From the IMG/VR virus record IMGVR_UViG_3300021400_000612, positions 25,719-89,718 of that record: a stretch of DNA of 64,000 nucleotides; one strand, given 5' to 3'. Below, in pieces: positions 1 through 64,000 of the stretch. Numbering within the stretch: the first letter of the stretch is position 1; every line of letters begins with the position of its first letter. The notes under the pieces are model-generated. The model searched no databases. It saw only the letters and a list, made by a program, of their open reading frames with translations, and had not been told where the DNA came from. Origin of the DNA: a virus. Its lineage: Duplodnaviria > Caudoviricetes. A program made the translations under genes and the position numbers.

Positions 1-2
1 GG

Positions 3-1391
3 AGAGGTTACGCTAGACAAGGTATTCTTACTTATGTAAACGAGGTAGGTCTTGTTACAACTAAAGTTGTAGATGAGTCTTATAAACTAGATACTAAAGC
101 TGGAGATATTTCTATTGAATGGGCATACAAACCACAAGTTTATGAAGGCTATCGTATCGGTGGAAGATATACTGCTATTTATCCTATCAAGGCTAGACCT
201 ATATCCTTTGAACGTGATGGTAAACTTCCTTATAATGGTATTATGGAAGTAATTCCTTATATGGGTAAATTTAGTATTATCAAAACTATTACTCCTTTCC
301 AGATTATGCGTAATATCTTTGCTTATCATCGTGAAATGGTTATAGCAAAGAACAAGATGCTTATTCTTCTTCTTCCTGAAAGTCTTGTATCAAGTAAGTC
401 TGAAGATAGAGTTTATAGGATGGCTGCAGATGGTGTTCTTCTTGTTGATGATAGTGAAGATACTAACTCTCAGAAGATGGCTCAAGTAAGATTACTTAAT
501 GCTCAAATGGGAGATTACATAGCTCAAATTACTCAACTTATGGAAGCTACTCGTCAAGAGGCTTGGGATACTGTTGATATGAATGCTCAGCGTTATGGTG
601 ACATTGCTCAGTCTTCTGGTGTTGGTACAACTCAAGAGGCTATTGCTCGTTCATCTATGGGTAGTGTTATCATAGTTCAAGTTTTTGATGAGATGCGTCG
701 TCGTGATTATCAAAGAGATATTGACTTCTGTAAACTTGCATTTATTGATGGACTTGATACTGCATACTTAGATGCAGATGGTAATCGTCATTATATTAGC
801 CTTGACGTTAATAGTTTTGTATATTCTACATATGGAGTAACTGTTAAAAACGATGCTAAAGAACAAGATAAACTTCAACAACTTCGTCAATGGGCTTTTA
901 GTGCTGCTCAGAACGGTGACCTTGATATGGCTCTTGCCGCTATTACAGGTGATAACATATCTCAAATTAAAGCAACTGTCCAAAAATTCAATGAAATAAA
1001 AGCACAACATGAAGAGCAAATGAAACAAGTTGATGCTCAACTCAAAGAAGAAGAGATTCAAAATAAACTTCGTGAGATTGAAGCTAAAGGTGACCAAGAT
1101 AGACAACTTGAAGAACTTAAATTCCAACATGAAATGGCTCTTAAATATGTTGATGTTGATATGTCTATGCTCGGCAGTGCTGGTGGAGATGAAGCAGAAC
1201 AAGCTAAGAATAGATTAGCAGCAGCTGTTGAAGATAACAAAGCTAGAAATGACCAAGCTAAGATAGAACTTGAACGTCAGAAGATGCAAGCTGATTTATA
1301 TAATCAAGCTGCTGATAGAGCTGTTAAAATGGAAGATATTAAGTCTAAAGAACGTATAGCTAAGACCAATAAAAACAAATATGATAAATAA
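3..1391 (+). CDS. Portal protein, crAss-like (5' truncated by the window edge)
   Basis: The frame of ORF 243..1391 is open back to position 3 (RGYARQGILTYVNEVG...YEGYRIGG...KLPYNGIME). It has a coiled-coil C-terminus and lies upstream of the capsid module. The YEGYRIG/KLPYNG segments resemble crAss portals as I recall them. Confidence 0.8.
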   Translation, partial: RGYARQGILTYVNEVGLVTTKVVDESYKLDTKAGDISIEWAYKPQVYEGYRIGGRYTAIYPIKARPISFERDGKLPYNGIMEVIPYMGKFSIIKTITPFQIMRNIFAYHREMVIAKNKMLILLLPESLVSSKSEDRVYRMAADGVLLVDDSEDTNSQKMAQVRLLNAQMGDYIAQITQLMEATRQEAWDTVDMNAQRYGDIAQSSGVGTTQEAIARSSMGSVIIVQVFDEMRRRDYQRDIDFCKLAFIDGLDTAYLDADGNRHYISLDVNSFVYSTYGVTVKNDAKEQDKLQQLRQWAFSAAQNGDLDMALAAITGDNISQIKATVQKFNEIKAQHEEQMKQVDAQLKEEEIQNKLREIEAKGDQDRQLEELKFQHEMALKYVDVDMSMLGSAGGDEAEQAKNRLAAAVEDNKARNDQAKIELERQKMQADLYNQAADRAVKMEDIKSKERIAKTNKNKYDK

Positions 1392-1506
1392 TCTTAAAGA
1401 AAGGTTTAAGGGTTTTATTAAAGCTAAACACATTCCTATAAGTGAAGAAAGTATTGATAAAATGTTTTTGAATTATGATAGAGAAAATAATAAATTTGCT
1501 GGCTAG
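1381..1506 (+). CDS. Small hypothetical protein, 41 aa (not in ORF track)
   Basis: Manual translation MINNLKERFKGFIKAKHIPISEESIDKMFLNYDRENNKFAG*. It overlaps the portal stop and fills the gap to 1475. Confidence 0.35.
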   Translation: MINNLKERFKGFIKAKHIPISEESIDKMFLNYDRENNKFAG

Positions 1507-1753
1507 TATACCAAACGATAAACTATTACATTCGTATTTGGTATTAATACTTAGCTTGATATTCTATGATATACTAGAATTATTCTTACCTATGTGGTGG
1601 AATATACTTGTTACAACTATAATATCTACTATTATTATGATACTTAAAGAATGGTATGATAGTAAACATAATTGTACTCATAGTGTAGAATTAAAAGATG
1701 TTATAGCTGGTTATGGTGGTTTGATACTTGGATTACTATTAAAATTATTGTAG
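1475..1753 (+). CDS. Small membrane protein, VanZ/YfiM-like
   Basis: DKLLH motif followed by hydrophobic helices and a DVIAGYGG segment. Confidence 0.55.
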   Translation: MIEKIINLLASIPNDKLLHSYLVLILSLIFYDILELFLPMWWNILVTTIISTIIMILKEWYDSKHNCTHSVELKDVIAGYGGLILGLLLKLL

Positions 1754-1755
1754 TT

Positions 1756-2574
1756 ATGCCTACTAAAAGAAGAAGTTTAGAAAGTGTTCCTGGTATTGAT
1801 AGAGGAACTATTAATCCTATGTCAGAAGAGTTAGCTGAATTAGCAACATCTTCTCAACAAAATAGAATAAATACTACTAAAGCTTCTACATATGCTTTTA
1901 ATGTAGATGATATGGCTTATAGAATGAGAGAATTTCATCCAGAAATTACTCATGAACAAGTAGATAATGTTTATAGAACTACTCCTGTTATAGCTAGTGA
2001 TAGATATAGAGGTCGTACACAAGGCATATATAATAACGGCGGTGGTGATAGTTCAAGAAGTAGGATTATGATATATCAGCCTGATACTATGTCTGATTAT
2101 AAGCTACGAGATGTTTTAGGACATGAAAGTAATCATGCCGTTTATGATAAATTATATAAAGGAAAATTAACAGAAAAAGAAAAAGAATATTTAAATAATG
2201 CTTATCCCGAAGCTATTTTCAGAGAAAATGCTGATAGTAATGAAGAGCGTCATGCTGTAAACAAACAACTGAGAAATTTTGTTTCAGACCTTAATGGAGG
2301 AATTATAGGTGAAAGTCTAGATAAAGCTATAGATGAAGTTCCTGATAACGTTCTAATGGAACATTATTTCAAAAATATGGGTACTGGATATACTGACGAT
2401 TATAATAATGGTAATTATTTAGGTGTAGATTCTTATAAAGGAGCTAAATTTATGAAAACTGCTGATGGTAAATGGGATTCTAATAAAATTAAAAATATTA
2501 GAGAAGCTATGAAACACGTAGCTAGTATCGATAGAAAATTTAGTATTAAAAACAAAAATAGTATATTATCATAA
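1756..2574 (+). CDS. Putative zincin-like metallopeptidase domain protein
   Basis: VLGHESNH (HExxH at 2122..2136), a preceding beta-strand-like segment GIYN...IMIY, and a downstream EERHA. Confidence 0.55.
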   Translation: MPTKRRSLESVPGIDRGTINPMSEELAELATSSQQNRINTTKASTYAFNVDDMAYRMREFHPEITHEQVDNVYRTTPVIASDRYRGRTQGIYNNGGGDSSRSRIMIYQPDTMSDYKLRDVLGHESNHAVYDKLYKGKLTEKEKEYLNNAYPEAIFRENADSNEERHAVNKQLRNFVSDLNGGIIGESLDKAIDEVPDNVLMEHYFKNMGTGYTDDYNNGNYLGVDSYKGAKFMKTADGKWDSNKIKNIREAMKHVASIDRKFSIKNKNSILS

Positions 2575-2585
2575 TTGTTATAGTT

Positions 2586-3506
2586 ATGCCCATTAGATAT
2601 AAAAGTAAATACACAGGTGTTATACACGATACAAAAGAAGCCGCTATGAAGGATAATTGGCTTTATCTTAACAATCCTTCTTTTAGAATAGGTGTTAAAC
2701 AAAATACTGTTAAACAAAATAGTGAACTTCGTATTCCGTTTATTCAAGATAAGAAAGTAAAGTTATCTAACGCTGGTCTTGCTACTGGTGCTATACTGTC
2801 TACTAATATGCTAGATAGTATAGCTAAGTATGCAGATAGAGCTGGACTTCCTCTTAAGACTGCATTAGGATTAGCTGTAAAAGAAAGTACTCTTGGCAAT
2901 CCTACAGATGATACTAGTGTATACAAATTATTATCTAAAGAAAAAGAAGCATATTTTAGAAGTCAAGGTACTGGTCAGCATATAAATAACGGTCGTGATG
3001 TTGAAGCTAGAGAACTTATAAATTATTATGGGGATAATGATAATCCTTATACAGTTCTCATTAATACAGCAAGAAGTAGTAAAGACTATGTTGGTACTCT
3101 TCTTAAAGGAGAGAAATACGCTGATAGACTAGCTAAGAAAAAACAAGGTAGAGAAAAAACTAATGTTTTAGAAGCTGGTTTTAGATTTTATAAAAATAAT
3201 CCTACTAAGTATAATCCTGGTCAACCTAATTATCAACAATTAGTTAATAAGCGAGCTAATGAAGTTTGGGCTAGTCCTGAAATTCAAGATTGGTATAAAC
3301 GTAGTTTAGAAGATGGCAGAACTCAAAAGAAAGAAGGCGGTATTCATATAGCTCCTTCTAAACGTGGTACTTTCACAGCTGCTGCAACTAAACACGGTAT
3401 GGGAGTTCAAGAGTTTGCTTCTAGAGTTTTAAGAAATAAAGAGGATTATTCTCCTGCTATGGTTAAGAAAGCTAACTTTGCAAGAAATGCTAGTAAATGG
3501 CATTAA
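2586..3506 (+). CDS. Head-region protein with a possible lysozyme/lytic-transglycosylase-like domain and a basic C-terminal module
   Basis: LPLKTALGLAVKESTLG (SLT-like catalytic Glu context) and YNPG...Y. The C-terminus GGIHIAPSKRGTFT...KKANFARNASKWH recurs in crAss-like phage proteins, from memory. Confidence 0.45.
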   Translation: MPIRYKSKYTGVIHDTKEAAMKDNWLYLNNPSFRIGVKQNTVKQNSELRIPFIQDKKVKLSNAGLATGAILSTNMLDSIAKYADRAGLPLKTALGLAVKESTLGNPTDDTSVYKLLSKEKEAYFRSQGTGQHINNGRDVEARELINYYGDNDNPYTVLINTARSSKDYVGTLLKGEKYADRLAKKKQGREKTNVLEAGFRFYKNNPTKYNPGQPNYQQLVNKRANEVWASPEIQDWYKRSLEDGRTQKKEGGIHIAPSKRGTFTAAATKHGMGVQEFASRVLRNKEDYSPAMVKKANFARNASKWH

Positions 3507-3543
3507 AGGTATAATTTAACTTGAGTGCATTCCCAAGTTACTC

Positions 3544-3590
3544 AGTGTCCTGGTAGTATTAAATGTACTATTCAGGACACTTTATTTATT
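3544..3590 (+). terminator. Rho-independent terminator
   Basis: AGTGTCCTG...CAGGACACT stem (3544..3581) followed by TTATTTATT, after the 2586..3506 gene. Confidence 0.6.
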
Positions 3591-3860
3591 TGTAGGATTT
3601 AAAATTCATTTTGGCAGGCTTGCATAGTCTTGCTGAATAACTTATCGACCGACATATTTCTAAATAATGTGGCAAACGTAAGATAGCAAATAGAGAATTT
3701 TTAGATAGTATTTGCACCCCTTTAGAAAAGATTATTGATTACTGCTGAAGCTATTAAAGTTTATGCTTAAACTATTGGCATCATTAATTTCGTGCGTACC
3801 TTATTTAATTATGATGTCAATAGCGGTGGTACATATATTTATTAAAAAGTTTTAAAATAT

Positions 3861-3891
3861 TTTGCAGATTGAGATAAAAGTATTATATTTG
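3861..3891 (+). promoter_or_regulatory. Bacteroidota-type sigma promoter (-33/-7)
   Basis: TTTG (3861..3864), 19-bp spacer, TATATTTG (3884..3891), 50 bp upstream of ATG 3941. Confidence 0.7.
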
Positions 3892-3940
3892 TAGCGTCTT
3901 ATAACAAAGTAATAATTATTATAAATCTAAAGTTTAAGTT

Positions 3941-5284
3941 ATGGCAGAAGTTGATATTGATTTTGAAGGTCAGGGCGGTAACGCAGATAATGGCGGCTCT
4001 GGTAACGGAACTCAAGGTGGCTCTGGTAACGGTGCTAATGGAGGTCAGCAAGGAAATGGTGAAGTTACTGCTTTGAATGGTGGCGGCACTGCTGATATTA
4101 CTGGCAAAGATAACCAAGGTCAAGGTTCTGAAGGTAACGGTGATGGTCAAGGTAACCAAGGTGGTGAAGGTGAAGGTGATGGTGCTGGAGATGGACAGGG
4201 TAGTCAGCAAGATAACTCTTCTTCTACGGGGGAGCTTGTACCTGGTGACAATGTTGAATTTGAAGGCGAAACCTACACTGTAGCTGAGAATGGTGATTTA
4301 GTTGACAAAGATGGTAAAATCTTTAAAGAAGCTAAAGATGTAAAAGAATGGATTGAATCTCTTCAAGAAGAAACTGATGATACCATTAGTCTTGAAACTA
4401 TTCAGGATGCTTTTGGTCAGACTATTGTTGGGGAAGATGGAAAACCTGTAGAATTTACGAATGATGCTGCTGGTGTTCAGGCTTATGTTAAAGCTGTAGT
4501 AGATTTACAGCGTAACGAAATAGCCGAAGGTGCTGTTAATAAATTGTATGCTGATAATCCTTTGCTTAAGCAGTTTATTGATTACGTTCAGGTTAATGGT
4601 TCTCCTCGTGGTTTTGGTGAACTTCCTGATAGAACTGGTTGGCAGATTGATAAAGATAATGCAGTTCAGCAGGAAACTATCGTTCGTATGGCAGCCAGAG
4701 AATTTGGTAATGCTTCTTTGAATGACAATTATATTAAATATCTTAAAGACACAGGTGGTCTTTATGACGAGGCTGTAAATCAACTTAAAGCTTTGCAGGA
4801 TAAAGATAAAACTGTTAGAGCTGAGATTGAACAGCGTGCTAATGCTGCTCGTGCACAAGAGCAACAAGAAATTGAAACATATTGGAATAAAGTTAATGAC
4901 GTTATTAACGGCAGAACTATTGCTGGATATAAACTGCCTGACAGTTTTGTTAAAGAAGTGGATGGTAAAAAGCAAACTCTAACACCTACAGACTTCTATA
5001 ATTATCTTAGTAGGCAAACTGAAGTTGATGCTGATGGTAACAGAATTACTGGATATCAGAAAGACCTAGCGAATGAATCTGATGATGATTATTTAGCTCG
5101 TGAGCTAATTACTGCTTGGCTTATGTTTACTGGTGGTACGTATAAAGATTTAGCTACTATGGCTATTAAGGAGAACGAGGTTCGTACTCTTAAACTTAAA
5201 TCAAAAGAAAATCGTGCTCATAAAACAGTAAAAGTGACTAAGCCTGCTAGTAAATCAACACTTGATGATGTTCTTCTAGGTTAA
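3941..5284 (+). CDS. Conserved pre-capsid protein (putative scaffold)
   Basis: Immediately upstream of the major capsid gene. It has an acidic Gly/Asn/Gln-rich disordered N-terminus, with a GGCTCTGGTAACGG repeat at 3995 and 4019, then a helical region. Confidence 0.6.
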   Translation: MAEVDIDFEGQGGNADNGGSGNGTQGGSGNGANGGQQGNGEVTALNGGGTADITGKDNQGQGSEGNGDGQGNQGGEGEGDGAGDGQGSQQDNSSSTGELVPGDNVEFEGETYTVAENGDLVDKDGKIFKEAKDVKEWIESLQEETDDTISLETIQDAFGQTIVGEDGKPVEFTNDAAGVQAYVKAVVDLQRNEIAEGAVNKLYADNPLLKQFIDYVQVNGSPRGFGELPDRTGWQIDKDNAVQQETIVRMAAREFGNASLNDNYIKYLKDTGGLYDEAVNQLKALQDKDKTVRAEIEQRANAARAQEQQEIETYWNKVNDVINGRTIAGYKLPDSFVKEVDGKKQTLTPTDFYNYLSRQTEVDADGNRITGYQKDLANESDDDYLARELITAWLMFTGGTYKDLATMAIKENEVRTLKLKSKENRAHKTVKVTKPASKSTLDDVLLG

Positions 5285-5317
5285 TCACAACTAAAGTTTA
5301 ATAATTAATTAAAAGTT

Positions 5318-6793
5318 ATGTACAGACTTAGAGAAGTAAAACGTGGCACTTATGATGACCGTGGTTACTCTAATGAGGAAACCATTGCCAATCTTGCCAT
5401 TACTAAAGCTGCGGAAATCAACAACGTTCTGACTTACACTTATGGTTATGACGATGATAGATTCCCGCTTACATTCTTGACAGAGGGTCAGGGTTCTATC
5501 GGTACAGTTGATATTGACACAGTTCAGTGGACTTGGAAGACTATGGGTCGTACTAAGTTTAATGACTATGTTCTTTGGTTCAACACTGCAAATACTACTC
5601 CTGGTAAGGGTGGTGCTCAATTTGAGGTTGAATTTGCTACTCATTGGTTTATTGAGCAGTATGGTTTGATTGCACCCGATGGTATGACTCAGGTTCGTAT
5701 TATGAAAGACCTTGGTCCTGGTGCTCATGGTGGTTATCTTTATAGACTTCAAATTACTAGTCCTAATCCTAATGCTTTTGTAGACCCCGATTTGCTTGCT
5801 GTTGGTAAGTATTGGACTCTTAGCGCTCCTACTATCCCTGAGAGTTATTCTAAGGGTAATCGTAGTAATGTTATGGGACCTGGTAAGATGACTTCTCAAC
5901 TTGAGTTCCACCGTTATTCTAAGGAAATTGCTGGTAATCTGAGTAACGTTATTGTTACTTATGAGTTTAGGACAAAGAATGGTGGTACTACCAATCTTTG
6001 GATTAACGAAGAGATGCGTCAGCATGACCTTCAGATTCGTGTTATGGATGAAGAACGTCTTTGGTTTGCAGAATATAACCGTCTTGAAGATGGTACTATT
6101 CCTTTGATTGACCCTGATAATGGTAATCCCATTCCTCATACTGCTGGTATGCAGCAGATTTGTCGTGAATCTAACTACGATACTTATGGAGAGCGTCTTA
6201 CTCTTAATAAGTTTAATCGTACTATTGGTGATGTTCTTGATAAGTCTACCGATACAGGTTCTATGGAAGTAGTTCTTGGTTGTGGTAAAGGCTTTGTTGA
6301 GGACTTTGACCTTATGATTCGTGAGGATGCTAAGTCAGAAGGGTTCCTTACTCCTCTTGGTGATAAGATGATTGAGGAAACTGAAGGTGGTCTTTCTTAT
6401 GGTAAGTACTTCCGTCAGTATAAGACTGTTGATGGTCATACTATTACTTTGAAGACTCTGTCGTTCTTGACTAAGGGTTCTCTTGCTGATAGTGACCGTG
6501 CTAATGGTAACATTCATCCTCGTACTGGTCTTCCTATGTGTTCTCACCAGGCATTTATGCTTGATATGAGTACTTATGAAGGTGTTCGTAATATTCGTAA
6601 GGTTCGTCAGAAGGGTCAGATTTATCATCAGGGTGTTCTGAAGGGTCTTACTCCTATTCCTGCTTCTTGGGGTGCTGTTCCTAACAATAGTATTTCTACT
6701 ACTGTTGATAAGAGCTCTTACGAAATCAAGAACTCTTACGGTCTGCAAGTGAACAACGCTACTAAAATGATGCAGTTGAAGTGTGTTCTGTAA
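5318..6793 (+). CDS. Major capsid protein, crAss-like
   Basis: 491 aa with strong codon bias. The N-terminus YDDRGYSNEETIA...DDDRFPLTFLTEGQG is recognised as crAssphage-type MCP, and the position in the head module fits. Confidence 0.85.
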   Translation: MYRLREVKRGTYDDRGYSNEETIANLAITKAAEINNVLTYTYGYDDDRFPLTFLTEGQGSIGTVDIDTVQWTWKTMGRTKFNDYVLWFNTANTTPGKGGAQFEVEFATHWFIEQYGLIAPDGMTQVRIMKDLGPGAHGGYLYRLQITSPNPNAFVDPDLLAVGKYWTLSAPTIPESYSKGNRSNVMGPGKMTSQLEFHRYSKEIAGNLSNVIVTYEFRTKNGGTTNLWINEEMRQHDLQIRVMDEERLWFAEYNRLEDGTIPLIDPDNGNPIPHTAGMQQICRESNYDTYGERLTLNKFNRTIGDVLDKSTDTGSMEVVLGCGKGFVEDFDLMIREDAKSEGFLTPLGDKMIEETEGGLSYGKYFRQYKTVDGHTITLKTLSFLTKGSLADSDRANGNIHPRTGLPMCSHQAFMLDMSTYEGVRNIRKVRQKGQIYHQGVLKGLTPIPASWGAVPNNSISTTVDKSSYEIKNSYGLQVNNATKMMQLKCVL

Positions 6794-6819
6794 TTATTGA
6801 TTAATAAAAGATTTAAACA

Positions 6820-7920
6820 ATGGATAATAATAAACCTACACCACAGGTAAATCCTGCTAATGTTAATGGAGGTAAGACAGTAGCTGAGAATACTGCCGCT
6901 AAAGAAGCCGAACTTAATGAGCCATATCTCGATAAGCGTACTGTGACTATTGCTCCAGTACAACTTTTCTCAGCTTATCGTAACGCTAACAAAGCTAGCA
7001 TTGGTCCTCGTAAGACTGTGATTGGAAGTTCTATTAACTCTAGTCGTATTCTTTCGTCTAATAAGGGTGAAGTTGAGGCTTATTTCCCTGAACTTATCGG
7101 TATATCTCCGAGTCATCAAGAATTTACATCTCACGTTAAGGCTTACCTTAATAATATTTCTTTCAATGTTAATGAAAAGGGTACTCCTCTGAATATCTCT
7201 TTCCGTTACAACCATAAGAAAGATTATTTAAAGATTAAGGAACAAGAAGATAAGATTAATGCTAAGCGAGATGCTGTTGCTAGAAACAATACATCTGCTA
7301 TTAAGGATGCTATTAAGGTTTGGGTGACTGAAATTAATGAACTTGAATCAAGTAAATATTTATATGGTCGTCCAGAAAATATTGAAGAATATCTTATTTA
7401 TCGTCATTGTATTCTTTATCGTGACGTAGCTAAGGATATTTCTTTGATTAATTCAGATGCTTCTCTTAGATTCTATATTCGTGACGAAAATAAAGAAGCA
7501 GAGCGTGCTAAGAGACTTGTTGATGAACGTCGTAAAGCTATGCGTAACTTCCTTGCACTTGAAGCTAGTGACAAGAAACGTAATGCTGTTTACATTCAAA
7601 TGATTGTAAACAATAATGGCAACGTTGGTGAAGCTATGCTTAAGTCTGCAGACGAACAAGTTTCTGCTCTTATGTCTTTCCTTAATGAAAATCCTGATAA
7701 GTTCAACAACTTGTTTGAGGATAAGAATGTTGAAATGAAGGCGTTTATCGAAAGTCTTATTTCTAGAGGTGAGCTTATACGTCCAGAATACAATCAACAG
7801 ATTTCTACAGCTGATGGTACATTTATTGGTAGTAATATGAATGAGGCTGTTGCTTATTTCAATAATCCTAACAACAAATCTGTACTTGAAGCAATGCAGA
7901 ATAAATACAAGTTATTCTAA
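6820..7920 (+). CDS. Conserved crAss-like protein downstream of MCP (putative structural)
   Basis: 366-aa helical protein with the same codon bias as the MCP gene. Function not recognisable. Confidence 0.6.
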   Translation: MDNNKPTPQVNPANVNGGKTVAENTAAKEAELNEPYLDKRTVTIAPVQLFSAYRNANKASIGPRKTVIGSSINSSRILSSNKGEVEAYFPELIGISPSHQEFTSHVKAYLNNISFNVNEKGTPLNISFRYNHKKDYLKIKEQEDKINAKRDAVARNNTSAIKDAIKVWVTEINELESSKYLYGRPENIEEYLIYRHCILYRDVAKDISLINSDASLRFYIRDENKEAERAKRLVDERRKAMRNFLALEASDKKRNAVYIQMIVNNNGNVGEAMLKSADEQVSALMSFLNENPDKFNNLFEDKNVEMKAFIESLISRGELIRPEYNQQISTADGTFIGSNMNEAVAYFNNPNNKSVLEAMQNKYKLF

Positions 7921-7932
7921 ATATTCTGAGTT

Positions 7933-8763
7933 ATGACATTAATGGAAATGCACATATGGTTTAGACAATATGCTACTCAAATGGGTATGCAAAATGTTCG
8001 TGCACTTCTCCCTGAACAGATTGACACCTTCATTAATACTTCCACTATGGATACTATTAGTGAAGTGGTCAATCGTAATGTCGGAACAACTAACGATAGA
8101 ATCATTACGGATAACGCTAAACTCGCTAACATTAATGCACTTCGTACACTATATAAAGTAAAAACGTATACTGTTTCTGATGGAGGTACTGTTAATTCTT
8201 ATAAAGACAATCCTCTTATTTTACATACAGATACTATACTTGGTGATGCTAAAGCATTATATCTTGTTGATTTTTCAATTAAGTATACTAACAATTCTGT
8301 AACTCCTGCTACTGCTACGAGGTTATTTCCTATTCGTATTATAGATGAATCTAAACTTGCTGATGTTCTTAACGATTGGGTACTTTCTCCTCGTATGAAT
8401 GCTCCAGTAATGGTTGTATATGCTAAGGAAAATTCTATAGAGGCTAGTACATTAGAAATCTATCTAGGTGAAAATAATGATACAGGTATGTCTACTATAG
8501 CAGATAGTTTAACTGTTAGAGAAATTAGAATGTCTTACATTAAACATCCTAATGTTGTTAAATACTTACGTGATATTGGTGGAACTAATGTAGATTCTGA
8601 CCTTCCTGAACATCTTCATATTCCTATGCTTAAGCACGCTGTTGACCTTTATAGAGTTTCTATTCAAGGTTCTCTGTATGCTAATCAACAGAATGCTCAA
8701 CAAAATCAACAAGAGCTTGTTAGAAATAATGCTCGTCCTGATAATGATGGTTATCAATCTTAA
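7933..8763 (+). CDS. Putative head-tail ring/adaptor protein
   Basis: MTLMEMH...F N-terminus and SYIKHP...DLPEHLH C-terminal motif typical of crAss ring proteins. Position fits. Confidence 0.5.
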   Translation: MTLMEMHIWFRQYATQMGMQNVRALLPEQIDTFINTSTMDTISEVVNRNVGTTNDRIITDNAKLANINALRTLYKVKTYTVSDGGTVNSYKDNPLILHTDTILGDAKALYLVDFSIKYTNNSVTPATATRLFPIRIIDESKLADVLNDWVLSPRMNAPVMVVYAKENSIEASTLEIYLGENNDTGMSTIADSLTVREIRMSYIKHPNVVKYLRDIGGTNVDSDLPEHLHIPMLKHAVDLYRVSIQGSLYANQQNAQQNQQELVRNNARPDNDGYQS

Positions 8764-8779
8764 ATTAATTTTATAACAA

Positions 8780-9718
8780 ATGAAACAGTTACTTATTGTA
8801 AATAGTGCTAAGGCTGTCAAGACTGGTATCGCAGATGACTTGACTGTTCTTGATGCAGGTCAGATTGGTTTCTTCCATCTGAGTCCTGATGCTTCTGGTG
8901 CTAACGAAGGTAAAGTTACATTCTTTAATACAAAGCCTACTGAGAACTTTGGTATTGCTTTGGGTAGAGGTGCTAATGTTCCTGCTTTCGTTATTCCCGA
9001 AGTAGATATTAATACCCTTAATGTTAACTTTGCTGCTCCTGCTGCTGGCGTGAAGTTCAAGGGTGAGATTACTATTCCTGCTCCTGCAGAAGGTGACAAT
9101 TTCACTCTGACTATTGTTAAGAAGGGTACTGTTCCTGGAGAACGTTATCAGTGGAATGTTACTGATAGTCGTCGTGTTGGTAAGTCTATGTCTGCTGCTG
9201 ATATGGCTAAATCTCTTGGCGACCAACTTAAGGCTATTGCTGATGCAGGTTCTATTAACATTGTAGTTACTGTAGCTTCCGCTAAGATTACAGTTGATGG
9301 TCTTAATGTTGGCGAGCAGTTTAACCTTTTGGCTGGCGATGACCTGTTTGGTACAACTGTAACAATTACTGAGGCTAAGTCTAACATTGGTGATACAGCT
9401 TATATTCAGGATTTGGCTCAGCGCTGTGCTGCAGGTAAAGGCTTTGTATATCTTGACCAAGAGTCTAAGGATATCTATCCTGGTTATCCTGAGGCAGTAG
9501 AACAGATTGCTCAAGCCGATATTGCTACTAAGGGTTACACTGTATTTAATCTTCGTTTCGCTACTAAGCGTATGAGTGGTAAGACTAGTGACGAACAAGT
9601 TTGGCAGTATGTACACATTGCTGTTCCTACTGACAATGCTAGTTTGGACACTATTAAGGCTATTCTTGAACAGCCTGTCTTGCCTAACGTTCCTGCTGAA
9701 GAAGCTGAAGAACCTTAA
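8780..9718 (+). CDS. Putative virion structural protein (beta-rich)
   Basis: 312 aa, Ala/Gly/Thr/Val-rich, with capsid-like codon bias, followed by a hairpin. Confidence 0.55.
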   Translation: MKQLLIVNSAKAVKTGIADDLTVLDAGQIGFFHLSPDASGANEGKVTFFNTKPTENFGIALGRGANVPAFVIPEVDINTLNVNFAAPAAGVKFKGEITIPAPAEGDNFTLTIVKKGTVPGERYQWNVTDSRRVGKSMSAADMAKSLGDQLKAIADAGSINIVVTVASAKITVDGLNVGEQFNLLAGDDLFGTTVTITEAKSNIGDTAYIQDLAQRCAAGKGFVYLDQESKDIYPGYPEAVEQIAQADIATKGYTVFNLRFATKRMSGKTSDEQVWQYVHIAVPTDNASLDTIKAILEQPVLPNVPAEEAEEP

Positions 9719-9731
9719 GTTGATTAAGTAA

Positions 9732-9764
9732 TCCATCACCTCTTCTACGGGGGGAGGTGATGGA
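9732..9764 (+). terminator. Intergenic hairpin capped by the dispersed motif
   Basis: 11-bp perfect stem TCCATCACCTC/GAGGTGATGGA enclosing TTCTACGGGGG. The U-tract is weak. Confidence 0.55.
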
Positions 9765-9782
9765 CTTAATACTTAAATTATT

Positions 9783-10406
9783 ATGAACGATTTTCAAACA
9801 ATTAATGAAATTGTTAGTGAAAGTGTTCGTAACTCTTCTTATTACACAGTTGCTATTTCAAGTTGCGTTTTCATTCTTTATACACTAATAGTTAATCTTA
9901 TTAGTTATTTCAAATCTAAAAGTAAGAATAAACCTCTTTTAGAAATGAGTAAAGCGATGAAAGAAATGACTGAGAATATAGTTAAACTTAATGCTGTATT
10001 AGATAAAACTTTTAAAGAAGCTGAAAGAAAAGAAGTTCATAAATGTAAAAATGTAATTGATTTAGCCTTTAGAAACTTTGCAAGTCGTATAAGTCAAGAA
10101 TGTGAAGATATAATTACACATAATAACATTGAAAAGAACAAAGCGTTTATTACTGATAATATAACTAAGTTAGTTAGTACAGAATATTATAAACTTTATT
10201 CTATTCTTTCATCTTATGAAATAAACGAAGTAAATGTTGCTACTAGATTAAAAGAAGAGTGGATTAAGGAAGTTGCGGATAATATGATAGCTATTGTTTA
10301 TGATGGACAAGAAGCTATCTCTCGAATAAATCAACTTAACGGTAGACTACTTGTCTATATTGGTGAATATTCGACTTACATTAATAATAAGACATTTAAT
10401 ACATAA
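9783..10406 (+). CDS. Membrane-anchored helical protein
   Basis: One N-terminal hydrophobic helix (YYTVAISSCVFILYTLIVNLISYF) followed by a coiled-coil. Confidence 0.6.
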   Translation: MNDFQTINEIVSESVRNSSYYTVAISSCVFILYTLIVNLISYFKSKSKNKPLLEMSKAMKEMTENIVKLNAVLDKTFKEAERKEVHKCKNVIDLAFRNFASRISQECEDIITHNNIEKNKAFITDNITKLVSTEYYKLYSILSSYEINEVNVATRLKEEWIKEVADNMIAIVYDGQEAISRINQLNGRLLVYIGEYSTYINNKTFNT

Positions 10407-10411
10407 GGTTT

Positions 10412-10648
10412 ATGTTATACGATGCCGAAAAGAAACAAGATATGCTAGATACTCTTAATAATAGAGTGTCTAGCATTGTTGATGTTTGCGTGGCACTAGT
10501 TCAAGAAGGTTATATTCCTAATAAGTCTAAACAAACTAAGCTTAGTTGGAGTATGATTATGATTAATGCTTTTGAAAACATTGACGTTCTTTCTGTTGAA
10601 CAGCATAATAACCTTGAAGAATTATATAATAAAGTTATGATGTTATGA
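10412..10648 (+). CDS. Hypothetical protein
   Basis: 78-aa ORF tightly packed in the operon, with an ATGA overlap with the next gene. Confidence 0.6.
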   Translation: MLYDAEKKQDMLDTLNNRVSSIVDVCVALVQEGYIPNKSKQTKLSWSMIMINAFENIDVLSVEQHNNLEELYNKVMML

Positions 10649-11358
10649 GCTACAGAAAAGAAGTTACTCCAGAGTATGTTTATTTAACTATTCCAGCAGA
10701 GTACGTTTGTGTTTATCATCGTATTATGGCAATGCTTGCTGATTATGGTGAGGAAATGCTTAAAGATTGTAAAGCAAATTGTACTGACAAGAATAGTGGA
10801 GTTATTGAGTGTTTTAATATGTTTAATGCTGCTTGTGCTGCAAGAATCTTAGGTCAAGATAAAAAAGCACAACTTATTATTAATTATATTAAAGCTAAGA
10901 TAAATCAAATATATAAAGGTAAAGGCAATTCAACAAGCTTTGTATTTCCTATTGATGAAAATGGAGTACTTAAAGCTTTTGTTAGTTGTAATGATAGACC
11001 TCGTTTTTGGATTAATGAAGAAGAAGATTTAATGAAACAAAATCAAGGTCTTGGATTTGAAGAAACATATTCACTTGATGATGAAAATGAAACATACATT
11101 TATCCATTTGATTTTGAATGTGAAGCCTCTATAGATAATCATATTATTTCTACTAATCTAACATTTTATGTCGATAGCAAACTTATTCCTGAAGAAGAAA
11201 TTTCTAATGTTGAAGTAGAGTATTATGTTGATGGAAAATATGTTCCAGACCTTTCTACATATGAAATTACTAATCCTACAAGTGTAGCACTTAAAGTTAT
11301 TGCTTATTATAAAGGTGGAACTAATAATCATAATTATGTAATTAGCACTTATGAATAA
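10645..11358 (+). CDS. Hypothetical tail-region protein
   Basis: 237 aa, with a conserved-looking N-terminal domain (YVYLTIPAEYVCVYH) and an Ig-like C-terminus. Confidence 0.6.
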   Translation: MSYRKEVTPEYVYLTIPAEYVCVYHRIMAMLADYGEEMLKDCKANCTDKNSGVIECFNMFNAACAARILGQDKKAQLIINYIKAKINQIYKGKGNSTSFVFPIDENGVLKAFVSCNDRPRFWINEEEDLMKQNQGLGFEETYSLDDENETYIYPFDFECEASIDNHIISTNLTFYVDSKLIPEEEISNVEVEYYVDGKYVPDLSTYEITNPTSVALKVIAYYKGGTNNHNYVISTYE

Positions 11359-12280
11359 TACAATTGAAGATTTAGGAAAAGTAGGAATAATTATAGACGA
11401 TTGGAATATTCGTAGAGCATATCCTTTTAAGACTTTTGTCACAGATTATTCTACTTGGGTTTCTTATATTAGTCGCAGACCTGTTCCTGCTGGTACTCCT
11501 CTTACTGATATAACTTATTGGAAACCTGTTATTAAACCAAATAAACAAATGTATATTTGGCTTCAAGATATTGATAATAAGATTGAATCTTTTCTTGAAA
11601 GTATTGGTGGTACTGCTATCAGTACTAAATTTGGAAATAGCGATTTGGTTGGTATTTCTCAAAGAGTTCTTACTGAGTCTATTAATAGAATTTGGGATAA
11701 GATTGATGAACTTACAGGTGAAGACCATAGACACATAAATATGACAATTACTCCAGATTTCTTTATAGGAGATGAATGCAGTATTACTATGGCTGCTTCA
11801 GCTACTGAAACTGGAGGAATATTTGATTATATAGAGTTTCTTATTAATGGTCAATCCTTTGAAGGAAATAGTGCTGAAAGTGTAAACAGCTTTACTTGTA
11901 CTTCAACTATTACTGAAGAATGTGATGTAACGTGTAATGTTAAAATTCTTGGACAAGATTATTCTGTTACTAAACATGTTGGACATAATGATGAATTTTG
12001 GATTGGAGCTGGAAGTACTTACAGCGATGTATTTAATAACCAACACGCAGTAAGACTTAATAATTTTAAAGGTAATTATAACATCACTTTTGCTCAAAAT
12101 AATTATTTGTTCGTTATTGTTCCAAGTCAGTATAGTGATATTTTTACTAGAGCTGATTTAAATGGAATAGAAATTCCTATGACTAGTGAAACTATAACTG
12201 TTGATGATATAAATTATACTGTTTATAAGTCTTCTAGTAATTATTCTGCTGGAACTTATAATATTGATATTAATTCTTAA
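11351..12280 (+). CDS. Putative tail fibre/adaptor protein
   Basis: FGNSDLVGISQRVLT segment typical of Bacteroidota phage fibres and an Ig-like middle. The C-terminal domain is paralogous to that of 15148..16551. Confidence 0.55.
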   Translation: MNNTIEDLGKVGIIIDDWNIRRAYPFKTFVTDYSTWVSYISRRPVPAGTPLTDITYWKPVIKPNKQMYIWLQDIDNKIESFLESIGGTAISTKFGNSDLVGISQRVLTESINRIWDKIDELTGEDHRHINMTITPDFFIGDECSITMAASATETGGIFDYIEFLINGQSFEGNSAESVNSFTCTSTITEECDVTCNVKILGQDYSVTKHVGHNDEFWIGAGSTYSDVFNNQHAVRLNNFKGNYNITFAQNNYLFVIVPSQYSDIFTRADLNGIEIPMTSETITVDDINYTVYKSSSNYSAGTYNIDINS

Positions 12281-12291
12281 AATATATAATT

Positions 12292-14415
12292 ATGGGTAAT
12301 AATAATGTTCCTGGGTCTAATCAAAATGTTAACGTTCAAGTTAGAAGTTTAACTACTGACCCAAATGTTACAAGTCAATATAAAACTAAAATTCTTCATA
12401 AAAATGTTGTAAACGGAGTTAATACTCTTACACAAGCAATGATGCCTGCTCAGAATACTAAGTATGTTATCAAGTACGACTATGTGCTTGCAGAGGATAT
12501 TACTGTACCTGATAATTGTATTATTGAATTTGATGGTGGTAGTATTAGTGGAAGTTATACCTTAACAGGTCAAAACACTTTTGTAAAAGGGTTAGCAGAA
12601 AGTTTTCTAAAGAATGATATTGTCATAGCTGGCACATGGAATATAGAGAACTTGATTTTGCCAAAAGAAACAGACGTAACAGCACTTGTCCAAAAGATGC
12701 TTGATTTATTTGGATATGTTAAGTTTGGCATTGGAACATATTACTTATCTGATACTATTATTATTAGAAATAACTTTTCTACTATTATTGGTTGCGGAAG
12801 CTATAAAACATATATAAAACCTTTGCCATCACTACAAAGCACTATTACAAATGTATTTAAGACATTGCTTCCAGGAGAAGAAGGCACAGATAGTGGAAGG
12901 TATTATATTGCTGAGCGTATTACTATTAAAGACCTATCAATTATAGGCGCTGTAAATGCTAGTAGAATTTTTGAAGATGCTATAATAGTAAATGGTCCAT
13001 CATCTATTATTGATAATGTTAATATTTCCAGTATTAACGGTTTTGGTATTAAAATAGGATGTTGGTGTAATAGAATCATTAATTGTGTAATTGACCATTA
13101 TAGTGGCACAGGTATTATAGCAGGAGGTAATGGTCCTTGCAATAATCTTGTTATAAACAAATGTAGAATTGAGTCTGGTAAGTATGGTATCAGATTATTT
13201 AGTGGAGGAAACATTGTTGTAAGAGATAATACGATAGAAGGAAACTCAAAGACTGATGTTTATGTGGGAAGTTCTCAGAATATAGTTATAGAAGGAAATT
13301 ACTTTGAGGGTTCCCCACTGATTCCAAAAGAAAATGTCAATATTCAAGATAATTTATCGGTTGCTGACATTACTGATGATATAAAAGCACATATTATTGT
13401 AGCAGGAGGTATAGTAGGAGGCGCAGATATATCGGTTGGTAATATATTTTGTCCTTGTGGTGTTTCTATTAGAAAAAATTTTGTTGAATCGGAGGAAGGA
13501 CAGGATAAAAATATTGTTGCTATCGGTTCTTGTGTTGGTTATCTTACTATTGAAGATAATGTGTCAAGATTTAATAGGACTGTAGCTAAGTTCTTGGATT
13601 TTGGTTCATCAAAATTTAAAAATGTAACAATTGAAGGAAATGTTGGCTTTGATAGTAATGCAAATTACATTTTAAACCCTATTGAATTTGCAACTTCTTT
13701 TGCTTATATTCAATCTTCTTGGCAAGGTGATGAACATTTTAAAGGGGATATTGTTTTAGACAATCCTGATAAAGTAGAACATATAATTGGTAATAATGTC
13801 AATATATGGGGAATAATAAGGCAAGAGTTTTTATCTCGCTCTATACAATCTTTAAAACAAATAGATGGCGAACTTATAATAGAAGCTGATTTTAGTAATT
13901 CCCAAAATATAAACACTATAGGTTTTCCACAAACATCTGTAAGTTCTGGCATTTATAGATTTGAGTGTGATGTGAAATTATTAAGTGGGACTGTTATTGA
14001 CAATAGCTTAACTATTTACGCCAATAGATACCAAAGTGATAATTACTCAAACAGTTGTAAAGTTGCTATTACTCCTACAACTGAATGGAAGCACATTATA
14101 CTAAACATATCTGTTCCTAACGGCATTATAGATAAGGTAGGAATAGAGATAACAAATAAATCAGGTAATAATAAATACTTAATTAAAAATCCAATTGCGT
14201 ATAAAGTTGGATTAAATAAACCTAATATAGAATATTATATTCAAGAATGTGCAAATATCTATCAAAATAATACTGCTATTGAAGGTTTTAACACTCGTAA
14301 TTCTCAAATAGGAATAAGAGGCTTGAATAAAAACGGTGAACCTTGTATTGTTACTAATCATGATGCAAATGGTTATGACACTTGGAGCACCGTTCAATCC
14401 GTTTTGAATTTGTAA
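12292..14415 (+). CDS. Tailspike / receptor-binding protein with right-handed beta-helix (pectate-lyase-like) and CBM-like domain
   Basis: N-terminal TKYVIKYDY...IIEFDGGSI anchor. Repeated I/V-x-N/D/G strands (IIDNVNI, RIINCVI, IVVRDNTIEGN, IVIEGNYFEG). The C-terminal GIYRFECDV...TEWKHI segment looks like a jelly-roll. Confidence 0.7.
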   Translation: MGNNNVPGSNQNVNVQVRSLTTDPNVTSQYKTKILHKNVVNGVNTLTQAMMPAQNTKYVIKYDYVLAEDITVPDNCIIEFDGGSISGSYTLTGQNTFVKGLAESFLKNDIVIAGTWNIENLILPKETDVTALVQKMLDLFGYVKFGIGTYYLSDTIIIRNNFSTIIGCGSYKTYIKPLPSLQSTITNVFKTLLPGEEGTDSGRYYIAERITIKDLSIIGAVNASRIFEDAIIVNGPSSIIDNVNISSINGFGIKIGCWCNRIINCVIDHYSGTGIIAGGNGPCNNLVINKCRIESGKYGIRLFSGGNIVVRDNTIEGNSKTDVYVGSSQNIVIEGNYFEGSPLIPKENVNIQDNLSVADITDDIKAHIIVAGGIVGGADISVGNIFCPCGVSIRKNFVESEEGQDKNIVAIGSCVGYLTIEDNVSRFNRTVAKFLDFGSSKFKNVTIEGNVGFDSNANYILNPIEFATSFAYIQSSWQGDEHFKGDIVLDNPDKVEHIIGNNVNIWGIIRQEFLSRSIQSLKQIDGELIIEADFSNSQNINTIGFPQTSVSSGIYRFECDVKLLSGTVIDNSLTIYANRYQSDNYSNSCKVAITPTTEWKHIILNISVPNGIIDKVGIEITNKSGNNKYLIKNPIAYKVGLNKPNIEYYIQECANIYQNNTAIEGFNTRNSQIGIRGLNKNGEPCIVTNHDANGYDTWSTVQSVLNL

Positions 14416-14452
14416 AGATGCAAAAGGTGCAACAGTATAAACATTAAGAGCT

Positions 14453-14548
14453 ATGACTAAAGAAGATAAGGTTACTAATTCTAATATGCCTTATAGAAAT
14501 CTAACTTTTAAAGAGTATATTAATAAACTTAAAAATGGAGAAATATGA
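14453..14548 (+). CDS. Small hypothetical protein, 31 aa (not in ORF track)
   Basis: MTKEDKVTNSNMPYRNLTFKEYINKLKNGEI*. Its TGA overlaps ATG 14545 (ATGA coupling). Confidence 0.4.
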   Translation: MTKEDKVTNSNMPYRNLTFKEYINKLKNGEI

Positions 14549-14793
14549 CATATAAAGAAGAAAGTTATGTTCTTGATACTCTCAAAGAGATACAAGAAAC
14601 TATTAGAAGTCCTGAGTTTAAACAACTTATAAAAGAAACTCACGAGAATAATATTATGCTTAGACAGATTATTAAAGTTATTAATACGTGGATTAAACAT
14701 CATCCTCAAGAAAATGCTAATGATTTTAATATGAATGTTATAGCTAATCTTGTTAGTAGCGGACTTGATTTTAATAAAATATTTAAAAGATAA
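14545..14793 (+). CDS. Hypothetical protein
   Basis: 82 aa; the stop overlaps the next start. Confidence 0.6.
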   Translation: MTYKEESYVLDTLKEIQETIRSPEFKQLIKETHENNIMLRQIIKVINTWIKHHPQENANDFNMNVIANLVSSGLDFNKIFKR

Positions 14794-15113
14794 TGGAGAT
14801 ACTAAGTAATACAATACAAACTACTCTTGAAAGTTTTGACTTTGCGTTTTGCATCATAGTTAATGTTCTAACTTATCTTATAATTAGACTTATCAATGAT
14901 AGAAATGGACACAAAGATTTAACAACTTGGAGTAAAAGACTTGTGTTGTTGTTGGTAATTCTTTCTATGGGGGTGCTATACTATCTATTAGGTAATGATA
15001 CTAAAGCTATCTTAAACAGTGCTATTCTTGCTCCTGTTTTTTGGTCTTGGATTATGAAACCTATATGTAAGTATTTCAAAGTTGATTATAAGAATGTTAA
15101 TCTTTTTGATTAG
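14793..15113 (+). CDS. Putative holin-like membrane protein
   Basis: 106 aa with three hydrophobic segments and a basic C-terminus, in the tail/lysis region. Confidence 0.5.
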   Translation: MEILSNTIQTTLESFDFAFCIIVNVLTYLIIRLINDRNGHKDLTTWSKRLVLLLVILSMGVLYYLLGNDTKAILNSAILAPVFWSWIMKPICKYFKVDYKNVNLFD

Positions 15114-15147
15114 CACGCCCGTAGAAGAAATGTATAATTAGATTATT

Positions 15148-16551
15148 ATGCTTAAACCAAGAAAGATTATAAGAGATTACACTCCTGATTACAAGGCTCT
15201 TGATACACTTGATAAACAGACTAAAACCATACAAGATTTGTATGACCAGGTTAGTGAATTTTATAGATTCTTATCTGACCCTACTTTTAGAGCTGAAATC
15301 AAAGGTGAGAGAGGTCCTCAAGGTGAACAAGGAGAACGTGGTCATGATGGAGCTAAGGGTGATAAGGGTGCTACTGGTAACCCTGGTCCCCAAGGCTCTA
15401 CTGGTCCTAGAGGAGCTGATGGTCTTCCTGGTCTGCCTGGTCCTACAGGTCCACAAGGTCCTGAAGGTATTCCTGGTCCAGAAGGTCCAAGAGGTCCTAG
15501 AGGATATACTGGTTTGCAAGGTCCTAAAGGTTTAGATGGTGCTCCTGGTGAAAAAGGAGATATGGGTGAACCTTGGGGTCTTAGCGGAGTTTTTAATACA
15601 TTTGATGAACTTCAAGCTGAAGCTATTAGAGTAGATGCTAAGCTCTATCTTGTAGCTTCTATGAACGATGAGAATGGTGATTTATATGTTTATAGAGAAA
15701 AGTATGATGACTTTATTTTTCTTAATAATATTATTTATGATTTAGCCTTTCAAATTGTTCAAGGTCCTCCAGGTAAGAACTTTCTTAATATTATTAAAGG
15801 CGCAAATATTGATAAGTATGGTAATATAACTATTGACAAAGAAGAAACTATCGATGCTAAAGGTTATTTACATACTAAGTTTACACTAAACTTTCTCAAA
15901 GGTAACGGTATTGCTAATAGCGAATGGACTGAAAGCGAAGAAGATGATGGATGGAGTACTCTTGTTATAACTTATGACAACGGCGAAACTGAAACTATTA
16001 GAGTTAAGAATGGTAAAACTGGTGCTCAAGGTCCTGTTGGTCCACAAGGTCCTCAAGGAGAAAAAGGTGATACTGGCGAGAAAGGCGACAAAGGAGATAA
16101 GGGAGATACTGGAGAAAAGGGAGAAAAAGGTGACACAGGTAATACTGGTCCTCAAGGAGAAACTGGTCCTCAAGGTGCACAAGGTCCTGCTGGTATTGAT
16201 GGTAAAAATCCTTATGAAGAAGCTGTTGAGGCTGGATATGATAAATCTATTGAAACTTTCTATGGTATAATTGAAGGTAACATTTGGATTGGTCCAGGTC
16301 AAAACTATGCTTATGTCTATGATAATGATGATTACAAATATGAAAATATTAATGTAAATAATCCTCTCAATATTGAATGTATTCAAGATTACATTTATGT
16401 TATTTATCCTGCTGATTCTGAGTTTATGTTTAATCTTACTATGAGTGGTTTTCCTGTTCCTATGGAACCTGTTGATACTACTACAATTCAAGATTATTAT
16501 ATTCTTAAATCAGTTAATCAATACGATGGTAATTTTAATATAACAATTTAA
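15148..16551 (+). CDS. Collagen-like tail fibre protein
   Basis: Two Gly-X-Y tracts (about 30 triplets near 15300-15570 and about 21 near 16010-16200) separated by a globular region. Confidence 0.8.
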   Translation: MLKPRKIIRDYTPDYKALDTLDKQTKTIQDLYDQVSEFYRFLSDPTFRAEIKGERGPQGEQGERGHDGAKGDKGATGNPGPQGSTGPRGADGLPGLPGPTGPQGPEGIPGPEGPRGPRGYTGLQGPKGLDGAPGEKGDMGEPWGLSGVFNTFDELQAEAIRVDAKLYLVASMNDENGDLYVYREKYDDFIFLNNIIYDLAFQIVQGPPGKNFLNIIKGANIDKYGNITIDKEETIDAKGYLHTKFTLNFLKGNGIANSEWTESEEDDGWSTLVITYDNGETETIRVKNGKTGAQGPVGPQGPQGEKGDTGEKGDKGDKGDTGEKGEKGDTGNTGPQGETGPQGAQGPAGIDGKNPYEEAVEAGYDKSIETFYGIIEGNIWIGPGQNYAYVYDNDDYKYENINVNNPLNIECIQDYIYVIYPADSEFMFNLTMSGFPVPMEPVDTTTIQDYYILKSVNQYDGNFNITI

Positions 16552-16563
16552 ATTTATAAATTT

Positions 16564-16794
16564 ATGAGTGAACATAGAGAACCAATTCCTTCGATGATAT
16601 ATAATAGTGCTGTTGGAGGTCACGTTACAAATTCTCAACAAATTATTGATGAGAATTTAAATAAAGAACAAAGTACAATCAATAACGAACTTTATAATCT
16701 TATTGTTAATTTGCCTGTGTCTGACGGAACAGATATAGATTCGGGAAAAGCCTATATAGATTCTACAGATAGAGTTGTTAAAGTAAAAGCTTAA
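16564..16794 (+). CDS. Small fibre-related protein
   Basis: 76 aa. It starts with IYNSAVGGHVTNSQQIIDE, which resembles crAss fibre N-termini as I recall them. Confidence 0.5.
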   Translation: MSEHREPIPSMIYNSAVGGHVTNSQQIIDENLNKEQSTINNELYNLIVNLPVSDGTDIDSGKAYIDSTDRVVKVKA

Positions 16795-16878
16795 TATAAA
16801 TATAATAATAGTAGATATAATACTTTTCCTATACTTTATATTATTTATTATTTGCAAACAATTAATTTAATCAAAGTT

Positions 16879-17049
16879 ATGAAAAAGATTTTTTATTTTA
16901 TTATGATTTGTCTTGCTGCACTTGGTGCAATTGGAGGTATTGGTTATACTATTTATTGCCATGCTTATGTAATTAGTGTTGGAGTTGCAGGTTTAGCTTT
17001 TATGGCTTTTCCGACAATTAAAGATTACGTTAAAAAACTAACTGAATAG
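16879..17049 (+). CDS. Small two-TM membrane protein
   Basis: ATG 16879 after AAAGTT is preferred over TTG 16852. MKKIFYFIMICLAALGAIGGIGY...GVAGLAFMAF. Confidence 0.6.
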   Translation: MKKIFYFIMICLAALGAIGGIGYTIYCHAYVISVGVAGLAFMAFPTIKDYVKKLTE

Positions 17050-17098
17050 TATATAAAGTTCTAACTTAATTTCTTTATAGAAGTTAAAATTCGATTTC

Positions 17099-17139
17099 AG
17101 CCTGTCTGATAGTGAGCCTTAACAAACTATCAGCAGGCT
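17099..17139. promoter_or_regulatory. Intergenic stem-loop
   Basis: AGCCTG-(T)-CTGATAGT...ACTATCAG-CAGGCT, a 14-bp stem with a 1-nt bulge. Confidence 0.6.
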
Positions 17140-17207
17140 ATATTTAAACTCTTGACGGGGCTAATAGTAAGCAAATAGAGGAAATTAATATCATTTAACG
17201 CCCAAAG

Positions 17208-17239
17208 TTTGCATAATTCAAAAATAATACTTATATTTG
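17208..17239 (+). promoter_or_regulatory. Bacteroidota-type promoter
   Basis: TTTG (17208..17211), 20-bp spacer, TATATTTG (17232..17239). Confidence 0.7.
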
Positions 17240-17258
17240 TAATCAAATGGATACTGTT

Positions 17259-17369
17259 ATGGCTAATAAAAAGATTAAAGATAGAGGTGTCGCTGCACCT
17301 AGTATTCCTAAAGCAGGAATTACTAAAAGACGTAGAAGACTTGAAGATGGAGGCAAAGCTACGGAATAG
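17259..17369 (+). CDS. Small basic peptide, 36 aa (40 aa from ATG 17247; not in ORF track)
   Basis: MANKKIKDRGVAAPSIPKAGITKRRRRLEDGGKATE*, directly downstream of the 17208 promoter. Confidence 0.55.
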   Translation: MANKKIKDRGVAAPSIPKAGITKRRRRLEDGGKATE

Positions 17370-17757
17370 TTTATATAAGATAGAATTACATTGGATAAAG
17401 ATAATACCAATGGTTCTATGTGCGTTAAGTTTTACAGATACTATATTATCTTACTTTGAAGTTGAAGGTAGTATTATATCTTATCTTAACGCTCTTCTTG
17501 TTTGGTTGTTCTTATACTTATCATCCTTTGTATTCCAATTTTGTAGATGGCATAGAATGTTCTTATACTACTTATTAGTAGAAGGTTGCATTAATTGTTA
17601 TGATTATGAAATTGGAATACCTTTAGGTTTAAAAGATATGATAGTAGTTCAGCTAGCTCTTATTATGATATTTGTTAGTATTGGTTTATATTTTCATCAA
17701 CATGATAAGCACCCCTGTAGAAAAGATTGTGGCAAAACTGATGAGGCAATATGCTGA
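17347..17757 (+). CDS. Multi-pass membrane protein
   Basis: In-frame ATG 17347 is preferred because the TTG 17209 start lies inside the promoter. About four hydrophobic helices. Confidence 0.6.
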   Translation: MEAKLRNSLYKIELHWIKIIPMVLCALSFTDTILSYFEVEGSIISYLNALLVWLFLYLSSFVFQFCRWHRMFLYYLLVEGCINCYDYEIGIPLGLKDMIVVQLALIMIFVSIGLYFHQHDKHPCRKDCGKTDEAIC

Positions 17758-17992
17758 TGCTATTGACGCAGGTAACTCTCATCTTAACGCAGAACAAGCT
17801 ACAAATATACTTTCTGCTATTGCTCATATTGAAATGACTAAAGAAGAAGTTTGTGATTATCTTAATATGAGTCGAAGTAGATTTGATGATTATGTTCGTC
17901 TAGGTAGATTTCCTAGAGGTCGTAAACTTCCTCATAAGAATAATCTTATTTGGTATAAAGATGAAATTATGTGTGCAGTTGAAACTGAATGA
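17702..17992 (+). CDS. HTH DNA-binding protein (excisionase/AlpA-like, HTH_17-type)
   Basis: MTKEEVCDYLNMSRSRFDDYVRLGRFPRGRK...LIWYKDEI winged-HTH signature. Probable start ATG 17702. Confidence 0.75.
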   Translation: MISTPVEKIVAKLMRQYADAIDAGNSHLNAEQATNILSAIAHIEMTKEEVCDYLNMSRSRFDDYVRLGRFPRGRKLPHKNNLIWYKDEIMCAVETE

Positions 17993-18020
17993 AAGTTTTT
18001 ACACAAATCGGTAACTCTTT

Positions 18021-18060
18021 AGCCGTCTAACTTGCTGATAGTTAGGCGGTTATTTTATTT
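18021..18060 (+). terminator. Rho-independent terminator
   Basis: AGCCGTCTAAC/GTTAGGCGGTT stem followed by ATTTTATTT. Confidence 0.7.
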
Positions 18061-18071
18061 ATCGGCATCCT

Positions 18072-18102
18072 TCTGCTCGTGATAGTAATTTTGTTATCTT
18101 TG
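18072..18102 (+). promoter_or_regulatory. Bacteroidota-type promoter
   Basis: TCTG (18072..18075), 19-bp spacer, TATCTTTG (18095..18102), upstream of ATG 18171. Confidence 0.55.
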
Positions 18103-18170
18103 CAATATCTTTTAATGACGTCGTAAAAGATATTAAACTTTATTATTAACAAAATTAAAATGAAAGTATT

Positions 18171-19145
18171 ATGGGTGAAAATGGTGTTTTTGTTTTCCCT
18201 GATGCAGCTACAGGACATGCTGCTTCTAGTATTGACCCTAATCTTCTGTTGGCTCTTCAAAACAATGGTGGTTTTGGTGGTGGCAACGGAGCCTGGTGGT
18301 GGATTATGTTTATGTGGATGATGTGGGATAGAAATGGTCGTAATGGCAATTTTAATGATTATCTCGCTTCTCATAATGGTTCTGAAGGTCGTCAATATCT
18401 TGCCGAAATTATGAATGGTAGATTTGATAATTTGAATACTCTTGCTCAACTTCTTAATACTTCTGTTGAAGGAATTAAGACTGGTGTATTTGGTTTGCAG
18501 AATTCTATTACTCAGGTTGCTGGTCAAATTGGTATGAGTGGTCTTCAGACTATTAATGCTATTCAGGCTGGTGATACTTCTATTCTGTCTAAACTTTGTG
18601 AGTGCTGCTGTGAGAATCGTCTTGCTATTTGTCAGCAAACTAACGCTCTTCAGTCAACTCTTGCTGCTAATCATGCTGATGATATTCTGCAGTCTGAAAA
18701 GAATGCTGCTGGTCTTCAGCTTCAGCTTGCTCAATTAGATGGTGCTGATAAGTTAGCTATTTGTCAGCAAACTAATACTTTGCAGAATCAGGCTGAGCGT
18801 GATACTAATTCTATTCTTAATGCTATTGCTGGTCAGAATACTCTTATTACGAAAGAGTTCTGTGATTTGAAGGAACGTGAGTTGCAGAATAAGATTAATA
18901 CTCAGGGTGATATTATTACTCAGCTGCGTAATCAAATTAGTAATGACCATCAGACTCTTCAGTTTAATGCTGCTTTCCATGCTCTTGACGATAAGATTGA
19001 TGCTATTGCTGCAAAACAGCCTAACACTGTTCCTGTTCAATGGCCTAATCTTGTAGGCGTTAATGCTACTCCTTATATAGGTCAGGGTTTATATCCTGGT
19101 GCAGGTTATGGTTATAATGGCTTCGGTGGTGGTGTTGTATTTTAA
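18171..19145 (+). CDS. Gly-rich / coiled-coil protein of a gut-phage family
   Basis: NGGFGGGNGAWWWI hydrophobic segment, LCECCCENRLAI, a Gln/Asn-rich coiled-coil and a Gly/Tyr C-terminus. Strong codon bias. Confidence 0.7.
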   Translation: MGENGVFVFPDAATGHAASSIDPNLLLALQNNGGFGGGNGAWWWIMFMWMMWDRNGRNGNFNDYLASHNGSEGRQYLAEIMNGRFDNLNTLAQLLNTSVEGIKTGVFGLQNSITQVAGQIGMSGLQTINAIQAGDTSILSKLCECCCENRLAICQQTNALQSTLAANHADDILQSEKNAAGLQLQLAQLDGADKLAICQQTNTLQNQAERDTNSILNAIAGQNTLITKEFCDLKERELQNKINTQGDIITQLRNQISNDHQTLQFNAAFHALDDKIDAIAAKQPNTVPVQWPNLVGVNATPYIGQGLYPGAGYGYNGFGGGVVF

Positions 19146-19166
19146 TTACGGATAGGAGGTTAAAGT

Positions 19167-19517
19167 ATGAATTGCTGTTTTAATATTTTAGCAACTAATG
19201 CAGGTGGTGTTCCGTATATCGAAAGTACAAATACTACTATCGGTACTGAAACTATTGATATTGCTCTTGGTTTTAGAGCTGTTAAACCTGTAGGATATTT
19301 AACTATCGTTATTAGTGATGTTATTCCTACTGGTACAACAGCAGAACTTCCTGTAACTCTTACTATGAGTTCTATTACAAATAGTACTACTAGAAATTTA
19401 GTGTTACCTAATGGTACTCCAGTAACTGCTGCAGACCTTATCAATGTTAATACTTTACTTGTATTTAACGATAGGAAGAGAGGATTGTTAGTTTTAATGT
19501 CACGTACAATAGATTAA
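19167..19517 (+). CDS. Hypothetical beta-rich protein
   Basis: 116 aa, operonic with 18171. Confidence 0.6.
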   Translation: MNCCFNILATNAGGVPYIESTNTTIGTETIDIALGFRAVKPVGYLTIVISDVIPTGTTAELPVTLTMSSITNSTTRNLVLPNGTPVTAADLINVNTLLVFNDRKRGLLVLMSRTID

Positions 19518-19533
19518 TTAAAAGTGTATAATT

Positions 19534-20028
19534 ATGTTTTCTACTTTAAGTAAAGGTAATGTCCTCTATGGACTAGATAGAACAGATAAAATAAAGTGGT
19601 TTACCGCTTCTGTTGAAAGTGTTACGCCAACAATAGGAAATCATAATCCTAATATGTTTGGTCAAATGCCTGAGTTAAGACTTGATATTGTTTGCAATAT
19701 TAATGGCGAAAAGAAAACTTTCCAACAAGTGCCCAGTAATAGTGCTATTGCTGATTTTGGAGATAAAGCTTTTGTCATTGCAGATAATAAAGATTCTCTG
19801 TATAACTATATTAAAAGTTTGAAAGATAAAAGTAAAGCTGTTGTCGATAGTGCACCTTATCATGAAGCTCTAATTCCCCAGTATGATAGTGTTCTTAATG
19901 AACTTATGCCTGGTAGTGCAAGTAATTCTGATGAAGTTAAAGCACTTAAAGATGAAGTTGGAAGTCTTAAATCTCAGCTAGCTGAGGCAATATCTTTACT
20001 TAAAGAGAAAGCTAAACAAACAAATTAA
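19534..20028 (+). CDS. Hypothetical protein with C-terminal coiled-coil
   Basis: 164 aa, operonic. Confidence 0.6.
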   Translation: MFSTLSKGNVLYGLDRTDKIKWFTASVESVTPTIGNHNPNMFGQMPELRLDIVCNINGEKKTFQQVPSNSAIADFGDKAFVIADNKDSLYNYIKSLKDKSKAVVDSAPYHEALIPQYDSVLNELMPGSASNSDEVKALKDEVGSLKSQLAEAISLLKEKAKQTN

Positions 20029-20033
20029 AGATT

Positions 20034-20261
20034 ATGGTAATAGTTAGATTTCGTAATAAAGAAGAGCATAAAGACCTTCTGAAGAAAGTAAAGAAGATGA
20101 AGGAGTATGCAGAGATGGTAGAAGATTGTCTTGAAGAGTCTATTGAAGATGACGATGAAGATTATCGCTATAATGACGATGATGAGTACGAAGAAACTCG
20201 TCGAGGTGGTGGTCGCTATAGTTATCGTCGTGGAGGTGGCTCTCGTGGTAGTCGTATGTAA
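20034..20261 (+). CDS. Small acidic protein with RGG-like tail
   Basis: Acidic tract EDDDEDYRYNDDDEYEE, then RRGGGRYSYRRGGGSRGSRM. Confidence 0.6.
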   Translation: MVIVRFRNKEEHKDLLKKVKKMKEYAEMVEDCLEESIEDDDEDYRYNDDDEYEETRRGGGRYSYRRGGGSRGSRM

Positions 20262-20285
20262 CTTATAAAATAAAGTAACTAACTA

Positions 20286-20339
20286 GGCAGTGATGCTAAT
20301 TCTTCTCTACGGGGGAGCTTTCAGCTCACTGCCCTTTTT
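20286..20339 (+). terminator. Rho-independent terminator whose loop contains the dispersed motif
   Basis: GGCAGTGA (20286..20293)/TCACTGCC (20326..20333) stem plus TTTTT, with the motif at 20304..20318 inside. Confidence 0.7.
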
Positions 20340-20354
20340 AATAATATTACTATT

Positions 20355-20771
20355 ATGTATCATACAAGAACTGGAAGTTATGATGAAATTCCTGAAGGAA
20401 TGATGTCTTATATTAATAACTATGGTCCTCATTTTAATAAGAAACTTTGTAAAGAAGCTTCTTCTAGAATGTATAAAGTTATTAATGGTAAAAAAGAATA
20501 CATTACTCCTTATACCAAAGAACAAGTTGATGAAATGCTTGAAGCTTATGGTATTAAACTCAAAAGGAATAAATTATATGATGCTGTTTATGTAGCTAAT
20601 ATGTGTCAAGCAGACTTTCTTGGTAAATCTGTTCCAACAGAAGAACATCTTTGCAAATATGTTAAAGATGTAATTGATGATGCAGATGCAGAAGAAGGTT
20701 ATGTATTCAATCGTTTTTATGCTGATTGTATGTTTATGAATAATCCTATTGATTGGGATGATGTTATATGA
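20355..20771 (+). CDS. Hypothetical protein
   Basis: 138 aa (YGPHFNKKLC...LYDAVYVANM...FNRFYAD), with an ATGA overlap with the next gene. Confidence 0.65.
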   Translation: MYHTRTGSYDEIPEGMMSYINNYGPHFNKKLCKEASSRMYKVINGKKEYITPYTKEQVDEMLEAYGIKLKRNKLYDAVYVANMCQADFLGKSVPTEEHLCKYVKDVIDDADAEEGYVFNRFYADCMFMNNPIDWDDVI

Positions 20772-21154
20772 TTAAACAATTAATCGATATTGACGGTTAT
20801 TGGAAAGTTATAGTTTATTATAATGTAGACTATAACTTTTTTGGTGATATAGCTTTTGAACTGAAAGCTATTGGCTCCCCCGTAGAGAAAATTGATAATA
20901 TTTACTACAACCTGAAGTATGAAGCTAAAGCTGTAACTTGTAGTAATATTAAAGAACATATTAGTGTAGTTCTTTTTAATTATCATAAAAGTAGATACGA
21001 TTATATTAATTCTATTATTCATGAAGCTGAACACGTTAAACAGCATATGCTGAAGGCTTATAATGTTGCTGATGAAGGAGAACCTCCAGCATATACTGTT
21101 GGTTACATAGCTATGAGAATGTTAATGATAAATCCAAAGTTGAAACTATTGTAG
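20768..21154 (+). CDS. Small HExxH (minimal zincin-like) protein
   Basis: SIIHEAEHVKQH (HExxH at 21020..21034) and a downstream GEPPAYTVGY. Confidence 0.6.
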   Translation: MIKQLIDIDGYWKVIVYYNVDYNFFGDIAFELKAIGSPVEKIDNIYYNLKYEAKAVTCSNIKEHISVVLFNYHKSRYDYINSIIHEAEHVKQHMLKAYNVADEGEPPAYTVGYIAMRMLMINPKLKLL

Positions 21155-21267
21155 ATAATATTGCTTATAGGATTTAAAAATCTATAATTATAACATTTTT
21201 TAACATAATAATTCTTGTTATTTTGCAAGAAATTTGTTAAATTTGCAGGCATCAGTGATGGTGTCTG

Positions 21268-21385
21268 TAATTATTATAATTATATAAATAATAATATTAA
21301 TTATATTAATAATATTAAATATATAAATTAAAATAAATATAATATAAATATTAAATAAAATATTAATAATAATATAAATATAATT
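21268..21385. other. 118-bp tract containing only A and T
   Basis: No G or C between G21267 and C21386; intergenic. Confidence 0.95.
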
Positions 21386-21505
21386 CCTCCGTATAGAGAA
21401 GTAGATAAAGTTTAGAACCACTCAGATTAATTCCGAGTTGTTAATGCTACAACTCTTCTACGGGGGAACTTTCTTTTAGATAAAACTTATAATAAACAAA
21501 ATAAT

Positions 21506-22189
21506 ATGGCTAGTATTGCTCAACTTGTTTCAGAAATGGCTCATGCTGTACGTCAGCCAAATAATAAGGCATTAAGAGAAAATCTTAAACTTCTTATTAT
21601 TCAGACTCGTAATGAGATTATTCGACGCAGTTATGAGAATCATGGTTATGTTGATAAAATTCTTACTCAGAGATTTAAAGTTAGTCTTACCACAGTAAAT
21701 GATGGTGATGTTGAATTACCTGAGGAGTATGATGATTATGACATTACAAAAATTAAAAGAACATTACAAAAGGTTCCTCGTCCTGTTAGGCTTACTAATA
21801 ATCTTCCTTTTGACAGAGTTAGTTCCGCAGGTTTTAAAACTAATAGAGAGTTTCCGTACATTAAGGAAACGTCTGCTAGATTTAGAAGTGCTGTACCTGG
21901 TCTTTGTGGTATGCCTTGTTATGATTATATTAACGAGTATATTTATATATTTCCAGTTGATTGCAAACCTTTTGAGTTAGATAAGATTGTTATTGAATCT
22001 GCTTTTGAACATCCTAATGAGATTTCTCTTATTAATGGAACAGAAACTCCTGACAGTATTTGGCTAGATGAAAATGAATATCTTCTTAGTGAAGATATGA
22101 TTGGTCAACTTAAGGAGATTATTTATAAGAGAGACCTTATTAGTACTGTTCGTGAAACAGATGAAATTCCAAACGCTATTAAATATTAA
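21506..22189 (+). CDS. Putative tail ring/structural protein
   Basis: 227 aa, first gene of the tail block after the accessory cassette. Confidence 0.55.
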   Translation: MASIAQLVSEMAHAVRQPNNKALRENLKLLIIQTRNEIIRRSYENHGYVDKILTQRFKVSLTTVNDGDVELPEEYDDYDITKIKRTLQKVPRPVRLTNNLPFDRVSSAGFKTNREFPYIKETSARFRSAVPGLCGMPCYDYINEYIYIFPVDCKPFELDKIVIESAFEHPNEISLINGTETPDSIWLDENEYLLSEDMIGQLKEIIYKRDLISTVRETDEIPNAIKY

Positions 22190-22201
22190 TCTTAGATTAT
22201 C

Positions 22202-23158
22202 ATGGCTATAAAAGAAATTCCAACTAATTTCAGGGTCTATTATAAAAGTATGAAAGATGCTATTGGACCTAAATATGAAAAAGCAGTTGATGATTATGAG
22301 AAAGGACTTGTTGAAGAAAGAGCTCTTTATGATGATATTAAGTTAAAAGCTGAAACATACAAAAATGTTTATAAACTTGACCTTATGCAGATTCCTGAGT
22401 TTGTAGAAAATGAATACATTGACGGAACTTTTTATGATAATGCTAAGGAATTGTTTTTAAATAGAAAGAAAGCGTATATTGCAACAAATCCTGCTTATAA
22501 TATTTATAAACTAGCTCGTAAACAAAAAGAACTGCATGAACTTAAACATCAAATAGATGTATATGAAAAGATGCTTGATGTAACTCTTGACCAATATCAA
22601 AAAATACTTCAAGCATTCTATAATGAAGTTCATAAGAAACTTATAATAGATGGTTACGGTTATGTATTTGAAAGTCCTATAGGTTGGACTTGCATTAATA
22701 GATGCAAAATTGTTGAAGGTAAACGTAAGCATCTTGATTACAATGCAACAAAACTTAATAAACAAAAACTTGTTGCAGAAGGTAAAAGACTTTGGAACAA
22801 AGAAGAAGCTGAATATGCAAAGAGTATTGGCGCAGATTATAATGGTGTAGATTACAGAGTTTATCTTAACGGAGAAGTTTGTTATGAAATGCCGCTTATA
22901 AATTGCAGACTTAACACTGGAGAGAAATATAGATTAACTCCTACATTTGCTAGACGTCATGTTAAAGGAAAGACAAATGAACAGCTTATTAATGAATGTG
23001 ATAGAGATTTAAATAAGATTTGTGAACTTCCTGTTGATGTTAAACTTAAGCTTAAACTTTGTTTAGAAACTGATAATATTTTATATTTAAATTTTATAAG
23101 AAATGAAGCTCAACAATCAGCTCACACTCCAAAGGCTAATAGGAAAAATCGACAATGA
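22202..23158 (+). CDS. Conserved crAss-like protein (possibly IHF/HU-like region)
   Basis: 318 aa with a helical N-terminus. The GYGYVFESPIGWTCI segment loosely resembles an HU/IHF-type strand. Confidence 0.45.
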   Translation: MAIKEIPTNFRVYYKSMKDAIGPKYEKAVDDYEKGLVEERALYDDIKLKAETYKNVYKLDLMQIPEFVENEYIDGTFYDNAKELFLNRKKAYIATNPAYNIYKLARKQKELHELKHQIDVYEKMLDVTLDQYQKILQAFYNEVHKKLIIDGYGYVFESPIGWTCINRCKIVEGKRKHLDYNATKLNKQKLVAEGKRLWNKEEAEYAKSIGADYNGVDYRVYLNGEVCYEMPLINCRLNTGEKYRLTPTFARRHVKGKTNEQLINECDRDLNKICELPVDVKLKLKLCLETDNILYLNFIRNEAQQSAHTPKANRKNRQ

Positions 23159-23846
23159 TTTTAATATTAGTGAAAGCGATTGGATTCCTAGAGTAGCTGC
23201 GTGGACTATAGATGCTCTTTCTCAAATGAAAGTTCTACCTATGGAACGTAAACGTAGAAAGCTTGAGGTTTCTAATAGAATTGCGCAATTCCCCTGCACT
23301 ATTAATGCAGAGGAACTTCGTGTTTTTGATAGTAATGGTGTTGAGATACCTGCTTTTGATAGAGAAAAAGATTGCAAGTGTCCTAAGTCCACAATTCCTT
23401 CTACGGGGGAGCAAATTGCTATCACAAATCCTAAAGCTCCAAATGGTTGGGAAACAACACAAGTTGCTGATATTGTAAATCCTAATGGTAGAAACTTTGT
23501 TCTTGATTGTAATAATATAGATTTAAGTTTTGATACTGATAGTATTACAGTAGAAACATTTGAGGTTGCAACATATCATGATGATTACTATGATTGTGAA
23601 TGTCCTTACATTTATGATGATGGTCTTTTACTTGAAGCTCTTGCTTGGTATTGTATGTTTAAATATCTTAGTAGAGGTAGTAAGCATCCAGTATATGATT
23701 TGAAATCTCCTAGTCCTGCAATTAATCCATTTATTCAATGGAATACTCTTAGACCTAGAGCAGCAGCTTCTGTTAAAGGAAAACTTGCTAATACTGAAGG
23801 TTGGAATAACTTCTTTTATAATAGTACTTTTTTACCTAGAGGTTAA
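23103..23846 (+). CDS. Putative tail tubular/ring protein (P22 gp4-like)
   Basis: 247 aa, immediately upstream of the stabilisation protein, as in crAss gene order. Confidence 0.5.
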   Translation: MKLNNQLTLQRLIGKIDNDFNISESDWIPRVAAWTIDALSQMKVLPMERKRRKLEVSNRIAQFPCTINAEELRVFDSNGVEIPAFDREKDCKCPKSTIPSTGEQIAITNPKAPNGWETTQVADIVNPNGRNFVLDCNNIDLSFDTDSITVETFEVATYHDDYYDCECPYIYDDGLLLEALAWYCMFKYLSRGSKHPVYDLKSPSPAINPFIQWNTLRPRAAASVKGKLANTEGWNNFFYNSTFLPRG

Positions 23847-23849
23847 GAT

Positions 23850-26800
23850 ATGAAAGTTAAACCAAAGTTATACTTAAATATGAGTCCTCAGACTGCTGAA
23901 GATGGCAGTCTTGCTTTTGCTAGGAACATGAAGATAGATGATGATGGTAATCTTGTATCTGACTATGGTTATAAGAATATCAGTGCTATGGCTAACTATA
24001 ATATAGTTGGTCATATTGTTGGTTTAGATAACAAGATTTATTTCTTCTGTCATACTAACAATGTAAGTAAAATAGTTGAATATGATGAGAATTTAGAAAC
24101 AGCTACTGAACTTACTACAACCTGGACTTATAGTGGTGGTGAGATTGATGGTTATGTAAATACTAATCAAAGTGGTGAAAAGATTCTTACTATAGGTGAG
24201 TATTTAGATAACGGAAGTGAGATTCCTCTTAAACACATCAATCTTAAATTTGCTAATGTAGAACAAAGTTTATATAGTCAAGCTCCTAAATGTCCTACTG
24301 CAAATCTAGTTCTTACTGATACATATGTTAAGACTATTCCAAATGGTGTATATGTTTTCTTTATTCGTTATAAGATTAGAAAAGATGTATATACTAATTG
24401 GTTCCTTTGTAGTCGTCCTATATTTGGAGGTACTTCTGAAAAAATTACTACTCTTCAAGGAGGTTTAAGTTATATCAATCTTCATAAAGATTCAGCTAAA
24501 TCTTTTGTATTTCATTTAGACTTTGCTCAGGCTGCTAACATTGCTTCTTATAAAGAGTTTCAATTAGGATTCATTATTACTCACGATGAAGCTACTGATG
24601 CTCGTATGTGGAAACATTTTGATATGACTCAGTTTAATCCTAATGGTGGTAATATTTATTTTGATTATGAAGATGTAAAAGAAGCTAATATAGATGATTT
24701 ACTTGAAACAACTTATGAACTTTATAATGTTCGTAATGTTACAGCATTCAAAAATAAATTATATATTAGTAATTATATAGAAAGTAATTTTAATCCTGAT
24801 GACCTAGATTCCCTTGCTAGTCATATATCATTAAGTGAAGTTCATTCTGGAGGTACTAATGTAAATTATAAAAACCTTAAGCTTAATGGTGCTGATTTGG
24901 TATACAATAACAGTAAAGGTTATTATGATAGCGTAAACGGCGGCGGTAGTATTCTTCCTTTTTTGTCTAGATATTCTTTTAATTATGATATAACAAAGTT
25001 ATCTAAAACAAATAGTAAAGAAAAACAAGATATTGTTAAATTTGACCTCATTTGGAAAAGTGATTATAATCCAGATATTGCTGTAGTTTATAATATTTAT
25101 AATTATCTTTACGGTAAACAAGTATTTGGTCCTGATTATGCTGACCCTTATGAATTTACTATAAGTTCTTTGCCTGGCGGTAGTTGGATAAATGAAGGTC
25201 TAGGTATTAAATATGCAGCTATGGGCAATAATCTTTGGGTTTATCAACGTTCTGCTAATCAACATCCTTGGGATGACTTAGGACTTACTTTTGCTTTTGG
25301 GTCTTTTAGTACAGGAGATAGTGGTAAAGCTTATGCTAGACAAGATTGCTCTTACTTTAATAAGTTTAGTTATGGTCAATGGGGTATAGAGCCTACATAT
25401 GGCTGGGTTACTCGTGATTCTGGGTTTACAAGTGTTGCTAAATCAGCAATGATAACTAAACTTAAAGAAGATATTGCTAGTAAAAGTTTTTGGGGAAAAG
25501 CTTATCTTGAAGTAACATCTGGTGCTAAGGTATACACTATAGACTATCAAGATAGAATGGATTTGGATAATTATGCAGGTTATAATTCTGACATAGTAAC
25601 ACTTTCAGATTCTCTTTTCTCTACTGAAACTATTTCCTATTCACTTCAAAATTATATTCAAGGTTGGGTATATGATGCAATTTCTAATTCAAGTTCATTT
25701 AGGGGTATAGACGAAAATGGTACTCCTATACTATCTATAAATGGGGAAGAAATAAGAGTTAATAGTATATCTGTTAAATTTAAAAAATTTGAATTTAGCC
25801 TTGAAGTAGATGATGTAGAAGACAATGATAGTAAAATTTATAAGACTGGTAAAGTTGCATTAAAGACTACAGATTATGTATCTCTTTGTACTTTTATTAT
25901 TAAAAGTTCTTCTCTTAAAGTTACAGATACAGCAGGTAATTCAGTTCAAGCATCTACCCTTATGCCTTTATCTACTTATCAACCTTATGTACACTTTGTA
26001 GATGAGCATAATATTGTTACTAACGGTGTTAAACTTCCTCAGTTTACTACAGGTTTATCTCAATCTGATAAAGATATTATAACATTAAATTATGCTATTT
26101 CTAATTTACCAACTAATAAGTACAAGTCTTGCTTTATATCTTTAGTTAATGTTGGTGATATAGTAATTGAGGCATTTGACTATAGTAAGGACCCAAATAA
26201 TAATAATGTTCACATTATACATAGTATAGAACTAGATTCTATGTTATATAATCTTAATGATAATATTACTGTTAAGATATATAATAAGAGTACAGGTATT
26301 TTAGCTGCTACAATAACTGATGCTAAGTATTATTCTAGTGGTTCTAACTATCCGCCATTAGCTTTTGGTAATTGTGGTTATGTAAGTTGGGAAGATACTC
26401 ATACTTGGGGTAATCATATGTTCTATATCATAGTTACTAGAAATAAAACTGCTGAAAACATAAATGAACTTCCTAAGTCAAGTAGTTATATTCCTTTTGT
26501 AAATACAAGTAGTACACCAATTCCTGATGGTTATTATGGGAGTTGGCTTTGTCTTGTTAAAAAACCAAACTTTGTACTTTCATCTAGTTGTTATGTTTCT
26601 GGTAAAGATGTTTATGCTGTAAATAGAACTGCTGCACTTAGTCTTAGTGAATTTAAGAGCTTTATTCAAGTACAAGATAGTGTTACTTACTTTGTTCGTA
26701 GTAATTTTAATCTGAACTATTTAAGTCTTACAGAAGATATAACAGATACAATTTTTACTGTAGGTGCTGCAAGTGCTGGTGTTAAGCAAGTTGCAAAAGT

Positions 26801-28178
26801 TATCAATTCTGCTATTCTTAGTTTTATCTATGAACTTAAATCTATGTATAAAGATTTCTCTAATAAATCTTTTAGAAGATTTGATTCTGATTATAAGATA
26901 GACTTTGATAATACTGTAAGAGTCAGTCATGTTCTTTCTGATGAAACATTTAATAATTCTATATTTAAATTTAGTGCAGAAGATTATTACAATGTTCCAA
27001 CAGATAGAGGTATAATTGTAAATTTGTTTGCAATAGGTACTAACATTTTTGTTCATACTAAAACAGCATTCTATAAATTTGATGGTAATCAAACTATAGC
27101 TGCATCAAACAACGATATAACTCTTCAAGAGTCTGAACCTTTTGAAACTGGTGTTACTCAGTTGTTTGATTCTGAGTATGGTTATGGTGGTATCTATAAC
27201 AAAGAGGCTGGTTGTATAACTTTTGATTCTTATATCTTCTATGATGCAATGAGTAATCATATCTTTGCCTACGGAGGTAATAGTCAAGTACAACTTATTG
27301 ATGCTAGCATTTATAAAATGCTTTGCTATTATAAGCCTACTTATTGTAGAACCCTTCACGATGATGCAAATCATAGAGTACTATTTGAATTTACAACAGA
27401 TAAGACTGCTGGTACTTATAAGACTTTCACTATAAGTTATAACTATAAATCTAAGAGCTTTGTATCTCTTCATGATTTAAGTCTTGTTAATGCTTTCCAT
27501 AGTAGGTATATATCTTATTCTTATAAGAGTGGTTTAATTTCTTTGTTTAATGAAACTTCAACAATAGATAACACTCCATTAGTTCAAGATATTAATGTTT
27601 ATAAAATCTATGGTAATGCTACAACAGTTTGCTTTATTCAATTTGGAGCTGATACTCAAGAGGTTCAATCTTCTCCTTTCAATATTGCAGTTGTTATATT
27701 TCCACAAGACAATTATAGAACAGCATTTAATAATTTGAAATATATAGGCGATGTAGTTAAAGATAATTATGATGAGAAAACTAATTATGAAGTAATTAAA
27801 TTCCCTCAAATAACTAGAACTAATCCTGTAAGTAAATTCTATGTTATAACTGATAGATGTGTTTCTACTCCTGTAAGCGGTGATGTTAATGACGCACAAA
27901 GACCTGCTAATCCTGACGATTATAAAGGTTTCAAATTTGACATGGGAAGTTGGAATACTAACTATTTTAGAAACGCATTAAATGATACAAATATTTATCA
28001 GTATCCTAATCAGCCAGGCGTTAATGAACCTGTTGCAGGTGGACAAACTGTTACAAGATATCCTAATACTGATAATAACTCTCTTGTTTACGGTAAATAC
28101 TTTATATTAGTTTTTGATTTTATAAAGAATAGACCTATTAAATTTGAAGAAGTAAGTGTAAATTCTAATCAATATTAA
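23850..28178 (+). CDS. Tail stabilisation / muzzle protein (P22 gp10-like)
   Basis: 1442 aa, beta-rich. The N-terminus PKLYLNMSP...DGSLAFARNM and C-terminal YGKYFIL are characteristic, and it precedes the cargo genes. Confidence 0.7.
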   Translation: MKVKPKLYLNMSPQTAEDGSLAFARNMKIDDDGNLVSDYGYKNISAMANYNIVGHIVGLDNKIYFFCHTNNVSKIVEYDENLETATELTTTWTYSGGEIDGYVNTNQSGEKILTIGEYLDNGSEIPLKHINLKFANVEQSLYSQAPKCPTANLVLTDTYVKTIPNGVYVFFIRYKIRKDVYTNWFLCSRPIFGGTSEKITTLQGGLSYINLHKDSAKSFVFHLDFAQAANIASYKEFQLGFIITHDEATDARMWKHFDMTQFNPNGGNIYFDYEDVKEANIDDLLETTYELYNVRNVTAFKNKLYISNYIESNFNPDDLDSLASHISLSEVHSGGTNVNYKNLKLNGADLVYNNSKGYYDSVNGGGSILPFLSRYSFNYDITKLSKTNSKEKQDIVKFDLIWKSDYNPDIAVVYNIYNYLYGKQVFGPDYADPYEFTISSLPGGSWINEGLGIKYAAMGNNLWVYQRSANQHPWDDLGLTFAFGSFSTGDSGKAYARQDCSYFNKFSYGQWGIEPTYGWVTRDSGFTSVAKSAMITKLKEDIASKSFWGKAYLEVTSGAKVYTIDYQDRMDLDNYAGYNSDIVTLSDSLFSTETISYSLQNYIQGWVYDAISNSSSFRGIDENGTPILSINGEEIRVNSISVKFKKFEFSLEVDDVEDNDSKIYKTGKVALKTTDYVSLCTFIIKSSSLKVTDTAGNSVQASTLMPLSTYQPYVHFVDEHNIVTNGVKLPQFTTGLSQSDKDIITLNYAISNLPTNKYKSCFISLVNVGDIVIEAFDYSKDPNNNNVHIIHSIELDSMLYNLNDNITVKIYNKSTGILAATITDAKYYSSGSNYPPLAFGNCGYVSWEDTHTWGNHMFYIIVTRNKTAENINELPKSSSYIPFVNTSSTPIPDGYYGSWLCLVKKPNFVLSSSCYVSGKDVYAVNRTAALSLSEFKSFIQVQDSVTYFVRSNFNLNYLSLTEDITDTIFTVGAASAGVKQVAKVINSAILSFIYELKSMYKDFSNKSFRRFDSDYKIDFDNTVRVSHVLSDETFNNSIFKFSAEDYYNVPTDRGIIVNLFAIGTNIFVHTKTAFYKFDGNQTIAASNNDITLQESEPFETGVTQLFDSEYGYGGIYNKEAGCITFDSYIFYDAMSNHIFAYGGNSQVQLIDASIYKMLCYYKPTYCRTLHDDANHRVLFEFTTDKTAGTYKTFTISYNYKSKSFVSLHDLSLVNAFHSRYISYSYKSGLISLFNETSTIDNTPLVQDINVYKIYGNATTVCFIQFGADTQEVQSSPFNIAVVIFPQDNYRTAFNNLKYIGDVVKDNYDEKTNYEVIKFPQITRTNPVSKFYVITDRCVSTPVSGDVNDAQRPANPDDYKGFKFDMGSWNTNYFRNALNDTNIYQYPNQPGVNEPVAGGQTVTRYPNTDNNSLVYGKYFILVFDFIKNRPIKFEEVSVNSNQY

Positions 28179-28181
28179 AAT

Positions 28182-30395
28182 ATGGCTATAAGAAAATTAA
28201 AAAATGGTGGTAGGCGTAAAGCTATATTTGGTAGTGAAGAGGGCGCTATTCTAGCTGCTGCAGGTATTAATGTAGCTGGTACTATGGCTGCTTCTGCTAT
28301 CGGGGCTAGTGCTACTAAAAAGGCAGCACAAGACCAAGCTAAAGCTACTATCGAGTCTGCTCAAAAACAAGCTCAAGCTATTAAAGACCAAAGTGCTAGG
28401 TCTAAAGAATTGCAACAAGAATCTCAAGAATTTATTAAAGAGCAAAATGCTGAGAATCGTGAACTTCAAAAAGATATTCAGCTACAACTTCAAATGCTTA
28501 CAGGTCAACAAAATGTTAATGATAGACTTGAAGCTAGTAAGATACAAGTTAAAAATGGTGGTAGTACTAAACGTAAACTACGTCTTGCAGGCAAATCTCC
28601 ATCTCTTCTACAGGGGAGCGAGAATATGCCTTTTGTCGTTACTGATGGTGGTACTGTAATTCCAATAGGACAAACTCCTGAAGGTTACGATATGTATGAA
28701 ATTCTTGGTAACGACCACGAACATTATCATAAAGCTAGAGGAGGTAAGAATAAAACTGGTGTAGGTATTAAGTTTGCTGATGGTAGTATAATAGAAGGAG
28801 AAGGTAATCAAAATACTAATCAAGGTGAGATTATGGTAAATACTCCTAATAATGCTTATTTTATAAGCAAACATTCTATTGCTGGATTTAATCCTGCTAA
28901 AATGACTCTTGGTGGTATGCATCCGTTACAAGCTTATGCTATTCAAGAACAACTTAAAGCTGCTAATGGTATTAGTGACGACGGTAAGCATAATAGCTCC
29001 CCCGTAGAAAAGAAACTACTTGGTGGCGAACCTAATTATGTTATTGATATGTATAATCAAGTTGGTCCACAAATGGGTGTAGATACTATGGGTGATACTA
29101 CTGTTGGAGTTGTAGCTGCTACTCAAGATGATAAAAGTAAACTTAAATTTGGTGGTAAAAAAAGATGTCTTAGACTTGGTGGTAGAACTAAAGCTGTTGC
29201 AGGGCTTGATGTAATAAATAAATGGTGGGCTGGATTAGATAATCAAACTAGAAATAATATTAATATGGCTGCAGCAGGTGTTGGAAATCCTACTGTAACT
29301 GGAAAAACATCTAGTTCTAATACAGGAAATGCATCTAGTTCTAATACAGGAAGTACATCAAAACCTGTTACTCCTAGTATGTTTGAGCATCAACCTAGTG
29401 GTACTAGTGGAAATACTAGAGGTGGTATGACTACTACAAGAGGCGGTGGTTTTGGTGGCTGGATAAATCGTAATGCTGACTTAGTTGGTGCAGGTATTGG
29501 AGCATTAGGAAATATTGGTGGTGCTTTAATTACATCTGGTGCTAATAGGTCTGCTGCTAGAACTATAGCTGATGCTCAGAATCAGGCTGCTGGTATTATG
29601 AGAGATGCTTATAATTCTCTTACTGGAATTGATATGAATTCTATTCGTAGAGAAGATTTTGCTGCTGCTCATGCAATGCCTGCTCTTCAAGCTCCTGTAA
29701 GTTTTGCTGCTGGACAAAACGCTTTAGTTAATAGGTCTTTGCAAAGAACTCTTGCTAATGCTGGTAAATATTCTGCTAGTGGTGCTGCTGCTCAACGAAG
29801 AATGGCTGAGGCTGAAGTAAATGCTCAAGATGCACGTAATCAAATTTATTCTGCTGACCAACGTCAAATGCAAGAAATTCGTCAAGGTAATGCTGAACGT
29901 GTTACGCAGGCTGCTATGAAGAATGCTGAACTTGATACTCAAGCTAATCGTGATTATACAGGTGCATATCTTAATTTGCTTCAGTATAACAACGATATTA
30001 ATAATCAAAAGATTCTTGGTGCAGCAGGTGCTATGTCTGAAGGTGCTATCAATGCAGCAAATGCTATTGGTCAAGCACAAACTTCAAATGCTGCTGCTTG
30101 GGCTAGTGCTCTTACAGGTTCTTCTCAAGGATTTGCAAATAGTCTTTCTAATATGATTACTCGTAAAAATGACCTTGCTAAAGTTATGCTTGGTGCTAGT
30201 GGAGATAGTCAAGCTTCATATTATGCTAATCCTAACTTAGCATCTAACCGAGAAGCTAATACAGAATATAATAGATTGGTTGCACAATACGATGCTATAA
30301 AGAATAGTAAGAAACCTGGTGACCAAGATACTGCTGCTATTCTAAGGAGAAGAATTAATAATATTGCAACTGGTAGAGGATTTCAAACTGTTTAA
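28182..30395 (+). CDS. Putative virion cargo/ejection protein
   Basis: Ala/Gly/Gln-rich helices, hydrophobic GAGIGALG segments, a GNDHE...IEGEG domain and repeated K..GG motifs. Confidence 0.6.
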   Translation: MAIRKLKNGGRRKAIFGSEEGAILAAAGINVAGTMAASAIGASATKKAAQDQAKATIESAQKQAQAIKDQSARSKELQQESQEFIKEQNAENRELQKDIQLQLQMLTGQQNVNDRLEASKIQVKNGGSTKRKLRLAGKSPSLLQGSENMPFVVTDGGTVIPIGQTPEGYDMYEILGNDHEHYHKARGGKNKTGVGIKFADGSIIEGEGNQNTNQGEIMVNTPNNAYFISKHSIAGFNPAKMTLGGMHPLQAYAIQEQLKAANGISDDGKHNSSPVEKKLLGGEPNYVIDMYNQVGPQMGVDTMGDTTVGVVAATQDDKSKLKFGGKKRCLRLGGRTKAVAGLDVINKWWAGLDNQTRNNINMAAAGVGNPTVTGKTSSSNTGNASSSNTGSTSKPVTPSMFEHQPSGTSGNTRGGMTTTRGGGFGGWINRNADLVGAGIGALGNIGGALITSGANRSAARTIADAQNQAAGIMRDAYNSLTGIDMNSIRREDFAAAHAMPALQAPVSFAAGQNALVNRSLQRTLANAGKYSASGAAAQRRMAEAEVNAQDARNQIYSADQRQMQEIRQGNAERVTQAAMKNAELDTQANRDYTGAYLNLLQYNNDINNQKILGAAGAMSEGAINAANAIGQAQTSNAAAWASALTGSSQGFANSLSNMITRKNDLAKVMLGASGDSQASYYANPNLASNREANTEYNRLVAQYDAIKNSKKPGDQDTAAILRRRINNIATGRGFQTV

Positions 30396-30398
30396 ATT

Positions 30399-31697
30399 AT
30401 GCCTAGAGATATTGATTTATATAATAGAAATGTAGGTAGAGGTAGTAGAATTCCTAATATAGGTATTGGAGTAGGGCAATCAGGCTTTACTCCTGCTACC
30501 TTTCAAGCTGGTGTCTTTACTCCACAAAAAGAAGATATGAGTCTTTTACAACGTTCTCTTCAAACTCTTGATGAACGTAAAGAAAAGACTGACCAACAAC
30601 GTGCTGCTATTATGTCTGCTATCGGTAAACTTAACCTAAATGCAGCAGAAGATAAATGGAAGTATGATTATGCTAATAGAATTGGTGCTCAAATAGATAG
30701 TGCTGCACAATTTGGAGATTATTCTACAGCTCTTGAAACTGCTACTAGACTTGCTGGAGAAGCTATTACTAGTCCTGAAGTTACAGGTAGAATTAGAGCT
30801 AATGAACAATATGAAAAAGAAGTTCAAACTCAGCAAGCACGTAGAGATAGAGGTGATATTAGTCAAGCTACTTATAAATGGTGGTTGAAAAATAATCCTT
30901 ATAAGTATCAAGACACTTATGATGATAATGGAAATATTGTAGGCGGTTCTATTTATGAACCTTCTTTTAGACCTGTTAACGATATTAATTGGGCTAGTAC
31001 TGCAATGGCTGCTTTTAAATTAGTTACTCCTTTTAAAAGTAGTGTTTCTAGAGATGGAGGTTCTAATGTTACAAATAATACAAGTGCTCCTATAACTCGT
31101 GGTAAAACTACATATAAACCAGGAGAATCTATAGGTAGTACAGGTCATAGCAGCAGTAGTCAAGAAAAAGTTACTAAAGAACAAATAACTGCTAGAATGG
31201 AAGAACTTCTTAGTTCTACAGCTGATGGTTACAAACAAGCAGAACAAGCATATGATGTCGCTACTGATGAATTCAAAGATTTAGTAGAACAATATAAAAC
31301 AGCTTTTGCTGAAAATCCCGATAGCGAAGAAGCTAGAATACTTGGTCAAAAGATAGACGCTCGTAAAAAGCTAATGTATCGTAATGGTAGCAAAATAGAT
31401 TATAAAGAATATTATGCTAGAATGATTACAGATAGTTTATACGCTGATGGACTTGCTTATGATTGGAGAACTTCTAGTTCTGGCGGAACTTCTTCTTATT
31501 CCATAAGCGAATCTTCTACTGGAGGTGGTCATGGTGGAAGAGCTATTTCTGATAATTATTTCCCAGGTGCTAGATATAATTATGAAACTGGATATTGGGA
31601 AGGAGCTAATGTTAGACAATCTGTTGATACAGAAACTGCTCAAAATGAAGTAACTACTTCAAGTAGTAATATTTCTAATAGATTTAAAACAAGATAG
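30399..31697 (+). CDS. Putative virion cargo/ejection protein
   Basis: 432-aa helical protein in the ejection block, with 3-nt spacing from the previous gene. Confidence 0.55.
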   Translation: MPRDIDLYNRNVGRGSRIPNIGIGVGQSGFTPATFQAGVFTPQKEDMSLLQRSLQTLDERKEKTDQQRAAIMSAIGKLNLNAAEDKWKYDYANRIGAQIDSAAQFGDYSTALETATRLAGEAITSPEVTGRIRANEQYEKEVQTQQARRDRGDISQATYKWWLKNNPYKYQDTYDDNGNIVGGSIYEPSFRPVNDINWASTAMAAFKLVTPFKSSVSRDGGSNVTNNTSAPITRGKTTYKPGESIGSTGHSSSSQEKVTKEQITARMEELLSSTADGYKQAEQAYDVATDEFKDLVEQYKTAFAENPDSEEARILGQKIDARKKLMYRNGSKIDYKEYYARMITDSLYADGLAYDWRTSSSGGTSSYSISESSTGGGHGGRAISDNYFPGARYNYETGYWEGANVRQSVDTETAQNEVTTSSSNISNRFKTR

Positions 31698-31702
31698 AAA
31701 TT

Positions 31703-33487
31703 ATGAAAATTAATTTTGGTAATTATACATATTTTGATGGCAAACCTGATGGTGTAGATATTGCAAAAGGAAGTACTAACTATCCTTTTACTTATATACA
31801 ATCCCATATGTTTGATGAAAATAAATTCAATCAACTTGTGGCTAATCGTCAATATAATGATGCTGCTGACTATGCATCTCAATTCCATTTTAGTGACCCT
31901 GAAACTCAAAAAGCTCATGAAAGTGATATTATAAACCTTCGTAGAAGTGGTAGAGTTCTTGGTGCTGTATATGGAAGAGTTAAAGACCCAACAGACTTAG
32001 CAAAGATTACTTTTGCTGATAATGTTTTTGTAGATGGTGGACTAGAAAGAGGTGGCAACAGTGAGATAAATACAGCTTTTGAAGATTTGAAATCTAAAAT
32101 AGGTAGTACTGTAGATAGTGACGGTAATGTTACAAATGAAGCATCTACTCTTGAAATTACATTTGAACCTAAAACAAATAAACTTCTTGGAATTGATTGG
32201 CTTATGCCAGACAATGATAATAATATTGAGAACTTTTATGAAACTAGTGGTTTAAATGTTAATACATTAAGAGATAATGGAGTACAAGTAATAAATAAAG
32301 ATGGACGTACTATTCTTAGATTTGATAAATCTAATCCTTTAGCTAATAAGATTTTATATAACACTCCTACTGTGCTAAATGGTATGTTGGGTGATGTAGA
32401 TAGAGCTGTATTAGCCACTAAGCCTACTAAAGTAGTTGGATATAACAAAAAAGGAGAAGTTACTGGAGAAACTGATGATTTGAGAGAATTTCATTCTTTT
32501 ATTCAAGATGCTAAAAATACAAAGGAAAAGTATTTTGAAGATTTTGATTTAACTTACAAAGATTATTCTTCTACAGTTGGTCCTATGATTAGTGATGAGT
32601 TATCTTCTTTGAAAGCTATGCTTAATAGTGGACAAATAAATGAAACTCAATATAATCAACAAGCTAAAGCTATAGCTCCGCATATATTCTCAGCTATTAA
32701 TACTTTAGGTAGTGGTAATTATGAAATGTACACTAATAATTTTAACGAAGAACCAACTGATGAAACTTTAGTACCTGTTGAAAATAAAGACCGTTCTAAG
32801 CTTACTGATTTGATTAGCAGTTATGCTCCAAAAGATATTGATGTTTCGGCTATGGTATCTAATGGAAAAATTGGTGCTTTAATTACTTTGGAAGGAACTG
32901 GTAATGAAAGTAAAGCTCAAGAGAATGATGGTCGTCGTATTCAAATTTTTGTTCCAGGTTTACTTCAAGAAGAAGCTCAAGCTAAGATTAATAGAAATAC
33001 TTCAACTCGTGCTATACAAGAACTTAATAGTATGATAGATTGGGGTTATTCTTACAAACTTAGAGATGGTTCTGAAATAGGTGTTAATGATAGAGGGCAG
33101 TTTACAAAAAATAAAGAAGTTATTAATAAGCAATCTGCTATTCAAGAAATTAATAAGGATATGATTATGGAAGATGCTCTTTCTAATCTTAAATTCCAAT
33201 ATATGAATGCAGATGGTAACATAACTGATAATCTTAAATATGAAGAAATGGCTAGACTTTTGTCTATGAATGCCGCTGCTGATATTTATGGTGATGTTAA
33301 ATTAAATGTTAATCCTCAAACAGCTGATGTAACTCTTTCAGATAAATTTGGAAATACTTATACACCAGATGATATATTTAATCGAAATATAGATAAAGAT
33401 AAAACTCAGTATGAGATTTACTATAGATTAAATGAAATATATTCTATGTATAATGAATTAATGGATGAACTAAATTTTTATAAATAA
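31703..33487 (+). CDS. Putative virion cargo/ejection protein
   Basis: 594 aa, between the cargo genes and the giant genes. Confidence 0.55.
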   Translation: MKINFGNYTYFDGKPDGVDIAKGSTNYPFTYIQSHMFDENKFNQLVANRQYNDAADYASQFHFSDPETQKAHESDIINLRRSGRVLGAVYGRVKDPTDLAKITFADNVFVDGGLERGGNSEINTAFEDLKSKIGSTVDSDGNVTNEASTLEITFEPKTNKLLGIDWLMPDNDNNIENFYETSGLNVNTLRDNGVQVINKDGRTILRFDKSNPLANKILYNTPTVLNGMLGDVDRAVLATKPTKVVGYNKKGEVTGETDDLREFHSFIQDAKNTKEKYFEDFDLTYKDYSSTVGPMISDELSSLKAMLNSGQINETQYNQQAKAIAPHIFSAINTLGSGNYEMYTNNFNEEPTDETLVPVENKDRSKLTDLISSYAPKDIDVSAMVSNGKIGALITLEGTGNESKAQENDGRRIQIFVPGLLQEEAQAKINRNTSTRAIQELNSMIDWGYSYKLRDGSEIGVNDRGQFTKNKEVINKQSAIQEINKDMIMEDALSNLKFQYMNADGNITDNLKYEEMARLLSMNAAADIYGDVKLNVNPQTADVTLSDKFGNTYTPDDIFNRNIDKDKTQYEIYYRLNEIYSMYNELMDELNFYK

Positions 33488-33490
33488 GTT

Positions 33491-36400
33491 ATGGATGTAT
33501 TAGATTTTATAAATAGAAATGGACAAAGGACTGTACCTAATCCAAATTATAATCCTAAGTCTAAAAAGAATACAGAGCCTCCTACTATAATTGTTCCTGA
33601 TGCTCAGCCTATTCCTGATGATGTTATAGAAATGGCGAAAAGAGATGCTCTTAATCAATTTTCTATAGATTCTGGAACAGCTGACAAATATAGAGAATTT
33701 GGATTAAATTATAATCCTAAAGATAATCTTGATAAACAATTAGCAGATGCTCAATCTAATTGGTCTAAGGCAGTTAATGCTTTAGGCCAAACTTTGGTTT
33801 CTGAAATTGGTATTGGAACAGCAAAGGGTGTTAGTGATTTGATTGACTTTGTTGGTCAAAAAGTTGGATTATCTGATCCTAATTATTCTAATCCTGTTAG
33901 TCAATATCTTGAAGAAAAGCAAAAAGAGTTTGAAGAATGGGCTCCTGTCTACGCTGACCCTGATAATAATACTTTAAAAGACCAATTTACTGGAGGTTTC
34001 AATCTTGGATATTGGTTTTCTAATATTCCTTCTATTGCAAGTAGTTTAACTCTTCTTATTCCTAGTACTGGTATTACTAAAGCTTTATCTTGGGCTGGTA
34101 AAGCTAGTAAGATTTCTAAATATACTAATAGAGCTGCAAGAGCTATAGCTAATCCTGTAGCACATGCTTTTGGAAGAAGTGGTTTTACTAGTGCTGAAAT
34201 GGGAGTAGCTTTTGAAACTGGTATCAATGCTGCTCTTAGTAGAACAATGGAAAATTATCAAGAAGCTAGACAAACTTATAACGATAGTTATATAGATATG
34301 TCTAACACTTTGAATAATATGTCTGATGAAGAATATAATAAATTTCTTCAGAGAAATGCTCAATATCTTGCAGATAATAATATAGATACTACAGATAGAG
34401 ATTCTGTTGCAAAACAACTTGCTAGAAGTGCTGCTGATAGAACTTTCCAATTAGACTTTGCTAATGTTGTATTTGATGCATATCAAATTTATGGTCTTAG
34501 AAATCTTTTAACTCACGCTCCTAGATTTAACCAATCTGCTGCAACTAGAGCTGCTCAGCGTAATGCTATGAGAACTGCAGGTATGACAGAAGAACAAGCT
34601 GCTGCTGAATTAGCTAAAGATAGTAGATTAACTAAAATTGGTTATTGGGTTAATGATAATTTATTTGGTTTTGGCAGACAAATTAAATCTGAACTTTCTG
34701 AAGGTGTTGAAGAAGCTGTTAACTATATTGCACAACAAGAAGGTACTCATCTCGGTAAATATCTTCTAACTGGGGAAAATGGTGACTCTAGAGATTTGAA
34801 TTTGCTTAGTAGTGTTGGTCCAATGACTAGTAGAATTCTTAATGATTATTATAATGATACTGGTCTTTGGGATTCTGCCTTCTGGGGTGTTGTTGGTGGT
34901 GTTGTATTTCAAGCTGGAGGTAGCAAATTAAATAGAATATCTCAAACTATTAAGAATAGACAAGAAGAAAAGAAATCAGCTAATAAAGATAATGCTAAAA
35001 CTCAAGAAGCTAAAGTTACTCCTCACTGGTGGGCTCTTGACCAATCTGCTGAAACAGAAAGAATGCTTACTGAAATTAATGGTCGTAATGTTAAACTTAA
35101 TACATTACGAGAAAATATGCAAAAAATTAATGCAGGTAAGAATCCTTACATTGTAAACGAAGATAAGACTAATCCTGACATAAGCTCCCCCGTAGAAGAA
35201 AGAATGCTTAGAGAGAAAGCATATACAGAGTATCTTGATGAAATGATTATTACTGCTAGAAATAACGGTACTCTTAATATGCTTGAAGCTTATCTTGAAG
35301 ATTCAAATGTACAAGATGCTATTGTTGCTGCTTATCAAAGTGGTGATAATGCTAATCGTGTATCAAAGGAAGAAGCTCAACAAGCTGCTGCTAAAGCATC
35401 TGAAAGAGTTAAGAAAATTGATAGAATGTATCAGGATGAAATTATTCATGCTTCTGATATTGCTGATAGAGTTGGTGATAAAGAAGGAACTGCACTTCCT
35501 GCTGAATACATTCAAATGATTGCATCATCTAATGTTCGTCATAGATTAAATCTTGAACGTTATGATGAAGTAGCTGCTATGTACAATGAAGATACAGAAA
35601 GAATTAAAAAAGTTCTTGGAGATAAATTCGATTCTACTATAGATTATCAAGGTCTTGTATCTCTTCGTGCTACTATTCAAGAATTATCTGGTCTTATTGC
35701 ACAAAAGAAAGAACTTGAAACTAAACAAAAAGAAAAGCCTACTCTTACAACACAATTTGACATTGAAGAAATTGATAATCAAATTAATGTTATTAAAAGA
35801 AAGGCTCTACAAACTTCTACTGATGCTCAATTTGCAAGAACTTTATATGCTTTGCAAGTAGCTAATTCTGCTGTTAGAGAATATGCTCCTGATGGTAAAA
35901 CATTCAAAGTTAATGCTAGTGATGCAGATTTGATTGCAAATCTAGATAATTTCTTAATGAATGATTTATCTCATATTTTTGATGAAGTAGGTCAAGAAAA
36001 AAGAGATAACATTAGTAATGATGCTGTTCTTGGAGAACTTAGAAAAGTAATGAATGATATGCGTTACGTTCTTCCAGTAGATGCTAATGGTAAAAGACAA
36101 GATACAGAATCTTATCTTGAAAATCTTGACCCTAAACTTCCAGAAAATTATGATATTCTTGCTAGAATCGAATTAGAGAAAATTAAAGAAAATGCTAGAC
36201 TTGCTGAAACTGAGCAAGAAATAAGACATTATATTGGTGCTATTAACAATATGGAAAATGTAGCTCGTAAAAGAGTTATAGAAGACGCATTTAATACATT
36301 ATCTGATATTCAGAAAAATCATACAGATTTAAATATAATGCAAATTGCTAATGGTATATATGATGAAAACAATGCTGATTGGCTCATACAAACTAATGGT

Positions 36401-39400
36401 TTGACTGATGAAGAAAGAAATAAATTAAGAGAAGCTCTTAAAGTTCTTAATTTGGCTGATGTAAAAAATAGAACTCTATTTGATTCATTGGCTAAAACTC
36501 TTATGTATACTAGAGCTACTCAGACTCAAGTTGATGCAAACAATAAACAAAACACTGAACCTGCACAAGCTGCTACTGCTCAACCAGACACTAGTGCTGC
36601 TGGTACTCAAACTCAAAATTCTGGCACATCTCAAAATCCAGTTTCAGCCCAACCAACGGGGCAGCCTATCAATCAATCGCAACAAGGTTCTAATGCAGCC
36701 ACAAGTCAAGGAAATGGGCAAATAGAGCAAACAAGTGGACAAACCACACCTACACAAATAGCATTATCATATAATGGTAATACTATTAATTATAGTGTTC
36801 CACAAGCTGGTGCTACTAGTAGTACAAACGTTATTATTGTCAAACCTCTTGGTAATGGCAATTTTGAATTAGATTTCGTTAATAAAGGCTCAGACGTTAG
36901 ACCTGAAGATATTAGTAACAATAGACTGTTTGATGTTCAACAACAACCTATGGATGGTGCTGTTGTTAAGCGTAATCCTATTGTTAGGTTTGGAAATAAC
37001 AATGAAGTTCAAGTTGTAAGTCAAGGTCTAGTAGAGAATCCATCAATTTCTTCTACGGGGGAGCAAGGCAGCTCTGTAGCTAATGCTCAAAGTTATATTG
37101 ATAGAATGGAATCTGCCAACACTCATAAGGAAGTTGATGCAATATATACAGAAGCTCTTAACAATGGAATACAGGAAAAAGAAATATTTCCTACTTATAG
37201 TAGAAGACATAAAGAAATAGATGACGCTAAAAAAGTTGTTGAACCTGAAGCTCCAGTTAGAGGAGCAGACCCTCTTGTTTATATTCCTCAGATAGCAGAT
37301 GCTGCTAGAGCTGCTGCTATGAAATTGAAGAATGGTGAAACTGTTACTTATGAAGAATATTTAGGCGGTCTTACTGATGTAAAAGCGGCTATAAATGATG
37401 ATATAACTTTTGAAAAGATTGCAAAAGAACGTTGGCAAACTGCTATGCAGCGTCTTGCGAAAAAATATCCTGAGGTTGTTGATAATATCATTAATACTCT
37501 TCAAAGTAGCACTACAGAAGAAGTTCCTGAAAGTAATCTTAAACGTGTATTCGATAAGAACTTTACTAGTGCTGTAGAGAAACTTGTTAAAGCATATCTT
37601 AAAGATATAGGTCAGAAGAAAGTTAATGGTAAGTATGTTATAAGTCTTGAAAATCTTCTTCGCTATTGTAATGGTGAATTCCAAAATAACGAGAATGCTG
37701 AAATACTTTATAATGTTCTTGCTAGTTATTTGAAATCTGATGAGGCTAGTAGTCTTTATGATGTTATTGAAACTGAAGAAGAAATTGCTGCACCTGACTT
37801 TTTAGATAATGTCAAAACGCCTTTAGAAGAAAGAATAAATAAAGCAATTAGACAAGAAAATCATAGAATAAATACTATCGGCGTTCAAAATAAAGAAGTA
37901 TTTGACGAACTTGAAGAAGGACAAGAACTTTCACTTAGAGAAACTAATGATAGAATTTATTTTACTTTTGATGGTAAAGATGTAGGTTATATAGGTAAGC
38001 CAAAAGTTGTAAATGGAACTTATAGTTCTCCTTATGAATATTGGCTATTTAGAATTAGACCTAATGGTAAAGATACATACTATTCTAAACTTGCTGAAAT
38101 ATTTAAAGCTATTGTAAATGCTACAGATGGTGAACTTAAAGAAATTTATGATGCTGCTTTAGCTGGTAGTTGGCATCTTGAAGGTAATGCTACTTGGGAT
38201 GCTATAAAAGCAGAATACACTATCAATACAATAGATAATGAAACAGGTGAAGAAAAGGATGATGTAGACTTTAGACTTCTTAGAGTTATTAGAACTATGG
38301 CTAGTTTTGCCGTTAAATATGGTTCAGCAGATAAAGCTATAGATGGTTGGTTTAATTCTCTTGCTCAAGAATATATAGCTGCTGATAACTTAACTAAAAA
38401 TAAAGATTCTAAAGTTGTAATAGATGCTATAAATGATGGTTTCCTTATTAGAGCTACTGATAAGTTAACAGATGATGGAAAAAATATTATACAATCTGAA
38501 GTTAATAAACTTCCTTTAGCTAGTCAAGCTATTGGTAGAAATAATAAAGGCAAAGTATCTATAGCTATTGGTTCTAGAAGACAAGCAGGTACTGTAGAAT
38601 GTGTTGTTAAGAAAGAAAACGATAAAGTTACTATTCCTGCTACATATTCTTTCCCAGGTGTTGGTTATTCTAATACGTTTGTGGCTATTCCTATTTCGAA
38701 AGGTAGAGTTTTATTTGCTCAAGCTTATCCTATAACTGCTAGAGAACTTACTCGTGGGTCAGAAGCAGCTAAAATAGTTAGTGCTTTTTCAAATCAAGTT
38801 ACTAAATATTTAGAAAATATTGCAAGAAATCCTGGAAATGACCAACTTTTTAGAGAATTGCAAGATTTTTTATTTGAAGCTCTTAATTATAAAAATTCTA
38901 CTACTCCATTATTCCATATGGATAATTGTGAGAAAGTAAACGTTGGCGATGATAGAGGAACTCATATTGGAACTAATGGTAGAAGAGGTCCTCGTAGAGA
39001 TTTAAGAATCTTCTGTAATCCTGGTAAAACTCATAAGATACAAATACAAAATGTAGGTGTAAATGAAACTATTGAAATAACTCCTGCAAATATTTCTAGA
39101 ATTACAAGTCTTGTTAAAAATTTCTTAGCAGATACTTTACAATTTAATATTTCTGAATCTTATATAGCTAGTGATAATAATACAAGAAATCAAGTAGAAG
39201 GTCTTGCTACTAGAGATAAAGATGGAAAATTTGTTGTAAAAATAGGAGATGAAAGTTGGACATTTGATTCTTACAATGATTTTATCTTAAATAATGATTT
39301 AGTAAGAGTTAATACTAAACCTAACGAGTATGGTAATAATGTAACAAGAACTTCTAACAATCCTAATATTAGATATAAAATTGTTACAAGCTCCCCTGTA

Positions 39401-40447
39401 GAAAGAAATGTATCTAGTTCTCAACCTACTATCGATGTAGCTAAAGAAGCTAATAATATAATGTCTAGTTCTAGAACAGATAAAGCTGCTGCTTTAGCTA
39501 GACTTATATTTGATGATGATACTGTAACAACTCTTAGTACTTATGATTTGTTACCACATAATCTAGTTTTTGATGCTGCGTTTAACACTGGTGATGGTAG
39601 AGAAAAACTTAATGCATCTTTTAATAGGAACACTAAAGTTACTACTATCGGTCCTAGATTCTTATCTATGTTAAGTAGCACTAATGATGCTTATAGAAAG
39701 CAAGCTGTTAGAAAACTTATTCATGAAAGACTTCATGATATATTACATTCTAATAATAATGAACATTATATTAATGATATTAGAGGTATATATGATGCTT
39801 TTGTTGAATCATTGGATAATGTTGAGGCTGCTAAACCTATTTTAGAGAAATACTTAAAAAAGAATAATTTAAACATTTCTTTAGACGATTATTACGAAAA
39901 TTTCAAAAAATATAAGTATCTTAGCAAACAAACTGATGAAGAAAGATTAGAAGAGTTCCTAGTAGATACTCTTACATCTGTAGAACTTGCTAACTATCTT
40001 AATAGTGTTACAAGTCTTTCTAAAGTTAATATGCGAGAAAGAAAACGTGATACTCTTTTAAATAAGATTATGCGACTTCTTGCTAAGATTATGGGAGTTA
40101 ATATCAAATCTGATTCTTTGTATGCTCAAGAATTTGAAGCTCTTAGAAAAGCTATGGATACTACTGCTGAACAAACAATGCAGTTTGAAGAAGAAACTAC
40201 TGAAAATGTTCAGCAAACTGTTGAAACTCAACAGCTTCAAGTAGAAGAAACTCCTGCTGTTCCTGAAAATAAAAATATTTTTAATATTGTAAACGATGAA
40301 ACAGATGATGATGAATATAGCTCTACTACTGAAGAGTATGAATCTGTTGCTTCTATAGGCGATTATATTCAATCTTATTCTCCTGAGGATAGAGCTGAAA
40401 TTGCTAGAGAACTTAATAGTGGTGAAATTTCAATTAAATGTAAGTAA
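33491..40447 (+). CDS. Giant virion protein (2318 aa) with C-terminal zincin-like HExxH domain, RNAP-associated
   Basis: LIHERLH (39722..39736) plus a downstream LEEFLV third-ligand-like motif. Hydrophobic N-terminal helices and a Q/T/S-rich linker at about 36530-36770. Confidence 0.7.
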   Translation: MDVLDFINRNGQRTVPNPNYNPKSKKNTEPPTIIVPDAQPIPDDVIEMAKRDALNQFSIDSGTADKYREFGLNYNPKDNLDKQLADAQSNWSKAVNALGQTLVSEIGIGTAKGVSDLIDFVGQKVGLSDPNYSNPVSQYLEEKQKEFEEWAPVYADPDNNTLKDQFTGGFNLGYWFSNIPSIASSLTLLIPSTGITKALSWAGKASKISKYTNRAARAIANPVAHAFGRSGFTSAEMGVAFETGINAALSRTMENYQEARQTYNDSYIDMSNTLNNMSDEEYNKFLQRNAQYLADNNIDTTDRDSVAKQLARSAADRTFQLDFANVVFDAYQIYGLRNLLTHAPRFNQSAATRAAQRNAMRTAGMTEEQAAAELAKDSRLTKIGYWVNDNLFGFGRQIKSELSEGVEEAVNYIAQQEGTHLGKYLLTGENGDSRDLNLLSSVGPMTSRILNDYYNDTGLWDSAFWGVVGGVVFQAGGSKLNRISQTIKNRQEEKKSANKDNAKTQEAKVTPHWWALDQSAETERMLTEINGRNVKLNTLRENMQKINAGKNPYIVNEDKTNPDISSPVEERMLREKAYTEYLDEMIITARNNGTLNMLEAYLEDSNVQDAIVAAYQSGDNANRVSKEEAQQAAAKASERVKKIDRMYQDEIIHASDIADRVGDKEGTALPAEYIQMIASSNVRHRLNLERYDEVAAMYNEDTERIKKVLGDKFDSTIDYQGLVSLRATIQELSGLIAQKKELETKQKEKPTLTTQFDIEEIDNQINVIKRKALQTSTDAQFARTLYALQVANSAVREYAPDGKTFKVNASDADLIANLDNFLMNDLSHIFDEVGQEKRDNISNDAVLGELRKVMNDMRYVLPVDANGKRQDTESYLENLDPKLPENYDILARIELEKIKENARLAETEQEIRHYIGAINNMENVARKRVIEDAFNTLSDIQKNHTDLNIMQIANGIYDENNADWLIQTNGLTDEERNKLREALKVLNLADVKNRTLFDSLAKTLMYTRATQTQVDANNKQNTEPAQAATAQPDTSAAGTQTQNSGTSQNPVSAQPTGQPINQSQQGSNAATSQGNGQIEQTSGQTTPTQIALSYNGNTINYSVPQAGATSSTNVIIVKPLGNGNFELDFVNKGSDVRPEDISNNRLFDVQQQPMDGAVVKRNPIVRFGNNNEVQVVSQGLVENPSISSTGEQGSSVANAQSYIDRMESANTHKEVDAIYTEALNNGIQEKEIFPTYSRRHKEIDDAKKVVEPEAPVRGADPLVYIPQIADAARAAAMKLKNGETVTYEEYLGGLTDVKAAINDDITFEKIAKERWQTAMQRLAKKYPEVVDNIINTLQSSTTEEVPESNLKRVFDKNFTSAVEKLVKAYLKDIGQKKVNGKYVISLENLLRYCNGEFQNNENAEILYNVLASYLKSDEASSLYDVIETEEEIAAPDFLDNVKTPLEERINKAIRQENHRINTIGVQNKEVFDELEEGQELSLRETNDRIYFTFDGKDVGYIGKPKVVNGTYSSPYEYWLFRIRPNGKDTYYSKLAEIFKAIVNATDGELKEIYDAALAGSWHLEGNATWDAIKAEYTINTIDNETGEEKDDVDFRLLRVIRTMASFAVKYGSADKAIDGWFNSLAQEYIAADNLTKNKDSKVVIDAINDGFLIRATDKLTDDGKNIIQSEVNKLPLASQAIGRNNKGKVSIAIGSRRQAGTVECVVKKENDKVTIPATYSFPGVGYSNTFVAIPISKGRVLFAQAYPITARELTRGSEAAKIVSAFSNQVTKYLENIARNPGNDQLFRELQDFLFEALNYKNSTTPLFHMDNCEKVNVGDDRGTHIGTNGRRGPRRDLRIFCNPGKTHKIQIQNVGVNETIEITPANISRITSLVKNFLADTLQFNISESYIASDNNTRNQVEGLATRDKDGKFVVKIGDESWTFDSYNDFILNNDLVRVNTKPNEYGNNVTRTSNNPNIRYKIVTSSPVERNVSSSQPTIDVAKEANNIMSSSRTDKAAALARLIFDDDTVTTLSTYDLLPHNLVFDAAFNTGDGREKLNASFNRNTKVTTIGPRFLSMLSSTNDAYRKQAVRKLIHERLHDILHSNNNEHYINDIRGIYDAFVESLDNVEAAKPILEKYLKKNNLNISLDDYYENFKKYKYLSKQTDEERLEEFLVDTLTSVELANYLNSVTSLSKVNMRERKRDTLLNKIMRLLAKIMGVNIKSDSLYAQEFEALRKAMDTTAEQTMQFEEETTENVQQTVETQQLQVEETPAVPENKNIFNIVNDETDDDEYSSTTEEYESVASIGDYIQSYSPEDRAEIARELNSGEISIKCK

Positions 40448-40450
40448 AAT

Positions 40451-43400
40451 ATGGGAAGTATTAATTGTAGTGTTGCTAAAAGAACACGTAAAGTAAACAC
40501 TGATAGAACTAATTGGGATGTTGATGCTCAGGCTAATATTGAACAAGTTAGTGAATCTATCAACGAAAAAGTTAGTGCTAATCATTATTCAAGTGTTGCA
40601 TGGCGAAATGAAGCTGTGCAACACTCAGCTGTTTTTGGTGCTAAGATTTTAGATAAAGTTCAAAGACAACACAATCAAAAGGTTACTGGTAGCATGAAGA
40701 GTTTTCTTAAAAATGCTATTAGAAATGAACTTAATAATGTGGTTGTAGCAAGAATTGCTAGAGAAAAAGGATTGCCCAAAGCAACCATTAAAGAGCAATT
40801 AGGTTTTAATGCTGAAACTGGATTATATTCTGGTAATCTGCAATATGTTGTAGAAAATCTCAAAGATACATCAGAGTCTAACAATAATATTATTGCTTGG
40901 TACACAGAAGCTTATAACGATACAATTAATGAAGCTACTGGCATTTCTTATTCTGATGAATTCTTTAATAATGATGTATTTGCTCATTCTAAATTAGGCA
41001 GTGTAAAGTTTGATAGAGATGATACATTTGGCGAATATGAATTAGCTGTTGCTCTTGATGTAAATGATGATAATGATACTACTGACTCAGAACAAGGAGA
41101 AAATCCAACAGATACGGATGATAGTAATGTTATTGCAGCTTTTGACCATAGTGGTGAACATAAAGATTTTATGGTAGGTGTTGACCAAGACATTAAAACT
41201 TATTTTGATACTTTGAATAAACTAAAAAGTTCAGAAAAGGCTAATGATAAATGGCAACTTGATAAAGAAAATCTTTATGAAATTGTGAATACTATGGATG
41301 CTAGAGCTTGTTCTAGTGTTCTATTTCATCAAGGTGATTTTACTGACGACCAAACTATGGTTGACAGTATAAAAAGAATTGCTAGGCAATGTGCTGGATT
41401 TGAAGCCTTTATGAAGTTTGCTGAAGACCTTGAAAATGATGCTGATTTTAGATATAAAGTTTACAATAATTTTGCTAAACGTATCATGTCTAAAATGGAA
41501 ACTATCGTTGAAGATAAGAATGGTAAATCAAATCTTGCTAATAAAAGAAGTAATGCTGTTACTGCTCTAGCCTTCGAATTTAGGAATACAATTAAGTCTA
41601 CTGCTGTTTCTATTAATAATTATGAAATGGAAGATAGATTTAATGCTTGGGATAAATCTCTTACTAATAATCCAAATATTAAATATTCTGAATTTTTAAA
41701 TAAAATTGCAACAGAGCCTAATGATGAAGATGTTCTTAAATTTATTGGAGAACTTACTTCTATGTTGCAAGTATATTATCCAACTATTGATAAATTTGCA
41801 ATAGCTAATTATTTATATAACGCTACTGATGCTAATGGAGATATAAAAGTTCCTACTAATTTATCTAATCTTAAAAACATTTTAAATAGAACTATAGCTG
41901 CTTCTAAAAGAACAGCAGTTGCTTATAATAGTTTGCAATATGATATTGCTACTGAAAAGAATAGAAAAAAGAGATATGCTTTATATAATGTAGATTATGT
42001 AGATAACTCGAATAATCAAGAGGCTCAAGCTTTAGCAGAACTTCTTGCTCCTTATAGTGCTGTTAGAGTAGATTTAAATTCTAGAAACACTGAAGGTAAA
42101 CTTAGTAGTGATGTTATGAATAATAACTTCTTAACTAACTTTATTAATACTCTTCAATCTAGTCTTAATAGAAAATTCAAAGATGCTGAGGGTAATATAA
42201 CTTATGCTCAGGATTGTCCTCTTCAACATTTTAAAGAATTTAAATTCAAATCTACTCAGTATAATCTTAGTAATATTCTTGTAGAGAAAGTAGAAAATGG
42301 TCGTGTTGTTAATAGAGGTCTTTTTAGAAAAGATGGTGACCGATATGTTCCTACAGAATATGCTACAGATTTACTTAGAATTTCTAAATTTAATGGTGCT
42401 ACAAGTTTTGATAATAGTAAAAATACTCTTTACTCTAAGATGAGTAAAAATGACTATATCACTACAGCTTTTATTAATTTCTTTGCAGGTGAAGGTAGTA
42501 TAAATGGTACACCAATGGCTAACTATTTTATGCGTATTCCTTCAGATTCTAGTACTCAATTTGTAGTTACAGCTCCTAGATATGAAATAGCTCAAAGTGG
42601 TAGAAATGCATTAAGAAATCCTGATGGAAGTATTAATAAAAATCATCCTATTTTCCAGCAGTTTAAGAATGTATTCTTACAAGAACTTATAGATATGGGT
42701 GATGCAATCAATACTATTTTTGTTACAGATGAAAATGGTGTTGTTACTAGAGTAGAAAAAGATGGTAAACATTTGCTTCAATTCAATCCTAATTATTCTA
42801 ATACCCCTGTAGGAAGACTTTATAAGAAATATCATTTTAATGGTAAAGTTGTAGAAAATTTCGGAACCAATAATGAAAAACTTACTGGTAACGTATTTAA
42901 ATCTAATAGACTTGTTCTTGTTAAAAATGATGGTAGTGAAGTAAATTATGGTCAGCAATTTATTGAGCAATTTGTAGATTTTCTCTACGGGGGAGCGATA
43001 GAAAATAATACTAACGAATCTGTTAAATTTATTAAAGAAAAAGGTAGAGTTGTTGGTGTAAATCTTGATGCTCAAAGTCAAGACTTTAGAAACGCTCTTG
43101 ACGATATGATTGGAAGATTTATAGCAGATTATTCTAGAGAAGCTATAAATCGTATTCAAGGCTCTAAACAATTCATTAAAGATTCTATGAAATCTTTAAT
43201 AGGAGAAGATAAAGACAACAAAGAATTTAATAGAAAAGTTAGTGAATTTATTCTCAATACTCATCTTATGTATATTAATTTTGATGATTTATTTGAGGGT
43301 AATTCTAAGTTCTATGGTAGTGCTCAAGATTTCTTAAAGAGAGCTAAAGAAGTTCAAGGTAGTGGTGTTCCTTATGGAATTGTAAACTATAATAATGATT

Positions 43401-46400
43401 TTAGTATTATACAAAAATCGGAAAAGAAAGGTGCTTTACTTAATGAACAAAGTATTATAGATAGAATTGGTAACATTAAACAATATGATAGTTTTAGAGG
43501 TGTTACTATTGTTAATACTGTAAGAACCCCTATAGAGTGTGAATATAAAAAACCTGATGGTTCTGGTAAAGATGGTATTCTTGTTAAAACTCTTGCATCT
43601 AATTTTGCTAAACAAGCTGGTAGAAAAAGAGCTAATGATAGAGATACTCAGCGTGCTAGAGATATGATGGCAGGTTTTGCTAATGCTAAAGTTAATGATG
43701 CTCAATCTTATATTACTTTTGAAGAATGGGTTCGTCGTATAGCAGCTAGAGGTCAGCTTATGAAACATCTTCCTCTTATTGAGAAGATTCAGAAAGGTGA
43801 AACTCTTACTGATACAGAAATGGATGCTTTTGTTCAAGTACAAAAGAATTTCTATTATGACCAATATTATGATGAACAAACTGGTATAATCGTTCCTCGT
43901 CAAATTAAAAATGCTGAATTTGTTCTTGTTCCTCAATTTATAGAAGGAACTCAACTTAAACAAATTTATGATTTGATGAAGAAACATGATATTGACCAGC
44001 TTAATACAGAAGAAACTTCTAAAGCAGGTAAACATAATGTTTTAACTCTTTGGGATAATGATGGTAATTTAACTGAAGAAAATATTGCAGACTTTGAGGC
44101 TAAAGCTGACGGTGCTGCAGAATTTTTCAATTATAATAATCTTTATACTCAGCAAGAAACGCCACAGCACGTTAATGCTGAAAACAAAGCTGGTATTCAG
44201 ATTATGAAAAAAATTATTGATAATATTCCTGTAGGTCATAAACTTTATCCTATTAAGCAGAAGTTTATGACTTTGTATTCAGCTAATGTTCAAGCTGCAT
44301 TCCAGGATTTAGCTAATGAACTAAATATAGAAACTGATAGTAATGGTTATCCAGTACTTGATGATAATGGTCAAATTAAAGGTCTAGATTATAAGAAACT
44401 TTATGATTTATTTAGAGAAGAAGCTGAACGTCTTGGTGTCGATAGTAATCTTTCTGATTATTTTACTTTAGAAGATGATATTATTGAAGGTGTTGCTCAA
44501 ACATTAATGCCTAATTTCTTTAGTAATGTTTCCAATAGAGTTGAATCTGTAGCACAAGCTTTGTTTAATAGTAGAATTACTAGACAAAAACTTCCTGGTT
44601 TCCATGGTGCTCAGGTTACTAGTATTGGTTTTAAGAAAGAAAATATTCAAAAGAGTAATACTCTTCGTTATCATACAAGACTAAATAATAAAGGTAAAGA
44701 AGTTTATGCTCCATACATTGAAGTAATGCTTCCTAAATCTAATTTTGGTCTTTCTGCTTACGATGATGCTACTGCTTTAAAAATGTTACAAGAGGCTGGT
44801 GTTGATGAACTTATCAGTTATCGTATTCCTACCGAAGGTAAACAATCTGTTGCTATTATGAAAGTCGTTGGATTTACCAACGATGCTCAAGGTTCTACAA
44901 TTATTGTTCCTGATGGTTGGGTTCCTCAAACTGGTTCTGACTTCGATATCGACTCTATTTATGGTATTCAATTCCATTTCTATGTTGATGAAAAGACAGG
45001 TAAGATTAAAGTACCTTTTATGTCTGATTCTGATGATGACCTTGTTAAAAGATGGCATTCATATATCAGAAGACATGCTGAAGTAGGTAATGCTTTTGAG
45101 AATATTGAAGAAGATTTAAAAGAATATCAAGATGTAATTGATAATAAAGAAACGTTTACTCAATTTGCTGATGTTCAAAGAAGAACTAGTGAAACTTTTG
45201 CAGAACTTCCTAAAAGATTTAAAAATCTTGTTGCTCAAATTAGTAGAGATTTTAAAGATGAAAATGATAAAGCTACTTATAAAGAAAGTCTTGAAAATCT
45301 GATTACTAAACTTGAAGCTGAAATTGCTAATAGAAAATATAGCAATGGTGTTTGGATGGATTCTGAAGGAAATGCTATAACAAATGCACAATTTGAGAAA
45401 CTTTCTGAAGAAGAACAAGATGAATATGATTGGGTTGGAAATAATAGAGATACTATTCTTGAAGTTTCTGATTATATTCAATCTTTAAAAGATGTTGTTG
45501 CTTTTTTAAACAATCAACAAGAAGTTAATATTGCTTACAGTAAAATTGGTAAGATTACAGAGTTCTTATCTGCTACTCAAGATAAGATGTATGAAGATGC
45601 TGCTAAGGAAAATGGTCTTATAACTTTAGAAGAATTTGGAAAGCTTGATATTAATCTTCAAAATTCTAAAGCTTCTAGAGATAATGAAATCCTTAATTGC
45701 ATGATGACTATTCTTGCTGATGAATCTTCTATGGAAGAAAATCTTGGTCGTAGTAATTTTGATGATATCAGTAACACAGACAAAGATAATCCTGGTGCTA
45801 TTCAGAAAATGATGAGTCCTACTGCTAGACTTAAAAGAGAAAGAAGAAGTCCATATAATTTCTTTGACCAAGCTGATTATCAAGATGATGCTATGAGTGG
45901 TGCTAAACTTAAAGGTTTCAGTGTTACTCGAGACAACTTGTGCTCTGTTTGTAATACAGTTCACCCTATTGCAGCTACAGATGCCTATACAATGCTCTAT
46001 GATGCTACAAAATATGACATTAAAGAACTTAAAGAAGCATTTGGTGAACAAAATGTAAATCTTTCTAACGATAAAAAGTATATTCAAGTTCGTCATAAAA
46101 CTTTTGGTTGGACTAGAAATAATAAAAATATTGTTGGTCGTATTCTTACTTCTTATTCTTCTGAAACAACTGCTCATATTCTTGATGCTATTAAAGAAGG
46201 TGCAGCACCTAATGTTAATGATTTAACATTTGCTGTATATAAAACTTTTGTTGATTTAGGTTCTGATTATAATACTGCTATTGGATTTATGGCACAACCT
46301 GCTGTAACTAGAATAGTTGATGCTTATAATCGTAATAAATCTATATTTACACCTTTTAATACTAATCCGTTACAACAAGCTATTAGAAGTCTTGCAGAAG

Positions 46401-49400
46401 ATTTAGGAGTAAAAGTTAAAAATAAAAACGGTAAAGGTATAAGTCTTAATAAACTTATTGAAGAAATTAATGCTAAACCTGAACTTGCAACAGCTTTTAA
46501 ACAAATCTTTGGTATAGATTTGCATATTGGCAAAGTTAAAGGTAATGAAATAGAATTTGAAAATTTTGCTCTTCCTACTTATCTTCTTAAAGATAGAATT
46601 GATGAGAGTGGAATTTTTGCTAGCTCCCCTGTAGAAGGAATTGATGAAAAGACTTTACAACAAGCTTTTGACCTTGGTATTCTTCTTAAATATTCTCAAT
46701 TTGCTAACTTTAGCCAACGAATTGGTGATGTTGCTCGTGTAACAAATCCTGATAAATTTGGTGCTAAAAAGAATATCTTTGAAACTAATAAAGTATTTGA
46801 CGATATTAAAGAACTTATTAATAGAGGAGATATGCCATTACAAGTAATGGTTGGTAGAAATGAAGATGGTACTCCTAATATAATTTCTATTCTTGAAGCT
46901 ATTTATCCTGGTATTGGAAATGGTGATGTTGATACTTTCATGAGAGCTACTCCTGAAAGAGCAAGTATGTATCCTCCTTTGTATAGTTTTTTGAAATATG
47001 CTACTGCTCCAAGTGTTATAATTAATAGAACTCTATTTGAAACTCAAACAGATGAATTTATTGCTGCTGTAAATAGTATAGAAGAAGTTCTTGGCTTTGA
47101 TTCTAAAGTTACAGAAAAACAATATACTGATTTCCAAAAATATATTCTTGGAGAAATTTATTCTGAAATTCCATTTATTAAACATCCTGTAGTATTTAAT
47201 CAAAAAAATAATACATTTGATGTTGATATTAATGTTGATAAACAAACAGAGATAGGTAGAATTTATGGATTTAGTGCTCCTAGTGATATAAACTTTAAGC
47301 CTCAACGTCTTTATAAACCTACAAAGACTGATATAGAAACTTGGCGTAAACTATCTCCTGCTCAGAAAGTTCTTTGGATTCAGCAAAATGCTAAGAACCC
47401 TGGTATCTTTGGTTTATTTAAAGTAGACCTTAGAAATAATAATAGAGATGGTTCTCAAACTATAGAATTTAGTGAAGATTCTGTTAATATAGAAGATGCT
47501 TATTCTATGTTTAATAATGCTTTTTATAGTGAAAATCCTCTTATCAGATATGCTGCTGCAGATTTGATTAAATATGCTTTTGTTGTTGAAGGTTTCCAAA
47601 TGAGTCAACACGCTGTAAATAAAGTTATCAGAAATACTCCTCTTATGCAGTCTATCGAAACTGGAGGAACTGGTATTGTATCTTATATGCGTGATGCTGT
47701 TAGAAATATTCAAGACAGTATTAATATAGATAAGGTTATTGAGAATTATGTTAAAAGTCATGACATTCAAGGACTTCCTAAAGTAAACATAAATGATTTA
47801 AATCCTAGAAGTCTTAATGACGAAAAGAATAAAACTATTAAAATAGACCAAATAGATGGCAAGAATGTTGAACGTGAAGTAGATACTCCTACAGGGGTAC
47901 TAATGATACAAATTAATGATGATAATATTAGTACTCTTATTGAAAACAATATTCTCAGAATTGATGAATTTGGTAGATATTATGAACGTCCTTACTTCAA
48001 AACTACAGGTAGAAAAGGTAAAACTTATAAGTTTGAGATTGTAGATGGAATAGGATATGCTTATCCTCTTAATAAGTTACAACCTAATGAACATTCTGAT
48101 TGGTCTACAAAATTAGATAATAGTCCAGAACCATCTGCTGAATATTTTGAAGCTATCATTAAAGGTGAAATTGATACTTCTAGAAAAGGTGATTTTATGT
48201 CTCCTGTAACTTATAAAGTAAATAGAGTAGCAGATTTCGATATTAATGAACTTAAAGATAATACAGTAAATAAAATAAATAATGCTTCTAGTGAAATTCT
48301 AAAAGGTAATGCTTATTATGTTTGGAGTCCTGAACTTTCAACAAAACTTCCTAGTATCGGAGATATGTCTGTTCAGGAAATAGATGGTGTTGTTTACGAT
48401 ATTATGCATGTAAAAGCTGATAATGTTCAAAAGAAATATCTTGGTGATAATAGTAGTGTTACAATTCAGTCTGGAGATGTTGCTTATAGTGATATGATTA
48501 ATAATCCTAATTATGGACTTAGAGCTATGGGCTTTAAAAAACCAAGTTTAGATGTATTTATGATTAGAGCTCATAAGCAAGCTGAGGCTGTTATTACACC
48601 AGAAGAACTGATGTCAGATACTACTGAAGATTTAGGTTCTTTATCTATTGATGCTATCTTTACTAATGCTTCACAAGGTGATACTATTGCTAAAGAAGCT
48701 CAAGGATTACTTCAATTTAGAAATTCTACACAAGGTAGAGATATTCCTGTTACTTCTGATTCGTTGTTTATTATTTCTAATTATCTTACTAGAGTAGTAG
48801 ATAAGATTAATGACCAACTTAAGAATTTTGAAACTGAAGATGGTAGACATTTTAAAGTAACTGACCCTGAATTAATTAATTATATTAGAAATAATCCTGC
48901 AGAACGTAGACGTTATCTAAAAGTTCTTCTTGATGCTAGAAAGATTAAGCGTCAATTTGAGGCTTATTTAGCATTTGATACAACTAGTAGTGACCCAGAA
49001 CTTAAACGTTATCTTGATAATATTAAGAAAAAAGTTGTAGAACTTGATGAAGCTCTTACAAGTAATGGTCTTGAATTGTTTGCCAAAGATTATCTTAGAG
49101 GAGTTAGTACTAATCCTCTTGTTCAAAAAGATGTTATAACTCTTCTTGATGGTTTTTATGGTAGTGGTATGATTGAAGCTATGATTAATGATACTCAAGA
49201 AATGCCTAATCCTCTTATTCAGATTATAACTAAAGAAGTTATGGCTGACATAAGAGCAAAAGAAATGCAAGCTGAAGATAGAATTAAAGATTTTGAAGAT
49301 ACATTAGCCCGTATTAAGAAAGAAGCTACTGATGCAGGTATGAATATTAATTGGGATAATATAGTAGATAAAACTGGAAAACTAATTCAGCCTTATAAAG

Positions 49401-52400
49401 ATGCATTTATTGATGATTATAGAGCTTTAAAACAAAACATTGAAAGTATCAAAAATACTCTTCGTTCTGATGGTACTGTAGATTATGAAGCTTTAAATAG
49501 AGCACAACTTGCTCTTGATAAATGGCTTAATGATAACGTTGAACTCCCCCTTAAAGGAGATGAGAAAGATGAATTTGGTCTTAAAACTATTAAATCTTTT
49601 TATACTAAGAAGATTGAGTTAGACCAAATGATGATTGATAATGCTCCAAAACTTTTTGCTAGATACAAAGAACTTCAAGCTAAGAGAAGAGATATTGTTA
49701 GTCATCTTAATAGCTCAGACTCTGACCCCCGTTGGGAAACTGAACTTAAAGATATTGATATAGAAATTAAATCTCTTACTGCTTCCGTTAGATTTGATGA
49801 AGCTAGCAATGCTTGGATTAAAAAATCTGATGAAGATATTCATAACGCTGAACTTTTGAGTAAGTATAAGAAAGAGATTAAAGAACTCTATGATGAATAT
49901 TATGATAAAGAAGAAAATGCTGGTTTTAGAGAAGAACTTGAAATTAATCTTCGTGTTGTAAAAGAAGCTGAACGTAGAGACCAATATGGTATTCCTCAAG
50001 CAAGTGCTGAAGAACTTAGAAATAATGAACGTTATCAACGTGCTGCTACTTGGCTTAGAAAAAATGCTATATTTAGTCCAGACCCAGAAACTTATGAAAA
50101 AGTTAATGAAGCGTTCAAAGTTTTAGGTAATGGTAGAAGAAAATCTCAAGCTTCTGAAATTCTTAAACTTGTTGCAACTTCTAGTTCAGCATATGATACT
50201 AAAGGTAGAGTTGATGGTACTAAACTCACAGCAGAACAGCAAAGAAATCTTAATATAGCTCAACAAAAAGAGTATAATGATAGGGTTAATGCTAATGCTA
50301 TGGCAGCTAGCCTTATAAATAGTGCTGGAGAAAACGATGAGATTTATACCAAAGAGTTCTACAAACTTATCTATAAAGAAGGCTATGCTAAGAGTGAAGA
50401 ATATAAAGCTAAAGTTAAAGAAATTAATGATATTCTTGCTAAACATTACGGCAATTCTAGAACTATCAACTTTGTTGATATGACTAAAGAAGAACTTGAA
50501 AAACTTGCAAATCTTTATAGAGAACTTAGAGGTATTAGAGAAGATATTGAGTTTGCTTGGAGTTCTAAATATGCTAAACTTCATGCAGAAGATGTTGATT
50601 ATGTAATCAATCAAGAAAACTTCGATATTGCTAAAAATGCTGCAGAACTTGCTGGTGTTGATATGAACTTATGGGAAGCTGTTAATACTGAATTTGCAAC
50701 AGATGAATCTGGTAAGAAAGTAAGGGTTCCCAATAAACTTATCTACGGGCGAGCTGTACCTTCTGAAGCTGCAAGAGCTAAAAAGAAGAAAAAGTCAGAT
50801 GCTAGTCTTTATATAGATGAAGCTAAAACAGAAGCTTTTAAAACTATTAGAGGTTATATGGTTTCTGAGCCAAGTGAATATTATTATGAAGAGTACGCCC
50901 GTAGAAAGAAAGAAGGTGTAGATGATGATGGTAGAACATTTGAAGAATGGTATGCTGACAATCATGTTTACAATCCTTATTCTAGGACTATGATTCCTAA
51001 TAAAGCTTGGATGGTTAGTAGACTTAATGATAATAATGAAGGTACTTGGGAACCTGGCTTTGCTCAATCTCATTCTGTTCCTAAAGAGGAATATAAGAAT
51101 CCTAATCATAAAGATGGCATTAGTCTTGGTGTAAACTTCAAAGATAAGGATGGTAGATATAAAAATGATGTTGCTCAAAATCAATATGAAAAAGAATTAC
51201 AAGAAGAAATAAGTAAACTTCTTATATCTCTTGCTCATGTTGAATCTGCTAAACGTTTCTTTGAATCTGGATATATGCCTATTATGTCTAAAGATGAAGA
51301 GCATGATATGAGATTCTATCTTAAAGAAGCTGCTAAAGGAGTAGGTTGGATTGAAGATACTAATACAGGTAAAGAATTAGATGAGAATATTAATTATGCA
51401 AATGATTATATTCCTTCTATGCCTATGACTACTAAATTACAAGATATGAAAGGTAAGAAAGTTAAGTTAGAAAAACCTGTATATAATGAAGGTGATGATG
51501 TTGATGAATACAATAAAAAAGTTGCAGAATATGAAAAAGCTCTTTTAAAACAACAAGCTGACGAAGAAAAGTATCATCAAGAACAACTTAATCGTGATTG
51601 GGAAAGTGTTATTAAACGTTTTATAAAAGAAGCTGCTCATTATAATGCTGTTCAAGATAATAGATTGATGCTCTATTATGGTCAAGAAATTCTTAAAAAT
51701 CAAATGAGATATGATACAAATATTGGACGTTCTGATTTAAAGATTGATAGAAGAAAATCTAAAGGAACTAAGACTGTATATGAAACTCGTGATTCTAAGA
51801 GAGAATATGACCAATATACTAATTGGATGCGTCGTCTTATGTTCAATCAATGGAAATATAATAATCCTCGTTGGACTCGTTGGGCTAATCTTGCACAATC
51901 ATTTACAAGTGCTAACTTTATGATGATGAATATTCGTGGTGGTATAGCTAACGTAACTCTTGGAGAAACTCAAATCTTTGCTGAAGCTTGGGCTAAAGAA
52001 TATTTTGGTACTAAAGAATATCTTAAAGGTAAAGGTATTTGGATGGCTAATGTTGCTAGTTATCTTGCTAATATGTATAGTGAAAAATCTTCTACTGTTG
52101 CAGATGCTATCATTAAATTTATGAATGTTGTAGACTTTGACGAAATTACAGGTGTAGTTCGTGCTAATCTTGACCCTGCAGTTTATCTCAAACGTGCTAG
52201 AGATTTCATGTTTAGTCCTCAGACTATGGGTGAACATTTCATGCAGAATGGTGCTATGTTTAGTATTATGCTTAGTCATAGACTTTATAAGAATGAAAAT
52301 CCTGAAATTAATGGACGTAGTTCTTATGTAATTAAAGGAAGAGCTGAAGTTATAAGAGATGCTCATGAACAAGCTTTAGCTAAAGTACTTGAAAATAGAG

Positions 52401-53575
52401 AAGATATTCTCAATCAATATAAAGATTTTAGAAACTCTCAACTTGCTGATGATAATGTTCGTAAAGAATATGCTTGGTTTAGAAAAGATATAACTACTGA
52501 ATTTGTAGAACGTCTTAGTCCTGAACTACAACAAGAATTTATTAGTATTCGTAAGCAATACGAAGATAAAGCTCTTAAAGAATTTGAAAAGCAACCTGAC
52601 ATTATGTCACAATTTAAACTTGGTGATAATGGAAAGTTAGCTTTTGCAGATGGTTCTATTTTAGCTGAACTTAACAATAATAGAGAAGCTAATTCAGAAG
52701 TTAATGATGCTTATAAAATTCTTGGCGCTCTTAAAGGACGTGTAATATCAGTTAATAAAAAGATTCATGGTGTATATGATAGAATGGGTTCTGCTCAACT
52801 TGAAAAGTATTGGTTGGGTGCTCTTGCAATGCAATATCATAAGCACATTTATCCTGGTATTATGAAACGTTATCGTAGACATGGTTACTATAATGAAGAA
52901 AGAGGTACTATTGAAAAAGGATGTTATAATGCTCTTATAGATTTCCTTGCTCTTCCTATTAGAAAATATCGTCAAGATATGAAAGATAATGAAGTTGAAG
53001 GAATGGAAGGTATTCAGAATCTATTTAAACATATTACTGATTTCTGTCTTAATGTTAAAACTCATTGGGCTCTCTTACCTGATTATGAACGTTCTAATAT
53101 TAGAAGAAATATTGGTGACATTGTTGGTGTATTAGGTGCTGTTGCTATTGCCATAGGTCTTAGAGCATTAGGTGATGATGACGATGAAGACGGAATTATT
53201 TACAACCTTTGTCTATATGAAGCTGACCGTCTTGCATCTGAAAGTTTCCAATTTAATCCTTTTGGTGCTATGTCTGAAGCTAAGAAACTTTGGAGTAATC
53301 CACTTGCAGTTCAAAGTATTATAAATGACGTTCTAGCATCTATGGGTACTATGGCTCAAATTCTAATTGAAGGTGAAGATTATGACCCATATTACACTAG
53401 TGGTAAATATTCTGGAGAACATAAACTTAAAGTATATATTGAACGTCGTATTCCTGTTTGGAGAGGTATCAATGCAATTCTTAATATTGCTGATGATAAT
53501 CATTACTACAAACTTGGAGATAATATGATTAGTGTAATACCTGTTAAAGATATTGCTAATTGGATTAAAGAGTAA
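40451..53575 (+). CDS. Virion-associated multisubunit-type RNA polymerase (fused double-psi beta-barrel), 4374 aa
   Basis: Catalytic GSDFDIDS (DFDID at 44939..44953, aa 1497-1501) preceded by SYRIPTEGKQS. Size and position match crAss-like virion RNAP. Confidence 0.9.
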   Translation: MGSINCSVAKRTRKVNTDRTNWDVDAQANIEQVSESINEKVSANHYSSVAWRNEAVQHSAVFGAKILDKVQRQHNQKVTGSMKSFLKNAIRNELNNVVVARIAREKGLPKATIKEQLGFNAETGLYSGNLQYVVENLKDTSESNNNIIAWYTEAYNDTINEATGISYSDEFFNNDVFAHSKLGSVKFDRDDTFGEYELAVALDVNDDNDTTDSEQGENPTDTDDSNVIAAFDHSGEHKDFMVGVDQDIKTYFDTLNKLKSSEKANDKWQLDKENLYEIVNTMDARACSSVLFHQGDFTDDQTMVDSIKRIARQCAGFEAFMKFAEDLENDADFRYKVYNNFAKRIMSKMETIVEDKNGKSNLANKRSNAVTALAFEFRNTIKSTAVSINNYEMEDRFNAWDKSLTNNPNIKYSEFLNKIATEPNDEDVLKFIGELTSMLQVYYPTIDKFAIANYLYNATDANGDIKVPTNLSNLKNILNRTIAASKRTAVAYNSLQYDIATEKNRKKRYALYNVDYVDNSNNQEAQALAELLAPYSAVRVDLNSRNTEGKLSSDVMNNNFLTNFINTLQSSLNRKFKDAEGNITYAQDCPLQHFKEFKFKSTQYNLSNILVEKVENGRVVNRGLFRKDGDRYVPTEYATDLLRISKFNGATSFDNSKNTLYSKMSKNDYITTAFINFFAGEGSINGTPMANYFMRIPSDSSTQFVVTAPRYEIAQSGRNALRNPDGSINKNHPIFQQFKNVFLQELIDMGDAINTIFVTDENGVVTRVEKDGKHLLQFNPNYSNTPVGRLYKKYHFNGKVVENFGTNNEKLTGNVFKSNRLVLVKNDGSEVNYGQQFIEQFVDFLYGGAIENNTNESVKFIKEKGRVVGVNLDAQSQDFRNALDDMIGRFIADYSREAINRIQGSKQFIKDSMKSLIGEDKDNKEFNRKVSEFILNTHLMYINFDDLFEGNSKFYGSAQDFLKRAKEVQGSGVPYGIVNYNNDFSIIQKSEKKGALLNEQSIIDRIGNIKQYDSFRGVTIVNTVRTPIECEYKKPDGSGKDGILVKTLASNFAKQAGRKRANDRDTQRARDMMAGFANAKVNDAQSYITFEEWVRRIAARGQLMKHLPLIEKIQKGETLTDTEMDAFVQVQKNFYYDQYYDEQTGIIVPRQIKNAEFVLVPQFIEGTQLKQIYDLMKKHDIDQLNTEETSKAGKHNVLTLWDNDGNLTEENIADFEAKADGAAEFFNYNNLYTQQETPQHVNAENKAGIQIMKKIIDNIPVGHKLYPIKQKFMTLYSANVQAAFQDLANELNIETDSNGYPVLDDNGQIKGLDYKKLYDLFREEAERLGVDSNLSDYFTLEDDIIEGVAQTLMPNFFSNVSNRVESVAQALFNSRITRQKLPGFHGAQVTSIGFKKENIQKSNTLRYHTRLNNKGKEVYAPYIEVMLPKSNFGLSAYDDATALKMLQEAGVDELISYRIPTEGKQSVAIMKVVGFTNDAQGSTIIVPDGWVPQTGSDFDIDSIYGIQFHFYVDEKTGKIKVPFMSDSDDDLVKRWHSYIRRHAEVGNAFENIEEDLKEYQDVIDNKETFTQFADVQRRTSETFAELPKRFKNLVAQISRDFKDENDKATYKESLENLITKLEAEIANRKYSNGVWMDSEGNAITNAQFEKLSEEEQDEYDWVGNNRDTILEVSDYIQSLKDVVAFLNNQQEVNIAYSKIGKITEFLSATQDKMYEDAAKENGLITLEEFGKLDINLQNSKASRDNEILNCMMTILADESSMEENLGRSNFDDISNTDKDNPGAIQKMMSPTARLKRERRSPYNFFDQADYQDDAMSGAKLKGFSVTRDNLCSVCNTVHPIAATDAYTMLYDATKYDIKELKEAFGEQNVNLSNDKKYIQVRHKTFGWTRNNKNIVGRILTSYSSETTAHILDAIKEGAAPNVNDLTFAVYKTFVDLGSDYNTAIGFMAQPAVTRIVDAYNRNKSIFTPFNTNPLQQAIRSLAEDLGVKVKNKNGKGISLNKLIEEINAKPELATAFKQIFGIDLHIGKVKGNEIEFENFALPTYLLKDRIDESGIFASSPVEGIDEKTLQQAFDLGILLKYSQFANFSQRIGDVARVTNPDKFGAKKNIFETNKVFDDIKELINRGDMPLQVMVGRNEDGTPNIISILEAIYPGIGNGDVDTFMRATPERASMYPPLYSFLKYATAPSVIINRTLFETQTDEFIAAVNSIEEVLGFDSKVTEKQYTDFQKYILGEIYSEIPFIKHPVVFNQKNNTFDVDINVDKQTEIGRIYGFSAPSDINFKPQRLYKPTKTDIETWRKLSPAQKVLWIQQNAKNPGIFGLFKVDLRNNNRDGSQTIEFSEDSVNIEDAYSMFNNAFYSENPLIRYAAADLIKYAFVVEGFQMSQHAVNKVIRNTPLMQSIETGGTGIVSYMRDAVRNIQDSINIDKVIENYVKSHDIQGLPKVNINDLNPRSLNDEKNKTIKIDQIDGKNVEREVDTPTGVLMIQINDDNISTLIENNILRIDEFGRYYERPYFKTTGRKGKTYKFEIVDGIGYAYPLNKLQPNEHSDWSTKLDNSPEPSAEYFEAIIKGEIDTSRKGDFMSPVTYKVNRVADFDINELKDNTVNKINNASSEILKGNAYYVWSPELSTKLPSIGDMSVQEIDGVVYDIMHVKADNVQKKYLGDNSSVTIQSGDVAYSDMINNPNYGLRAMGFKKPSLDVFMIRAHKQAEAVITPEELMSDTTEDLGSLSIDAIFTNASQGDTIAKEAQGLLQFRNSTQGRDIPVTSDSLFIISNYLTRVVDKINDQLKNFETEDGRHFKVTDPELINYIRNNPAERRRYLKVLLDARKIKRQFEAYLAFDTTSSDPELKRYLDNIKKKVVELDEALTSNGLELFAKDYLRGVSTNPLVQKDVITLLDGFYGSGMIEAMINDTQEMPNPLIQIITKEVMADIRAKEMQAEDRIKDFEDTLARIKKEATDAGMNINWDNIVDKTGKLIQPYKDAFIDDYRALKQNIESIKNTLRSDGTVDYEALNRAQLALDKWLNDNVELPLKGDEKDEFGLKTIKSFYTKKIELDQMMIDNAPKLFARYKELQAKRRDIVSHLNSSDSDPRWETELKDIDIEIKSLTASVRFDEASNAWIKKSDEDIHNAELLSKYKKEIKELYDEYYDKEENAGFREELEINLRVVKEAERRDQYGIPQASAEELRNNERYQRAATWLRKNAIFSPDPETYEKVNEAFKVLGNGRRKSQASEILKLVATSSSAYDTKGRVDGTKLTAEQQRNLNIAQQKEYNDRVNANAMAASLINSAGENDEIYTKEFYKLIYKEGYAKSEEYKAKVKEINDILAKHYGNSRTINFVDMTKEELEKLANLYRELRGIREDIEFAWSSKYAKLHAEDVDYVINQENFDIAKNAAELAGVDMNLWEAVNTEFATDESGKKVRVPNKLIYGRAVPSEAARAKKKKKSDASLYIDEAKTEAFKTIRGYMVSEPSEYYYEEYARRKKEGVDDDGRTFEEWYADNHVYNPYSRTMIPNKAWMVSRLNDNNEGTWEPGFAQSHSVPKEEYKNPNHKDGISLGVNFKDKDGRYKNDVAQNQYEKELQEEISKLLISLAHVESAKRFFESGYMPIMSKDEEHDMRFYLKEAAKGVGWIEDTNTGKELDENINYANDYIPSMPMTTKLQDMKGKKVKLEKPVYNEGDDVDEYNKKVAEYEKALLKQQADEEKYHQEQLNRDWESVIKRFIKEAAHYNAVQDNRLMLYYGQEILKNQMRYDTNIGRSDLKIDRRKSKGTKTVYETRDSKREYDQYTNWMRRLMFNQWKYNNPRWTRWANLAQSFTSANFMMMNIRGGIANVTLGETQIFAEAWAKEYFGTKEYLKGKGIWMANVASYLANMYSEKSSTVADAIIKFMNVVDFDEITGVVRANLDPAVYLKRARDFMFSPQTMGEHFMQNGAMFSIMLSHRLYKNENPEINGRSSYVIKGRAEVIRDAHEQALAKVLENREDILNQYKDFRNSQLADDNVRKEYAWFRKDITTEFVERLSPELQQEFISIRKQYEDKALKEFEKQPDIMSQFKLGDNGKLAFADGSILAELNNNREANSEVNDAYKILGALKGRVISVNKKIHGVYDRMGSAQLEKYWLGALAMQYHKHIYPGIMKRYRRHGYYNEERGTIEKGCYNALIDFLALPIRKYRQDMKDNEVEGMEGIQNLFKHITDFCLNVKTHWALLPDYERSNIRRNIGDIVGVLGAVAIAIGLRALGDDDDEDGIIYNLCLYEADRLASESFQFNPFGAMSEAKKLWSNPLAVQSIINDVLASMGTMAQILIEGEDYDPYYTSGKYSGEHKLKVYIERRIPVWRGINAILNIADDNHYYKLGDNMISVIPVKDIANWIKE

Positions 53576-53636
53576 GCTATCTACGATAGCAAAAAAAAAA
53601 GAATCCCAAGCTGCTCCTTACGAACAACTTGGGATT
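53576..53636. terminator. Terminator(s) at the convergence of + and - gene blocks
   Basis: GCTATC/GATAGC mini-hairpin, A10 (53591..53600), then an AATCCCAAG/CTTGGGATT stem, which reads as hairpin plus T10 on the - strand. Confidence 0.75.
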
Positions 53637-53767
53637 TATCTTTAAACTAATTAAAAATCTTATAGACTTTGAAATTGCTTTAGAGCTTGTCAAAGTTATG
53701 CCTTATAAGTTAATCATCCAATGTATTTGAAAGCAACACAAGCAAAGGAAATAAGCAAATAGAGGAT

Positions 53768-54049
53768 TTATTCCATTATTGCCGTACTTGTATGATTACG
53801 AAATAGTGTCGGAGGAACACTAATATCATCGCTATCAACAACTTCTTCACAACAACCAGCACCAAATCTAGCATCAAGAATAGAGTCTAGAGTAACAACT
53901 AGTTGTTTATGATACATTTCTTCTACGGGGGAGCTAGTAATACCTTTTATACTTCCTAGATAAGAACAGAAAATAAAAAAGTAAGCAACACTAATAAACG
54001 CTAAAGATATACCAAATCCTATAAGTATATAAATACAAACATCTTTCAT
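53768..54049 (-). CDS. Small membrane-anchored protein
   Basis: ATG 54049 is preferred over GTG 54094, which lies in a hairpin. One TM helix; contains a motif copy (SSPVEE). Confidence 0.55.
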   Translation of the reverse strand: MKDVCIYILIGFGISLAFISVAYFFIFCSYLGSIKGITSSPVEEMYHKQLVVTLDSILDARFGAGCCEEVVDSDDISVPPTLFRNHTSTAIME

Positions 54050-54059
54050 ATCATAAATA

Positions 54060-54092
54060 AAATTAAGGGTGCCAGCCGTATTGCTGACACCC
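54060..54092 (-). terminator. Rho-independent terminator
   Basis: On the - strand, a GGGTGTCAGC...GCTGGCACCC stem followed by TTAATTT, downstream of the thioredoxin gene. Confidence 0.6.
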
Positions 54093-54127
54093 ACATCAAT
54101 ATTTACTCAAAAGTAGCCAAAAAAGAG

Positions 54128-54397
54128 TTACTTATAATGAACATTAATCCACTGAACAACTACTACAGTAGGAACACTACCAATCTTTTTAAAAAGATAT
54201 TTATCGTCTTTATAGAAGATAGCACAAGGAGTATCAGTAATTTCAAATTTTTTAATTACTTTTTTATCTACATCCTTAATATCTATTGTTTCAACTGTAA
54301 CGTCTGCATTAGTTTTAAGAATAGCAGCAGTTATGGAGTTCTTCATAACTTGACAACCTAAGCAGCCTTCAGATGTAATTAACGTTATCTTATTCAT
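54128..54397 (-). CDS. Thioredoxin/glutaredoxin-like protein
   Basis: CLGC (CxxC) after an N-terminal strand, and a TP cis-Pro motif (ITDTPCAIF). Confidence 0.8.
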   Translation of the reverse strand: MNKITLITSEGCLGCQVMKNSITAAILKTNADVTVETIDIKDVDKKVIKKFEITDTPCAIFYKDDKYLFKKIGSVPTVVVVQWINVHYK

Positions 54398-54402
54398 AAC
54401 TT

Positions 54403-54684
54403 TTACTTATTAGTTGGTTTACCTTCTTCAGGAACTTCTTCCTCTTCCTCAATCTTCTGATAATAATTACCTTCATCATCTTTGAGAACATTCTCATTAA
54501 TCAGAAGACATTCTGTAGCATTAGCTATATTACTATATCCATTCAGAAGAATACAAATATTACCAAAGTTAGTCTTTGATTTCTCATCTGTAACAGGATA
54601 CTCTTTAACTGTAGCCTCAAGAACTGCAATATTATTTACAGCATCTCTATTAGCTTCAATAAGTACTTTAATATAATCGTTCAT
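54403..54684 (-). CDS. Hypothetical protein
   Basis: 93 aa with an acidic tail, operonic. Confidence 0.6.
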   Translation of the reverse strand: MNDYIKVLIEANRDAVNNIAVLEATVKEYPVTDEKSKTNFGNICILLNGYSNIANATECLLINENVLKDDEGNYYQKIEEEEEVPEEGKPTNK

Positions 54685-54708
54685 AATTTTATTATCTTTA
54701 TATTATTA

Positions 54709-55140
54709 TCAAACACCAGTAGAACCATGTCCACCTTCACCACGTTCAGTTTCACTAAGTTCAGTAGCCTCAACAGGCATAACTTGAGGATAAGGCATAA
54801 TAATAAGTTGACAAACTTTATCACCAACCTTATAACTTTCTGTAGTACCTTTACTTTGAGGACGGAAAGTACACATAATTTCTCCACGATAACCAGAGTC
54901 GATAACTCCTACACAATTAGTAAGAGCAAGACCATATTTACGAATAGAACTACGTGGGAAAATAAGACCAACATAACCCTCAGGAATTTCTACTGCAAGT
55001 CCAGTACCATAAACAAAGCACTGAAAGTCATCAGACCAATGCTTACTAGTAGCAGTTAAATCAAGTCCTGCATCTCCAGGCTTAGCATAAGCTGGGATTT
55101 TAGCTTCAGGAACTAACTTTTTAAACTTTACTTCTAACAT
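54709..55140 (-). CDS. dut: dUTP pyrophosphatase (trimeric dUTPase)
   Basis: All five motifs present: AGLDL, PRSS, GVIDSGYRGEI, GDKVCQL, RGEGGHGSTG. Confidence 0.97.
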   Translation of the reverse strand: MLEVKFKKLVPEAKIPAYAKPGDAGLDLTATSKHWSDDFQCFVYGTGLAVEIPEGYVGLIFPRSSIRKYGLALTNCVGVIDSGYRGEIMCTFRPQSKGTTESYKVGDKVCQLIIMPYPQVMPVEATELSETERGEGGHGSTGV

Positions 55141-55191
55141 AATTATTACTTCTTTTAGGATGTGCCATTTTAATTTGACAAATAATTACTG

Positions 55192-55222
55192 CAAATATAA
55201 TAATAATATCGTAAATTGCAAA
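55192..55222 (-). promoter_or_regulatory. Bacteroidota-type promoter for dut
   Basis: On the - strand: TTTG (55222..55219), 19-bp spacer, TATATTTG (55199..55192). Confidence 0.7.
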
Positions 55223-55254
55223 ATAACTATTGTTAAATTATGTTATCATACATT

Positions 55255-55307
55255 TCTTCTACGGGGGAGCAATTAGCACTATAAGTAGTACTAGCTCCCC
55301 CGTAGAA
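55255..55307. repeat. Inverted pair of the dispersed motif
   Basis: TTCTACGGGGGAGC (55257..55270) and GCTCCCCCGTAGAA (55294..55307), a 14-bp perfect inverted repeat with a 23-bp spacer. Confidence 0.9.
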
Positions 55308-55322
55308 AAGAATGTTGATTAA

Positions 55323-56390
55323 CTATGCAGCTTTATAATCTATAACTAAATTAAGAGCTTTACTTGTAGCAAGTCTATCTCCACCAAAGATAAGATTATC
55401 CATACGCTTTTCGCCTTCTTGTTTCTTAACATTGCTATAATAGCCAGTGATGGCATTATAAGCACCCCAAGCGTTACCTATAATATGTTCTTGAGCAACT
55501 CCATTTTTATAATAATCAAACATAGTATTAAGAATGTTAGCTTTACGAGTACTAATATTAGTCTTCTGCATAGCAAGCCAATCTCTTTCAAATACTTTGC
55601 GAATACCATTTTCATGGTTATACTCGACAACAGCTTCATATTCAGCTTTAGTAAGTTGTAGACGAGCAATATAATCTCTAACTTGGTCATCAGTCATCTT
55701 AATAGTAAGAAGACTTTCATAAAGAAGTTGAGAACTCTTAGCATAATCTATTGCAGTACGAAGCATTTCAGCACCAAAGTCAAGTCTATCTTGTGCAGTC
55801 TTTGTATGTCTGATACGAATATGTGCAGTAGCTTCTTCTAATCCAGCATTAAGCATATTAAGACAGAAGACTCTGACAGGAGTAAATAGCACATCAATAC
55901 TACCACTACCATCGTGAGAAGTACTAAATACCAAATAGTTATCAATCGGGTCTTCTCCAACTCTAGTTTCAATAGGAAGCTTAGCTGTAATAAATACCTT
56001 ATGTCCATATCCGAAACATCCTGCATATTGGAAGAGAGCTTTTCCTTCTCCAATGGCATTATCTATAAAATTAAATGCATCAATATTTTGAACAACTTCA
56101 TACTTAGATTTAACGATACCAAGAGGGATATTCTTATCTACACGATATGTGCCATAAGCATTAGGACAAGGACGATAAATGTTACCTTTGTGAGCAAAGT
56201 CGCCCATAGTTTCATTAACAGAGTTATCTCCATGAATGTTAAAAGGCATCTTAGCAACAAGTTCACACTTATCTACCATAAAATCTAGACCAGCTTTCTT
56301 AATAACTTCTTCTGAGGTTTTACAATCAGTGACATCTTTGCCCATTTTACCACCCCAAGGAAGTCCGTAAACATCAAACTTTTTAGCCAT
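55323..56390 (-). CDS. DUF932 family (phage/plasmid-like TIGR03299) protein
   Basis: AGLDFMV, LGIVKSKYEVVQNIDAF, TSHDGSGS, TPVRVFCLN, IRHT, GNAWGAYNAITGY. Confidence 0.85.
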   Translation of the reverse strand: MAKKFDVYGLPWGGKMGKDVTDCKTSEEVIKKAGLDFMVDKCELVAKMPFNIHGDNSVNETMGDFAHKGNIYRPCPNAYGTYRVDKNIPLGIVKSKYEVVQNIDAFNFIDNAIGEGKALFQYAGCFGYGHKVFITAKLPIETRVGEDPIDNYLVFSTSHDGSGSIDVLFTPVRVFCLNMLNAGLEEATAHIRIRHTKTAQDRLDFGAEMLRTAIDYAKSSQLLYESLLTIKMTDDQVRDYIARLQLTKAEYEAVVEYNHENGIRKVFERDWLAMQKTNISTRKANILNTMFDYYKNGVAQEHIIGNAWGAYNAITGYYSNVKKQEGEKRMDNLIFGGDRLATSKALNLVIDYKAA

Positions 56391-56393
56391 ATT

Positions 56394-56576
56394 TTATTCT
56401 GTTAAAATAACAATTTTATTACCATCCCTAATTACATCTGCAACCTTTTTATAAAGTTGCAAATTTCCATATTCGTCAACAGGAGCTCCATTATAATATT
56501 GATGCTTATTAGCAACTACTAACTCATCTCCAGGCTTGCCTTTAAGGATTTCCTGGACAGCAGCATTAATTATCAT
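56394..56576 (-). CDS. Small hypothetical protein
   Basis: 60 aa, coupled to the flanking genes. Confidence 0.55.
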   Translation of the reverse strand: MIINAAVQEILKGKPGDELVVANKHQYYNGAPVDEYGNLQLYKKVADVIRDGNKIVILTE

Positions 56577-57313
56577 TTTATTGTAATACTTTGATTTTGT
56601 TCTATGTGAGCAATACTACTTAAATCTGTATTACCTTCAAGTAAAACATCTTTCATAGCAGTCTTACTAACATTTGATTTAACTTTATAATTTGTTATAA
56701 ATCCGAAGAACTTTTGCATAAAGTCAATACCGTTATTAGCAAGTAAGTCTTTGAGATTTACATCAAATGTAAGAGTAGCAGGAATATTATAAAGTTCATC
56801 AGCACTAAATTCTATTCCTCCATCAGAGTTTTTAATAGCTTCTCTAACTTCTTGCTCATCTAAGTCATGGACAGTGTTAAGTTCTCTAGTATAAGCAAGA
56901 GCATTAAAATAAGTAAATACAGATTTACATATAGCATCAGTTCTTTCAGTATCAACTTCAACTTTAGTTGTATTTCTAACACTAATCTTACCTGTGCCAT
57001 AGTCTAAGAATTTACCACCAGATTTAGTTTCGTCACCAAACTTAGTGATAGCTTCAGCAATTACTTTCGAAAGCCTTTCAATAACTTTGTTTTTGGCATC
57101 TTTAAGTTCTTTGAGACGAGCAGTTTCTTTATCGATAATATCAATTTCTCCTTTGAGGCTTTTGATAACTTCTCCATAAGACTTAACTTTGTTTTTGAAA
57201 TCTTCTTGAGTAACAGCAAGTTTTTCTTCAAGTTCAGGAGTTAATTCTCCACCATTTTCTTCTAGTTCGTTAGATATATCTAGAAGGTCTTGTTGTATTT
57301 GCCAAATATTCAT
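56573..57313 (-). CDS. Siphovirus Gp157 family protein
   Basis: MNIWQIQQDLL...LEENGGELT...ETARLKELK N-terminus and a C-terminal QSITIK. Confidence 0.8.
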   Translation of the reverse strand: MNIWQIQQDLLDISNELEENGGELTPELEEKLAVTQEDFKNKVKSYGEVIKSLKGEIDIIDKETARLKELKDAKNKVIERLSKVIAEAITKFGDETKSGGKFLDYGTGKISVRNTTKVEVDTERTDAICKSVFTYFNALAYTRELNTVHDLDEQEVREAIKNSDGGIEFSADELYNIPATLTFDVNLKDLLANNGIDFMQKFFGFITNYKVKSNVSKTAMKDVLLEGNTDLSSIAHIEQNQSITIK

Positions 57314-57315
57314 AA

Positions 57316-57555
57316 TTAATATATTATATCTTTTACAGTGTTAATCATATTTCTAATATCATTAACATTTCCAATAAATTTATCTTCATTTTCTTCTACT
57401 GTTATATAAGATTTTGAAAAAATATAAAGTACATCTCTAATATCATCAAGTTTTTGTTGTTTAGATTCTTTATTTGAATAATATCCAATAATAAAACAAA
57501 CAAATATAATAGTTATACAAATTATAACTGTAATAATAACATTTTCTGTAATCAT
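57316..57555 (-). CDS. Small membrane-anchored protein
   Basis: N-terminal TM helix, with an ATGA overlap. Confidence 0.55.
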   Translation of the reverse strand: MITENVIITVIICITIIFVCFIIGYYSNKESKQQKLDDIRDVLYIFSKSYITVEENEDKFIGNVNDIRNMINTVKDIIY

Positions 57556-57755
57556 AATGTTATATCTCCTATGTGACTTTTATTTTTAACATCAACAGCA
57601 TTACGTTCTAAATCTGCTTCATTCCAAAAAGAAATACTACATAAACCTTTATTTACCATAAGTATTCCTTCTTCATTTACAATTAATAGATGTTTAGTAT
57701 ATTCTTTATCAGTTTTATTTAGCTTAACATCAGCAGTATAAAGACTAGTCACCAT
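57552..57755 (-). CDS. Hypothetical protein
   Basis: 67 aa, operonic overlaps. Confidence 0.5.
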   Translation of the reverse strand: MVTSLYTADVKLNKTDKEYTKHLLIVNEEGILMVNKGLCSISFWNEADLERNAVDVKNKSHIGDITL

Positions 57756-57972
57756 TTTTAGTAAAATATTTAAGTTCTCCTTTAACTTTCAGCTCCCCTT
57801 TAGAAGAAATTATGGTTAAATTAGAACCAGGAAATTTCTCATTAAGAGTGTCACATAAATCTTCAAGACAACTTATAGCATTAGTATAAGCTCTATCAGA
57901 AAGATGTAATATAACAATAGTGCAACAAATAAGTATCGCACAAAGTAATAAACTAATACTTAACCAAATCAT
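57745..57972 (-). CDS. Small membrane-anchored protein
   Basis: N-terminal hydrophobic helix; contains a motif variant (SSKGE). Confidence 0.55.
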   Translation of the reverse strand: MIWLSISLLLCAILICCTIVILHLSDRAYTNAISCLEDLCDTLNEKFPGSNLTIISSKGELKVKGELKYFTKNGD

Positions 57973-58142
57973 CTTCTATAATTATTATCAGTATAAACAA
58001 TAGTTTCTTTAATTTTACCACAATTGGTACAACGAGAGATAATAGTCATTCCGACTACAGCACCATAAGGATTTTTAATATCCTTCTTTTCAAGAACTTC
58101 ATATTTATGAAGTCCAAGATAACATTTTAAATCTTGAGTCAT
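57969..58142 (-). CDS. Small Zn-finger-like protein, 57 aa (DUF1660-like; not in ORF track)
   Basis: MTQDLKCYLGLHKYEVL...SRCTNCGKIKETIVYTDNNYRR*, with a C-x4-H...CxxC pattern and ATGA overlaps at both ends. Confidence 0.7.
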   Translation of the reverse strand: MTQDLKCYLGLHKYEVLEKKDIKNPYGAVVGMTIISRCTNCGKIKETIVYTDNNYRR

Positions 58143-59071
58143 AACAAATTACGTTTAATAAATTCTTGTTTAAGAGGTTCAGCAACTAACTTAGCATTAG
58201 GATGAGGAGAACCTGAAACACCATCAGCTCTAAGAGCAAAGAAATGTTTCCAATCATCTACAAAAGCAGTATGAATTAATTGAGTTTTAGTAGCAAGAGG
58301 AAGAACTTCTCTAGCTTGTTGAGGTTTCCAACCAATTTCAATAAGTTTATTATAACAATATTCACAAATAGTTAATGCACATAAATAATAATCTATATTA
58401 GTCCAATCTCTATCTGCTTTTCTACAAATATCATCACAATAACTAATAACACTATCAAATTGATGTGACTCTACGTAAGGTAAATGTTCTTCACCAAGCA
58501 ACCAAGCAGGAAGTCCAATCTTAATTTGACCATCATTACGCTTATTATAATTACAATATCTAGTACTTTCTTCTGCAATAGAATTAACTCTGTGACGATT
58601 AAATTCACGAGATACTCCTATGTTAGTAGTAAAAGAAACTGTAACACGACGAGCATGAAAATCAGTTGGAGTACAAATATATTTTAAATCACAAAGAAAA
58701 TTAGTTTCATATATAACACGAAGATTAGTAGTTACATAACAAATACCAGCATCATAATTAACTTTACTATAAGGATTTTGTTCATAAAATTCTTCAAAAC
58801 TATTATAATTAGCATCAGAATAGTCTACATTTCTTTTAAGATAAACAGTACCATGTTCAAGCATAGCACCATGAATCTTATTAAAATTAAGCTCCCCTGT
58901 AGAAGAATCTTGTCTTAGAATAACTCTCTTAACAAATTCTTCATCAGTTTCACCATCATTCTTAGGAGTACTTTGATAACAAACTCTAGTACAACGAGCA
59001 ATATGTTTCCACATATCTTCTAGAATAGTACCTTGTTCCCATATTTCAGCTTTTGGTCTAACAAGTTCCAT
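58139..59071 (-). CDS. thyX: Flavin-dependent thymidylate synthase
   Basis: HGAMLEH, SREFNRHR-x7-ESTRY, QQAREVLP, WKHFFALR. Confidence 0.95.
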   Translation of the reverse strand: MELVRPKAEIWEQGTILEDMWKHIARCTRVCYQSTPKNDGETDEEFVKRVILRQDSSTGELNFNKIHGAMLEHGTVYLKRNVDYSDANYNSFEEFYEQNPYSKVNYDAGICYVTTNLRVIYETNFLCDLKYICTPTDFHARRVTVSFTTNIGVSREFNRHRVNSIAEESTRYCNYNKRNDGQIKIGLPAWLLGEEHLPYVESHQFDSVISYCDDICRKADRDWTNIDYYLCALTICEYCYNKLIEIGWKPQQAREVLPLATKTQLIHTAFVDDWKHFFALRADGVSGSPHPNAKLVAEPLKQEFIKRNLL

Positions 59072-59077
59072 AATATA

Positions 59078-59419
59078 TTATTTATTATTTTTACGTTTAA
59101 GATAACTAAGTGTCATAACAGAGTAGCAAGCGAGGTCAGTTAGAGTATCTTCAATAGACTCATTAACTTGCATTGTTTCTTCTTTTCCCATACAAGCAAT
59201 AAGTCTATTCATTTTATCTAAAAGACGACCAAGAGGATAACTTACGCCAAGTTTGTCACAACCTTCATCAAATGAATTGCCATAGTCATGATTTTTCTTA
59301 GCATAAAGTGTAGTCATTTTGCCAACAATATAAGCAAACATTTTAACGTGTTCATCAACAAGATAAGCTTCATCTTGAGGAACAGTAATTTTAATAAGTT
59401 CAATAGCTTCCATAATCAT
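59078..59419 (-). CDS. DUF1599 / nucleotide-modification-associated domain 1-like protein
   Basis: KKNHDYGNSF...RLLDKMNR...ESIEDTLTDLACYS. Confidence 0.8.
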   Translation of the reverse strand: MIMEAIELIKITVPQDEAYLVDEHVKMFAYIVGKMTTLYAKKNHDYGNSFDEGCDKLGVSYPLGRLLDKMNRLIACMGKEETMQVNESIEDTLTDLACYSVMTLSYLKRKNNK

Positions 59420-59823
59420 ATCAATTTAAGTTTATGTAATTTCTCAATCATAGCCACGCAAGCATCAACAAAATGCTCATATCTATCAGTTTCTATACTT
59501 TCAAGAATCTCAGAAGGGTCTTCATATATAAGTTGATACATATCGTCATCCTTGTTAATTTGCAAGTATGTTGAATAACCATCATCATCACACACCTCAT
59601 AATGAAGTTGTTCAAGCAATGCTGCAAGACTCCAACAAGGATATGCCTTATTTTCTTTATCGGTCAATTTGACATACTCTCCAACCTGAGTAGTACCATT
59701 AAAACAAGATAGTGCTCCAAAGAAAATATTTTTATATATATACATATCCGCACTTTCAATCGGCAGAAACTCTGCCAACTTTTTTGACTGTTTTATATCT
59801 GTATAACTTTTAATTGTTGCCAT
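59416..59823 (-). CDS. Hypothetical protein
   Basis: 135 aa (TDIKQSKKL...PCWSLAALL), operonic. Confidence 0.65.
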   Translation of the reverse strand: MATIKSYTDIKQSKKLAEFLPIESADMYIYKNIFFGALSCFNGTTQVGEYVKLTDKENKAYPCWSLAALLEQLHYEVCDDDGYSTYLQINKDDDMYQLIYEDPSEILESIETDRYEHFVDACVAMIEKLHKLKLI

Positions 59824-59832
59824 AGTTATTCT

Positions 59833-60063
59833 TTATTTATTTTTTTCAGAACTTCTATTATGTGGATTATCTAGCATAGACACAATGCTTATAGCAAGCT
59901 CAAAGGCTTTTGCCTGACCATCATTCCAAGAACTCCAACACTCATTCATAAGTTTGTCTTGACTATTAGAAGCAGGCTTGTTTGCCCATTCATCACTATA
60001 TTTGATAGCCTCTTTCTTTTTCCTTTTAAGAATATTAATAATATCGTCTTTAGTCATACTCAC
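59833..60063 (-). CDS. Hypothetical protein
   Basis: 76 aa, operonic. Confidence 0.55.
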   Translation of the reverse strand: MSMTKDDIINILKRKKKEAIKYSDEWANKPASNSQDKLMNECWSSWNDGQAKAFELAISIVSMLDNPHNRSSEKNK

Positions 60064-60103
60064 TTAATTTTAGACATTATCCATTCTTCATAACTTGTCA
60101 TAG

Positions 60104-60439
60104 TTATTTCTTTTTAAGTTCTGCAATCAGCGCATCAGCCTGCTCAACAGCAAGTTTAGCAATAGTTTCTTTGTTGTAGTCAATAGAGCCAAAGAAATTC
60201 ATAACTCCTTGCATGGCAGCAATAGCAGCACGTTCTCTTACATCTTGCCAATGTTTATCAGTAGCCGTTTCTATAGGCTCAAAATCCCAATAGTAGTTTA
60301 AGTTATTTGGTTCTGTATGTTCAACACCTTGTGAATCAACATAAAATACAAAGTCAAATACATCACTTCTACTTTTAGGACTTCCCATATGATAAATTAC
60401 ATCTACTATTTCTCCAGTCTTTCTTATTTTTGCTTTCAT
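60104..60439 (-). CDS. Hypothetical protein
   Basis: 111 aa; the C-terminal RERAAIAAMQG...AVEQADALIAEL segment is common in Bacteroidota phages. Confidence 0.65.
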   Translation of the reverse strand: MKAKIRKTGEIVDVIYHMGSPKSRSDVFDFVFYVDSQGVEHTEPNNLNYYWDFEPIETATDKHWQDVRERAAIAAMQGVMNFFGSIDYNKETIAKLAVEQADALIAELKKK

Positions 60440-60633
60440 ACTTTATTAGCATTATTAATAAATTTTTTACTAGCATTAAGAAGAATAGCTCCAATATGAA
60501 GCATTTGTTCTTGAGAGAGTTCTAATACACTTTTATCTATACCATCTATAAAGATAGCAATAGCAAATCCATTATCTTCAGTAGTAAGTTTAGGATTATG
60601 TATTATATGTAATTCAATATTTTCTTTTGCCAT
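60436..60633 (-). CDS. Hypothetical protein
   Basis: ATG 60633 is preferred because the longer start crosses the promoter. ATGA overlap with 60439. Confidence 0.55.
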   Translation of the reverse strand: MAKENIELHIIHNPKLTTEDNGFAIAIFIDGIDKSVLELSQEQMLHIGAILLNASKKFINNANKV

Positions 60634-60637
60634 ATTG

Positions 60638-60667
60638 CAAAGATAATAAATTTTTAGAATATACAAG
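60638..60667 (-). promoter_or_regulatory. Bacteroidota-type promoter
   Basis: On the - strand: CTTG (60667..60664), 18-bp spacer, TATCTTTG (60645..60638). Confidence 0.5.
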
Positions 60668-60873
60668 AATTTTAAGTGTTAAATCTTTCAGATAATTTTA
60701 ACGTTTCTGACAGGCTTTATTTGTCGGTGGTATAGTTAATCAGCTAAAAGATATTAACGCAGCAGAGAGGCTAAAAAGTGCCAAATAGAGCATTTTATAC
60801 TATCTATTGGCAATTTGCAAACAAAATGATACCCCTACATCAAGCTAAACACTATCAGTAGGAGTATCTACAA

Positions 60874-61227
60874 CTAGAAGATTAACTTATATACTTTGCC
60901 GTCGTTTTGGCTTTCTACAAGTTCAACACTAATGTTAACATTTTCTTTAGTAATATATTCAGGAAGTTCTTTCCAAATATCCACTAAATAAATCTTAACC
61001 TTTCCACTACTATCTTTCTTTAGAAATTTATCTTTTACATTTTCTTGTTTATTATCATAAACAGCAACATAAAAATCATATTTATCTTTATCGACATCAT
61101 ATCGTTTTAAAAGACAATATCTATCGTGATATTCTATAGTAGAAGATAGTAATCTCTTATAGCTTTTCTGAATATAATCAGAACTCGGAATAAAGGCATT
61201 TACATTATCATATGCTACTAAATTCAT
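60874..61227 (-). CDS. Hypothetical protein
   Basis: 117 aa, operonic downstream of the ligase. Confidence 0.6.
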   Translation of the reverse strand: MNLVAYDNVNAFIPSSDYIQKSYKRLLSSTIEYHDRYCLLKRYDVDKDKYDFYVAVYDNKQENVKDKFLKKDSSGKVKIYLVDIWKELPEYITKENVNISVELVESQNDGKVYKLIF

Positions 61228-61493
61228 TCTTCTTCATCTTTATCTATTTTATAAGAACTATAATATTGAAAACATAACCAATGTACTATAATTTCAAAAT
61301 ATTTATCACATTTAGAAACTCTTATAGTAGGAATAATATACCAATAATTGTCTTTATAAATACCATATTGTTTAGCAATACCATCAATATATGTATTTAT
61401 AATACGATAGTATATTTCAATAACACACAAAATAAATAGGCTCACTAGTTTTAGCAAGCCTATTATTGATAGAATAATTAAAAGTATTTTCAT
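61224..61493 (-). CDS. Membrane-anchored hypothetical protein
   Basis: N-terminal TM helix. Confidence 0.55.
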   Translation of the reverse strand: MKILLIILSIIGLLKLVSLFILCVIEIYYRIINTYIDGIAKQYGIYKDNYWYIIPTIRVSKCDKYFEIIVHWLCFQYYSSYKIDKDEEE

Positions 61494-61494
61494 A

Positions 61495-62742
61495 TTAATT
61501 ATTAATTATATTAATACCTCTAGCATGGAATGGACATTGTTTAATACCTGAACGATTTCTAAATTCTACAAGCATTAATTTACCTATATACTTTTCTTTA
61601 TTAGCAAATATTTCACGTTGAACATCTTGAGGTTTATTAATACTACATTCAAAGAGTTCATCATTAATATCGTTCCGAAGAACAAAGAGAGGAAGGTCAC
61701 TACGTTTATGCTCAGAAATAATATCAACAATAATAAACTTACCATCATCAACTTTCTTAAACTTAAACATAGCTTGATTACGTTTACCAAATTGATATTC
61801 AGCAGAAGGATTACGAAGAATAAGACCTTCAAAACCAAGAGATATATTATAATCTCTAAGTCGTGTAGCATCTTCTAAGCTAGATACTATTTCGGTGTCA
61901 AGTAAAAATATTTGAGATTTATTGTTTAAATGACTAGTTTTATCTAATATACCATAAATACTATGTTCAATGTTATTAAGTCTGAAATCATTTCTAACTT
62001 CAGCACTCATATTCTCACAACAAATATCATAACACCAATATTGAAGTTTATAATGTTGTGCAAGTTGAGTATTCTTAACAAAAGAATTAATATCATTAAC
62101 TGAATATCCAGGAAGATAAAGTTCACCATCAAGACAAGCTCCTTCTTCTATCATCATATCAAGAAGTTCTTCACTTATCTTAGGAAGGAGAATTTCATCC
62201 ATCCAATACATTTTAGAAGTCCAATCTTCACCAGTACGAGAATGATATGTTAGATGACAAAGAGTAAATAAATCTTCATAAGTTTTTTCAGCACCTATAA
62301 TACATCTAAGACCATCAATCTTCCACTGACCAAGCATAGTACCATACTTTTCAAAAGGTTTATTATCTTCAAGTACTTTAGCAAGCATAGGAAGAACAAA
62401 ACCTTCAGAAGTAGTAGAATACTTAGGAAGATAAGTATTAAGAAAAAATTTTAGATTAGAAAGACGTTGTACCTCATATTTACAAGGAGTTTCAAGTGTA
62501 TTTACTTCTTCTTGTGTTAAACCGTCTTTAAGCTCAATTAATTCTTTATAACCTTCTTTACGTTTAGCATTAACTCTAGATTGAAGTTCATTAGCATTTT
62601 TAAGAGTTATAGGAATACGTTCACTATGAAGATTACCACCAACAAGACCATATTCAATAAGTATATAGCCAGCGTTTTCAAACTCATAGCCTTTCCATAC
62701 AAGAGGTTTACCATTACTAGACCTTTTATAAAGTGTTATCAT
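61495..62742 (-). CDS. lig: ATP-dependent DNA ligase
   Basis: Motif I QWKIDGLR, LDGELY, YWCYD, EGLILR, FKFKK, an OB-fold C-terminus and a WGR-like N-terminus (YGLVGG). Confidence 0.93.
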   Translation of the reverse strand: MITLYKRSSNGKPLVWKGYEFENAGYILIEYGLVGGNLHSERIPITLKNANELQSRVNAKRKEGYKELIELKDGLTQEEVNTLETPCKYEVQRLSNLKFFLNTYLPKYSTTSEGFVLPMLAKVLEDNKPFEKYGTMLGQWKIDGLRCIIGAEKTYEDLFTLCHLTYHSRTGEDWTSKMYWMDEILLPKISEELLDMMIEEGACLDGELYLPGYSVNDINSFVKNTQLAQHYKLQYWCYDICCENMSAEVRNDFRLNNIEHSIYGILDKTSHLNNKSQIFLLDTEIVSSLEDATRLRDYNISLGFEGLILRNPSAEYQFGKRNQAMFKFKKVDDGKFIIVDIISEHKRSDLPLFVLRNDINDELFECSINKPQDVQREIFANKEKYIGKLMLVEFRNRSGIKQCPFHARGINIINN

Positions 62743-62933
62743 ACTTTTTCTAATTTAATTTCAACTTTAATAGGTTCGTCTGTATAAGACATATTATTAA
62801 ATTCAGGAAATTGTCCTGTAATATCAATCATATAAGGAGCAGAATACCAACCTTCTAATTCATCGTCATAAACAGTTTCTTCTGTATGAATATAAATTTT
62901 TCCATCTTTATCTTTAGCTACATATCCAATCAT
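62739..62933 (-). CDS. Small hypothetical protein
   Basis: 64 aa (YVAKDKDGKIY), with an ATGA overlap with the ligase. Confidence 0.6.
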   Translation of the reverse strand: MIGYVAKDKDGKIYIHTEETVYDDELEGWYSAPYMIDITGQFPEFNNMSYTDEPIKVEIKLEKV

Positions 62934-62936
62934 AAT

Positions 62937-63443
62937 TTAATCTTTTTTAGGAGGTTTAATTTTAAAAGTTAAATTACCAAACTGAGCACTAAGCTTTTTA
63001 AGTTTTTCTTTATTACTTATTTCTTTACCCATACCAGGTAAAGTACCCTCAATAGATTTCTTTCTACGGGGGTGCTTACCATGCTCTTTATCCCATTTAT
63101 CTTTAGCTTTCTTACCACCATACCAAATAGGAGGATTTTCTTTTTCGTATTCAAGATTAGCAAAATGTCTATCCATAAGAACAACAGAATAATAATCATA
63201 TTTATCCTCTTCTTCTTTTAGATATTTTTCTAAAGCATAAAGATAAGAACTAATTTCTCTTTGATAAGGATAACCAATAGTTTGCATCATTCTCATACCT
63301 TGAAGAATACGAGAACAATCTAGATAAATAAGTTGCTGATTGAGGTATCCTTGAATACTTTTCTCAGCAACTCTTTGGTCTATCATTCTATGGTCAGAAT
63401 CATCTAAAGGAATAATATAATCACGCAACTCTGTGTATTCCAT
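62937..63443 (-). CDS. Hypothetical protein with basic C-terminus
   Basis: 168 aa (HFANLEYEKENPPIWY); contains a motif copy (HPRRK). Confidence 0.65.
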   Translation of the reverse strand: MEYTELRDYIIPLDDSDHRMIDQRVAEKSIQGYLNQQLIYLDCSRILQGMRMMQTIGYPYQREISSYLYALEKYLKEEEDKYDYYSVVLMDRHFANLEYEKENPPIWYGGKKAKDKWDKEHGKHPRRKKSIEGTLPGMGKEISNKEKLKKLSAQFGNLTFKIKPPKKD

Positions 63444-63906
63444 TTCTCTTTTCTTTAAATATACAACAACGTTGAGGCTTACCCAATCTAGCGTGTATAT
63501 ATTGTGCTACAACAGCAGGATTGGTAGTATCATAATATCTACAAAACTTTATAGGACTATAGCAACAATGTTCTTCATAATTATAATCAGAAGGAACAGA
63601 TATTCCTAAAGCACCTAAGTGGTCTAACCAATTCATATCTTGAATAACATTAAAGTCATCAGAACCATCGTGGAAATCTATTTCACCATAACAAACAACT
63701 GTAGATTTGTCAATAGTAAATTTAAAACCATCTCTATCTGTTACTAAAAGTCCTTTATCTAGAGCAAGTTCTTCCTTTTCAGAAATAGGAATCATAATAA
63801 TAAGCTCAGTTTCTATTTTACTAATAGAACGGGAGCATATCACCTGATATTTCAAATCCGTCAAGGGCATCTGAATTTTGTGAAGATTTAAATCTGAGTT
63901 CGACAT
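63421..63906 (-). CDS. Hypothetical protein
   Basis: Probable start ATG 63906 (MSNSDL...), 161 aa. Confidence 0.6.
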   Translation of the reverse strand: MSNSDLNLHKIQMPLTDLKYQVICSRSISKIETELIIMIPISEKEELALDKGLLVTDRDGFKFTIDKSTVVCYGEIDFHDGSDDFNVIQDMNWLDHLGALGISVPSDYNYEEHCCYSPIKFCRYYDTTNPAVVAQYIHARLGKPQRCCIFKEKRNGIHRVA

Positions 63907-64000
63907 ATTTTTTAGTATCTTCAATAAATCTATTAATTTGGTTTTTATTAAATTTATCGTGAAGGTCTGCAAAATCTTTGCAATTAAAATTAGGTAGACC

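Follow-up and report, generated by a model that had tools for sequence, protein, structure and literature searches.

The stretch analysed here, called the window below, is 64,000 nt long and forms part of the genome of a gut crAss-like phage (89,718 bp, 31.7% GC). An asymmetric word of about 20–22 bp, aAtY-TCTTCTACGGGGGAGC-Ta, recurs throughout it, written even into essential genes. The core of the word, TCTACGGGGG, has 14 matches in the window, as against 0 in 100 dinucleotide shuffles, and the longer pattern TCTYCTACRGGGGWGC, with up to two mismatches allowed, has 22 where 0.05 are expected. The 16-mer family comes to 22–25 copies in the window. The whole genome, whose commonest 10-mer is CCCCCGTAGA, holds 28 copies by a strict-consensus count that leaves out those with more than three mismatches (that at 3714, for instance). 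The 14 cores and their coordinates, and the exact 16-mers at 4220, 37049, 53919 and 55255 (plus strand) and at 35184 (minus strand), are reproduced just as given in the original prediction, which was made from the letters alone. A few of the further variants it listed, namely those at 3714, 14961, 47885 and 50739, are weak and perhaps without function.

The first of these weak variants, TTTTCTAAAGGGGTGC (3714..3729, minus), lies between ORFs 2586..3506 and 3941..5284 and has two mismatches, or more than three relative to the strict consensus. An exact copy (4220..4235, plus; read as SSTGEL), with orthologues in cr271_1, ctcc615, G001, G003, G004, G005, p-crAssphage and crAss002, lies in ORF 3941..5284, which precedes the major capsid gene. 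Three copies on the plus strand are intergenic: TCTTCTACGGGGGGAG (9741..9756), in the loop of a hairpin with stem ccatcacc/ggtgatgg and with a counterpart at the matching gene junction of cr271_1 (20442); TTCTCTACGGGGGAGC (20303..20318), in a hairpin loop as well, this hairpin being terminator-like and leading into a T-run; and TCTTCTACGGGGGAAC (21454..21469), 37 nt downstream of which begins the tail ring gene 21506..22189, and whose cr271_1 counterpart is at 31981, again at the matching junction. The weak variant CTTTCTATGGGGGTGC (14961..14976, plus; three mismatches) lies in ORF 14793..15113 and fits the core pattern YYYYYAYRGGGG, while TCTTCTACGGGCGTGC (15113..15128, minus) sits at the junction of that ORF with 15148..16551. 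TTTTCTACAGGGGTGC (17709..17724, minus; KHPCRK) occupies the overlap of ORFs 17347..17757 and 17702..17992. A copy in ORF 20768..21154 (20874..20889, minus; GSPVEK) is found at the same place in G005 and is absent from cr271_1. CCTTCTACGGGGGAGC (23397..23412, plus; PSTGEQ) lies in ORF 23103..23846, by synteny a probable tail tubular protein, and recurs at the same place in G005 and p-crAssphage and in none of seven other genomes. Two copies in ORF 28182..30395, TCTTCTACAGGGGAGC (28604..28619, plus; SLLQGS) and TTTTCTACGGGGGAGC (28996..29011, minus; SSPVEK), form an inverted pair 392 bp apart, the former having orthologues in cr271_1, ctcc615, G001 and G004.

Three copies lie in the 2318-aa ORF 33491..40447: two exact ones, at 35184..35199 (minus; SSPVEE) and 37049..37064 (plus; SSTGEQ), and CTTTCTACAGGGGAGC (39390..39405, minus; SSPVER), which has orthologues in cr271_1, ctcc615, G004, G005 and p-crAssphage. 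The next gene, 40451..53575, was labelled a virion RNA polymerase (RNAP), and the label fits, since the 4374-aa product has DFDID at residue 1497. It contains TTCTCTACGGGGGAGC (42981..42996, plus; FLYGGA), orthologous in six genomes, among them cr8_1 with its own spelling; CCTTCTACAGGGGAGC (46623..46638, minus; SSPVEG), with orthologues in six genomes; and two weak variants on the plus strand, ACTCCTACAGGGGTAC (47885..47900; two mismatches against the degenerate pattern and more than three against the strict consensus) and TTATCTACGGGCGAGC (50739..50754; LIYGRA), the orthologous place of which in relatives lacks the motif. The small minus-strand ORF 53768..54049 carries an exact copy (53919..53934, plus; SSPVEE), orthologous in G005. 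Between a dUTPase-like gene (54709..55140) and a DUF932 gene (55323..56390) stands a head-to-head inverted pair, 55255–55270 (plus) and 55294–55309 (minus), with a 23-bp spacer, whereas the corresponding junction of cr271_1 bears one copy only (68766). The remaining copies fall in minus-strand ORFs: TCTTCTAAAGGGGAGC (57792..57807, minus; SSKGEL) in the small ORF 57745..57972, TCTTCTACAGGGGAGC (58891..58906, minus; SSTGEL) in 58139..59071, for which the label thyX holds, and CTTTCTACGGGGGTGC (63060..63075, plus; KHPRRK) in ORF 62937..63443.

About two thirds of the copies lie within genes, while nine fall outside every ATG-started frame of at least 50 codons. The genic copies are read in all five of the frames originally proposed, as the SSTGE type (seven times), the SSPVE type (eight), FLYGGA or LIYGRA (two), SLLQGS (one) and KHP(C/R)RK (two). 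They are 10 sense and 9 antisense, and copies of either orientation are conserved within a 50-kb block of genes that run in one direction, which disfavours a link to transcription.

The word is under selection at the nucleotide level. Codon shuffles that preserve the protein give a mean of 2.1 coding copies (maximum 7) where 19 are observed, and for the core pattern the corresponding figures are 0.44 (maximum 3, in 300 such shuffles) and 20. In the pair G001 and G002, which are 92.5% identical, mismatches occur at 7 of 336 motif bases and 183 of 2042 flanking bases (Fisher p = 2e-6), so that the motif changes about four times more slowly than its surroundings. Orthologous copies persist, moreover, across genera in which the flanking protein is only 30–55% identical. 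These three lines support the claim that selection acts on the nucleic acid and not on a peptide.

Copies on the same strand are regularly spaced, with gaps mostly of about 5–8 kb. The CV of same-strand gaps is 0.25–0.36 on one strand each of cr271_1, ctcc615, G001, G004, crAss002 and Rudgehvirus (P ≤ 0.001), and in several genomes one strand is strongly regular and the other just moderately so. Across 11 genomes, neighbours less than 1 kb apart account for 1 of 81 same-strand pairs and 51 of 178 opposite-strand pairs, and in seven genomes all 25 pairs of neighbours less than 700 bp apart are inverted, except for one duplicate overlapping at its end. Exactly one minus copy lies between consecutive plus copies in 67 of 142 intervals, as compared to 36 expected. 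The mixed orientation of the copies had been taken to argue against a simple promoter or a lagging-strand primase site. As an argument against strand-specific sites this fails: since either strand bears a regularly spaced array of its own, mixed orientation does not exclude a strand-specific signal that serves both directions, and two per-strand arrays are how such a signal would be expected to look.

The relatives G001–G005 have 21–28 copies each (a reversed control pattern gives 0 matches), and every Intestiviridae genome tested, p-crAssphage and the cultured crAss002 included, has its own spelling, or dialect, at shared positions. The site in the SNF2 gene, for example, is spelled five ways among lineages. 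All the copies of one lineage switch spelling together while their positions are kept, which bears out the proposal of a genome-wide cis-acting network and suggests a trans-acting reader that co-evolves with it. The gut Steigviridae crAss001, DAC15 and cr106_1 have shorter private 9-mers. Three Suoliviridae genomes lack the word, and a de novo screen of two found no other over-represented word. Since the primase is reportedly common to the whole order, this distribution lends no support to a general primase code.

The word was also described as specific to phage. Among the bacterial contigs listed, only single matches to the exact 16-mer occur, with the exception of a 93.8-kb, phage-sized contig binned as Bacilli, and in 17 Bacteroidales genomes the 9-mer of crAss001 does not exceed its reversed control in frequency; both results support that description. 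The word was not found in the literature searched.

The reading I prefer, with a probability a little short of one half (about 0.45), is that the word is an oriented, phage-private way-mark for the replication-recombination machinery of the phage, read on the motif strand. It would be a selected, oriented cis-acting DNA signal recognized by a putative trans-acting factor, most probably encoded by the phage, that acts on DNA in a manner dependent on direction or strand. With one copy per 5–8 kb or so on each strand, an enzyme tracking in either direction would have only a few kilobases to go before reaching a copy in the right orientation. I infer that the reader would be a phage protein, that it would track along DNA and what sort of enzyme it may be. 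Against the way-mark reading stand the only moderate regularity of one strand in several genomes and the absence of the word from the three Suoliviridae. The word is also 16–22 bp, as compared to 5–8 nt for known Chi sequences and 3–5 nt for primase initiation sites, and some dialects lose the hairpin that one strand can form, UCUUC(UACG)GGGGA, the pairs of which show no covariation from site to site.

The reading may be specified in two ways, about equally likely and each, taken by itself, tentative. The word may be a private Chi-like signal, at which a helicase-nuclease is stopped or converted on phage DNA and almost never on host DNA. Like Chi, read by RecBCD or AddAB, it is oriented, scattered through genes and, as proposed here, a mark of the phage's own DNA that a tracking enzyme reads on one strand. 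In E. coli a Chi occurs about every 5 kb, a density comparable to that of the word on each strand. Chi, however, is host-owned and skewed with the direction of replication, whereas the word (9 bp in Steigviridae) is phage-private, spelled by lineage and everywhere equal on both strands, and its cognate helicase-nuclease is putative. The word may instead be a strong site for priming or helicase loading on the lagging-strand template, akin to ssi sites. These and the hairpin promoters on single-stranded DNA (the G4 origin, RSF1010 ssiA/ssiB, F Frpo, N4 early promoters and mitochondrial OriL) are strand-specific, read on unwound DNA and sometimes needed on both strands. The motif strand of the word can, on its own, form a small hairpin, and the virion RNAP of the crAss-like phage phi14:2 prefers single-stranded templates. 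Known ssi sites, however, occur once or a few times in a replicon, as against about 13 copies per strand here, the trinucleotide sites of primases are far shorter than the word, and its hairpin is not conserved throughout.

Some other suggestions for the word find no support. A matS-like site is a poor fit, being palindromic where the word is asymmetric. Nor is the word likely to be a hairpin promoter used by the virion RNAP, for the copies run evenly through late genes and on both strands, and the early transcripts of phi14:2 share no upstream motif. The fixed terminal repeats of crAss001 put it beyond the reach of an argument from permuted genome ends.

It is unlikely, but deserves weight, that the copies are double-stranded binding sites for a regulatory or architectural protein of the phage (akin to a stoperator-binding, nucleoid or packaging-organizing protein), their orientation reflecting geometry only. 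The word has a sharply bounded, high-information core, with no extended homology in the flanks (214–243 instances). The stoperators of Cluster A mycobacteriophages (L5, Bxb1) are likewise asymmetric, about 13 bp long and similar in number per phage genome (PMC6550527), and their spelling tracks the cognate repressor (PMC6550527, PMC9283540), much as dialects here change in concert. Stoperators, however, lie predominantly in one orientation with respect to transcription and serve a lysogenic repressor, whereas the word is mostly in coding sequence with its orientations alternating and equally common; and crAss-like phages are reportedly incapable of lysogeny (PMC8375218), so that no repressor would be expected. 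Simple binding also leaves unexplained why inverted neighbours are common but same-strand ones are shut out below 1 kb. As to a candidate protein, the 22202 product had been put forward for binding tests, but it is unpromising, matching no family. The two genes at its position in cr11_1 are annotated IHF-like, a label that does not suit the upstream neighbour 21506..22189, which by Pfam is a tail ring protein (CrAss_Ring_2, 2e-51).

A phage nickase might, rather improbably, cut one strand at each copy, leaving regularly spaced nicks on both strands of virion or replicating DNA, for example to let strand-displacement synthesis or recombination begin there. The nick motifs of T5, phiKMV-like and tf-like phages resemble the word in being long, asymmetric, strand-specific and repeated along a lytic phage genome (here about 20–30 times), with consensus sequences of about 10–20 nt in phiKMV-like phages. 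A ligase gene lies at 61495..62742 of the window, and in cr271_1 an HNH endonuclease gene adjoins the ligase gene. T5 nicks, however, are irregularly spaced and on one strand only. No nickase was found conserved across all dialect lineages, and an 85-aa zinc-ribbon protein confined to genomes of the same dialect has no conserved catalytic histidine. Nicking at the word is a candidate activity.

Less probable again is molecular drive without intracellular function, an explanation already put forward for DNA uptake sequences, by which DNA bearing the word would be favoured in transfer or recombination between co-infecting phages, for example through biased gene conversion near it. Copies are in fact gained and lost between genera, frequently beside small indels in variable linkers. 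No uptake-like step is known for phage DNA, whereas uptake is what the DUS of Neisseria and the USS of Pasteurellaceae serve. These are otherwise strikingly parallel, being dispersed largely in ORFs in tolerated frames, equal in orientation, with some inverted pairs and with lineage dialects that co-evolve with the receptor (PMC1939737, PMC3630211, PMC3868556). Uptake, however, ignores orientation and its sequences are not especially even (PMC1939737), unlike the regular array of the word on each strand, and positional conservation deep across subfamilies argues for a function at each place.

An RNA element, in which the same hairpin with its UNCG-type tetraloop would act in RNA processing, stability or protein binding, is very improbable. 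The 5' half is T/C only (0–4 purines per position in 243 instances), which would keep its pairing with the G-run; the motif strand alone can fold, through G-U pairs; and some intergenic copies lie in hairpin loops. Yet the genic copies that run antisense to mRNA, half of the total, are equally conserved, the per-strand spacing ignores gene direction, the G-run never changes from G to A where pairing would survive (243 instances), the stem is broken in GGGGCGGC of cr8_1 and in the GGGGAG variants of p-crAssphage, the outer pairs do not covary, Rfam gives no match, and flanking stems are not generally enriched (0.43 vs 0.38). Least credible is a REP- or MITE-like mobile element or transposon-end relic inserting into genes: inverted pairs 39–200 bp apart look like paired terminal repeats, the copy in thyX falls within an insertion of 12 residues that cr271_1 lacks and the reverse complement of the word contains GTAG, as REP sequences do, but most copies replace residues in place, orthologously across genera, with no flanking homology or target duplication beyond about 22 bp, and they are regularly spaced and switch spelling together.

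With some 28 copies in all, evenly spaced along either strand and present even in essential genes, and with related spellings across the family, the word is a real and, it appears, hitherto undescribed DNA signal of these phages.

The word on which this analysis centers is an asymmetric, GC-rich sequence whose 16-nucleotide consensus is TCTTCTACGGGGGAGC. There are 14 instances of the related sequence TCTACGGGGG in the window but none in 100 dinucleotide-preserving shuffles, and the degenerate 16-mer, with up to two mismatches allowed, finds 22 matches in the window where 0.05 are expected. The window (bases 25719-89718, from which coordinates are counted unless marked otherwise) belongs to a single genome of 89,718 bp with a GC content of 31.7%. 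The whole genome contains 28 copies within three mismatches of the consensus, of which the plus strand carries 15 and the minus strand 13, as against none of the reversed pattern used as a control, and its most frequent 10-mer is CCCCCGTAGA.

Nineteen of the 28 copies lie within genes, and nine copies fall outside any ATG-started frame of at least 50 codons. The five reading frames proposed in the original prediction are all real, with readings of the SSTGE and SSPVE types predominating. When synonymous codons were shuffled within each gene, a procedure that retains every protein and its codon usage, the 19 coding copies observed were replaced by a mean of 2.1 (maximum 7), and the 20 instances of the core pattern by a mean of 0.44 (maximum 3). 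Because shuffles that retain protein and codon usage remove nearly all of the coding copies, the constraint acts on the DNA, as had been claimed. In a pair of related IMG/VR genomes that are 92.5% identical (G001 and G002), bases of the motif differ at 7 of 336 positions, whereas the 50-bp flanks differ at 183 of 2042 (Fisher p = 2e-6). The corresponding mismatches in near relatives (pieces 91-96% identical) are 1 of 144 in the motif and 77 of 867 in the flanks, a biased comparison to which no weight is given here, the pieces having been chosen for an exact copy.

An alignment of 214-243 distinct instances, taken from this genome and its relatives, limits the information to about 22 positions, consisting of a weak aAtY, the 16-mer, and T(a), with unrelated flanks further out. 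The five bases 5' of TACG are nearly always T or C, the run of G's does not vary, either A or T stands at position 14 of the 16-mer (where the consensus has A), and the central CG is replaced in some copies by CA. The only CpG of the word is the most variable position of the core over all genomes: TACG is changed to TACA in 7 of the 28 copies here and predominantly in Rudgehvirus, and to TATG in crAss002. Deamination of cytosine at a CpG gives just these two products, TACA and TATG.

In IMG/VR, the exact 16-mer is matched by many contigs that are crAss-like and about 90 kb long. Five IMG/VR genomes, rated 99-100% complete by CheckV, carry 21-28 copies each and none of the reversed control, and there are 18 copies in cr271_1 (Hacihdavirus) and 16 in ctcc615 (Wotdevirus); the nucleotide identity of these genomes to the present one is at most about 75%, and that over part of its length only. 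Counted over twelve Intestiviridae genomes other than the present one, copies number 11-32 each, as against 0-1 for the reversed control, these related genomes being non-independent samples. The present genome belongs to this Intestiviridae family of genomes with a dispersed GC-rich word, core YYYYYAYRGGGG, for which 12-32 copies per ~90 kb are expected, as compared to 0-1 in the control. Many copies are found at orthologous codons although the surrounding protein is just 30-55% identical, and across genera these orthologous copies appear in the spelling local to each lineage, as at the site in the SNF2 gene and those at 4220 and 42981. The remaining copies are lineage-specific, having arisen by substitution in place or beside small indels in variable linkers. 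The copy at 58891-58906, in thyX (58139-59071, minus strand), lies within a 12-residue insertion (LRQDSSTGELNF) relative to the ThyX of cr271_1.

Each Intestiviridae genome examined has its own dialect, that is, its own spelling of the word at shared gene positions. The spelling is ATCCTCTACGGGGGGTC in cr11_1 and cr3_1, CTCCATCCTC(T/C)ACGGGGGGTCTAC in p-crAssphage (which also has a GGGGAG form), CTCCTTTA(C/T)GGGGGAA in crAss002, CTCCTTTACAGGGGWGWTTACA in Rudgehvirus jaberico, and CCTTTTACGGGG(G/C)GGC in cr8_1. The site in the SNF2 gene holds the same position in five spellings. Dispersed copies that change in concert while their positions are kept bear the signature of co-evolution with a putative trans-acting reader. 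The same concerted change has been described for stoperators and their repressors (PMC6550527) and for the dialects of DNA uptake sequences (PMC3630211). Rudgehvirus jaberico (NC_091965) is filed under Crudevirinae in its record and is nearer to crAss002 (Churivirinae) than to cr11_1 or p-crAssphage, both in 39 of 47 proteins and in the dialect of the motif.

The arrangement of the two orientations is strongly structured. In seven genomes, all 25 pairs of neighboring copies closer than 700 bp are inverted, the sole direct pair being a duplicate produced by the end overlap of one assembly, and the same is true of all four such pairs in the present genome; its copies at 55255 and 55294 stand head to head. 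Neighboring pairs in 11 Intestiviridae genomes comprise 89 convergent, 89 divergent, and 81 on the same strand, with convergent and divergent pairs showing no difference, and distances below 1 kb are found in just 1 of the 81 same-strand pairs as against 51 of the 178 on opposite strands. In the same 11 genomes, exactly one minus copy separates consecutive plus copies in 67 of 142 intervals, where 36 would be expected. Gaps between copies on the same strand (medians 5-8 kb) are far more regular than chance, with plus-strand CVs of 0.25 in ctcc615, 0.27 in cr271_1, 0.29 in Rudgehvirus, 0.32 in the IMG/VR genome G004, and 0.36 in G001, and CVs of 0.36 and 0.47 on the two strands of crAss002 (P<=0.003 throughout), all built on copies defined by pattern, so that the counts may omit weak copies or include them in error. 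Regularity on the other strand is often no more than moderate. The present genome has a plus-strand CV of 0.54-0.57 (P 0.006-0.019) and, on its minus strand, no significant regularity.

Ten of the genic copies are sense and nine antisense, and within the long block of late genes running in one direction the two kinds are equally common and equally conserved. Since sense and antisense copies are equally frequent and conserved, the signal follows the strands of the DNA and not transcripts.

The word is absent from the genomes of Crevaviridae, Suoliviridae, and Steigviridae tested. A de novo search found private over-represented 9-mers in three gut Steigviridae, differing by one letter and present on both strands: CTTCTGGAG in crAss001 (MH675552), with 29 copies as against 2 of the reversed sequence and at most 7 of any 9-mer of the same composition; CTTCTGGTG in DAC15 (24 copies); and CTTCAGGAG in cr106_1 (15 copies). 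The same kind of search found no private word in phi14:2 or in two Suoliviridae. The minus-strand copies in crAss001 are regularly spaced (CV 0.46, P=0.001). In Steigviridae both regularity and positional conservation are weaker than in Intestiviridae, and the 9-mers are only a lead toward a counterpart of the Intestiviridae word. The crAss001 9-mer is identical to the word of the present genome minus ACGGG, which may be coincidence. An unrelated GC-rich word of 24-27 nt, GAACACCTCTCGCCCTTGTGGCCATTA, is found in cr127_1 (Crevaviridae, NC_055886), its 11 copies mostly in inverted pairs 80-560 bp apart.

The original prediction took the site to be phage-specific, and so it appears. Among the matches listed from a collection of bacterial genomes, the exact 16-mer is found only as scattered single matches, one contig excepted, and in 17 Bacteroidales genomes the crAss001 9-mer occurs no more often than its control. 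With no over-representation in either comparison, a host word or host Chi site is rejected. Moreover, phages of one host genus have differing spellings. The excepted contig, JAFRAK010000011.1, from a 'Bacilli bacterium' MAG of goat duodenum, has at least six exact 16-mers and, at 93,767 bp, is as long as a crAss-like genome; probably it is phage DNA that was sorted into the bacterial bin.

These results point toward a DNA word that is under selection, oriented, and private to the phage, and whose reader co-evolves with it. Such a word may serve a process that can proceed both ways at any place on the genome. Having a fixed direction each, transcription, packaging, and ejection fail to fit; replication and recombination do fit a bidirectional, genome-wide process. 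The word might be a private Chi-like signal for a helicase-nuclease, or it might act on the lagging-strand template as a strong site for priming or helicase loading, two proposals that seem about equally likely. Known Chi or primase sites are much shorter, and a Chi site would be over-represented in the chromosome of the host, whose RecBCD or AddAB would read it, whereas the comparisons above show no such over-representation. As regards the Chi-like proposal, these phages encode an SF1 helicase, and relatives encode in addition a PD-(D/E)XK nuclease and RecT. I would give a probability of roughly 0.12 to the reading in which phages of the crAss family label their DNA as 'self' with a private word that is Chi-like and co-evolves, and that is read on one strand by a phage-encoded helicase-nuclease or by the replisome. 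Any end or fork on phage DNA would then be rescued or re-primed within a few kb, and host DNA, almost devoid of the word, would be left to degradation.

Three other explanations are less probable. The word may be a site of specific nicking, or it may be bound as duplex by an architectural or regulatory protein. Stoperators, which are similar in their concerted change, lie mainly in one orientation with respect to transcription, whereas the genic copies here are divided 10 to 9. An IHF-like architectural reader is rejected: the gene at 21506-22189, at whose position the cr11_1 record has the annotation 'IHF / histone-like protein', encodes a tail ring protein by its match to Pfam CrAss_Ring_2 (phage tail ring protein 2; 2e-51), and the neighboring gene at 22202-23158 matches no family. 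The third explanation is a drive like that of DNA uptake sequences, which likewise have dialects. Those sequences are bound by a receptor for which orientation is irrelevant, whereas orientation here is strongly structured, and no uptake step is known for phage DNA.

An RNA element is disfavored. The fold UCUUC(UACG)GGGGA is possible, on the motif strand only, and the intergenic copies at 9741 and 20303 are placed in hairpin loops. The fold is lost in some dialects, however, pairs outside the Y/G run do not covary within genomes, flanking stems are not generally enriched around copies (0.43 vs. 0.38), and the copies placed in terminator loops are an intergenic subset only. No Rfam 15 family reached its gathering score in the window, and no tRNA-like element was found. 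A promoter, whether of the host sigma type or an N4-like hairpin for the virion RNAP, is unlikely, two thirds of the copies being intragenic, both orientations occurring, and the flanks holding no information beyond about 4 nt; the hairpin signal for a virion RNAP in the original prediction is likewise unlikely. The RNAP label itself stands, in that the 4374-aa protein encoded at 40451-53575 has DFDID, the catalytic motif of RNAP, at residue 1497, though no Pfam match. The study of phi14:2 describes no common motif upstream of early transcripts and only host-type middle promoters. A mobile element is likewise disfavored and a REP- or MITE-like insertion rejected, since most copies align residue for residue with their orthologues, flanks are unrelated, and lineage-specific copies arise by in-place substitution or beside small linker indels.

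A hunt for discordance between dialect and phylogeny found no reader, Rudgehvirus grouping with crAss002 in 39 of 47 proteins and so providing no leverage. A screen for proteins unusually divergent in cr8_1 led to an 85-aa protein, whose gene (genome coordinates 8321-8578, minus strand, outside the window) lies between those of PolB and the SF1 helicase. The protein has a four-cysteine zinc ribbon and a conserved C-terminal motif, SRELIxELxARGYxGxL. Homologues occur in cr271_1 and in the IMG/VR genomes G001, G003, and G004, all of which share the spelling of the present genome; none is found beside the helicase gene in G005 or ctcc615, nor any in cr8_1, Crudevirinae, or crAss002. Confined as it is to genomes of the same dialect, the protein is rejected as a universal reader, and, without a conserved histidine, it is rejected as an HNH nuclease. 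At the matching position, the ctcc615 record has a 90-aa gene under the name 'PacI restriction endonuclease'. If that gene is homologous, the label looks wrong, since the family has no conserved histidine.

In the literature searched, no paper contained the word or its crAssphage spelling, unrelated primers aside. Among viruses of the human gut the crAss-like phages are the most abundant, and their mode of replication is reported to be unknown (PMC10136315). A conserved genome-wide signal, strong enough to be written into genes of the polymerase, the helicase, and the capsid module, is a direct way into the study of their DNA metabolism. Among phages in culture, crAss002 and Rudgehvirus jaberico carry it, and crAss001 and DAC15 do so in the form of 9-mers. 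The dialects provide a compact marker for lineage assignment and can flag misbinned phage contigs. If the self-word reading is true, then the even, strand-alternating arrays of the Intestiviridae genomes tested and the shorter 9-mers of the three gut Steigviridae would represent a new class of virus-encoded self/non-self code.
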